From positions 1,471,212-1,529,154 of the forward strand of contig NC_057759.1 in NCBI RefSeq assembly GCF_004010195.1: a stretch of DNA of 57,943 nucleotides, read 5' to 3'. This stretch comes from Chiloscyllium plagiosum (Eukaryota). Positions 1-57,943 of this stretch are shown here, piece after piece (position 1 is the first letter of the stretch; the number at the start of each line of letters is the position of its first letter). The position numbers and the translations under genes were made by a program. The notes under the pieces are model-generated. The model worked only from the letters and a program-made list of their open reading frames with translations. It searched no databases and was not told where the DNA came from.

Positions 1-784
1 CCCTCCCCTTTCTCTCACATCAATAAGCCGTACAAACATGTCTGACGTGTGCACAATCTTTCCAATGGGTACATGACCGTGAAGGAATTGAGTGCCACAT
101 CTCCCACCACAGGAACCAGGGAGACAATCTAAAGGGGGAGATCAGGATCTGGCTTCTGCCGATCAGTCTGCAGCTCTGAATCATCAGCTGTGGGGTTAAA
201 GGGAAATTCTAGCGGCGTCTGTGGAATGACCTTGGGTTCGAGAGAACAGGAAGTGATATTAATCACGCAGAGACAAGTCTAATGGACTGCCTGCAACTGA
301 TACACAAAGTAAAGGGAAGTAAGCCTCAGCAGTTGACACAGCGAGCTCCTTATCTGACAGAAACACTTGCCAACAAGGCAAGCGGATTGATGTGAGTCAA
401 CGGACTCAAAATAAAATTCTCTCTCTCTGCACAAATGTTGCCAGATCTTTTATAAACTATGATATAACTCTGTTTTCTCTCTCCCTCCTTCTCTCCCCCT
501 CTCTCCTCAGAGATGCCACCAGAGCTGCTGAGTTTCTCCAGTGCTCTCTGTGTTGGTTTCAGATCTCGAGAATCCGGCAATATGTTGCTTTTGGAACCTG
601 AAAAAAAATGTGTATTCTTTGTATCTGACGACAATGGCCCCACTCCTGGTGAAAGTGTGTCCGCTGATGTTCAAGCAAAGAAGAAAGACACGGGTGACAC
701 ATTTCAAAATAACTTTGCGTTTCTCTGGCAGAATGGAAACACAGGATTATGTAATTACACTTATGGGAATGGGGTCCATGCAAC

Positions 785-1450
785 TATAGGACTAGGAATA
801 GGCCATTCAGCCCATCGAGTCTGTTCTGCCATTCAAAGAGATTGTGACTGATATGATCACCCTCAACTCCACTTCGCCACCTTTCTCCTATAACCCTCGA
901 TTCCCTTTTTGATTAAAAACCTCTCTATCTCAGCTTTGAATATCCTGAAAGACCCAGCATTGACAGCCCTCTGTGGTAAAGAATTTCACAGATTCAATCC
1001 CTATAAACGAACAAATTCCTCTTTATCTCTGTCTTCAATGGGCGACCACTTCCTTATTCTTAGATGATATCGCTCTGGTCCCATGCTCACTCCCACTAGG
1101 GGAAACAACCTCTTTCCACATCTCCCCTGTCAAATCCCTCTAACAACTTTCAATAAGGTCACCTCTCATTCTTCTAAACTCCAATGAGGACAGGCCTAAT
1201 CTACCCAACCTCTCCTCGTCAGACAGTCCCTCCATACTCCGGAACAGCTGAGTGAAACTTCTCTGGACTGCCTCCAATGCCCAGGTCTATCTTTCAGATA
1301 GGAATCCCCAAAACTATTCACAGTCTCCTAGCTGTGGTCTGACTAGTGTCTTGTATAGTCTTTAAACAAAACGTCCGAATGTTTATCCACCATTCCCTTT
1401 GAAATAAAGACTGCTTGGCCTCCCTATGACCAGCTGAACAGTTGTGCTCT
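785..1450 (-). mobile_element. CR1 LINE 3' remnant
   Basis: Same 3'-end family as 22835-23340, 26030-26510, 29960-30720 and 33800-34295. Boundaries approximate. Confidence 0.65.
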
Positions 1451-1504
1451 TGTTTGTTGTTCACTGACAATGTCTTCCCGATCCCTCTGATAAGGACATT
1501 CTCA

Positions 1505-1798
1505 ATGGGAGTGTGTTCCATTCGGCCCAACATGGCCACACCGACCCTTCGAAGAGCTACCCACCCAGACCCATTCCCCTGCATTTACCCCTTCACCTAA
1601 CATCACGGGCAATTTAGCATGACCAATTCACCTAACCTGCACATCTTTGAACTGTGGGCGGAAACCAGTGCAAGCAGAGGAAACCCACGCAGACACGAGG
1701 AGAATATGCAAACTCCACACAGACAGTTATCCGAGGCGGGAATTGAACCTCGGTTCCTGGTGCTCTAAGGCTGCACTGCTGACCTCTGTGTCACTGTG
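1505..1798 (-). mobile_element. tRNA-derived HE1/V-SINE-like element
   Basis: Reverse complement has a B-box ggttcaattccc and the V-domain ctgtctgtgtggagtttgcatattctcc..gtctgcgtgggtttcctc. Confidence 0.8.
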
Positions 1799-2415
1799 AA
1801 GCTGCTCCAGCCTCTGGAATGCAGCCAATACCTGGATCGTAAGAACTAGTCTTCTCAACTGCTTGAGGACCTCAAAGAATCTCCGTAACTTTGCAAAGTG
1901 CAGTTGGTGTTTTTGAAGGTGTTCCTCATGTACCACAACATCAGACAGCATTGCAGATTGTCACGGTATGATTTGGGATCTCCAGTGGGCAGATCTTATG
2001 TTAATTCAACGCAGTGGGCGATATCTTCTCACTGAGGAACAAGATAATCTAGTTCCCTCCCCTCTGTAAAATCATCATTCACCACAAATCTGCATTCACT
2101 GTCCCTGCTTTCTGTCCCTAATCTGTCCCTGCCTCGATTCAATTCTCCTTTTCTATTTATGTTTGAAACAAACATTTGCTCTTCCCTTTTCTGTTGACTT
2201 GTTAAAAGCTTTGCTGAGCTGTTCATCACACTCTCTTTGCAACTTATCCATTTGACTGTTACTTTCGCCCTCTGTTTTCTGCCCTTGGGCAGTTTAATTG
2301 TTGACTGTACAACAAGTCAATTTTCACCCTCATTTCCAGTGTTTGTATCTCCAGCTGGCTTGTTTCTGATAAAAGGTGATAAAAGGCATGGGAAGCCTTT
2401 GTGAATGATTAGGAC

Positions 2416-2515
2416 GTGTGAGAGAGGGGGTGTGTGAGAAAGAGTGTAGTAAGAAAGACCACAGACTTCTGAGAGAGGGTGTGTGAGAAAGAGTGGAGTA
2501 AGAAAGACAACAGAC

Positions 2516-2578
<63 letters not shown>

Positions 2579-2930
2579 AGCGTGTGTGTGGGTGAGAAAG
2601 AGTCTGTGTGTGAGTGTGACAGTGTGTGTGTATGGGTGAGAGAGTGTGTGCGACAAAGAGAGAGACTGTGTGTGTGATACGGAGAGATAGTGGATGAGAG
2701 AGAGTATCTGTGAGTGCGAGAGAATGTGGGTGAGAGACAGCGTGCGTGTGAGAGAGCGAGTGTGTAAGAGAATGTGTAAGAGAGTGTGTGCGCGAGAGAG
2801 TGTGTCTGTGTGAAAGTCAGAGTGTATGTGAATGTTTGTGTGAGAGTGTGTGTGTGAGACAGAAAGAGAGAGAGACAGAATTTGTGAGTGAGAAAGAGAG
2901 AGAGTGCCGAGAGTAGTGACAAAGTGTCAG
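2416..2930. repeat. Compound (TG)n/(AG)n microsatellite with pure (TG)n core at 2517-2576
   Basis: Visible directly; explains the HTHT/CVCV ORFs. Confidence 0.95.
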
Positions 2931-4049
2931 ACATTTCTTCAGCATGGAAACAGTCCATCTGGGCAACATATCAGTGGCGCCCAGTTTACACAATTTAAAC
3001 TAATCCCATGTGTTTGTGTTTGAACCGTATCCTTCCATACCAATCCTATCCATGTACTTGCTTAAACGTTTCTGAAATTACAAAACTGTACTCGCTTCCT
3101 TCACTACCTCGGGCAGCCTGTCTCAGACAGTCAACATCTTTTATGTGAAAAATTGCACCACCGGACTCTTTCATTTATCTCACCTCCCACCTTGCTGAAA
3201 CCCTAATAAACCTGAAGACGGTTTTGTAGGTGTGCACTTGTGATGGCAAGGCTATGTGTCAAGTGCTGGGGAAATGGGATTAGACAATAGTGAGGTCGTT
3301 ACTTTTGACCAGCGCAGACGCAATGTGCTGATGGACTTTTATTCTGTGCTGTAGACTTGTACAACTCCCTGCCATTGACTCTTAACTGTCCCCGGGGGCA
3401 ATTAGGAATTGGGGCAACAAATGCTAACCCATTCAGTGATGCCCACATCACATGAGCGAATTTAAAAAAATTGTGATTTTTTTAAACATGAATTGAATTG
3501 AGTTGATGACCACATTCTCGTGATTACTAAGGATTTGGCCTTTGGAGTGATGGAGAAGGGAAAGCATAGAAGGAGGACCTTCAGCCCAATGCCTCTGTGC
3601 CTGACAGTTTTGAGTGACAGTTCAATCTTGACTGATCTTTCTCTGCTTTGATTCATTTCGGTCAGCTCCTCCCCTTACAGTAACCGGCATGCTGTGAAAT
3701 ATGTGAGCGACAGCCGGGTTAAGCTGAACTCTCAAGGCACCGTGTGATGTGAGACAGCTTGGTGTGGAAATGACGGTGGGTAATGTCACCAAATTGCTTC
3801 CCAGTCACGGGTTTACCTGGTGGGTGTTGTGGATGTGTGCACGCTAACCAGTCTGTGGTGTCTGAGGCTACACGACCGAATTCCCATATTCTCTCCATCA
3901 CAGCCACAACGCCAAGGCGATGGGGAACAGGAATGTTGTTTCTGTGTAAAGTTGCCTCACCTGACCGCAACAAATTATAGACACATCACAAATAGGAGCA
4001 GGAATAGCCCCTTTCATCCTGCTCCCCTCCCGTCCCACATTCAATAGTT

Positions 4050-4110
4050 TCGAATCTGGGTCCCTGAGGCTGTAAGGCAGCAGTGCTAACCATTGAGCCA
4101 CGGTTCTGCC
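4050..4110 (-). mobile_element. tRNA-like head fragment of HE1/V-SINE
   Basis: gtggctcaatggttagcactgctgccttacagcctcagggacccagattcga on minus. Confidence 0.65.
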
Positions 4111-4929
4111 TACAAATAGAGGATAGAGTGGGGTGCCGGGGAAACGGGAGTGGGTAGAGCGGGGCTCAACAGTAATGGGAAAGTGATAGAGATGGGGAGA
4201 AGAGGAAATGGGAGAGCGAAATAGAGTGGGGGTCAAGGTTCAAATGATGGTTATTGAGGAGAAATGGCGAGGGGAATACAGTTGTGTGAGATTGAGGGGA
4301 CATGGAGTGGAGCGCGATGGAGTGGGGGGGGATAGATTGTCCCTCATCCCTGTTTCCTGTGCACCCCACTCTAGCCCCTCTCATGTTTTCCCTGCCCCGC
4401 CATATCCCTGCCCCCTGTTAACCTGGTCCCCACTTTATTTCCCTCCATTGCTCCCCCTGTCCCTCAGCTCTATCTCCCACCCCCATCAGCCCCCACTCTA
4501 TCCCCCTCCCCGTTTCCTCTGTCCGCCCAACTCTATGCCAGTTTTGTGTTTTCCATGCACCTCTCTAACCCCTCCCCTCATTTCCTCTCTCTCCAAACTC
4601 TCCACATTCTATCCCCCTTAAGTCCACACGGTTTTGCGGAAAGGTCACTTGATCTGAAACATTAACTCTGGTTTCTCTCCACAGATGCAACGAGACCTGC
4701 TGAGCTTTTCAAACAATTGCAGTTTTTATTTCTGAATGACACATTCACAATCCTTTTGGTTTGCATTCTCTGATAATCATCTCACATCTCATCAAGAGGG
4801 TTCCACCAGCTTATCTCTACTTAATAAAGAAAATCTCCCAATATGTTATGTACAGGAATTTTGTTCTTTACTGAATACAGTATTATTGTGTACAAAAGCA
4901 AAGACCACTAAGGCAGATACAGTTTAAAA

Positions 4930-5535
4930 TGGATCGACGTGAGGTTAGCCAATTTGGGAGCAAGAACAGGAAGGTGGATTATTATTCGAATGGCGATGGA
5001 TTGGGAAAAGAGAATTGAGGACTGGAGTTTAGATGTCATGTTTCGGCTGTTCAAGACATTGGCCAGGCCACGTTTAGAGTATTGCATACAATTCCTCTTG
5101 CCCTGCTGTTATTAAATTGGAATGGATCCAGGAAAGTTTCACAAGGATGTTATCAAAGCTCGTGGGTTTTAATAATAAGAGGAGGCTGGAGAGCCTGGGA
5201 CGATATTTTTCCCTGGAGGGTCACCATCAGAGGGGTGGACACTATAGAGGTTTATACAATCATAAGGGGCATAGTCAAGGTCGTATCCCTGGGTAGGAAA
5301 GTAGAAATGAGGGCATATATTTTAGATGATAGTAGAGTGATTTAAAAGAGACCTGAGGGGCATTTTTTCATGCAGTAGTTGTTGCATATATGGAACCAGC
5401 ATGTACAGGACAGGTTTTGAGAGATATTGGTCAAGTGCAAGAAAATGAGGCTGGTTCAGTTTAGGATGCCTGGTCAGCATGGATGAGTTAGGCTGAAGTG
5501 TCTGTTCCCCTGCTATATGACTTTATGACTCCATG
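4930..5535 (+). mobile_element. CR1 LINE 3' remnant
   Basis: Decayed ORF2 C-terminus and tail ctatatgactttatgactccatga. Confidence 0.65.
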
Positions 5536-5924
5536 ATTAGGGGCATGCATGATGTCCTTGCCAGTAATGGCCTACATCCTTTGCCTGAATGAGGGACTGC
5601 AATGTTTAAAACCTGTAACTGAGTCACTGTCTTCACTCGCTCTAATGCATAAAAATTCATCGACATGGTCCTGCTGTTCCACTGAAAGACAAATGATATC
5701 TATTGACCAGAACCTTCCGCCCTCACACTGTCGTTGTTCCTGATGGAGTTTATCAGTTTGCAATCAGACCTGCACTGCTCCTTTCTTGATGGACAGCAGT
5801 TATCAGATCAGTACGAGGGCGGTATTAAAATATTAACATCTTCAACAAAGCCTGTATTTACATCAGTCAGAGCCCTATGTGGTGCTGTGGCAGTGTCCCT
5901 ACCTCCGGACTGAGAGGCCAACTT

Positions 5925-6272
5925 TTCTTTTATTCCTGGGAAGAGGGCATCACTGGAGAGGTCAGTATTTACTGTCTATCCCTTATAGCCCAGAGGGCAG
6001 TTACAAATCAATCACATTGCTGTCTGTCAAGAGTCACATGTAGGCCTGACCAGGTAAGGATGGCAGTTTCCTTCCCTAAAGGACATTAGTGAACCAGATG
6101 GGGTTTTACTGACAATTGATTCGCAGTCACAATCAGTCTTTAAACGTCAAGAATTTTGTTGAACTTAAAATCCACCATCTTTCGTGGTAGGATTGAAACC
6201 CGGGTCCCCAGAACATTATTGGGGTCTCTGTATGAGCAGCCCACCGATAACACCACCAGGCCATCGCTTCCC
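5925..6272 (-). mobile_element. DeuSINE/SacSINE1-like element
   Basis: Shares ggatggcagtttccttccctaaaggacattagtgaaccagatggg and a tRNA-like head with the copy at 28185-28720. Confidence 0.7.
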
Positions 6273-7053
6273 CATTCAAAGTTCAAGTCTGCTGCTCTGG
6301 ATGTGTCTGATACCCCCACCCCTATCATCGTGGCGTTTCCAAAACAACTGCAGCGTGAGACATCCCATACACTCCCACAATGGTTACAGAATCTCACAAA
6401 GCCGGGCTGATGCATCGGGCAGGGGTCTCTTATTGTTGAGAGTTCGCTTCTCCATGGAGACTCCCTATCAGCCGTGCTCCCTCCATCCGGATCTCCAGTG
6501 GTTTGCAGCTCAGTGTCCATTCTGTCTATGGGGCCAGAAGGTTCAAGTTCAAGCTGCACACTCCAGGACACGTTCACCCTGAAAAGTAACCAGTAAAACT
6601 GCCTGCTTTCTGTCTGAGTGTCTCCCACCTGTCAGAACCGTCTGATAATTTCTGTTCTAAATTATTCAGAATGGGACATTCACGTGATCGTCCATTCAAA
6701 GAATGAGACAGATGATGCATTCCTCCCATTAAACGTGGACGAAATGAAAAGCTTAATCCTCAGATATGTACATCACAGTGAAGGAGAAGCAGATATTAAA
6801 TATCCAAAGAAAGCAAGCAGTCAAAATAGTTTGATAAATTCAAAACCCAGCGAAGTCCAGAACAGATTGATGGTCACACTGACGTGAAAGTAGCTTCCCC
6901 GGAAGGAAACGAGTGGAGTCAAATTGTGAAACACCGTTTCCAACATAAAGTTAAGAAGTTTGTTATCTGTACACAGGAGGTACATTGTATCGCTTCACCA
7001 GTCGTTGTATTGAATCAAACGAACACCCCCCAACCAATATGTCTTCTTGCTTC

Positions 7054-7173
7054 TTACTTCCGCGGAATATTCATATAAACGTTTCCGTCCCCTCCATCTT
7101 CTTCCTGCGAGGGCTCGCTGAGATTCAGTGTGGCGTATGTGATACAATAATCATCAAGGTCAGTCTTCGAATC
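7054..7173 (-). CDS. Receptor exon 14: terminal coding exon, ITIM ITYATL and NVYMNI
   Basis: Acceptor ttccattgcag, phase 0; DSKTDLDDYCITYATLNLSEPSQEEDGGDGNVYMNIPRK-TAA. Confidence 0.87.
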   Translation of the reverse strand, partial: DSKTDLDDYCITYATLNLSEPSQEEDGGDGNVYMNIPRK

Positions 7174-10100
7174 CTGCAATGGAATGATATTGGAAGGAAA
7201 TTGGAATCAAGTGGGAGCAAGAAGCTGAAGGGGAAGGAGAGGTCATAGGAGTACAGGTAACAATGAGTCTCAGAGGAAAATGGGAATCACCAGCAGGCAG
7301 TTGAAGGCCTGCAAGTCAGAAATCTGGCGGCAAAGTGATTCGGTCCCTATCTCTGAGCCAGGAGGGCAGGGTTCAAGTCCCGCCTGCTCCTGTGGTCTGC
7401 GATATGGACATAGAAGCAGGAAGGTGATGTTGGAGTGTGACAGGACTTTGGTGAGACCATAGTCTGCAGTTCCAATCTTTGCACTATTGTAAGGATGTGA
7501 TACACTGGAGGGGGTGCAGAGGAGATTCACCAAGATGTTGTCTGGCATGGAGCATTTCAGTGATGAAGTGAGGCTGGATAAGCACGGCTTGCTTTCTTTG
7601 GAGCAGAGTAGATGGAGGCGGTTTTGATTTTGTTTTCATTTACTTATGGGACGGCAGCATCGTGGTTGGGCCCAGTGTTTGTTGCCCTGTCTCCAGTTGC
7701 TCTCCTGAGCCACTGTGCTCACAACTTCTGAAGGTTAACTCACAATTCACTTAGGGAGTTAATTCCAGCATTTTAAAGCAGCGACACTGAAGGAATGGCT
7801 GATGTATTTCCAAAGGATGTTGAGTGGCTCAGAGTGGAGCACATAAGGGTTGGTCTTCCCGTCTGCTGCCCCTGTCCTTCCAGGTGGAATTGGCTGTGGA
7901 TTTGGAAGGTGATGTCTTAAGATGTTTTGGTGACTTTCTACAGTACATCTTGTAGAAAGTACACACTGCTGCTACCAACTGAGTGCAAATGACAACGGGC
8001 TGACAAGTATTTAACGTCAATATCAGTGATGTTTTAATAATGTACGAAGGGGAACTGGAACATCAACACTAATACTGCCCCAATTTTGAAACTCACTTGT
8101 CTCTGAGCATTGGAAGTGGAATGCGAAACAGCGAGCAATCTCCTCCATTAGTAAAGTGTTGCCAGTTATTTTTCATTGTGTTCAAAGGCAGACACAAAGT
8201 TGGGACGGAGGGAGAGCGGAGAAGGAGGATGCAGAGATGCATCAGTGTGATTTGGATAAGTTGAATGAGTGGACCAATGCACGACAGATGCAGTTTATTG
8301 TGGATCAGCGTGAGATTATCCAATTGAGAGCAAAAACAGGATGGTGAATTATTATCAGATAGTGATGGATTGGGAAAGGGTGAGGCGTAATAAGACTGGG
8401 TGCCCCTCATACACCAGTCACTGCAAGTGAACATTGCAGAAGCAGCAGGCGGTGAAGGAGGTAAATGGAATGTTGGCCTTCATAGTGAGAGGATTCGAGT
8501 CCAGAAGCAGGGATGTCTTGCTGCACTTGCACACGGTGAGACCATATCCTGGAGTACTGTGTGCGCAGTTTGGGTCTCCTTATCTGAGGAAGAATGTTCT
8601 GGCTATGGAGGGACTGCAGGGAAAATTTCCCAATATGATGTCTGGGATGGCAAGACAGACGGATGGAGATAGACTGTATTAATTAGGATAATATTCACAG
8701 CAGTTTCGAAGAATGACGGGGAAAGTCGTAGAATTGTATGAGGACTAAACAGGATAAACACAGGAAGGGTGTTCCTGATAAACAGGAGGGAGTACAGAAC
8801 CAGGACGTCACAGTCTGAAGGAGATGGAGGAGGACGGAGTTGGGGCATAATGCTTTCACATCGAGAGAGTGGGAGCCTGTGGAATTCTCGGCCACAGAAA
8901 GCCGTCATGGCCAGAACACGGAATGTTGTTCAGGAAGGAGTTGGATAGAGTTCTGAGGGGCTAAAGGGAGAAAATGGGGAACAGGAGACTGAGTTGGATG
9001 ATGCTGTTGAACGGGGAGAGTAGGTTGGAAGGACTGAATAACGTACTCATGCCTCTACATTTTATGACGTATTCTTCAGTTAGTCTGATAATAATCCAAA
9101 GTTCATGTTTTACACTGTGGATGCAAGGTATAAATCTACCTGCACATTCTGTGGCAATAGCCGTGGTCTATTTAGACATAAAATGTGGCATACCTTCTTC
9201 ACATCGGAGCAGAAAGCAATACTGTTGCCTGAAAATAAAACAGAAAAAGATGAGAACGAACTCGTTGTAGGCATTAGCGATTCGATCTGGACCCATTGAG
9301 GGCTGATCAACACTAAAGATGGAGCTGCATCTTGTGAAAGTGTAGCTGTGCCTTTGTCAATTAAAAAAAGAACAGTGCAACAATTTCTGAATTGTGTTCC
9401 TCTCAATCAATCCAGACATTTCAGATAATCGCATTTGGAAAAGTCGGCTCTGTTGAAATCCAGCAATTGGTCTTCTGACCATTAAGACGGTGTACCAGTT
9501 TGTACGATGCTTGTCAGTGCAACGTCTTTGACAGGCCGTCTTAATCTCGTCAGCCTTTGCGTCACTTGCTCAATAGTTGTTCATAAAAGACAGGAATGAA
9601 CTATTCAGGTTCCATATCTTTGGGTTTTAACTGCAGTATGCTGATCGTTCAGCGTGATGCAGCTGGCTGCATGGTTAGTTTTTGCAATGCATTATATGCC
9701 AACCTTTGCCATCAACATGGTTACAATTCCCACACCAGCTGAAGTTACCCTGAGGGACTCTCCTTCTGAACCTCTCCTCTCTCATGACGCACAATGATCG
9801 GCAAATTAAGTTTGATGATCCTCCCACTTCTCTCTCTCTCTCTCTCCCTCTGTATGTATGTGTCTGTCTGTCTGTCGGTCTGTCTGTCTCTCGCTGTCGA
9901 ATGAGAGGACAGGATAATGGCTTGGAAGAACATGGCTTTTACAGCTCATCCCCTGACACGGTGACTAGAATGTGTTCTGAGAGACAGATTTCATTGTAGA
10001 TAAGGCTAATTTCGATTCAAATGTCCCTTATAGGTATTGAGAAGCACCTGCATGATAATTGTAAGCTCAACTTTCTGAATAACAATATGATTGATGATGC

Positions 10101-10626
10101 TTTTATTTTCGCAGCTATCTCAAAACATTGAGTGGCAGTGTTTGGCAAATTGGCCTTGAGTATTATGTCACATAAACGGGACTTGCTTTCTCTCTCTTCA
10201 CAGATGCTGCCAGACCTGCTGAGTTTCTCCAGAATTGTCCGAATTTGTTTCAGACCTGCATCATCTGCAATTCTTAGATTTATGTGAAAATGATCTGTAT
10301 CTGCCTCAGAGAAGAATAATTTACGTGTCGCACTGCCATTCTCACCCATAGAATCCCTCTCTAATTGTTCTGTCAGTTTGTTCTGGATCACTGACAACAT
10401 ATAAATCATCTCCGAATTCGTTGTCTTTGCCCTATCCGTGGTAGAAAAGACTAGAGTTGATCAGATTAGAAGTTGTTTCTGATTGGCTGGTTTACTGACC
10501 AATCTTGGTAAGTGCTGGAGATTTTTTGGCGCATGCTCCAATCCCTCACAATCCCTTCACTGCAAGCACCAGACTACTGCATTTCCCTATTTGGAACTGG
10601 TCTCTCTCTCTCTTTCACTCTTTCTG

Positions 10627-10668
<42 letters not shown>

Positions 10669-10933
10669 ATCCCCAGCAGCTGGGATTGTGCTATTGTTGG
10701 AGCTCCTATGATTCCACCCTCCCCCCACCACCAACACCCACCCCTCCCATCCCATCTCACACGATCGTAGTATTGAAGCTAAGATCTTTACCGGGCTCTT
10801 TTCTCTTCTTGATGGTGACCTCTGAATAAACCAGATCCGCAGTGATGTTTTCTACAAAGGAATAGTGCCACAAGAAACACACATCAATCCGACAGCTTCA
10901 CTATAAAGGGCTAAATAATTCATAGATTAAATG

Positions 10934-11014
<81 letters not shown>

Positions 11015-11022
11015 NNNNNNNN

Positions 11023-11084
<62 letters not shown>

Positions 11085-14000
11085 CAGAGATTCATAGACA
11101 AATATATTTAGACTGAGATAGATAGGAGCTTGATTAGGAATGGGGTATGAAGGTTAAATGGAAGAAAGGAGGAGCGTGAGGTTGAGGCACACATTAGCTC
11201 CAATTGAGGGGGAGAGGTGTCTCGATAGGCTGAATTGCCGAATTTTGCTCCTATATCTTATGGTCTCGTGATCTTATCTTGATAGATAGATAGATAAACA
11301 TGCATAAGAGACATTTCATTAGGAATCATTAAGTTAGCCCAGACATCTCGAAAGACTACTGTAAGGGAAAGGTGCTCCTCTTCATTATCAATTGCTTGGG
11401 TGCTCGTGTGTCTGAGGAAACGGATCTTTGCACAAATCGCTCGTTGTAAACAACCTCTGTTGAATTTCTCAACACCAGAGAATTCCGCCCTTAGTTTCCA
11501 ATGTTACTTGAGATAAAATAAGCGTTAGTAAGTCGAGCAAAACACCCTAATGGAGTTCCAATCACAGAATATTAACAGCAGTAGCCGTTTGGAAAAGAGA
11601 TTGGTTGAAGATAAAGATCTACAACACAGAAAAAAGGCCCATTGAGTGTGTATCAGACAAAAACAAGCACCTCACTATTTTCTGATCCCACCTCCCCTGC
11701 GCTTGAAATGTAGGTTTAGCATCGCAAGTGCACATTTAAATTTTTCGTCAATGAGGATTTCTGCCTCTCCCACCCTTACAGGCAGTACCTTCCAGACTTC
11801 TCACTACACTCTGGTATTTCCTCGTATCCCCCTCTGAATGTCCTGCTCCTTACTTCAATCTATGATGGCCAAGGTGATGAAGAAGGCATTTGACATGCAT
11901 GACTTCATCGGACAGGACATGGAGTACAAGAGTTGCCAAATTATCTTGCAGCTACTTAAAATCCTTGTTAGGCCACAATTGGAGCATTGTGTACTGTTTT
12001 GGTCGCCACACTACCAGTGGACGTGGAAGCTTTAGAGAGAGTGCAGAGAAGCTTCACTAAGACGTTGCCAGCTCTCAAGTACATTGGCCAGGAGGAAAGG
12101 TTAACACTATGATTGTGTCCACTGGAACGCCGGCTGCTGAGAGGAAACCTGATAGAGGTCCCCAAAATTATGAGAGGCAGATAGGGTATTGTCAGAGGCT
12201 TTTTCTCAGGATTGATGTTTTCATTTACAAGGGGGCACAGATTCAAGGTGGGGGTGGGGGCAATTTAAGGGAGATATGCAAGGGAAGCTTTTCATGCAGT
12301 GAGTGGTTGGAACCTGATTAGCAATGCCAGAAGTAATGGTGGAAGCAGGCACGTTTTACAGGTATCTGGGAGGTCACATGAACAGTGAGGGAACAGGGGG
12401 ATAGAGACCAAATAAAGGCATGAGGTGCATTTTTTTACTTTGGTTAAGGCATGATGATTGGCACAGGCATGGTAGGCTGAAGGGCCTGTTCCTGTCCTGT
12501 ATTTTTCTTTTGAGGGGTCTTTTCATGACCCCATTAATCGCTCTGTCGAGAGGGAAGTGTTTCTTCCTGTTTACCTTTTCTAAGTTCTTCATCATTTTAT
12601 ACATCTTAAACAAGAAGCAGTTGGCAACTTTGGGGGTTAAAGTGATTGATGGGTACGGCGGAGAAAGTGGGGAACCAGGGACTGAGTTGGATGTTCAGCC
12701 GTGATCTTATCATGCAGGCAGAGCAGGTTAGCAGAGCCAAATGGCCTTTTCCTAGTTTCTATGGAAACCGGAGGTTGAGTTGGATGGTCAGCCATGATCA
12801 TAATGAATGGCGGGGCAGGCTAGAAGAGTTAGTTAGTCTACTCCTGTTTACTACTTTCTGCATTCCCCTTCAGCCACCGCAGCTCCAAGAAAATCTGTCC
12901 CACTCGAGCCCATCTGACGGTTTGGATGTTTATCCAGAATTTCTATCAGGTTACAGTGCACTGTCACTGTGTGGGGCTTTTTAATCACACCGATACAATG
13001 GCACTCACCAGCATTGTGTGCTGCTCCAACTACCGCATACTCCAGATTGCTGGCTGCTGTCCCTTCACCAGAAGGTTGGGATCCAGTTCTAGTAGAAAGG
13101 GGAAGGAAAGGATGTCATCATTTCGAACACAATGCTTTCAAAACGATTTTCAACTTCAACAAAACGGCAAATCTATCACACAAAATACAAAACCCAGCGA
13201 GATCTGGTACTCCCTGGTCCCGCTTTTCTGGTTTCTATCCAAACATGGCGTTTTCTGAACCCTCAAGGAGCTGCCCAGTTCTCCAAGTTGTTTGCACTAA
13301 TGCCCTTTGGGAAAGGTAATCTGCCATCCTTATTTGTTTAGGGCCTACATGTGACTCCATACCCTGGTTAAATATAACTGCCCCACGGGGCATTTATGGA
13401 TGGACAACAAATGCTGTCCTAGCCAGTGACAGTATCATCCCCGTGAATAAATAAAAGCTGTCTGGGAACCTTAAGGAGTATGGTTTCCTGGTTTGTCGAT
13501 AAGATGCATGTTAAAAGCATGCAGTCATATCCAAGCTCCCTCTATGACATCTTCACTTCTATCGTCTCTCCCTGATTGAGAGGAATCGGGATAAACAATG
13601 GAGAATATAGAAACTGTAGTTTCAGTCACTTACATCCTGGGTTGTGACGCAGTTGACGAATTGCCTGCAGGGAAAGAGAGAATATTCTCAGCATAATTTA
13701 CAATAGCTCTGCACTGTCACAGACAGGAGCTGCCAAAGCGTTATCTCAGTCATAAACAGGGAACGTACACATCAATAGATGATAATTGTCAAATCTGTCT
13801 TAATGCATTAAACAGCGTAATATTAAACAACTGCATAGTGTTAGGGTGATAGGCAGGCATAGGGTGAGGGCTAGGATTATGATCACGTTTAAGGTTAGTG
13901 CTAGGTTGAGGGCCATGGTTAGAGTTATGTTAAGAGTTAGGTTTAAGGTTAGAGTTTGTTAGGTTTATGGTTTGGATTAAGGTTAAGGTTAGTTAAGGTT

Positions 14001-17000
14001 AGAGTTAGGGTTAGGTTTAGAGTTTGGACTCGGGCTAGAGTTAGGGTTACGATCAGTATTACCTGTATCGTTAGAGTCAATGTTAAGGTTATGATTGAGT
14101 TACGTTTAAGTTTAAGTTTAAGGTCAGAGTTTGCATTAAGGATGGGTTTGAATTTATGGTTAGGTTTAGTGTGAGGGTAAGGGTTAAGGTTGAGCTAGGT
14201 TTGGGTTTAGGGTTTCGCTGCGGGCTAGGGTTCAGTTTATGTATCGGGTTAGGTCAATCTGCCCAGTGGATACTGAATAAATTTAAGGAAGAAAGAAACA
14301 TTGTTTTAACGAGTCATAGTTTAAAGAGAGTGAAGCACGAAAGTGAAGTTGATCCAGATGGATTGCATTAAATAACAGAGCAAGATCCTGAGGTGCTGAA
14401 TGGGGTCTTCCTGTTCCCGGCACTTATGGTCTTACGTCTCTCCTCCTCTCTAAGGTGCTCTGACACAGTGTGGTGGGGTGTGGTGGGTCACATTTACCGA
14501 TTCAGCAGGCTAACTGTGTGAGTGCTCTCCCTCCCTACTGTCAGGAACACTGCCTACTCCAGTTCCCGACCCACCACTTCCTTCCCTCGGCTTCCCCCGT
14601 TCAGCTGTAAGGTGACATTGTGGCGGGGATAGCCGTGTCATGGTGTGAGGATGTGGAACAAGTCCCATTCCCATGGGATGTTACAGACCTGTGGCCCTCC
14701 GGTAGATGTAGCAACCCGACACAAGCAGGCCAGCCATCAGCAGAACTGGGAGGAGCGATGCCATGATTTCCTTGGAATAGCTTCGAGCTGGAACCCAACA
14801 ACAATATTTAGCTCACGTTCACAAATTCACCAGGAAATTTTATCACACTAGCCCTGCCTGAGGTACACAGTTAACAGCAGACTGACCAACCCTCACATAT
14901 ATGTAACTCGCTGCCACTATGGAGGTTTCGAGAGTCTCACTGTGTGGGACAATCCGGCCCATTGAGCTACCTAACCAATTCCACTTTCCCATGCAGCATC
15001 CCGCCCACACAGCTTTCAATGTTATGATATTTCAAGTGCTGATCCAAGTATTTTGCAAATGTTGGGAGTTACCCTGTCAAGCAGTACATTCGAACCCTTT
15101 GGGTGAAACAATCCTCAAATCCCCCTTTAAACCTCCCGTCCTTCACTTTAAAATGACTTCCCCAACCCAGCCCTTGTTACTGACACTTTAACTATGGGGA
15201 ACAGTTGCTTCCTATTCCCCAGACTCTTCCCCTCACAATCATACACGTCTCTATTGGGTTCCCCTCTCAGCATTTACTGTTCCATAGAAAATATCCCAAG
15301 ATTATCCAGCATCCCTCTCTTCCTCGCTAAAATCCTCTATCCCAGTAACATTCTGGTAAACCTCCTCGGCCCACTGCCCTCTCCATGAGGCGTAAAATTC
15401 CAGATTTTTATTGCATTCAAATTCCACTATCTGCTTTTGGCGGGATCCCAGGAATACCACGCATCATCACTTTGGATCAATAGCCTATTATAATACCACC
15501 CAGCTATCACTTCCCCAAAAGAGATAGTTAACAGTGTCCAATTGGCACAGATTGAATGAGCGAATGGCCTTTTTCTGTGCTCTATCTATGTTTGATCCGA
15601 GTGTCACTGTTACCTCGCAGTGTGAATTTGATGTAGTCGCTGGTCACATTAAAAATCGTGTTGTTGGTTCCTTTGTTGATTGCTGCACAATGATACCTTC
15701 CAACATGGTCTCTCTGGAATGAATGAATGACCAGCTCACCACCATCAGCAGTCACATGGTAGTGTGCACTGCCGTTTCGTAGCAGCACATTGTCACGGTA
15801 CCAAAGGAACTGGGGCTCTGTGCCTTCCCTCACCTGACACCAGAGAACAAGGTGATCGCCGGACTGTATCTCAGTTCCGTTAATGAAGGAAATCAGCACA
15901 GCATCTGTGACAGGAACTGAGGAGAAAACACACCATGATCAAAAAGCATGGCGTTTATCCATTGATTCAGATCGTCAGTGGGAACCAGTTTGACACAATG
16001 ATTTTAAAAGAGAGTTAGGGAATTAGTTATTTTCAAAAACTAATGTAATGGATGGATATTATTAAATTGGAGTGAATATCGAAGAAATTTACAAGGATGT
16101 TGCAAGGATTCAACACTCTGAGTGTTAGGGAGAGGCTGGAATGGCGAAGACCTTTTCCTTTCAAGTGTAGGAGACTGAGGGGAGATCTCAAAAAAGTGTT
16201 TAAGATTATGAGAGGCATAATTGGGGTGAATGCACTCAGTCTGTTTCCCAGCGTTTTGGAGTCGAGGAATGAGGGCATCACTTTAAGGTTCGATGGGAAA
16301 GAATAAAAGGGAATCCTGAAGGACAACTCTTTTACACACGGGGTGGTACGCATATGGAATGAGCTGCCAGTGCAAGTCGTTGAAGCGGGGACATCAAAAA
16401 CTTTCAAAAGTCGCTTGGTCAAGTGGGATAGATACTTGAACAAGGAGAAGGATATTGGACCACGTGCAGGGACTTTGGGTTGCGCTGCTTTTGTTTCAAA
16501 AACTGTGCTGCTGGAAAAGCATTGTTGACGTTTCGAGCATAAGCTCTTAATAACATTCCTGATGAAGAGCTTATGCCAGAAACGTCGACTTCCCTCCTGC
16601 ACTAATGCTGCACAACCAGCTGTGCTTTACCTGCACCATATCTTTTGACTCTGATCTCCAGCATCTGCAGCTCTCTCTCTCTCTCTCTTTCTCTCTCTCT
16701 GTTGCTTTAGTCTAAGGTGCGGTTTTCAAGGAGAAAGCACCAGCTTTGAGTTGGCCTCAGCAACATTATTCCCTGAGCTGATGGTTCAGTTACTCTTTGG
16801 GAGAGAATCCTTGTTAACTCACCTATCACTGTGATCTCTATGTCTTCACTGTGCTGTGGGCCGGTCACCTCATTTCTCACTGAACAATGGTAAAACCCTT
16901 CATCTCTTCTGCTGATAGGCCCAATGTTGTAAACAAGCTCAGTGCTGTTGGAAAGCTCACTGTACAGTTCCACACTTGAGCTGTTGTAGAATTGGTAATA

Positions 17001-20000
17001 AATCGGCAGAGAACCATTGGAGACTGAACAGATTAAGCATCCTGTGTCTCCTTTGATTAGATCCTTTCCGGGTTGAATTATCAGTTCTGGTTTTGACACT
17101 GGAATTCCTGTAATCATAGACAAATGATAGATCATTGTATTTGGCGGGGTTAATTGCAAAATCAATTATGAACATCATCACAGTCACACAAAAACGCATA
17201 TCCTTTTGTTTTTGTTCATTGGGTTGGATGTGGGTGTCACTGGGTAGTCCAGTATTTCTTATTCATCCCTAATTACACAGAGGGCAGTTGACGGTTGTCC
17301 AGCTGCAATCAACCTTTGGAATTGAATTCAGATTCTCCCATCTGTTAAGGTGGGTTTTGAGCCCAGAATATGAGTCGATTCTCTGAATTCTTAGGGTATA
17401 GAACAGTACACATAGGGACTAGTCCTTCAACCCACCGTGTCTGTGCATGACTGTGATGTCATGCTATATGAATTCCACGTGAATACATGTGGTCTGTATC
17501 CCTTTACTCCTTAAATAATCAAGTGTCTGTCTCTATGCCTAGTAAACATTGATTCGTATTCATTTGTACCAACTGCTCTGGCAGTGTGTGCCAGGCACCT
17601 CCAACTCTCTGTGTAGAATCATGGAGTCATAGAGATGTAGCGCAGCTTCAGTCCAACTCGTCCGTGCCAAACAGGTATCCTAAATTAATCTAGTCCCATT
17701 TGCCAGCACTTGACCCTTATGTCTCTAAACCCTTCCAATTCATACACCCAACAAATGCCTTTTAAATGTTGTAATCTTACCAGCTTCCACCACTTCCTCT
17801 GGCAGCTCATTCCATAGACGCACCATCCTTTATTTGAAACCGTTATTCCTTAGGTCCCTTTTAAATTATCCCCCTCTTACCCTAAACGTATGCCCTTTAG
17901 TTTTGGACACCCCACCCCCCACCCATAGGATAAGACTTTGCCTATTTACCCTGGCCATGCCCCTCTTGATTTTATAAACCACTATAAGGTCACCTTTCAG
18001 CCTCCAATGCTCCAGAGAAATCAAACCCAGCGTATTCAGCCTTTCCCGACAGTTCAAATCCTCCAACCCTGGCAACATTCTTGTTTTTTGTTTCCTAAAC
18101 CTTTTCAAATTTCACAATATCCTTCCTTTCGGAGGGAAACCAGATTTGCACACATTATTCCAGAAGTGGTCTAACCTACGTTCTTTACAGCTGCAACATG
18201 ACCTCCCAACTCCTATACAAAATGCTGCAACCAATAAAGGAAAGCATACTAATCACCTTCTTCACTATCTTATCCATGTGCAAATCCACTTTAAGGGAAC
18301 TGTAAATCTGCACTCCAAGGTCACTTTGTTCAGCAACAGTCCCCAGGACCTTACAATTAAGTGCATAAGTTCTGCGTTGTATTGCCTCTCTAAAATGCAG
18401 CACCTCACTTTTATCTAAATTACACTCCAGCAGCCATCCTCCCGCCCATTGCCCCATCTAATCAAGATCCTGTTGTACTCCTAGATAATGTTTACTAGCA
18501 TATCCCCTTCAAACGGTCCTCCTCTCACACTAAAGCGGTGCGCCCCATCCTAGTATTTGACTTTTCCAACCTGGGAGAGAGACACTGACTATCCACTCTG
18601 TCAACGCCTCTCATAATTTTGTGTACGTTAATCAGGCCTCCCTACAACCTCCAGAGCCTTCGTGAAAACAATCCAAGTTTGTCAAACCTCTCCTCATAGC
18701 TCACATACACCAATCCAGGCAATATCCAGATAAACCTGCTTTGCACCTCTCGAAAGCCTCCACATCTTTGCTATAGTGTGGGCAACAAATCTACATATGT
18801 CCTCCAACCATGGTAGAACTAAAATCTTATACAGCTGCAATATGACTTGCCAACTTATATACTCATTGCCCTGACTGATGATGGCAAGCATGCCATATGA
18901 CTTCTTTACCACCTTATCCACTTGTGATGTCACTTTCAGAGAACTATGGACTTGCACCCCAAGATCCCTCTGTATATCAATGCTCCAAAGGTTCCTGCCA
19001 TTTACTGCATATTTTCCTCTTGCATTTTACCTCCCAAAAATGCATCATCTCACATTAGTCTGGATTAAAATCCATCTATGATTTCTGTGACTAATTTTCA
19101 GGCTGATCTAAATTATTTGACAACCTTTCTCACTGTCCACAGCAACATCAAATTTCATGTCATCTGCAAACTTATTAATTAGACATGGTAAGCGTAGGAA
19201 ACATGTTATTGATAATCGAGAGACATCCAGGGATCACAGTCTAAAGGAGATGGAGCAGGACTGCGATGGAGATGAATGCCTTCACCAAGAGAGTGGGGCG
19301 ACTGTGAAATTGTCTGCCACAGAAAATGGTCGGAGCCAGAACATTGAATGTGGTTCAAGCAGGAGGTGGATAGAATGCTTAGGGCGTAAAGGAAGAGAGC
19401 AAGAGGACAGGGGTCTGAGATGGAAGATCAGCCACAATCCTAGTGAATGGGCACATCAAACAGGAAGGACCGAATGGCCTGTTGCAATTTACATGTTTCC
19501 ATGATTTTCTGGGTACTGAATCCCACAGGCTCTTCACTCTGTGTGAAGACATTTCTCCCCATTTCAGTCCTAAATGCCAATACCCTGTGCTGTTTGCCTC
19601 TAGCTCTGTAATATACGTCTGTGAGATGTGGGGAGTGATGACAAATTGTCTCTATTCTGAACCTTTAACAGTTAAGAAATGGACCATGATAAATGATACT
19701 TACGCATGATGGACAAATCGAGCTGATTACTGCATTTCCACACCTTCCCATCTGTGACTTCACAATGATAAATACCCGAGTCTGTCGGACGAGCTGACTC
19801 AGAGATGTAATCACTGTGGTGCGATGGAGACTGGAGAACGATCCCATTTCTGTAAAAACTGTATTGTAAGGAAACTTGGGAGGGATTCGCTTCAACCCAG
19901 CACACCAGTTTGACCCGTTGGCCATCAAAAAGCTGTTCCTCAGGACGCACGGTCAACACAGGGACGGTGTACACCTCTGGAAAGCAGAAGGACATGTTTA

Positions 20001-23000
20001 TGTTTCAGCCTGAAGAGTGTCTGGCCTTGGGTACCCTCAGTGATCAGAACGAGAGCAAGAAAATCCCAAGACGGCGTTAGTGCAGGAAATTTCTAACAAT
20101 CCTTCAAGGCCTATCAAGGCTGTTAGCATCGTGTCAGCTCGAGGTCAGATTTAGTGACGATCGTGATTGCATTTGGAATGAATAAATACAGCTGCAGCAA
20201 GAGCATTGTACCCGATTCTTGAATCCACATTCTAGGAGGGACAGGATGGCACTGGGAGATGGTGCAGAGGGAGATTTACGGAGATATTGCCTTGGAGCTG
20301 TAGAGCTTTAGTAATGAAGAGAGATTGGATAGAATGGGATTGTTCTCCTTCGAGCAGAGGAAATTGAGACAAGGGTGAAGGTCATGATGGAGATGTATAA
20401 AATGATGAGGTGTGTAGATAGGAGGAAACCTTAACCAGTTGGTGCAGGGAGGGGGACATCGATTGAAGGTCATGAGCAGAAGGTTTAGAAGGGATGAGAG
20501 GAAACAAATTTTCACTCAGATTATCTGGAACTCACTGCCTGTTAGGGTAGGAGAGGTAGAAACCCCCATTGCATTGAAGAGTGTTTAGAAGTGCACTCGT
20601 GAGGCCGAGGCTATGGTGCCACATGTTCGGAAAATAGTGATTATAGAATAGTGAGGTGGCTGTTTCTGACTCTATGGATCGAAGGACCTTTCATTTGAGC
20701 TGGGAGTAATGACAGATAGTTACGTTTAATGGAAATTTGAATGCTGCTGCTCCTCTTCCTCAGACTGTAAACTGTGTTGATCGCTTCACAGGTGTAATTC
20801 CCAGAAATGTTCACAGCCGCTGCATTGATGGTGTAAATGCTGCCAAGACCAGGCACGGCCTCCAGGGCGACACTGTCTCTGTAAAATGAGTAGTGAAGCA
20901 GGACAAAGGGTTGTGCCACCGGGACAGTGCACGTCAGCGTGACTGGTAGCCCCTCGAATACTTCCGACGCCGGTTCCACCCTCAGCACGGGCTGGGCGAA
21001 GCGTTCTGGAATGTAACACACAATTGGGACTCATTAATCTACTGTTATTATCACGGAGCTAAAGGCACAATGGCGATGCGGAATGAAGGGTGTGAGCATT
21101 TACTGACAAAGAACGGGGGCGAGGGAGAAATTTTGTCTTTCTCTTGCTTTCCAAAGTTAAAATTCTTTTTGATGGCATTACAGTCATAGAATCATACAGG
21201 ACAGAAACAGAGATTTTGGCCGAACTCGTCCATGCTAACCAGGTTTGCCAAACTGATTTAATTCTATTTGTCTGTATTTGGCCCATGTCCCTCTAAAGCT
21301 TTGCCATTCACAAATTTATCCAAACGCCTTTTAAATGCTGTCGTTGTATCTGACTCCTCCAGTACTTCCTCTGGCGGCTCAGTCCATACATGCACCACCC
21401 TCATGCCCCTCGGGTCCTTTTCAAATTTTTCCTTCATCTTAAAGTTATGCCTTCTTGTTTTGGACTCCCCTACCCCTTGCTTTAATCACCTTTTCTCTGC
21501 CCTCATGACTTTATTAACCTCATTGAGGTTACCTCTCCGTCTCCAATAACCCAGCCTATTCTGCCTCTCCCCATAACTCAAAACCCTTTCAGTTTCGATT
21601 ATCCTGGGATGGGTACAACGCAAATACCAACTGTCTGTCCTCTTCGTGACCTTGTCCCATTCTCTCTCTGTGTGAGCCCGCAATCATCTCATAGAATGTG
21701 CCAGTCCAAGTAGTGATGTTGTCAAATGTTATCAATCACTGCCAGGATTATCAAAAGGATGGGGACAGTATGGTTTACACTTCAATTGCACATGGCATAT
21801 CGGGTCAGCATTGGATGTACTGTGCATTGATTTGGTCTCCTTACTTAAGGAATGATATAAGTTCATCACGAGACATTCAGGTGGTTTGTAATAGACTGTA
21901 AGACTATAAGATATAGGAATAAAAGAAGATCGGTTGGCTCATTGAGACTACTGAAAATGTGTTGCTGGAAAAGCGCAACAGGTCAGGCAGCATCCAAGGA
22001 ACAGGAGAATCGACGTTTCGGGCATAAGCCCTTCTTCAGGAATGAGGAAAGTGTGTCCAGCAGGCTAAGATAAAAGGTAGGGAGGAGGGACTTGGGGGAG
22101 GGGCTTTGGAAATGCGATAGGTGGANNNNNNNNNNNNNNNNNNNNNNNNNNNNNNNNNNNNNNNNNNNNNNNNNNNNNNNNNNNNNNNNNNNNNNNNNNN
22201 NNNNNNNNNNNNNNNNNNNNNNNNNNNNNNNNNNNNNNNNNNNNNNNNNNNNNNNNNNNNNNNNNNNNNNNNNNNNNNNNNNNNNNNNNNNNNNNTCCCT
22301 TGGGGCCTTGGAGGGAAGTAAGGGGGGAGGTGTGGGTGCAAGTTTTGCATTTCTTGCGGTTGCAGGGGAAGGTGCCGGGAGTGGAGGTTGGGTTGACGGG
22401 GGTGTGTGGACCTGATGAGGGAGTCACAGAGGGAATGGTCTTTTCGGAACGCTGATAGGGGAGGGGAGGGAGATATATCCCTGGTGGTGGGGTCCGTTTT
22501 GAGGTGGCGGAAATGACGGCGGATGATACGTTGTACATGAGGTTGGTGGGGTGGTAGGTGAGGACCAGTGGGGCTCTGGCCTGGTGGCGGTTGGAGGGGC
22601 GGGGCTCAAGGGCAGAGGAGCGGGAAGTGGAAGAGATGCGGTGGAGGGCATCGTCAACTACGTCTGGCGGGAAATTGCGGTCCTTGAAGAAGGAGGCCAT
22701 CTGGGTTGTACGGTTTTGGAACTGGTCCTCCTGGGAGCAGATGCGGTGGAGACGAAGGAATTTGGAAAATGGGATGGCATTTTTACAGGGGGCAGGGTGG
22801 GAGGAGGTGTAGCCTAGGTAGCTGTGGGAGTTGGTTGAGACTGCTCCAACATTCAATGAATTCATGTCTGATGCGATCATCCTCCAATCCCCTTTCCTGC
22901 TTTTTATTCCACATAATCTCCCTTCTTAAAAATCTTCTTTCTCTCTCTCAGCCTTGAATGCACTCTACACCCCAGCCAGAACAGCCCTCTGCGGCAAAGA

Positions 23001-26000
23001 ATTTCACAGATTCACTCCCTTCAGAGAGAAGTTCCACCTCATCTCTCTCTTCAATGGGCGATCACCAACCCTGCCCCCTAATATTCTGAGAGAAGGCCCT
23101 TCTGTTCCCAGACTCTACCAAACAAGAGGAAAACATTTCTCTCTGCATTTCCCCTGTCAACTTCCTCGAAGAACCTTCAACAAATCGCTCATTCTTCTAG
23201 ACTCCACTGAGGACAGGCCCAACCCACTCCACCTTTCCACCATCAAACAGTACCTCCAGAAGAACAGCCTCCAATTCCCAATCTACAGTCTTTCAGATAC
23301 GGCGCCCCAAAATATTCACACTATTCCCCTACCGTCTTTCTAGTGTGTTGTAGAGTATTAGCAAACGTCCTCCTCCTCACCCCACCCCGGGTTCATGTTC
23401 CATGAGCTCCTCTGTTCTTCCTGCCACATCGCAAAAACGAACATTTCCCCACATTTTCTTGTATCTGCCAGGTTTGTGCCCAATTCCTTACAATCAATCT
23501 GTATCCCATTGCAGACCCTCTGTGTCATACTCGTCACTTGCCTTGTGAACTATTTCTATATCTTCCACAAACTTGGTGGAAGTCCAATCCATTGACCGGC
23601 TCAGACCCGGGGGGGGGGGGGGGGGTGGGGTGGGGGGTGGCTGGATTGCCGCTTGAAAAAAAAAGATGGAAAGGCTGTAGACCGTGAAGAACGTAACCTT
23701 AGAGAATAAAGTAATCTTAATCAATTGGGCAAACAGCCACATGGCGTGTAATGTGGTTAAATGACAGGATAAAATGTCTTTTTCATGGAACAAACGAGAG
23801 CAGGACTAATAGAGTGAATGGTAGAACCCTGGGTATTCTTGTTGAACAGACAGACTGAGTGTTGGCGGTGCATAGTTCCTTGAAGCTTGTGTTGCAAATA
23901 GACAGTGGGAAAGAAGCTTGCATGCATTGTTCAGGCCATTGAGTACATGACTTGGAACATCATTTTCCGAATGTACAGGATGTGTTTGACGTCAACTTTG
24001 GAGGACTGCGTGCAATTCTGGTCACCTTATTACTAGGAAGATGTTATTAAACTGGAAGGTTGACAGAAACAAAATGTGCAACAATGTTACTGAGACCCTA
24101 AAGTGAGGCTGGGACTGCTTTCGCTGGAGTGTTGGAGATTCAAAGTTTATAAAATCATGTAATGCATAGCTATGATGAATAGCCATGGTCTTTTCCACAG
24201 TATAGGTGAGTCTGAAACTTGGAGGGGTTAGGGTTTGATATGCGAGGGGAATGATTTAAAAGGGATGTGAAGAGCAACGTTTTCACACACAGGGTACCGT
24301 GTGGATGGAAAGAGCTGCCAGAGAAACAGGTAGGGATAGATACAACTACAATATTAAAAAAAATGGACAGGTCTATGACTGGAAAAGCTTTAGAGGGATT
24401 TGCACTCAATGAAATTGGGACTCATTCAGCTCAGGAAAGCTGGTTGGCATGGACAAATTGGGCAGAAAGGCCTGTTTCCATGTTGCATGATTCCGTGACT
24501 CTATTTAGCAATGATATACTAAGACCATAGACATGAGTCATGTCAACATATTAAAACTTCCGCCAGATTTCACCAGAGATACAGGGTTGTCTTCTGAGGA
24601 GAGATTGAACAGGTCATAGCTTAGAGTATGAGATGTTGTTTCGTGTCAAGCTCAGTCGGCTGGATGGCTGGTCTGAGTTGCAGATGGAGACTATGGTGCG
24701 GGTTCAATTCCAACACCAGTTGAGGTGACCACGAATGATTCTACATCTCCACCTCTCCCCTCTACTGAGGCGTGGTACCCCTCAGATTCGTCCACCACCC
24801 AGTCCCCTCTCTCACTGATTAAAGAGTGGGACCATGGTGACTTTACTCATCCGATGTTAAAGGGACGATTAACAAAGACGATGGGGACAGGATGTCCCCT
24901 CATATGGGACAATCTGGTACGAGACGTCGCTGCTTCAGTAGAAGGGTCTGGGGACAGATTCCAAACAGAGGTGAGGACGAATGGCTTCTCTCAAAGACAG
25001 GTGGGCAGGGTGGAAGGTAATGAGTGTAGAGCGAATGAGCTCGGGTTATTTTCTCTGGAATAGACAAAGTTGAAGGGGTACCTGGCAGAGTTGTGTAGGA
25101 TTATGGACAGGATGAATTGGAAACAGCTTTTCCCTTTAGTTGAAGGGTCAGTAACAAGGAACACATCAGTTCCATGTGAAAGGCAGGAGGCTTAGAGGGG
25201 GATTGAGGATTGTTTCATCTATGGGATGGTGGGGGTCTGGAATGCACTGCCTGGAAAGTTAGTTGAGGCAGGAAAACAGAAGCTTTAAAAGGTAAATGGG
25301 TGAGCAATTCAAGGGACATGGCTTTCAAGACAATGCGGAAAAGTGGGTTTGAACAAAGGTCCACCTTTATTATGGATAAGTCCGAATGTTTCCTGGTGTT
25401 TAAATTAACAATTGAGACCAGTATGCACATTGTCTACCACAGATTGCAAAATCAAGTACGTACCTTGTACCTGAACTTTAACATTTCGTGATTCAGACCA
25501 ATCGATTTTACAGCTGTACCATCCACTGTCATCGGTGCTGTTTACTTTAATGCTATATGATGATTCACGTCCAGGGAGCCACATTGAATGGATCTTCTTG
25601 CCATTTCTATAAAAGCCAAAGTCCTTCTTCCACCTATGATCGTATTTGTACCGACAATTCAGTTTTAGTGTTTCTCCCTCCAAAGGTGAAACTGGGACAA
25701 CATGGAAAGCCACATTTCTATCTAAATCAAAGGTAAAGTTGCATCATTACAGCTCACCATAGGCATTTGTTTCATTGGAAACTGCTAAAAAAAATCGTGA
25801 TCATTGATCATTTATTGCCCAAGCACATTTTCAAGTATCGGCCAGCCAATCCCCAATATTATATACAATCCAGTCCAGAGAACTACTATCAGTTTGTTTT
25901 CAACTTCCCTGGAGTGTTAACTACAATTTTGGACCCCTAACCTGAGGAGAGGTCACAAGACCATGATAAACAGAAGCAGGAGTATGCAATTTGGCTATCA

Positions 26001-29000
26001 CGTCCCCTCCACCTTAAAGCGATCAGGCCATAAGAATATGAACAGAATTAGCTCGCTCATCCTATCGAATCTGCTCCTCTAATCATGCGATCATGTTGAT
26101 CTGATCATTGTCAACTCCACTTTCCTGCCTTTTTGTTCCGTAAACCTCGATTCCCCTCCCAGCTTTAAAATCTGTCTATTTTACCCTCAAACATATTAAA
26201 TGAACCAGCCTTGACAGCCCTCCGGAATAAAGAACGCCAAAGACTCACTTCCCTCAGAGAGAAGAAATTTATCTTCATCTCCATCTTTAATGGGCAATTC
26301 CAAACGCCCCCGCCCATCACCACGCCCGCCCCCCTCCCGAGCCCCTATTCTAAGATGATGGCCCTCTGATCGATGCCTCACCCACACAAGAGTAAACAAC
26401 TTCTCTCCAAATATACCCTGTCATGTACCTCTAACAATCTTCAAAAAGGCAGCTTCTGATTCTACTAAACTTCAGTGAGTGCGGGCCCAACCTAGTCAAA
26501 CGCTCCTCGTGAGAAATTACTAACTCCTATGTGAGGTACCAAACTTAACATAAGTGACTGACTGAGCAAAACTAAAGTTTCAGCATTAAATCATGTTGAA
26601 ACATTTGCATTTGGTTGAAAATTGGTTTGGAGGTCAAGGAAATGGTACAGTTTTGGTCGCCACATTACCAGAAGGCTTTGGAGAGGCAATTGAACTTGTT
26701 TATCAGGGTAGTGCCTGGTTCGGAGGATATTAACTAAGAGGAGATATTGCACAAATTCAGTTTGTTCTTGCTTGAATGTCAGAAGGAAAAGGATGACCTG
26801 ATTGAAGTTTATAAAATTATGAGCTGTATGGATTGAAAGGAATGTCAGAGCCTTTTTCCCAGGGTAGGAACGTCAATTACTCAGAGACATAGGTTTAAGA
26901 AAAATAAAAGATGATTCTAAGAAGATGTAAGGAGTACCTTCTTTTCCAAAGAGGGTGGTAAATACCTGAAATTCACCGCCAGAAGATGTGGTGGAAGCAG
27001 ATACAATAGCAATTTTTAAGGGGCGTTTGGCAGATAAATGACCAGGCAGAAAATAGAGGGACATGGACAGCCTAGAGGGAAAGGGTTTCAGTTTAGATAG
27101 GCATCATGTTGCATCACAGTCTTGTTAGGCTGAAAGGACTGTCCTGTAGTGTACTATTCTTTGAAAACTGTGCATTCCACTTCCATGCAATTTTTAAAAA
27201 TTGTAAATGAAAGTCAAATTTCACTTACCCGTGACGACAACTTTAACAGTTTCACTCTTTTTCCATGAGTTGTATATCTCACAGTGATAAGACCCGCCAG
27301 TTTCATTGTTCGCGAGTGTTTCGTAATAATTACCCCATCCATAAGCGAAAAACTGTCCATTTTTGTACCAAATAACAGCCCGTACTTTTCCTGTCCCACA
27401 TTGAAATTTTAAAGTCTCTCCTTCTTTTACAAATCCATTTGTGGGATATACATTAAGCACGGGCCTTCCGAAAGCTGAAGAGAGAGAGAGAAGCAGAAAG
27501 GTTCAGTATCCAATCATTGCATCATGTTGACCTCTCACTACTATAAACACAGTGTGCAGTTCAGCCTCAGTGTCCCAGTATAGAGAGTTCCAGTTCAAGT
27601 TGTCTATTGACCAAAGGGTACAGTCCAGACAAAAAAGTCTGAACTCGGTGAATTTAGTTGGCACCTAACCGTTGATTGCTTGACGCATCACCTCTGCAGC
27701 GCCAACCATTTAGTCAACATCTTTATTTTTCAAAGGGCCAATTGTTGACAGGCAATAGTTGATTTACTGTTCGGAAGAGTTAACTGCACAGATTATGTTT
27801 AGCTTTATTAGAACCAGTTGATTACAATGTAAAAACATTTTTGCAATGTTCAATGCTTCGATCAAATCTCAACTCAACCTGTGCAGCACAATGAGAAAGT
27901 TCACAATATTATCTTTCTGAATTTTTCAGAAAAAAAACCCTATCCGCTGCAAAGCTTTACTTAATTAACAAGGCAATGGTTATCTCCAATAAATGATAAT
28001 GTAATCATTGCCCCTTGACAATTAATGGTGCTACCCTCACTGAATAATCTTCACAATAAATATCCTGCAAGTTACCATTGAGAGAAATCTAACAATCGTG
28101 CTTTGTTTTTCAACTGTGTTACGATCCCTGAACTGCCTCACTATCAACATGCTGGGGGTTACTCTTTTTAAAATTCATTTTCTTTTAATTCATTCACTAG
28201 ATTAGGGAGTCGCCGGTTAGGCCTGCATTTATTACCAACTCCTAATTGCCCGTAGGGCAGTTAAGAGTCAACCATATTGCTGTGGGTCTGCAGTGACATA
28301 TAGATTAGACCAGGCAATGATGGCAGTTTCCTTCCCTTAAGGAAATTAGTGAGTCAAATGGGTTTTTCCAAGATTTGGAGATGCCGATGTTGGACTGGGG
28401 TGTACAAAGTTAAAAATCACACAATACCAGGTTATAGTCCAATAGGTTTAATTGGAAGCACGCTAGCTTTCGGAGCGACGCCCCTTCATCAAGTGATTGT
28501 CACCTGATGAAGGAGCGTCGCTCCGAAAGCTAGTGTGCTTCCAATTAAACCTATTGGACTATAACCTGGTGCTGTGGGGTTTTTCCAACAAATTATAGAC
28601 ATTTATTGAATTCAAATTCCACCATCTGCTGTGGGGGTTTTGAACCCGGGTCCCCAGTACATTGTCTGACGCTTTGATTTAAGAGTCTGGTGATAACGAC
28701 TCTAGGTCATTGCCACCCCTTCTGAGAGAAGGCAATGTCCTCTACTGCGTGGCAATTTAACTATCGCCTCTTCATAGTCAATGACACCATCACTGAATCT
28801 CCTCACTATCAACACCTTGGGGGTTACTATTAACAAGAAACTCAGTTGGACTCACCATGCCAATATCATAGTGACAAGAGAAGGCCAGTGGCTGGGAATA
28901 CTGCAGCAACTAACTTACCTCCTGACTTCGCCAAGGCCTGTCCACTATCGACAAGGCACAAGTCAGGAGTGTGATGGAATGCTCCCCACTTGGCTGAATG

Positions 29001-32000
29001 AGTGCAGCTCCAAAAAACAGCACAACACCATCCAGCTACAATGCAGCCCCCACTTAATTGGTACCACATCCTCAAACATTCACTTCCTCAAATATCGATG
29101 CTCAGTACCAGCAGTTTGTACCTTCTACAAGTAGCACAGCAGAAATTCACTAGAGATGCTCAGACAACACCTCCAAAACTCAGTAGCACTTCTATCAGAA
29201 GGATAAGAGCAGTCAATCCATAGGAACACAGCCACCTTCACGTTACCCTCGAAAGCGCTCAGCATCCCAACTTGGAAATGTAACGGTCATTCTTCAGTGT
29301 CACTGGTTCAGAATCCTGGAATTCCCTCCCCAAGGGTATTGTGGGTCTTCCTACAGCACTTGCCGGAATGGCTCAAGAAGACAACTCAATCCCCACCTTC
29401 TCAAAGAGAGCAACTGGGAATTTTGTCAACAAATACTGGGTTCCGCCAGTGATGCCCATATCCCACCAGTGAATTAAATTTCATGTTCCATGTGTCTGCC
29501 CATTATAGCTGCCCGTATTTCCCTCTGTTTTCCTCCATCACTTTCCTCCTTGTTTTGTTACCGTTCCACGCGTCTGATCACCTATTATGGGACTGAGGAG
29601 CAGAACTGAAGTTAATGTCCATTTATATTTATCATAACAGTTATCACAGCTAGTTCTGATCTGTACGAGGCACCATTTAATGCTGATTCCTGTCAAAAAG
29701 AGACAGAATTGTACATTTGCCATATTGTTGTTTACAAATATATTGTGTCGATGCTTACTGCCATTAACTGCCAGTGTCATTATCTTGAATTTTGCTGGCA
29801 AATTTGTAATGTGCCTTTAATCTTTAGCTTCCCAAACCCTTTTTAAAAGGAAAAGAATGCGTCAATTTCATTAAAACGGTCACTTTACTCTCTCGCTTAT
29901 CTTATCCATCAGTTTGTCCATCATTGAAACTGCCTTCCTAATCGTATTTAAGACCTGAAGAGCATAAGAATAGGAATAGGCCATTCTGACCCTTGATACT
30001 GCTCTGAAATCCAATTGGATCGTGGCTGATCTGACCTCCCTCACATACAGTTTCTTGCCTGATCCCTATAATCGTTGATTCCCTCCACATCCGCCCCCCC
30101 CCCCCCACCCCGCCAATAAAACAAGAATCTATGTCAGCCTTAAATATACACAAGGACTCTACAACCCAAAGCAGTTGTCTGTGGCAAGAATTTCCAAAGA
30201 CTTCCACACCTGTGAGAGAAGATAATCCTCCTGATCTCAGTCTTCAATTGTTGCCCCTTTATTCTGAGACTGTGCTCTCTTTCCTTGACAGTCCCATGAG
30301 GGGGTAACATCCTCTCAGCATTGACCCTGCCAAGCTCTATATGTTTCAATGATATCACCACCTCATTCTTTAAACGTCAGTGAGTAGAGCCCTAACCTGT
30401 TTAGACATTGCTCAAAAAGACAATCTCTCCTTCCCAGAGATCATCCTTCTCTAGATTGCCTCCAATGAAATGGTGCACTTCCTTAAATAACGGCAGTAAA
30501 AGCTCTCAGTGCTCAAGGTGTGGTCTCCCCAGCAACATGTACGTTTGCAGAAAGACTCCCCTACTCTTTAGTAATAATAGCCAAATTTCCCTCCCCACTG
30601 TGTGCTAGTTTTCTGTGTTTCATACAGAACTTCCCCACCCCCAAGTCCCTTTATGCTGCAGCTTTGTGCATTTTTTCTCCATTTAAGTAGTACTCTGATC
30701 TGTTCTCCCTTCTAAAATGAATGGAAACTTATGTTTCCCAAACAACCTGTTTTAAATCTCATGCTCATTTGAAGAGTTGTGGTGGAGTTAAACTTTGATG
30801 CAGATTTACTGAATAGACTCTGTCCAATGTGACTAAGTCATTGGCCCTCTTTTTAACTATTGGTACATCCACGTGGGATAAGAGTTGAACATGATTCCAG
30901 TGTCTGGCCTTACAGAGGATATCCCGAACTCTGGACAGAAAAACAGGGATTAAATCACAATTGGTTCATATTTAAAAGGTCACTGAAAAGATGTGCACAG
31001 CACGACTTCAGATTTCCAAATGATTATCCAAAACTAAACTTGCAGTTCCCTTACCTTGGGTGATCCGACAGAGAGCAAGAATCACTGGAAAACATAAGGG
31101 AATTGAAATGCCAATGTAATTATTTCTGTAAGTGTCCTGGAAACGGCAAAGCATAGACAATGTCAAAGCAAATTAAGTGGAGAAGCAGCAGAGAAACAAC
31201 ACCAGTCCTACCTGGAACTCAATAGTAACTGTTAATTGTTCACTCCCATTGAAGTGGACACAGAAATATGAATTTATATCAACTGTATGAGCACCCATTG
31301 GTTTCTTCGTCCTTGTCGCATTCGAATTGCAAATTTTGCTTTGTATCTTTCTGGATTTTATTTATCCCCTCGTTTTCTCTTCCTGCTTTCTCTCTGCTTA
31401 GCTTCCCATTTTATTTGCAAATGTTTTACACAAGTAAGGGTCTCTGGAAATTTAGATTTCTTGTAAAATAAAGTACGTTTGGGAAGATGATTGCAAAAGG
31501 AATAACGTCACATGATTGCGCGTTTCTTGCCTCTGTGGATTCTTAGAAACCCCAAAAGTCAGACAAGTCTCACCAATGACCACACTGAGACTTCTAGCTC
31601 AGCGACGAAAGGCTACTGTTACAATGAAGCATCTCTGCATCTAAAATTACTTCGCAAGAGAGCAAGAATCGTCTCCAATCTCAATTCAGAGCCAGAGAGG
31701 TCTACAGCATAGAAGAAGGCTCATCAGCTCATCGGGTCTGTGCCAGTCTAAAACATACACCTCGCTATTCTCGAATTCCATTTAAACACCACTTGGCCCC
31801 TAGCCTTGGTATCACAAATTGACATCTAAATGCTTCTTCAATGTAAAGAGAGTTTCTGCCTCTCCACCCTTTACAGGCAAGGACTTCCAGATTCCCCACC
31901 ACACGCTGGGTGAAAATGTTTTCCCTCACATTCCATTCTAAACCTCCTGGCATTTGTTTCCATCTGCCTCATCCATGTCATTAATCCCTCCATCAAAGGG

Positions 32001-32722
32001 GAAGTTTACCTCATGTCTATTCTATCTAGGCAACTTCATCATTTTATACATCTCAATCATGTCCTACCCCATCCCCTCTCCCAAACCCCTCGGCTCTAAG
32101 GAAAACAACCCCAGCCTCTTGAAGTTCCCTACATCAGTGAAATTCTCCAGTCCCCAAAGCAACATCCTCGTTAATCTCCTAATTTTGATGAAAAGTTTTG
32201 GCATACCCATTCACTGCTCAGTGATATATCTCACCTCTATATTGTTGCTGATTGTCCTTCCCTTTGCTGGATTCTGAAATTCTACTGATCCGCCCATGAC
32301 TTAACATTTTTAGGTCGATTGCACATGTGGCGTGGACAATTTGGACCGAAGGGTCTATTTCTGTGCTGTACATCTCTATGACTCTATGTGTGTAACTTGT
32401 ATCCTTTTCCGAGAAGATCAAATAATATTGCCCGAAGCGGGAACAAAGGATACGATGAAATGATTTTTCTTCTCTCTCTTTCCCAAAATATTATCGTTCA
32501 TGTTGCCAACTTGTTTCATTCCAGAATTTAGCCAAGTTTGATTTTTTTTTAATGTTGGCCACAGTTATTAGATCCTGCTTTTTGGATCTGAGAAGGAAGT
32601 GTAGGGCTGTCTGCTGTAGAATTCAATCTCACGTGACCGGGGAACAGCGCAGGTTTGTCATGGTTAAGGTCCATTAGTAACACACACTTACAGAGGATCA
32701 GAAGCACGGAGGTCAGCGTCAT
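7054..32722 (-). CDS. Fc receptor-like (FCRL-type) Ig-superfamily inhibitory receptor; 14 coding exons, 710 aa; join(32692-32722,31055-31084,27229-27474,25464-25721,20724-21005,19704-19976,16823-17107,15614-15916,14689-14787,13634-13664,13009-13088,10792-10851,9194-9228,7054-7173)
   Basis: All 13 introns are GT-AG and the phases chain into one open frame (31+30+246+258+282+273+285+303+99+31+80+60+35+120 = 2133 nt) from ATG to TAA. Signal peptide, 6 Ig domains with canonical Cys pairs, TM helix and ITIM tail. Domains resemble FcR/FCRL D3-type (F..PVL..P..EG.PVTLTC...YSFYRD) and D5-type (IPVSKP...GSLPIYYQFY). Exact orthology not determined. Confidence 0.88.
8020..9070 (+). mobile_element. CR1 LINE ORF2/3' remnant
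   Basis: LQCDLDKL.EW-like segment and VKEVNGMLAFIVRGFESRSRDVLL..FGSPYLRKNVLAMEG. Confidence 0.8.
9194..9228 (-). CDS. Receptor exon 13: cytoplasmic (GNSIAFCSDVKK)
   Basis: Strong acceptor ttttattttcag, donor GTATGC; phase 1 to 0, as required to join exons 12 and 14. Confidence 0.8.
10600..10669. repeat. (CT)n(CA)n microsatellite
   Basis: Visible directly. Confidence 0.92.
10792..10851 (-). CDS. Receptor exon 12: cytoplasmic, ITIM LVYSEV
   Basis: Acceptor cctttgtag, donor GTAAAG; 60 nt; ENITADLVYSEVTIKKRKEP. Confidence 0.85.
10934..11083. repeat. (GATA)n microsatellite with a small N gap (11015-11022)
   Basis: Visible directly. Confidence 0.97.
11860..12510 (+). mobile_element. CR1 LINE 3' remnant
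   Basis: MEYKSCQIILQLLKILVRPQLEHCVLFWSPHY. Confidence 0.8.
13009..13088 (-). CDS. Receptor exon 11: cytoplasmic, ITIM LEYAVV
   Basis: Acceptor ctttccttcccctttctactag, donor GTGAGT; phase 2 to 1; ITGSQPSGEGTAASNLEYAVVGAAHNA. Confidence 0.85.
13634..13664 (-). CDS. Receptor exon 10: cytoplasmic (GNSSTASQPR)
   Basis: Strong acceptor ctctctttccctgcag, donor GTAAGT; phase 1 to 2, matching the next exon. Confidence 0.8.
13840..14255 (+). repeat. Degenerate (TTAGGG)n-like hexamer array
   Basis: Repeated ttaggg/ttaagg/ttagag/ttaggt/ctaggg units over ~400 bp. Confidence 0.8.
14689..14787 (-). CDS. Receptor exon 9: transmembrane exon (ARSYSKEIMASLLPVLLMAGLLVSGCYIYRRAT)
   Basis: Acceptor gggttccag; ~22-aa hydrophobic stretch followed by RR stop-transfer; 99 nt, phase 1-1; weak donor GTCTGT. 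Not in the supplied ORF track in this frame. Confidence 0.85.
15614..15916 (-). CDS. Receptor exon 8: Ig domain 6
   Basis: VPVTDAVL..GDHLVLWCQVREGTEPQFLWYRD..GRYHCAAIN; 303 nt, phase 1-1. Confidence 0.93.
16495..16672. mobile_element. Decayed palindromic Penelope-terminus element
   Basis: Inverted gacgtttcgagcataagctc / ctgatgaagagcttatgccagaaacgtc, and shared tail ctgatctccagcatctgcag. Confidence 0.7.
16823..17107 (-). CDS. Receptor exon 7: Ig domain 5 (FCRL D4/D5-like)
   Basis: RIPVSKPEL..LICSVSNGSLPIYYQFY..DEGFYHCSVRN..SEDIEITVI; 285 nt, donor GTGAGT. Confidence 0.93.
17390..19180 (-). mobile_element. Nested CR1 LINE remnants
   Basis: MLPGLEDLNCRERLNTLGLISLEHWRLKGDLIVVYKI and VHSSLKVTSQVDKVVKKSYGMLAII. 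Confidence 0.82.
19704..19976 (-). CDS. Receptor exon 6: Ig domain 4 (D3-like)
   Basis: QVYTVPVLTVRP..GQRVKLVC..LQYSFYRNG..DSGIYHCEV; 273 nt, donor GTAAGT. Confidence 0.93.
20724..21005 (-). CDS. Receptor exon 5: Ig domain 3 (FcR D3-like)
   Basis: ERFAQPVLRVEP..EGLPVTLTC..YSFYRD..SGNYTCEA..KRSSSIQISIK; AG/GT bounded, 282 nt. Confidence 0.93.
22007..22044 (-). ncRNA. Minimal type I hammerhead ribozyme motif at the Penelope 3' end
   Basis: CUGAAGA-A-GGGC(UUAU)GCCC-GAAA-C-GUC; intact core, palindromic minimal helix III, short helix I. Confidence 0.7.
22126..22295. other. Assembly gap (170 N)
   Basis: N run. Confidence 1.
23700..24510 (+). mobile_element. CR1 LINE 3' remnant
   Basis: Decayed ORF2 C-terminus; NVFTHRVPCGWKELPE; 3' tail. 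Confidence 0.7.
25464..25721 (-). CDS. Receptor exon 4: Ig domain 2
   Basis: DRNVAFHVVP..EGETLKLNC..FYRNGK..DSGWYSC..VKVQVQ; acceptor tttag, donor GTACGT; 258 nt. Confidence 0.92.
27229..27474 (-). CDS. Receptor exon 3: Ig domain 1
   Basis: AFGRPVLNVYP..EGETLKFQC..VIWYKNG..GGSYHC..VKVVVT; acceptor ctcttcag, donor GTAAGT; 246 nt, phase 1-1. Confidence 0.92.
28372..28576. mobile_element. Palindromic non-autonomous element with inverted hammerhead pair, inserted in a SINE
   Basis: ~75-bp inverted arms (~28420-28494 and 28501-28576); 12-bp TSD gggtttttccaa at 28360-28371 and 28577-28588. Confidence 0.8.
28501..28535 (+). ncRNA. Minimal hammerhead ribozyme motif
   Basis: CAC-CUGAUGA-A-GGAGC(GUC)GCUCC-GAAA-GC-UA-GUG; helix I CAC/GUG, 5-bp helix II. 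Confidence 0.7.
28790..29480 (+). mobile_element. LINE (CR1/L2 clade) 3' remnant sharing its 3' tail with the DeuSINE-like elements
   Basis: TLGVTINKKLSWTHHANII; ends cagtgatgcccatatcccac..gaattaaa. Confidence 0.6.
31055..31084 (-). CDS. Receptor coding exon 2: 30-nt leader mini-exon (LILALCRITQ)
   Basis: Acceptor ttttccag, donor GTAAGG, phase 1-1. Joins exon 1 and D1 into MTLTSVLLILLILALCRITQA-FGRPVL. Confidence 0.78.
32692..32722 (-). CDS. Receptor coding exon 1: leader part 1 (MTLTSVLLIL + 1 nt)
   Basis: AAAATG start, 31 nt hydrophobic, donor GTAAGT, phase 1. Confidence 0.8.
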
Positions 32723-33189
32723 TTTCAACGCGGTTTTCTAGCACAGCAGTTTCCAACTCAGTGTGACCTGATGCTTGCTACATCTGTGCATTCTATTTCT
32801 CACATTTACCTGTAACAGAAAACGATGCGTTTAGAAACAGCAAAAGTGGCTGCTCTCTCCATACGCTGCTAGGACATCCAACTGATTAGTTCTACGCACA
32901 GTGGGACAAAGCTGCTTCTTTAGCAAGGTTATGCTGTGAATTCTTAGAGGCATGGCATTCTAACCAGAACTCCATCACTAAACACATCGACTTAGATCCC
33001 ATCTACCTTTACTTGAAAAAAAAGAACTGGAAATGACATCACTACCTTAAGAAAGCAAAACCTATAAAGAGAGAGGCAGGACATGCCACCAGCTCTTTAC
33101 CAGAGACTCACACTGATTATGTTACCTATTCATGGTGACAAAACTATTGAAAACAAACCTTCCAGCTCAGCGAGCTAATGTACACACTT

Positions 33190-33800
33190 AAAGTTATGCT
33201 GTCCTTAGTTGTTTTTTTTTTATCAGAGTGGTTATAAACAACACAGGTTTCGAAAAGTCTGTGTTTTGAAGGGTATTAGGACCAATTTGATAAAAAAACT
33301 AACAGATACTGTCTCAGGCAGAGGATTTTCAAATTTAAAACATACTTGTACAATCAAAGGTGAGTGGCCAGATCTCCCAGCTCACCTCTCCTCTGGATTG
33401 GTTTGTTTTTTAGCAGTAATGTAGAAAAAAAGATGCTGGGCCCAAAGAAGCAGGTCAGGACTGTGACTCTCTCTCTATGACTTCTCTCCTGTAAGGCCCT
33501 GTGTTTGTTTTAAACTTTTGTGCCAAGGGGTGTTCGTGGGGATAGCTGCAAGTGTTGACACAGTATCATTAAATTGCGATAATCTGTTGGGCTTTCGGGT
33601 GGGTTAGGTTATTCTGTGTTCTGTTCTGTTTTGGTTGTGTTTCATTCAGTAATCTTGTCAGTTGTTTTAAACAAAGTGGGTTGGCCAGCTACAATACTGC
33701 TGGAAATTCCACGTGACACCTGCTTAAAACAGCTAGCAACGTTAGGGTCTTGGCTACTCTCTTGAAATGTTTTGAGGGGTCTGGCCTGGTTCATAATAAC
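33190..33800. mobile_element. Possible solo LTR
   Basis: ~600-bp block with LTR-like ends (gttatg...cataataaca) and U-rich interior; no clear TSD. Confidence 0.35.
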
Positions 33801-36379
33801 AGGAACAGCAGTCGGCCATTTAGCCCATCGAGCCTATTCCACCAGTCAATAGTTGATCTGCAACCTAACTCCATAATACCTGACTTTGGCCACTATCTTC
33901 TTCATAACATTACTGAACAAACATTGATCCATCTCGGATTGAAAACTACCAACTGATTCAGCATCCACTGCAGTTTGTGGAAGAGAGTTCCATACCTCTC
34001 CCACGCTTTGTGGGTGGATGTTCTTCCTAACATCTCTCTTGAACGGTCCGGTCCTAATCCTCAGACAATGCCCTCACCCTTTCTGGAATCCCCAACCAGT
34101 GGAAATAGCTTCTCTTCTTCCACCCTGTCTTTTCCTGTCAATATCTTCGATCAGATCACCCCTTAATCGTCGAAAATCTGTGGAAAACAGGCCTCATTTG
34201 TGCAATCTCTCCGCATAATTTGACCCCTAAAGTCCAGATTCCACTCTTGCTAACCTAGCTTGTACTCCCTCTGAGGCCAATCTGTCCTTCCTAACATGGA
34301 GTTCGGGAGAGTACTGTTCCCGTTAGAAAAGAAAAACAAAAATCGCTGGGGGAACTCGGAGGGAGACAAAGAAACAGAGTTAATATTCCACTTTATAAAC
34401 ACAGGGAGTATTGTAGAAGCTCAGCAGGTCTGGCAACATCTGTGTAGAGAGAGAGAGAAACCGCTATGGGCCAAATGGGTTCAGTTTGGGAAATTTAGTT
34501 GGGATTGACGAGTTGGGACGAGTCCGCTCTGGAGGACTCTATAAGTCCAGTCCATGTAGCTGTTCAGGATCAGACTCTGATGTGGTCACTGGGAAATTTG
34601 AAGCTGATTGAGGCACAATGTTAAGGTGTCCTGAACCCGTTCTTTTGCCCAGAGTCTATGCTGCTTACAGAACAAGAGAGAAACCGCAGCCTACTTCGGT
34701 CTGACCACCATCTCCGAGACAGAGAGAGAAAGAGAGAGAGAAGGGTGGGAAGGGGGGTTGGGAAGAAAGATACAGAAGACTTCCCCGATTCATGCTGACC
34801 ATATGCACCCCCATCCTAACCCAATCCCTCCATGAACAGGGAACACCACAATAACCACATCAGCCTTTGGAATGAGCTTTATCAGAGTTTAACAGCCTGC
34901 ACAGAGGCTGAATACACCTCTGCAGCTGTCATGAGATGATGTATTGTCAGAGCACGTTCTACCGTTAAACCAGCAACAGCTATGACTAAAATAGAAATCA
35001 CTGGAGAAAGTGCAAGCAAAAAAGTCGTGCAGCCTACCAAGACAGAGTGGCTGTCCATTCCCCATCTTAATATCCACCATTTTATATCTCTATTCCACTT
35101 TCACCACAATTAGCAGTCCCTTTATCCTTTGCAGCAGCAGTGATCTTTTCCATTCACCCCTCCCTTTCAATTGTGAAGAAGGGTCACTGGATTCGAAATG
35201 TTAACTCTGTTTCGCTCTGAGTTTCTCCAGCACTTTCTATATTTATAACGAGTGACATAGAACGTACAACAGTACAGCACAGGAAATGGCCCTATTGCCC
35301 TCGATGTTGTGTTAAACGGAACACCAAACGAAACTGGTCCCTTTGCCTTGTTCTTGGTTTGTTTCCTTCCATTCCTTTACTAAAACCTATGAAAATAATA
35401 CCCACAGCTCTATCCTCATTGATCACCTTCGTCACCTCCTTGTAAAATTCAATCAAGTTGGTAAGGCATTAGCTGCCCTGCACAAAGCCATGCTTTTCCA
35501 AATGTGCAAAAATCCTATCCAGAGGAATTCTCTCCAATAGTTTCCCAACGACTGAGCTGAGAGTCACTAGTCCATGCTTTCCTGCATTATCTCTATTTTC
35601 CTTCTTGAACAAAGGAACAACATTAGCTACTTGCCAGTCTTCCAGGATCTTTCCATTGGCTAGTGAGGCTACATAGATTTAAGCCAAGGCCCCAGACAAT
35701 TCCCTTTCTTGCCTCTCTCAATAACCTGGGTAGATAACATCGGGCCCTGGGGTAGATACCATAGAGCCCTTTGGACTTATCCACCTTAATGCTCTTTAAG
35801 AGACCCACTTCCTTCTTGATCTCAACATGCTGTAGCATATTAGTATGCGCCATGCAAATCTCACTATCCTCCATATCCTTTTCCTGGGTGAATGGTACCA
35901 ATGCTCATTTAGGATCTCACCCACATCTTCTACCTCTAAACACAAGTTCCCTCCTTTTTCCTTGACTGGTCTTACCTTCTCCCTCGTTATCCTCTATTCA
36001 CACTAAGACCTGCTGAGTTTCCCCAGCACTTTCTTTGTTTATAATCTGTCACTTGAACACTGTTTTCCATTTTTCTCTCCCTCACTTCTGTTTTTATTTA
36101 TTATATTGCTCATTCTCTCACTCGCAATTCAGAAAATAACATTGTGACAACAACAATTTGCATACAGCTATTTTTGGACACATAGTCAAAAAGTATTGAT
36201 CTGATTTTTCCAAATCTATACTGTGCCACTGACCCATCTGATTTTATTTTACAGCACAGCGCATTTTCAATTATAAGTGGTTAGACAATCAGCGCTGACA
36301 GGGCACCAGGAATGCGACAATTGGAATTGAAGTATTCATTAACACAAAAACTGTGAGGGATGATGGAGATCTGAAACAA

Positions 36380-36710
36380 AAACAGAAAGTGCTGTAAAAA
36401 CTCAGCAAGTCTGGCAGCAGCTATGGAGAGAGAGAAGGAGAGTTAACGTTCCAGGTTATAAGCACAGAAAGTGCGAGAAAAACTCAGCAGGTCTGGCAGC
36501 ATTTGGTAGTAGAGACAGAGCAGAATTAACATTCCAGATTATGAACACAGAAAGTCCTGGAGAAACTCAGCAAGTCTAACAGCATTTGTGAATAAAGAGG
36601 TAACATGACAGATTGTGGACACAAAAAGTACTGGAGAACCTCAATGGGTCTGTCTGCATGTGTGAATAGAGACAGAACAGACTTAACATTCCAGGTTACA
36701 AACACAGAAA
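36380..36710 (+). repeat. About four tandem ~80-bp copies of a retroelement-terminus segment
   Basis: Unit cacagaaagtgc..gaaactcagca.gtctggcagcat..gagttaacattccaggttat. Confidence 0.75.
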
Positions 36711-36818
36711 TCATAGCTGTTGTGTGTGACCAACCTGCATCCAATTTAAGGACGGATTACAGTTCTGTATAGTTCTGCAGATACAGAAACACTGATCCCC
36801 TGCGTAACTGAAGCATAC

Positions 36819-36995
36819 CTTCCTCACTCTTACATTCAAATCCCGTCACACGGAACCAGAAATTCCTACCAGCTTTTCTGATTGCTTGCTGCAGCTTCAC
36901 ACCAACCTTCCATGCTTACAGAACCAACTGCCTTGAATGTGCTGATTTCCCGACTGGCAGTCTCTCTGAGAGTTAAGTGCTTTTGTTGTTTGATT
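36819..36995 (-). other. Candidate non-coding (5'UTR) exon of the receptor gene
   Basis: Strong acceptor (cctttttctctttcag) and donor (AAG/GTATGC) in apparently unique sequence; stops in all three frames. The leader exon has an upstream acceptor at 32810-32812. Confidence 0.35.
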
Positions 36996-37559
36996 CTGAA
37001 AGAGAAAAAGGAACTGCAGTGACAGAAGGAACAGCTGCGTTGTTGTTTTGATACTGTTTCCACTCAGTGTTCCAGTCCGTCCCCGCTCCCTGCGGGCCAC
37101 TGAAAACAGCACGGGAGGTGGAACCAATTTGAGCAGAGGCCTCTGTGGGGCAAGAGGTTTCCATTCTGAAATGTCATGTTCAGTGGAGCTCAGCGAGTGG
37201 GAGGGGAATTGTTGAAGTGAAATTGTGTGTCTTAACGAAACGGTAACTGAGAGTGCTGACGGATGGATATTCATGTACAGGATACATAACAGCCTGGAGG
37301 CTTGGCTGCTTCTCACATCTGGTGTATGAGTGGAAGGTAAGGCAGGAACACAGGTCTGCTGTAGTTCCTTGTTCAGTAGATTAGCTAAAAAAAAAACCCT
37401 CAATGGATATTGGCAACTAAGTGCAATAGTATTAACAACACCTCCGCTTAGAATAGAAAGAAACTTATTAGATTAATGGAAGGAAACTTCAGAGTGATTC
37501 AGTGCAGAGGGATTTGGGTATCCTTGTGCATGAATAGCGGAAAGATAGTGAAATTACTC

Positions 37560-39260
37560 CATGAGACGACTTTCCCATCACCAAGTCCCCCTTCATTTAC
37601 ATGTATATAGTACATCACACTGGCTCAGAGCCCGTTCCTACAATGAACAGAAACCCTTCCACCCCTGTTTATATCTCTCAGTCAGGGCTCCCAGATCGGA
37701 CCAGGTTAGAAGCACCAATCATGGGACTTAGGTTCTATGAGGTTCGCCTGGTTGACCTTATTCCAAACACTACATTCCACTTTCCCTCAGTGCTGGTACA
37801 CAGACCTGTTCTTTTTCCCACATTATATCCTTGGGCGTTTTAGCATCAGGTCCAGTCCTTCCAACTCTGCCTTGAATACTGGCGGCTTTTACCGGATCGT
37901 AGCCTGCCTCTTGCTCGCGGTGTTGGAAGAAAGTCATCATCCTCCTCAGTCAGTAATGGTGTGAGGCTGTTACATATGCCGTGTCATTCTGAGAGGTTTC
38001 TGCTAGGATAGGCGGAGGGGGAGAACTCACAGGTTCTGACAGCCTTGCTGGATGGTCTCAGGTAGTGGGGTATGTTCTGCTCCGGCCCAGTTTGTGAGGT
38101 TGCAGCTTTCATATGGTCCATGTGTTTGTTCAGAATTGCATCTTCTACCCAAAATTTGTATGTCATGGGACGGACTTCGTGCCGCCATGTCTCTTACCCA
38201 TGTAGAGCCATCCCATGGTTTCAAGACTATGCTTCGTCCATTGAAGTAAACTGACTCTCCAACTTGGAGGAGTCTTGGGTCCAGCACTGAGTGCACCTCA
38301 TATCGTTTCACCCTCTCTCTCAGGTCTGGGGAGATCAGGTTTAACCTGGTGTAGAGACTTCTCCCCATTAGCAACTTTGCATTTGAGCTGTCCCTGTAGT
38401 TGTGTGAGGAGTGGTCCTATAACTGAGCATGAACCGGGACAGGTTGGTGTCGAGTGAAGCTGTATGCTGTTTCTTTCAGGAGAAAGTGAGGACTTCAGAT
38501 GCTGGAGATCAGAGTCAAAAACATGTGGCACTTGGAAAGCACAGCAGATCAGGCAGCGTCAGAGAAGCAGAGGAGTCAATGTTTCACTCATTCCTCATTA
38601 AGGGCATATGCCCTAAGCATCAACTCTCCTGCTTTGCTTTTCCAGCACCACACTTTTTGATGATGTTTCTTTAAGCCTTCCTTCAACGTTGCTCTGCTCT
38701 TTCTGCCAGACTACTGGACGATGGACCGTATGGAGCTATACTTCCATACCAAATGCTATGCGCCTTTAGGAAATTGTAGTGATTGAACAAAGAGCCAGGT
38801 GAGACCCCAGATTGGGAGCATTAACTTTGACCAATTAGGGCGCTCTGGCTGACAGATCCACGCAGGAGTCTCAGATGATACCCCAGAGAGCAGTCTCCTA
38901 CATTGATACAAACCCCTGTGTACTCTCATTTTAGCATACTTCTGGGAATCCTAATCCAATTACAATTGCAGATATGCATAGCTCATGTCCAGATTCGTGA
39001 AGAACAGCATCCCGCCAAACTTGAGTATTGATTCTCTTTTTGAGGGATTGGCTGCCAACAGCAGTTCGTTATCTGATAATCCCACGAAGGTAAACTAACC
39101 TGTTGTGCCTCATAACTGGTATGACCGGTGATGCCCATTCCACAAACTGGGCAGGTTTGATGACTCCTTTCCAGCCTTCGGAAATCTACCTCTACTTTTG
39201 TGCATAAAACTAATGGCACTGGCAGAATTATGGAATTGCTTCTTGGCCTCTTTGATCATC
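37560..39260 (-). mobile_element. Decayed Ty3/Gypsy LTR-retrotransposon integrase region and probable LTR remnant
   Basis: Minus-strand fragments APYGPSSSSLAERA, SYRTTPHTTTG and LMGRSLYTRLNLISPDL resemble Gypsy integrase core/C-terminus; many stops and frameshifts. Boundaries approximate. Confidence 0.7.
38477..38663. mobile_element. Decayed palindromic Penelope-terminus element nested in a Gypsy remnant
   Basis: Same family sequence; 9-bp TSD tgtttcttt at 38468-38476 and 38664-38672. Confidence 0.7.
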
Positions 39261-39272
39261 CCTGCAGCCTGG

Positions 39273-39565
39273 AGCAGTGACTCACAGCACCAGGGAGCCG
39301 GGTTTGATTACACCCTCCGCCAACTGTCTGTGTGGAGTTTACATATTCGCCCCATGGCTGCATGGGTTTCCAATGATGCGCCGATTTCCTCCCACAGTCC
39401 AAGGGTATGCAGGTTAGAATCAATGGCCAAGCCTAATTGCCCTGTACGAGGATTAACCCTGGGAATTGCAGGGTTACAGCATGGGTCTGGGTCGGATACT
39501 CTTCGGAAGGTCGGTGTGTACTCGATGGGCCAAATGGCCTTTATTCCTACAGTGGGTATTCTATC
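39273..39565 (+). mobile_element. HE1/V-SINE-like element
   Basis: Diverged copy of 1505-1798 in the opposite orientation. Confidence 0.75.
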
Positions 39566-41269
39566 CTATAAGCTTGCTGAAAAACTTGCCAATATTGAAT
39601 TTGGACATTACCCAGGCAGTCGTTTTCCAGCCAGAAAATGTTGAGCTAATCAAGGTGAATGTTTCTCAAACAATTTCACCGTCAAGCTTGGACCCGAGGC
39701 TTTTAGTACAGTCAGTGAGAAATGAATCCGCTGCTTCTCATAAGAGACCAGAACCGAACTTGTACCCTTAATTGGTAGGAAGTAAAAGCAATTTAACTGT
39801 TCCAAATCAGCTATAGGTGCACTTTCCTGGATGTGCACCATCCGGGATACCAACCAATGAGTTCTTTTGCTGGGCATCATGGCTGTCTTTTGTCCACATA
39901 CAAACAGAAACTACAATCACCTGTTGGCCTGCATGAGTACAATTTTTAAACATGAACCATTCACTATCCACCAGCAACCACATTAGTATGGCTCCACAAT
40001 GCATCCTTGCCAATTCATGCCTCTTAAATTATATATTCCTATATTTAGATTCTGGATCCTACCCTCGAGTTCAACTACTTGGCTCTTCATCTTCATGGCG
40101 AATAGTGTCACATTATGGTCACTCTTCTCCAAAGGATCTTTACATAACAAGACTTAATTTCTCATTGCAAAGTATCCCATCTAGATAAGGCTGTTGTCCA
40201 GTAGGTTCTTCAAGGTTAAAGAACAATCCCTTTTCACTCTTCAAGACAGTGGCTTACCAACACTTTCTCAAGGACAACTAGGAACAGGCAATAAATACTG
40301 GCCAGCCAGTGACACCCACATCCCTCAAATCAATTTTTAAAGTACACATACACGTACTCACGAAAACATTCCATCATTTTGTTTTGTCGATGTCTATGTC
40401 AATTAAAGTCACCCAAGATTGCAATTGCACGGTTATTGCAAGAATCTCTGATGCCTTGCCGCATATCTGATTACGCTTGTAGGAAGGCTAATAGAACGGT
40501 AATCCATTATTACAAGGGGATTTGAATACAGGAACAGTTAAGTTTTGTTTCAAATGCATAGGATTTTGGTTAGGCTGTACCTGCAGGTGTGTGTGCAGTT
40601 TGGGTCTCCTTATGTCAGGAAAGATGCTATTTCCATGTAGAGAGAGAGCCATGAAGATTCACCAGACTTGCCCCTGGGGCCAACATCCTATGAAGAGCCA
40701 GTGGGCAAATTGTGCCTGCATTGTCTAGCATTCCACGGATGAGCGATGATATCATTGAAAATAAAGTAACACAATTCTTAAAGAGACATGTTACCTATAG
40801 GTTGAATATTTACTGGTTGGGGGAGACGAGAACTGGGCAGGATTTTAAAGTAAGTGTGACTTCAACGATGAGGGTTTATTTTGTTTTGCTCATTAGATTG
40901 TAATCTTTTAGAATTCTCTACCTGCAGGGTGCTCGGGTCACTCCATCACTGTGTATGTTTAAGGTAGAGGCTGATAAATTTCTCATCACCAATCTTCAAG
41001 TAGGTTATGGGATGGAGTGTGTAAAATGAATTGTAGTGCTCGATCAGCCATGGTTGTATTCAATGGGACACCTGCTGATGGGGATGAATGGCCAACTCCT
41101 GTTATTACATTCCTCTGTTGCGAAATCTGGTTGCTTTTCTCTTAGGAATACACTCAAGTATTTTCATTCCCTAACAATGAAATGCTGCTCGGAAATGCAC
41201 AATTTATACACTTGTTGACTCAAAAACGTGTTCTCTGATTAATGCAGTAGATATGAAAATGTAGTTATA

Positions 41270-41830
41270 GTGTTATAGAGATAGACAGCATGGAAACAGA
41301 CCCTTAGGACGAATTTGCCTATGCCAACAGATATCCTAAATCAATCTAGTCCCCTTTGCTAGTACTTGGCCCATATTGCTGTCACCATTCCTATTCACAT
41401 TCCCATATAGATGCCTTTTAAATGTTGCAAATGTAACAGCCTCCACCACTTTCTCTGGCAGCTTATTCTTTACATTGCACCATCCTTGGTATGAATAACG
41501 TTGCCCCTTAAGTCCCTTTTAAATTTTGCTTCTCTTACCCTAAACCTATGCCTTCTAGTTTTGATTAACTACCCTTCCCCCCAAACTACCACCATCCCGG
41601 GGAAAAGATTTTGTCTATTTACCATATCCATGCCACTGATGATCTTATAACATCCCTAAGATCACCCTTCAGCCACTGACGTTTCAGAACAAACAGCCCC
41701 AGCCGACTCAGCCTCTTCCTATAGCTCAAAGCCCCTAATCCTGGCAATATCTTTGTAAATCCTTTCTGAACCCTTTCAAACTTCACAAAATCCTTCCTGT
41801 AGGAGGGAGACCAGATTGCATGCAATATTG
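41270..41830 (-). mobile_element. CR1 LINE 3' remnant
   Basis: WSPSYRKDFVKFERVQKGFTKILPGL..LSRLGLF. Confidence 0.8.
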
Positions 41831-42080
41831 CGAAAGTATGAGATTATACTACATCTGTACTTTCTCTCAGGGAGGGATTGAAGATTATCAATGATTGAAT
41901 CAAGCTTCATCAAAGCAAATATTTCCAGTAAATAAATCTGACAAATATGTGTTTCTGTAAATGAAAGCTTCACCCCATTTTAATTTAACTTTAGGACTGG
42001 AAAAGCAGCGTTCGCAACTTTGTTTATTTCTCATATATTGCAAGTAAGCTGGAGTCTAACGGTAGAAATATGAAGAAAGG

Positions 42081-42100
42081 TAGATAGTTAGATAGATAGT

Positions 42101-42149
<49 letters not shown>

Positions 42150-42150
42150 G
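42081..42150. repeat. (GATA)n microsatellite
   Basis: Visible directly. Confidence 0.95.
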
Positions 42151-43737
42151 GATATGACATTTGATGCATAAATTTTTAATATCGTTTTTCATAATAGAGT
42201 ACATATCTATTAATATTGCACGATTTCATTCGGACTGTTACTGCTGAGCCCTGGTTTAACGTGCATGTCTTCCTTTCTTACCTTCATATAGCTACCCATC
42301 GTAGAAAAAAATGAATGAAATGAAAGGATTTGTTATCGAACATCATGCTGCAAATAGAATTAACCCAGAGATGTTAAAAAAAAGTTAGAAACAAGATTAA
42401 ATCACAAACGCTAAATCTTCACCCTTGGTGAAAAAGTAATGCATTAATTCGACAACTCAATTGAAGTAATACACTAAAATTCTACACCATCTGACAATGC
42501 TTCCAGCTAAATTTGAGTCAGAATTCAGACACATTTAAATCATTTTCCGAGTTACTTACACCATTGTTTTCATGGAAGGGAAAATCGAGCTTATGTTTGC
42601 ATATAACTCCTTATGTCAAGAAGGGAAAGGTGTGAATTCTTCCCAGAAACGAAACAGTCCTGAAGCTAGCAGGATTTCCAAGTGTCTCTTTCCCCAGTAC
42701 GTGAACCACACTGGCAAACTCTGCAAGAATCTGTATACTACTTCCTTTTAAATTATCTATTCATCTCGTTAGGCAGCCAGTGGCGTTTTTTTTTCAAGAT
42801 GTGTGAAAGCAGTGTTGCAATTGCAACAAAATAAGGACTGAAAACATGCACCCGAATAAAACTCTATTGCTGTTTCGGATGGTTGGAAATCAGTTCTTCT
42901 TGGAATTGCATCTCATTCCGGAGTGTGCTGTAGACAGAACCGTGTCTGGAAACATTTCTTTATAAAAAAAAAGGGGTGGACACCGTGCAACATTGCGCAT
43001 TTGTCACCCCTGACAGAGGAAATGTCGTACTGGAGGCAACATCTCAGCATCTATGGAATAGCAACGATTAAATGATGGCCTTGTTGCAATTGTTTCTTGT
43101 CTTTTGCTAAGAGAAAACAGATAAGATTAAAATCCACCAGCACATGTTCCAAGTTTTAAGCCCATGTGTATTACTGAGAGATAAAGAAGTTAGCTTTGTC
43201 TGACAGTGAGAATCAGCAGACATGCACACAAATCAGCAATGCCTACTGTCACCACCCCAAGCGTTTACAGCGCAGAATCACAGATTGGAACAGTGCTATC
43301 AGATCATGTAGCAGGGAAAAATTATTTTATGGTCAAATACTGTCAAAGGGGGGGGGGGGGCAGGGGTGATGCTCTCAATCCTGCACCTTGGATAATGGTT
43401 CGTTTCTTTCCTCTCTTAAATTTATCTACATTCATGTGCCGATTAATTAAATAATATGGGTCAAATACCCGCTCGCAGATGGTATTAAGTTCTGGAAATG
43501 GTTGAGGCGGGTACATTGACAGCATTTAGAAGGTATTTGGACAATTACATAGATTGTAAACGTTTGGAAGGATACGGGCCGAGTGCAGGGACATGGGGTT
43601 AGAGTGGCTGGACATCTTGGTCAGCGTGGAGCACATTGAACTGAACGGTCTGTCTCCATGCTCTCTCTGCATGCTTCCCCAGTGCTATCACACTGCTCAG
43701 ATAATGTTGATTTGTATATAGATGCTTAAAAACTCAC

Positions 43738-44004
43738 TGGAATGGCGATAAATTTGCTGTTCAGGAGAGACCCTGCCTGCTGGTTAGAAACAGCACAGTG
43801 CTAATTGCCGTCTTCACGTTTGCTGATGTTGATGGATGTGTGTACGGTTCTGCAGTGGTTGGAGTATTCCCAGTCAACCTCCTCACCATCCTCGTAGAAA
43901 ATATATTCAACTGGGGTCGAAACGACTGGTTTAACGAGGTGCTGTCTCCCTCCACTACCTCATTTCCAGGTGGGCACTCAGCTCTAGGACTGACACAGGA
44001 ATGC
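43738..44004 (-). pseudogene. Decayed Ig-domain pseudo-exon paralogous to receptor domain 5
   Basis: After a cag acceptor: IPVSVLELSA / PGNEVVEGDSTSL / PVEYIFYEDG..ISKREDGN*HCAVSN..SKFIAIPV. Two frameshifts, first Cys region lost, TAG at 43801-43803 in place of the Tyr of YHC. Confidence 0.75.
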
Positions 44005-44299
44005 CTGTGATTAAAGCAAACTGTTAGGCACTTTTCTAAGGCAGGAGTTGTTGTTGTGTTCAACAACAAACAGTACTCCCACCATACAGTCAGAGAGAGT
44101 TACAGAGTCACTGAGAAAGTCAGAGAGGCAGGGAGAAACAGAGAGAGACATAGACACACACAGGCATATGGAGTTATATAGAAACATAGTCAGAGTCAGA
44201 AAGAGGCACAAGATCATCGAGATTAATCGACATAGTGTTAAAGCAAGTCATAGACAGTCCAACAGAGAGAGATAGAGACCTCGCGGTCTGTACAATATA

Positions 44300-44700
44300 C
44301 CTCACCGGGGGGGGTCTCTCCTGTCCCCCTCCACCCCCCAATAACCACCATCCTGCCCCTCGGGAACGGGACATATTGACACAGTCCGCTCTCCCTCGGC
44401 GCTTTTCCTTCCCGCGTGGCCCCGGCGCCATTTTAGCTTCAGGCCCCGCGCGAGATGGCGGTTAACGGCCGCCTCGTGCCCCAAGTGACCGTTAGCAGCT
44501 GCTTCAGGGGGAAGACTCTTTAAAGGGACAACCCTTTCAGGAGAGAGAAACAACAGGGCCGGCTCCGGGACTCGCCAAACTCAATAATAATGACAAATAC
44601 ACACAGAGTGTTGGGAGTGAACAAGAAATTGTGCGGCGGCACATCAAGACCAAAGGCCACTCTCCCGAAGGACGGCTGCCCCGGACTCGAAACGTTGACT
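44300..44700. promoter_or_regulatory. CpG-rich promoter-like island with two YY1-type motifs
   Basis: GGCGCCATTTT 44424-44434, GAGATGGCGG 44452-44461; local CpG enrichment; minus-strand donor CG/GTGAG at 44301-44306. Confidence 0.45.
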
Positions 44701-44809
44701 CCGCTTTCTCTCTGTCTGTCTCTGGACAGATGCTGCCAGGCCTGAAGCACAAACAAGGTCCTCGGGGGTGAGTCCGAGTTCAGGATCCTGTTAAGGTTCG
44801 GTTGGCAGA

Positions 44810-46040
44810 TGGATGACAGTGTGGGAGGGTATGCAATGGGATTAGAAGAATAGAGGCGGAGACTGTTTCCTAAATGGGGAAAGGTTTCGGAAATCTGAAG
44901 CACAAAGGGAGTTGGGAGTCCGAGTTCAGGATTCTCTTCAGGTTAACAGGCAGGTTCAGTTGGCGGTAAGGAAGGTAAATGTCATGTCAGCATTCATCGT
45001 GGGAGGGTTAGAATACAAGAGCAGGGATGTACTGCTGAGGCTGTATAAGGCTCTGGTCAGACCACATTTGGAACATTGTGAGCAGTTTGGGCCCCCTATC
45101 TCAGGAAGGATGTGCTGAACTTGGAGGGCGTCAGGTGGGGGTTTACAAGAAAAATCCCAGGGATGAAGCACTTCTCATATGAGGAGAGGTTGTGGACTCT
45201 GGTTCTTAACTCGATGGAGTTTAGAAAGATGAGAGAGAACCTGATTTAAACTGACAGAATATCGAGAGGTCCATTCATGCATCTGTCTAGATACATCTTT
45301 ATTGATGCTATCGTCTGGGGAGTGTTTCTGAACAAACAGACCTACGGGGTGTAGGAAGGCAGTTCCTTAAATGTGGCATTGTGGCTTGACACTGTGGTGA
45401 AGTAAGCATTTGGCATGCTTACCTTCACTGGTCAGAGCACTGACGACAGGAGTTGGGGCATCATGTCATAGCTGTACAGGATGTTGGTGAGACCATTTTT
45501 AGGATACTGTGTACAGTTTTGGTCAACCTACTGTAGAAAGGACGTCGTTAAGCTCAAAAGGTTATAGAAAAGATTTACAAAGATGTTACCAAGGTTGCAG
45601 GGTTTGAGTTATAAGCAGAAGCTTCATAAGCTAGGAGCCTTTCTCCCCTGGAGCATTGGAGGCTGAGGGGGTGACCTTATCGAGGTTATAAAATCACGAG
45701 GGGCACAGAAAAGGTAAATAGGTATAGTTGTTTCCCCAATGTAGGTGTGTCCCAAACTAGTGGACATAGGTTTAAGGTGAAAGTGCAAAGATTAAAAAGG
45801 GACCTGGCAGGCAAATTTATCACACAGAAGGCAACGAGTATATGGAAAGAGCTGCCAGAGGAAGTGGTAGAGGCAGGTACGATTACATGGAAGAGACATT
45901 TGTAAAGGAACATGGATAAGAAAGGTTCAGAGAAATATGTGTCAAATGCAGATAAATGGGACTAGTTGAGTTTGGGCAACGTTGTCAGCATGGGTGAGTT
46001 GGGCTGAAGGGCCTGTTTCTGTGCTGCATGACTCTATGAA
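44810..46040 (+). mobile_element. Two adjacent CR1 LINE 3' remnants
   Basis: GLEYKSRDVLLRLYKALVRPHLEHCEQF; second copy 45330-46040 ends gtgctgcatgactctatga. Confidence 0.82.
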
Positions 46041-46534
46041 AATGGATGAGAATAACAAACTTTGCCTGAATGTACAGGAGGAGCTGTGAATATGTGGGGT
46101 CATTATACAGACCAATTTCTTTTGGCAAAACACATGATTGGAACAAATCAAAAACTGACCGTGACAAATATTATTTCTGTGTACTCTGAACAGGATGTAG
46201 CCATCTCTGCCAAGGTGGGAAGTGGATGCAATTCCGAAATGTCCTTGAACCACTCGACTTGCTCAGCCAGAAGGCAGTGAAGAGTTTGCAAAGGGTTAGG
46301 AATCATGTGCAGAGCAGAGCGGGTAGGGAGGTCAGATTTCACTCCTTTAAGGACCATCGCAGACAGGAACAGGAGAAGGCCATTCGGCCTTTCGAACTGC
46401 TCATCCATTTAATAGCATTGTGGCTGATGCCCCATTCCTCACGCTCACTTTCCTGCACTTAACATGTAACCCTCAATTCCCTGACTGATCAAGAATCTCC
46501 TGCTCCTGTCTCCACACACAGCTCTCTGTGGAAA

Positions 46535-47034
46535 NNNNNNNNNNNNNNNNNNNNNNNNNNNNNNNNNNNNNNNNNNNNNNNNNNNNNNNNNNNNNNNNNN
46601 NNNNNNNNNNNNNNNNNNNNNNNNNNNNNNNNNNNNNNNNNNNNNNNNNNNNNNNNNNNNNNNNNNNNNNNNNNNNNNNNNNNNNNNNNNNNNNNNNNNN
46701 NNNNNNNNNNNNNNNNNNNNNNNNNNNNNNNNNNNNNNNNNNNNNNNNNNNNNNNNNNNNNNNNNNNNNNNNNNNNNNNNNNNNNNNNNNNNNNNNNNNN
46801 NNNNNNNNNNNNNNNNNNNNNNNNNNNNNNNNNNNNNNNNNNNNNNNNNNNNNNNNNNNNNNNNNNNNNNNNNNNNNNNNNNNNNNNNNNNNNNNNNNNN
46901 NNNNNNNNNNNNNNNNNNNNNNNNNNNNNNNNNNNNNNNNNNNNNNNNNNNNNNNNNNNNNNNNNNNNNNNNNNNNNNNNNNNNNNNNNNNNNNNNNNNN
47001 NNNNNNNNNNNNNNNNNNNNNNNNNNNNNNNNNN
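46535..47034. other. Assembly gap (500 N)
   Basis: N run. Confidence 1.
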
Positions 47035-47149
47035 CCTTTATTTCCCAACAATTCAAAGTCTATTCACAACAAAAAAAGTGAAACAGAAGCCAAACAATGA
47101 ATTTCCATCAGTGTTTAGGGGATTATAAACCCCAAGAATGTCCCTCAGC

Positions 47150-47790
47150 AGCTTCTTCCCCCTCTGCCTCCCTCAGCAGGCCCACACACAGCCCGAGAAA
47201 GGCCTCTCTCTTCCCCCCAGCCCGCTCACTCCAAGTTCCAGGACCAGTTCCTGCTCCGCTCGGCCTCTTACAAACAGCCCCCGGTTCTCCCTGAACTCAC
47301 CCCGAACCAATCCCGGTCTCGGAGCCCCCTCTGTGTCCCAGGCTCCCATCCCGATGTGCTGCTGGAAGGAGCCTGCTGTTCCCTCGCTTCCCTGGGCGCT
47401 GATCTCTCCATTGCGGTCTGTTTCAAACAAACCTCTTGCACTCACTGAGTAAATGCTCCTCAATGGCAGCGCTGGGGGAGGGCCTCATGCATGCGCTCCT
47501 CTACTCAGGAACAGTCAGCTTTGGTGGAAGGACTGCATGGCGCACGCGCTGCTTTTTCCAATGATTCCCAGAAACAAACATCAATTGGTCATTTCCCCAA
47601 TTCCCTTTTCTCCCAGTTTGACCGAAGGAACCGGCACTGTCGGGTAAAGGGCAGACTGGGACATTGCCCTTTATGAAGCTCCAATGGAGCTCATTCCTGG
47701 GCAATGTTAATAACTCCTCCCTCCGGCTCTCTCACAATCTGATCAGGGGGCGGAGAAGCTGGCGGCCACTCGGCCCAACCCCTGTGCTCC
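47150..47790 (-). promoter_or_regulatory. GC-rich promoter/first-exon-like region
   Basis: NRF1-like GCATGCGC (~47489) and GCGCACGCGC (~47540), GC box GGGGGCGGAG (~47746), minus-strand donor CA/GTGAGT at ~47440-47446. Confidence 0.4.
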
Positions 47791-47975
47791 CCCATTCAAT
47801 AACATCACGTCTGATCTTATGTTAACTGTGGTATTTATCCTGCTGATCCTCATCCACAAATATTAATTCCTTTAAAAAAGTAACATGTGGAAAATAGTAA
47901 CACAAATGAAATAAGTGGAACACTCTTACTAAGGCAGAATGTAACTGTTGGAGGGTGTCTTGCATCACAGTGTTA

Positions 47976-48197
47976 GTGCTGAAAGTGTGTTGCTGGAAAA
48001 GCTCAGCAGGTCAGGCAGCATCCAAGGAACAGGAGAATCGACGTTTTGGGCATAAGCCCTTCTTCAGGAATGAATCTGAAGAAGGGCTTATGCCTGAAAC
48101 GTCGATTCTCCTGTCCCTTGGATGCTGCCTGACCTGCTGCGCTTTTCCAGCAACACATTTTCAGCTCTGATCTCCAGCATCTGCAGCCCTCACTTTC
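47976..48197. mobile_element. Palindromic Penelope-terminus-derived element with inverted hammerhead pair
   Basis: ~90-bp inverted arms identical in type to the 21953-22045 terminus; 13-bp TSD catcacagtgtta at 47963-47975 and 48198-48210; plus-strand core CUGAAGA 48076-48082, GAAA 48096-48099, GUC 48101-48103. Confidence 0.82.
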
Positions 48198-48814
48198 CAT
48201 CACAGTGTTAATCCCTGTTTCTGGTTCAGGAGGCGTGTGCAAAAATCAGACGTGGAGCACGTTTGTGCAATAACGTCTCTGGGCCTCGATTGTGTATAGC
48301 GGACAACAGATGTTAGTGTCAGGTATGCTGCAGGTATGCTGCAGACAGAAACCTTGTGATGTATTGTATGCCACAACAAGAAACCCCAGGTGTTTTTGTT
48401 TATTCACTCTGGGGACGTGGACGTCGCTGGCTGAGCCGAACATTTCTTCCCCTTTGAGCAGGCGGTGGTGAGCCATCTTCTGGAACAGCTGTTGTCCATG
48501 TGCTGCCCACAATGCCATGAACAGGGAATTCCAGAGTCTTGATCAAGCGACAGTGAAGGAAAGGGGATATATTTCCAAGGATTATGGGTGTGGCTCTGAG
48601 AGAAACTTGCCCCCTATCATGCTGATGTCTCCCTACATCAACTGCATTTAACTTTTCTGATGGACATTGCCCTGAGTTTGGAAATTATTATTGTTGTAAA
48701 CTTAACAAAACTTTAGGCTTCTGAAAGATAATATTTGATCCCAAGAATGGACATACAAATTGGGAAGAAAATAAACAGACAAACATAAAAGCCTGGGAAC
48801 AATTTAGAATTCAG

Positions 48815-49320
48815 GGCAGAGGAGATGACTTGGGGGTTGCAATGAGAGAGAAACTCGCTGAGATCTTTGTAGAGAGAGGAGGAGAACTTCTTCAAGGCAG
48901 CATCCTTACAAGACGATTCACAGTAAGCTTAGCATCAACTTCATGGACTTCACCAGTTTCCACATTTCCCCTCCCCCCACCTTACACTAGTTCCAACCTG
49001 CCAGCTCAGCAGCATCGTCATGACCTGTCCTACCTGCCAATCTTCCTTCACATCTATCCGCTCCACCCTCCTCTCTGACTTATTACCTTCATCCCCACCT
49101 CCATCCACCTATTACACTCTTAGCAATCTTCTCCCCAGCCCCACCCCGCTCACATTTATCTCTCCACCCTGGAGGCTCCCAGCCTCATTCCTGCCGAAAG
49201 ACTTTTGCCCGAAACGTTGATTTTCCGGCTCCCCGGATGCTGCCTGACCTGCTGTGCTTTTCCAGCACCTCTCTAATCTTGACTCTGATCTCCACCATCT
49301 GCAGTCCTCACTTTCGCTAT
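48815..49320 (+). mobile_element. Penelope-like 3' fragment, probably with an inverted 5' segment
   Basis: Same terminal sequence family with decayed hammerhead core (ctgccga..gcccgaaacgtt); 14-bp TSD aatttagaattcag at 48801-48814 and 49321-49334. Confidence 0.75.
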
Positions 49321-49334
49321 AATTTAGAATTCAG

Positions 49335-52300
49335 CAAACGATGAGTTAAAGGACATTGATCAAGAAAGAGAAAATGAGGACTGAAGTAAGCTTGCAGATG
49401 TTTTCAGAAAGAAACTAACCGTTAAAGTATTGATAAATGTGTAAAGGGAAAATGGAAGAAAACATGGGTTGGTTAACACAAAGATAGGTCTCTTAAGATC
49501 AAGAAGAAGCTGTCCATATTAGGGAGCAAAAATGGTTTTCCATCCAAATGTTGTTCTCTGATCACAAAGGACGACACAAATGATGCACCAGGAATGTTGG
49601 GTCACACAGTTCAGAGAGAGGGAAAAACTGAAATAAATCAGTATTGTTTGGAAAATTGTGTTGGGACAATGGATAAGATTGAAGCTGGGAAACAGCACGG
49701 CCTGGTCATCCACATCCCAGAGTACTTAGTGGTCACAGAAATAGTGAATGGTCATGATCCAAGATTCCATAGATATTGTAACATTTTCCACAGATTATGA
49801 GTTAGCTAATGTAACCAATCTGTTTGAAAAGCAAGTTAGAGATAATTTGGGAATTATAGGCCACTCAGCCTGTAGGAAAAAAATACTTGCAGAGTGTCTG
49901 CGAAAAAAAACATTGGGTCCAAACAAAGTCAGCATGGATTTGAAATGCCTGTTCCTGTGTCATAATTTTCTATGTTCACAGCTTGGCAAATCTGCTGGAA
50001 TAGAGGTGATAAGCAGATGACATCACTCGGATGTTTCTTTTGACAAAATTTCACGTAAAACAAAATAAAGAACATGGTGTTGAGATGGATTTTAAAAACT
50101 GGTTGGCTGAAAGAAAACACGTCGAGAGAATAAATGGATCATTTTCTCGATGGCAGGCAGTGACTAGGAGGCATGGCAAGAATCATGATTAGAATCCTAC
50201 TCTTCATAATATAGTCACAATGATTTAGAAGAGAAAACTAAATGTAATATTTCCATATTGAAGATGACAAAAAATTAGGTCGGATGGTGAGCTGTGAAAG
50301 AAAATGCATTGTGATTGTGTTGAGGAGAAGTCAATGGGCAAAAGCAATGTAATGTGCATAAATGTAAAGTTTTTAGTAAGGACACTCAGAGTTGATAAAA
50401 ATGAAACTGGAAAAGAACAACAGAGGAGTAGCAAGGTCAATGTTTTATTTGCAAGTACAAATAACTCATATATTAGACATAGACAACTGGGGTGAAAAGC
50501 ATCTCTTGAACATTATGCAAATAGTAAGGGCATTCTTGAGAGGGAGATTAGGAAATCAAAGAGGGGATACCAGATAGTCTTGGCAGATAAGGTCAAGCAT
50601 AATTCAATGAGATTCTACAAGATCATTCAAAGCAAGTTAAAAATGAGGAAGAGAAAGAGAGCAGGGCACCTTAAACAAAGAGGTAGTTGTTGTTGTTGGA
50701 ACCTTTTCCCCCGAAAGGGAATGCAAACTCAGCAGGCAGACAGAACTCGGGCAAGTGGAGGCTTATTCATGCAAAACGCAGTTAAAGCAGGGACAAAGGA
50801 TCCTCTCCAGAGACCAGCCCTGAAAGGAAGATCATGACACGCTCTGAATTTATAACAAAGCAGTATTTTTATAAATTTGCTGATAACAATCGCATACAAC
50901 GTGATCACTTTGATCCTCCCTCATACTTCGTAAACCCAATCCTATAAGACACTGACTCAATGACAGGCATTCCTTTAACAGGCCTCAGCTTTCCATGACC
51001 TCATGGCATTGAACAGACACTTTAATCACGCATCCTTGCCATCTTTCTATTCATCCTCCTCATTCACATTCCAAAGTTAATTGCTAAACTCCTTCAGGCC
51101 TCTCGGGTTGGCCTTATCTGTGAGTCAGTTTGAATTCTGTTATTCAACAGACACTTTAATCACTCATCCTTGCCATCTTTCTATTCATCCTCCTCATTCA
51201 CATTCCAAAGTTAATTGCTAAACTCCTTCAGGCCTCATCTGTGAGTCAGTTTGAATTCTGTTATTCATTGTATCTCATGTGCTTTCTTTATGAAATTCTG
51301 TTTTTCCTCTTATATTTCCCATTGTCCTAATTATGTGTGTTAAAAAAAAGACATTTAGTTTTAACTAGTTGCTATAAGATTTGTAAGAATGCATTCTGTT
51401 CTGGTTAGTTAGGCTTAGGTTGTTTTCAAAGACTTCCAGCATAGATACATGGAACCAAAACATTTGTGCCTGTGTGAAAGTTAGTCAGTTTTCAGAAGTA
51501 CCCTGATTTTCCCTGGATAAAATAGATTACTCACAGCCATTCATGACAATGTACTAAGGGTAGACATTTGTCAGCCATTTTGTGGGAGCAGACATGGGCC
51601 ATTTTGTTACCAGCAGATCCAGTTCACCTCTGCAGTTCTGTTTGAATTTCAGAAGATGCGAGGGAGAAAATGAATTTTCACATCAGTCTTCACTGGGAAG
51701 CAGGCAAATGCAGGAAAATGAATATTGATGTTTTGAAAAGTGTTCACATTACAGAAGAGGAAATGCTGGAGATATTTGAAAACAAAGTTGGATAATCTCA
51801 GAGACCTGATCGAGTGTATCCCAGGACATTGTGCAAGGTTGAGGAGGATATTGTGGTGCCCCTTGCAGAAATATTTGTTTCATCTGTAACTATGGTGAGG
51901 TGCTGGATGATCGGATATTGGGTAATATTTTGCCATTATTTTAGAAAGGGGTGTAAAGAGAAGCCTGGGAAGTATAGACCTGTGAGTCTGACTTGTGTGA
52001 TGGGTACATTGTTGGAGGTGATTCTGAAAGATAGGATTCAAATGTACGGTTTTGGGGAGGAGTGGTAGGAGAGGGCAAGGAATAATTAGGAATTGTCAGG
52101 ATTGTCTTGTAGAAGGAAATTATATTTCCCAAAGTTGAGTTGAGATTTTTGAGGGAGTATCCAAGATGATTGAGGGCACATTGGTAAACATTATTGACTT
52201 GAAGTTTGGTAAAGCCTTTTACAAGTTTCTGCATGGTAGACTAAATAGCAAGATTAGATTACATGGGATTCAGGTTGAGCGTGCCAATTGAATGTAAAAT

Positions 52301-53300
52301 TGGCATAACAGCAGGAGATGGAGAGGTGGTGGACAGTTGCTTATTAGACTGGATGCAAGTTACCAATGATGTTCCGCCCCAATCGGTGCTGGGTCCACTT
52401 TTGTTTGTTTTTTATGTAAATGATTTAGATGACAATACTGAAGGCATGGTTAGTAATTTTGCAGATGTCATCAAAATTGGTGGTATAGTGGACAGAAAAG
52501 GCGATCTCAGATTAGAAGCAAAGTTTGATTAAATCAGTCAAAGGCATGAGAATGGCAGATGGAGTTATTGAGGCATTGCATATTTACAAAACAAAGGGTA
52601 GGACATCCACAATTACAAGTAGGGCCTTGGGTAGTGCTGCTGAACAGAGAGACCTAGTTGGCCAGCTGCATATTTTTGAAGTTTGCTTCACATGTAGACA
52701 ATGTGGTGAAAAAAACATTTAGCATGCTTGCCTTCATTGCTCAGACCTTGGAGTACAGGAGTTGGAAGGTCGTATTGAGGTTGTATAGGATGTTGATGAG
52801 TCCTCTTCTGGATTACCATATCAAGTTCTGGTCACCCTGTTATCAAAAGTATTGAGCTGGAAAGGGTTCAGAAAAGATTTACTAGATGTTGATGGAATGG
52901 AAGATTCCGTTTTAAAATAGGCTGGGACTTCTGTTCTGTGGAGCCTAAGATCTTGATGGGTGATAGAGTTTTGACAATCATAAGGGCTAAAGGTAAGGGG
53001 AATGGTAGGTATCTTTTTCGATGGTAAAAGACTGCAAGTCTATGAGACACATTTTTAAGGTCAAAGCAAAAAGATTTTAAGAGAATTTTTTTAAAAAACA
53101 GCATAGATTGTGTGGAATTAACTTCGAAAGGGGGTGATGCATATGGACACAGTCACAACGTTGAAAAGACATTTGGATAAGTATATCATTGTTAAGATTT
53201 TGGAGGGTTATGAGTCAAGAACAGGCAGGTGGGACTTGTCTAGCTTGAGATTATATTGGGTATGGACTGGTTGGATGGAAGGATCTGTTTCTGTGCTATT
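49335..53300 (+). mobile_element. Long, fragmented CR1 LINE remnants including the RT domain, interrupted at ~50690-51650
   Basis: KGCKEKPGKYRPVSLTCVMG; VPPQSVLGPLLFVFYVNDLD..SNFADVIKIG; LEYRSWKVVLRLYRML. Confidence 0.8.
51012..51266 (+). repeat. Near-perfect tandem duplication (134 bp + 121 bp)
   Basis: 51012-51145 and 51146-51266 differ by one substitution and a 13-bp indel. Confidence 0.93.
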
Positions 53301-53739
53301 TGGCTGACCCTTGCAGGGAGGCAACTGTTCTAGTTTGATCTCAGTTCATTTTGAAAGCTTCGAAACGACAGCAGAAAGTCTCATTCAGAGCACTGTGCAA
53401 TCAAAATACACCCTCGGTGTATGGAAATTTAACTGTAAAATTAATCTTTCCGTGGAATTCAAGGATAGGGCACTTCTGTTTGGCAGAGGTGGGTATTGCA
53501 GATGCTGGAAATTAGAGTGATGCAGTTCAGGCAGCATCCGAGATGCAGGAAAATCGATGTTTCGGGAAAAAGCATTTCCTGATTAACTTTTCAGGCTCCT
53601 TGCGCTACGGCTCAGACGGTGAACGGCCATCAGGAAAGGTTTCAAATCAGATCACACACACAGTACAATATCGAATAAGGCAGGGACTGACACCTATATC
53701 AATTAACTGAAGGTAATTCAATCCGACAGAGGTGTGTTT

Positions 53740-53788
53740 AGCTCCTTTCACAGATGCTGTGAGTGGCTCTTAAAAGAGCCTTTGGGTT
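53740..53788 (-). terminator. Histone 3' stem-loop (53765-53780) and U7 histone downstream element of H2A
   Basis: Minus strand reads CCCAAA-GGCTCTTTTAAGAGCC-ACTCA, then purine-rich GAAAGGAGCT ~15 nt downstream. Confidence 0.95.
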
Positions 53789-53810
53789 GTCAGATTCAAG
53801 GAACGTCTCT

Positions 53811-54372
<562 letters not shown>

Positions 54373-55191
54373 GAGAGGGCACGGGGAGGAAGGCGGAAAG
54401 TACCGGCGCCAAATCATCAACCGCCTTCTTTCCAATTTGAAAAGCCCGCCAATATGTACCGAAAAAGAGATTTTAAACACGGAAGAATGCACGAATACTC
54501 GATTTAATTTACTTCTACGTTAAAAAAGTGCGCCCTTTACCTCGCCTCCTGGAATCTTCCCATTCCTGATCCTGAATGGAATCTTCTGAACATTAAACAC
54601 AAGCGGAAACAAAAAAGGCGCCAAACCCTGCCCTCTGCAACTAATCATTTATTTCACATTTCAACAGCACCCCGATATACTGATAAAACATGATTACCTT
54701 CTCCCGAGTCAATGCATTAATAGTGAACACGATTGTTCGAGAATATTTTAAAGTTTCCCTCCCTATTGCACACGATCATAGATCGATAAAAACTCGACAT
54801 ATACTCTGCCACTCCTGCAGCTGTTCGAGTTTTGTTTCGGTGCATTTTGCCCGGCGCCTGCATCCTGACAATACCAGTGCGGAGATTTGGAAATGAAAAA
54901 TAAACAAAGTAAAATCGCACTCCGAGGGAAACTGTTTATTTTGCTCGTCGGCTGGTACTGGGGGCACTTTGTTTTCGTGCCCCATTGGGGCTTGTAACTC
55001 CGGAACTGATCAAATAACAAAGAGTAACGCGGACACATACAATCAGCTGAAAAATGACTCAGTGGCGTTTCACATGATCTCTCTCCCCAGGCAGGGAGTA
55101 CAGGATATACATGATCGCATCTGAGAATAAGGTGCACCGGGTCAGCGATCACTCATTACTTTACGTAACATTTACGACATACAAACCTCAG

Positions 55192-55344
55192 ACATGATTT
55201 GGAGATGCCGGTGCTGGACTGGGGTGCACAAAGTACACTAGCTTTCTGAGCGACGCTCCTGATGAAGAGTCGCTCCGAAAGCTAGTGTTGTGCTTCTAAT
55301 TAAACCTGTTGGACTATAACCTGGTGTTGTGTGATTTTTAACTT
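55192..55344. mobile_element. Second, internally deleted copy of the 28372-28576 palindromic element
   Basis: Shares gatttggagatgccg..ggactggggtg and ctccgaaagctagtg..ggactataacctgg; 10-bp TSD caaacctcag at 55182-55191 and 55345-55354. Confidence 0.8.
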
Positions 55345-55388
55345 CAAACCTCAGCCAGTAATGGTACATAACCAGTAACATAATGATC

Positions 55389-55437
55389 AAGCTGTTTCAG
55401 GGAAGTTGTGGGTGGCTCTTAAAAGAGCCTTTGGGTT
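55389..55437 (-). terminator. Histone 3' stem-loop (55414-55429) and downstream element of the H2B copy
   Basis: CCCAAA-GGCTCTTTTAAGAGCC-ACCCA on minus, followed by GAAACAGCTT. Confidence 0.92.
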
Positions 55438-55470
55438 GTGGATGTGTGTGTTTCAGTGCAATGCGGTCCC

Positions 55471-55641
55471 TCACTTGGAGCTGGTGTACTTGGTCACCGC
55501 CTTTGTACCCTCCGACACGGCGTGCTTGGCCAGCTCCCCGGGCAGCAGCAGCCGCACGGCGGTCTGGATCTCCCGGGAGCTGATGGTGCTGCGCTTGTTG
55601 TAATGGGCCAGGCGGGAAGCCTCCCCCGCGATGCCAGCCAT
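55471..55641 (-). pseudogene. H2B: Histone H2B with in-frame internal deletion (56-aa [14 protein letters not shown]...KYTSSK)
   Basis: The last 53 aa match canonical H2B C-terminus. ATG GCT G is joined directly to GC ATC GCG, so the tail, helix 1 and most of helix 2 are missing. Confidence 0.85.
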
Positions 55642-55693
55642 AGTGCCGCTCACTCTCAGACACAGAATAAGGGAAAGCGGGCTCGGAGCTCGC

Positions 55694-55796
55694 TCTTTAT
55701 AGACTGACGGCGTCATCAATGCTAATGAGGGATTGCGGAAAAGCCTGGTTCCTGATTGGCTACTTCGTAGGCATGGTAACCTCACTCTGATTGGTT
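55694..55796 (-). promoter_or_regulatory. H2B-type promoter: TATA, octamer variant, two CCAAT boxes
   Basis: CTATAAA 55696-55702; CTCATTAGCAT (octamer variant ATGCTAAT at 55719-55726); CCAATC at 55754-55759 and 55789-55794. Confidence 0.8.
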
Positions 55797-56769
55797 AGTT
55801 TGGGACTCAACGTGGATCTGTCAGGATCTGTAATACCATCGGAAATACAAACCGAAACTTTGTGAAGGGATCAAATTCCGAGCTTACTCTAAAGTGAGAT
55901 TCTAATTGTAACGTATTCTGCATCTTTTGATAATGGTTTTCTTTTCTCTTCCATTTTAAAATGGCATCACATTTGTTGTCAAGTGAGAAAATGCACTGCA
56001 ATCTGACAGGGAGTGTGTTTTACTCCTGGAAATGATGGAACTACTTGACAAGTGCATTGTGTTAGAGGAAAATGGGAGTTAAGGAATATTCTCTTTTGCT
56101 TGTGTTTCTTGTTCTACACTCTCTGAAGATGAAGGACATTCTACTATCATCTACTCTGTAAATTCCCTTCACTTATCTTTTCCCCTATTCTTTTTCAAAT
56201 CTCCAATGAGTATCAGCCAAAGTATTCATACATTACTCAGAATAGCTGCCAGCGTGTGTATCATTGCCAGTTCTATTCTGATTACCTCAATGACTAAAGG
56301 GAACTGACGTACTGTGACCTGTGCCTTTTGCTTTCTGCTGACAACATGAATTTTACTCCCTGTTCGGCTCCTCAATCAGTGTCAGCAGCCTCCTGCCAAT
56401 ATTTCAGTTCCTAAATCTTACTTTGCACTACATTAGAATACATATTATTTGGTGCAGTTCAGTTTCTAGCAGATTTTTTTTTCATTATTAACTTTGCTAT
56501 GGGGATTTTCTCTGAACTTTATTTGGTCACAAGTCAGTTGTACTCACTCTGAAATATTTAAGGATTATTTTGAACATGATACTTGTGCAAATTTTAATTG
56601 TGACTATTTCGTGTTATTTGTTTTATCACTGTGGTTCCCTGCTTACACTGTGAAATAGTGTTGTTCAGAATTTCAGATTGGTTAAGGGTTAGTTTACCTC
56701 TCGTTATTGGCTGTGTAAAACGAGAGTGCGGTTTTTGATCAGCCTATGTGAGCTTTCGGGAGGTGAATA

Positions 56770-57780
56770 ATTATTACTCTCTCACAATCTGTCCCTGTCA
56801 GTTTCTGCCATCTGAATGTGAGAGTGTAGTCATCAGTCTGTACCTGTCCATTCCTCCACAGTGATTACATTAGTGTAATTATCCCAATCCCAGAATGTCT
56901 CTAATGTGAGAATGTGTCAGGGTATTTACCATTGCAGTGCCTATCAGTCTTTGCTATGAGACTGTTTGACTGGCTTTATCAATCTGTATCTGTTTCCTTC
57001 TGCTCAATGAATTTGTCTGTGTAATTTTCAGTCTCCAAATATCAGTCTCTGCTATGTGAATGTGGGAATGCTTTTATCAGAATTACCTTGTCCATTTCTC
57101 TGTTGGGAATATGTCAATGTGGTTATCAACATGTACCTGTCAGCTTCTGTTTTGTGAGTATCTCAGTTTCGTTGTGATGTTCGAATATGGCAGTCTAGTT
57201 ATCAATCTGTACCTGTCTGTTCTTCCATAGTCATTATGTTTGTGTAATTATCAGTCTACCCTTAAGGTCTCTGCTGTGAGAATGTGTAACTGCAGTTATC
57301 AATCTATCCCTGTCAGTGTTTGCTCTGTGAATGAGGGACTGTATTTACTAATTGGTCCCTGACAGTTTCTGCTATGTAAATGGGGGTTTTCCTATCATGT
57401 CTTTATGTTCATTTCTGTTATGTGAATGTTTGACTGGCATTATCAATCTGTACCTGTCAGTTTCTGCTCAGTGACTATATTTGTGTAATGACCAGTCTAT
57501 CCCTATCAGTCTCTGCTACGAGTCTGTGTGTATGCTTTTATCAGTCTCACCTTGTCAATTTCTGTGTTGTAAACATGGTCATCAATCTTTCCCTGACATT
57601 TTCTGGTTTGTGAATATGAGAGTTTGATTATCAATCTGTACATGTCAGCTTCTGCTTTATGAATATCTAAATTTGGCTTAATCTGTTCCTGAATGTTTCT
57701 CTGGTGTGCATATGGCAATGTAGTTATCTATCTGTACCAGTCTGTTTCTGTTATGTGAATTTGAGGGCAGTTATCAGTTA
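56770..57780 (+). repeat. Degenerate minisatellite, unit roughly 40-50 bp
   Basis: Recurrent ttatcaatctgtacctgtcagtttctgctatgtgaatgtg variants. Confidence 0.85.
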
Positions 57781-57943
57781 GAGTGATTGTGTGACTTTAA
57801 AACGTGCATTTTGTCCTGTCCACAGTCGTTAACATACAACGCAATAAAGAAGAAATTGGAATAACTTAACTCTACTGGAATACTTAACAGAATAATGGGT
57901 ACAGTATCACTTCCTAATTAACTGTTCCAATACAGTAATATCC

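Follow-up and report, generated by a model that had tools for sequence, protein, structure and literature searches.

We analyzed a window of 57,943 nucleotides from the bamboo shark Chiloscyllium plagiosum (C50:1,471,212-1,529,154; positions below count from its first letter). The window holds a minus-strand gene of 14 exons (32722-7054; Table 1). Its joined coding sequence of 2133 nt encodes 710 amino acids and ends in a single terminal stop. All 13 introns are GT-AG and phase-compatible; their phase is 1 for every intron up to C1 and then 2, 1, 1 and 0. The translation is identical, letter for letter, to RefSeq model P0179 (XP_043539724-726), which bears out the original prediction of 14 phase-compatible exons encoding an intact 710-residue membrane protein. 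Five RefSeq protein models exist at the locus, including isoform X2 (P0003), which is the same protein without Ig exon 6. RefSeq already lists the gene under the automatic name FCRL5-like, and it is one of the copies that make up a multigene family.

The six Ig exons were seen as open frames. The leader, membrane and tail exons had to be retrieved by splice-site scans, as expected from the prediction that most of them would be hidden from a track of open reading frames. Alternative small tail exons that came up in these scans were dropped, because RefSeq and the paralogues back only C1-C5. Support for the splicing comes from the RefSeq models and from conservation: the Chiloscyllium punctatum model P0008 (708 aa) matches every part of the protein, at 80% identity in domain 1, the least conserved domain between the sister species, and at 89-96% in the other parts. 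Among the joints listed (15 from four runs on 12950-32900, 4 from three runs on 4600-10900), none matched an exon junction; repeats dominate in these runs, and about 2% of run X6 was read. The C2 acceptor (13088, minus strand) apparently lies 6 nt upstream of the site in C. punctatum and the paralogues, which results in two extra residues.

Table 1. Coding exons of the receptor gene, in order of transcription
Feature	Positions in window	Strand	Remarks
Exon 1, coding part, leader S1	32692..32722	-	31 nt, ATG at 32722; matches RefSeq P0179
Exon 2, leader S2 mini-exon	31055..31084	-	30 nt, not 21
Ig domain 1	27229..27474	-	D2-like; best FcR matches are D2 of FcgRI/II and FceRI
Ig domain 2	25464..25721	-	D2-like (weak); top dN/dS, 0.87
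Ig domain 3	20724..21005	-	FcR D3 type
Ig domain 4	19704..19976	-	Second D3-type domain
Ig domain 5	16823..17107	-	D4/D5 type (type common to PECAM1 d5/d6)
Ig domain 6	15614..15916	-	Membrane-proximal type of amphibian, reptile, bird and gar FCRLs; absent from isoform X2
Transmembrane exon	14689..14787	-	Core without charged residue
Cytoplasmic exon C1	13634..13664	-	31 nt
Cytoplasmic exon C2	13009..13088	-	ITIM 1 LEYAVV, Y630
Cytoplasmic exon C3	10792..10851	-	ITIM 2 LVYSEV, Y648
Cytoplasmic exon C4	9194..9228	-	35 nt
Last coding exon	7054..7173	-	ITIM 3 ITYATL (Y684), terminal YxN (Y704), stop

The leader of 21 residues is a two-exon signal peptide on exons of 31 and 30 nt, and S2 is the only mini-exon candidate with strong sites in the intron between S1 and domain 1. 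A split leader had been put forward as a hallmark of the FcR/FCRL family. The split is there, but S2 measures 30 nt against 21 nt in mammals, so this evidence is weaker than claimed. The departure from the 30/21-nt leader rule of mammalian FCRL1-6 bars only the narrow filing of the gene. According to the available text of PMC2413239, the two-exon signal peptide is invariant among the XFL genes, whereas the 30/21-nt rule is true of only a fraction of them. The white and basking shark proteins (P0021, P0023) have shorter leaders, which would suit an S2 of 21 nt.

The ectodomain consists of six Ig domains with 11 N-glycosylation sequons. The tail of about 110 residues contains LEYAVV, LVYSEV, ITYATL and a terminal VYMNI. 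Features of the inhibitory class are thus present, namely an uncharged membrane segment and tyrosine motifs spread over separate tail exons. An AlphaFold model (12-row alignment; pLDDT 75, pTM 0.42) shows a helix at 574-596 besides six beta domains, and its tail is disordered; the top ranks of a Foldseek search with it were unrelated multi-Ig chains, with an rmsd near 30 A.

Two histone genes lie in the same window. An intact H2A gene occupies 53811-54200 (minus strand), and an H2B gene without its N-terminal half occupies 55471-55641 (minus strand). The latter reads 56 codons, starting with an ATG right after a TATA-like box, and a histone stem-loop lies downstream. A histone gene beside an FcR-like gene recalls the human FCGR1/HIST2 neighbourhood. 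We did not count the H2A neighbour as synteny, because histone clusters are too common.

Domain types, constraint and ligand

Each Ig exon encodes one domain and is of phase 1-1. Pfam assigned all six to an Ig family, five above a curated cut-off and domain 2 below it. All six domains score best with FCRL classes, in a best-class test that is blunt for D4/D5 types: three of the six domains of the PECAM1 gene on C24 likewise score best with FCRL classes. Domain 1 matches D2 of FcgRI (2.5e-6), and domains 3 and 4 match its D3 (7e-11 and 3e-13). The original prediction spoke of D3- and D5-type motifs; domain 5 suits D4 about as well as D5 or better, and its best-class scores are 99-108 with FCRL D4 versus 99 with PECAM1 d6. 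Domain 6 finds its counterpart in the last domain of frog, caecilian, kiwi, turtle and gar FCRLs and groups with the last domain of a tortoise FCRL (support 98/87). It may be the sixth subtype that PMC2413239, in its available text, called Xenopus-specific.

Class tests of the domains found no D1-type domain in the gene, while paralogues carry one, and the N-terminal D1-D2 tandem of classical Fc receptors is missing. We rejected a CD22/siglec or CEACAM identity, as there is no N-terminal V-set: domain 1 has 81 aa, with an Ig_2 match and no V-set match at E 0.1.

In order to compare constraint along the protein, we computed dN/dS by the Nei-Gojobori method on local alignments of four to five paralogues. 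The ratio is 0.69 for domain 1, 0.87 for domain 2 and 0.47-0.35 for domains 3-6. Because it is higher in the two outer domains than in domains 3-6, the outer pair is the likely binding end. We note that all values are below 1, which makes relaxed constraint as good an explanation of the gradient as positive selection.

The gene had been proposed as a candidate Fc receptor. This proposal gained no positive support: only 3 of the 20 IgG-contact residues of FCRL5 are identical in the shark gene (3 are unaligned), and the outer domains are the least constrained. Spelled out, the gene would be a true inhibitory Fc receptor that binds immune complexes of shark IgM, IgW or IgNAR and provides feedback to B cells, as human FCRL5 does with IgG. 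Both outer domains do resemble D2 of classical Fc receptors (domain 2 weakly), paralogues are apparently on B cells, and the title of a 1988 report names an Fc receptor activity for shark IgM. Human FCRL5, moreover, binds IgG through its D1-D3 (available text of PMC12757038). Yet even mouse FCRL5 reportedly binds no IgG, the shark gene has no D1-type domain and hardly any of the contacts, and its outer domains are the most divergent part, in a family whose members differ in the outer domains they carry. We therefore regard an immunoglobulin ligand as unlikely on this comparison of sequences, though it is the strongest of the competing readings. The fast evolution of the two outer domains fits a variable ligand better than a conserved Fc. 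Together with the few identical contacts and the lack of IgG binding by mouse FCRL5, it leads us to favour a ligand that is variable and not an Ig, either microbial or polymorphic self, to which we would give about an even chance. That the ligand is something else again is doubtful, if somewhat less so than an antibody.

Relation to the FCRL lineage and to PECAM1

The homology ranking, the domain order and the tail support the view that this is an inhibitory receptor of the FCRL lineage in a shark, as originally predicted. The best PDB match of the whole ectodomain is human FCRL5 (E 9e-77, a score inflated by the repeated FCRL5 domains), and PECAM1 is absent from the 57 PDB matches. Outside sharks, turtle FCRL3 (7e-57) and gar FCRL3 (3e-39) both rank above PECAM1 (7e-32), and the nearest named relatives are amphibian, reptile, bird, gar and mammalian FCRLs. 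Of 20 proteins picked among the 150 matches listed, 17 go by Fc receptor-like names and 3 by generic ones, and PECAM1 does not occur. Half of these 20 are frog, caecilian, kiwi and mammalian proteins (7 named FCRL). No protein under the name LITR, the teleost receptors to which the original prediction also linked the gene, turned up in the searches.

The tail gave a consistent picture. Compared with shuffled sequences, it aligns to turtle and alligator FCRL tails with z-scores of 4.9-11.8 (8 of 8), versus -1.2 to 1.3 for PECAM1 (10 of 10, several of these tails being short isoforms) and at most 2.3 for CD22-type tails (5 of 5). Scores with mammalian FCRL3/5 reach only 0.5-7.3. The last three tyrosine motifs are in register with those of gar, turtle and mammalian FCRL3. 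All 6 turtle FCRL3 tails and 6 of the 8 mammalian ones end in the YxN motif, versus 0 of 10 PECAM1 tails.

The amphibian XFL genes (inhibitory TM2 class) and the FCRL3-like genes of turtle, alligator, kiwi and gar share with the shark gene the two-exon leader and the domain series D2-D3(n)-D4/5-last domain. Their membrane segment is likewise uncharged, and their tail has two ITIM-type motifs that align with those of the shark and ends in a YxN. The shark gene differs from them in having no D1, two D2-like outer domains and an S2 of 30 nt. Human FCRL3, FCRL4 and FCRL5 also combine D2, D3 and D4-5 domain types with ITIM tails, but identity is about 25%, the type of domain 6 is missing from mammals, and the mammalian S2 has 21 nt. 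The mammalian FCRL3/4/5 genes are expressed in B cells.

PECAM1 (CD31) is the other family to be weighed. It has six C2-type domains like the shark gene, related d5/d6 types and an ITIM tail; its tail is unrelated and its scores are lower. We rejected an orthologue of PECAM1 itself, since that place is taken by a gene on C24 and the tail z-score is at most 1.3. The C24 gene (G000:C24:48.06-48.10 Mb; L018, L022, L023, L025) is likely the shark PECAM1: it groups with PECAM1 d1 (96/87), d2, d3 (99/98) and d5. It has six Ig exons, two of them d5-like, so the last exon may belong to a neighbouring gene.

None of the six domains joins a PECAM1 clade in a 96-row tree, but AU tests do not reject the grouping of domain 6 with PECAM1 d6 (p 0.11) or of domain 3 with PECAM1 d3 (p 0.37). 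In the same 96-row tree, no domain of the window stands beside a bony-vertebrate clade with starred support. For domain 3 with tetrapod FCRLs, the support there is 84/67; single-domain trees have fewer than 100 columns and are weak, and their bootstraps had not settled. Among four markers of human 1q21-23, UFC1 and COPA lie on unplaced contigs, the PIGM family on C29, and PRCC was not found.

These results leave some room for another origin, namely a branch peculiar to sharks that arose on the PECAM1/MILR1 side of this ancient domain family. The likeness to FCRL would then reflect shared ancestry and not membership. The plan of PECAM1, which also comprises six Ig domains, a split leader and several tail exons, counts in its favour, as do the PECAM-like names that RefSeq gives to many paralogues, the AU tests and the nearly equal scores of domain 5. 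We consider this origin improbable, because PECAM1 is accounted for on C24 and because the tail, the pair of D3-type domains and domain 6 all follow FCRL. The D1-type domain of the paralogues does so too (97/95 in one tree, more weakly in the 96-row tree). Taken as sequence evidence, the data make the gene very probably a member of the FcR/FCRL lineage, with no claim of orthology to any mammalian FCRL.

The family, its expression and a proposed role

A search of the genome with domain 5 returned 27 matches: C50 carries 19 of them, at 17 loci, unplaced contigs carry 5, and C22, C24 and C35 have one each. In nine C50 copies, among them this gene, domain 5 is complete and free of stops, with at least 72% identity. 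Many C50 copies have stops or frameshifts, several are broken outside domain 5, and the set of outer domains differs between paralogues, some of which have a D1-type domain. The 10 membrane exons found in 19 scanned loci all have an uncharged core, three of them with Arg/Lys only at the cytoplasmic edge.

Several other members or neighbours of the family were noted. A more distant subfamily at G000:C50:5.0-5.4 Mb (L075-L083) combines D1-type, D2-like and D5-type exons with a candidate S2 of 30 nt; in both of the copies seen, its D1 exon is split between frames. In a divergent five-Ig member at G000:C50:2.515-2.526 Mb (L010, L026), the second domain is of D1 type and the membrane exon uncharged, and a copy at G000:C50:6.40 Mb (L072, L073) yielded, within 30 kb, no exons other than D1-type and D2. 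Two Ig exons at G000:C22:53.595-53.598 Mb (L017), one of them D4/D5-like, are possibly C17orf99- or MILR1-related. The unplaced contig G000:C90995 (L074) carries repeated CD22/siglec-like Ig exons.

The family is not limited to this species. Ten close picks among the 150 matches listed are all elasmobranch (catshark, horn shark, sevengill, smoothhound, white and basking sharks, stingray and electric ray; relatives at 37-43%) and all named Fc receptor-like; no holocephalan is among them. Nine of the ten have a membrane segment, in each case uncharged, and ITIM tails. The RefSeq names of shark FCRLs are automatic, given without phylogeny or function, and their numbers 2, 3, 5 and 6 do not mean orthology.

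No activating partner was found in 14 further loci, a search that short activating genes without these domains could escape, and no activating NxxR-type partner was seen among the shark loci and proteins examined. A zeta-family search had a single match, on C12, which we take to be CD247 by its motif. UFC1, the neighbour of the FcR-gamma gene, lies on an unplaced contig, so the single match does not amount to an absence of FcR-gamma.

For expression we used published single-cell data. In the supplement of PMC11372145, LOC122544513 and LOC122544517 stand among the rows listed as B-cell markers (log2FC 4.5 and 4.7; 48% versus 3% and 43% versus 4% of cells expressing). LOC122544517 carries the exact RefSeq name of paralogue P0013, and the order of IDs fits LOC122544513 as another paralogue; both assignments were made by name and ID order only. 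Two paralogues thus appear to be B-cell markers. Section 9 of the same paper describes fcgr1a-like, fcrl3 and fcrl5 as highly expressed in B cells and gives no IDs. In the rows listed of its shark marker sheet, we saw no Fc receptor-like name and no ID assignable to this gene. By analogy with the paralogues, the gene itself is likely expressed in B cells. That this copy, in spite of its intact reading frame, has hardly any expression or is redundant, as part of a family whose genes are quickly born and lost, is the least credible alternative, for the broken C50 copies and the gene's absence among the shark marker genes listed in the PMC11372145 supplement are set against an intact C. punctatum orthologue, purifying selection on domains 3-6 and the five RefSeq protein models.

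Three ITIMs and an uncharged membrane segment point to inhibition through SHP-1/2, and YxN is a Grb2-type site. From this established biology, we propose an inhibitory mechanism. The fast-evolving outer domains would engage a ligand, likely a variable one and not a conserved antibody Fc. The receptor would then cluster near the B-cell receptor, where a Src-family kinase would phosphorylate Y630, Y648 and Y684. The phosphorylated tyrosines would recruit SHP-1/SHP-2 and antigen-receptor signalling would be damped, and the terminal YxN may recruit Grb2. With a probability of roughly 0.7, the gene encodes an intact six-Ig, three-ITIM receptor, likely of the FCRL lineage and likely of B cells, that would damp antigen-receptor signalling upon binding a likely variable ligand.

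A bolder possibility combines two propositions: that the FCRL toolkit as a whole, with its D1-D6 domain types and its three-tyrosine tail, is older than the split between sharks and bony fish, and that this all-inhibitory B-cell family includes a receptor for shark IgM or IgNAR. Antibody feedback in B cells would then have existed before activating Fc receptors and the FcR-gamma chain. We think this combination rather unlikely, slightly more so than an antibody ligand for the present gene.

Part of this was already known, as RefSeq gives the FCRL name and a 2024 single-cell paper, in its available text, names fcrl3 and fcrl5 in shark B cells without a homology test. Within the literature searched, which includes the available text of PMC6795676, PMC5278576, PMC7404264 and PMC10247546, we found no paper that analyses shark FCRL genes. 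In the text available to us, PMC4016189 (2014), PMC5742104 (2017) and PMC13337447 (2026) state that cartilaginous fish lack FcRL genes, and they raise the question of how sharks handle Fc-dependent functions. Against this claim of absence in reviews, the gene is intact and likely a member of an elasmobranch-wide inhibitory FCRL-like family, and not a new kind of system. It offers a clean full-length construct for tests of binding and signalling. If its membership holds, the origin of the family moves back to the ancestor of living jawed vertebrates.
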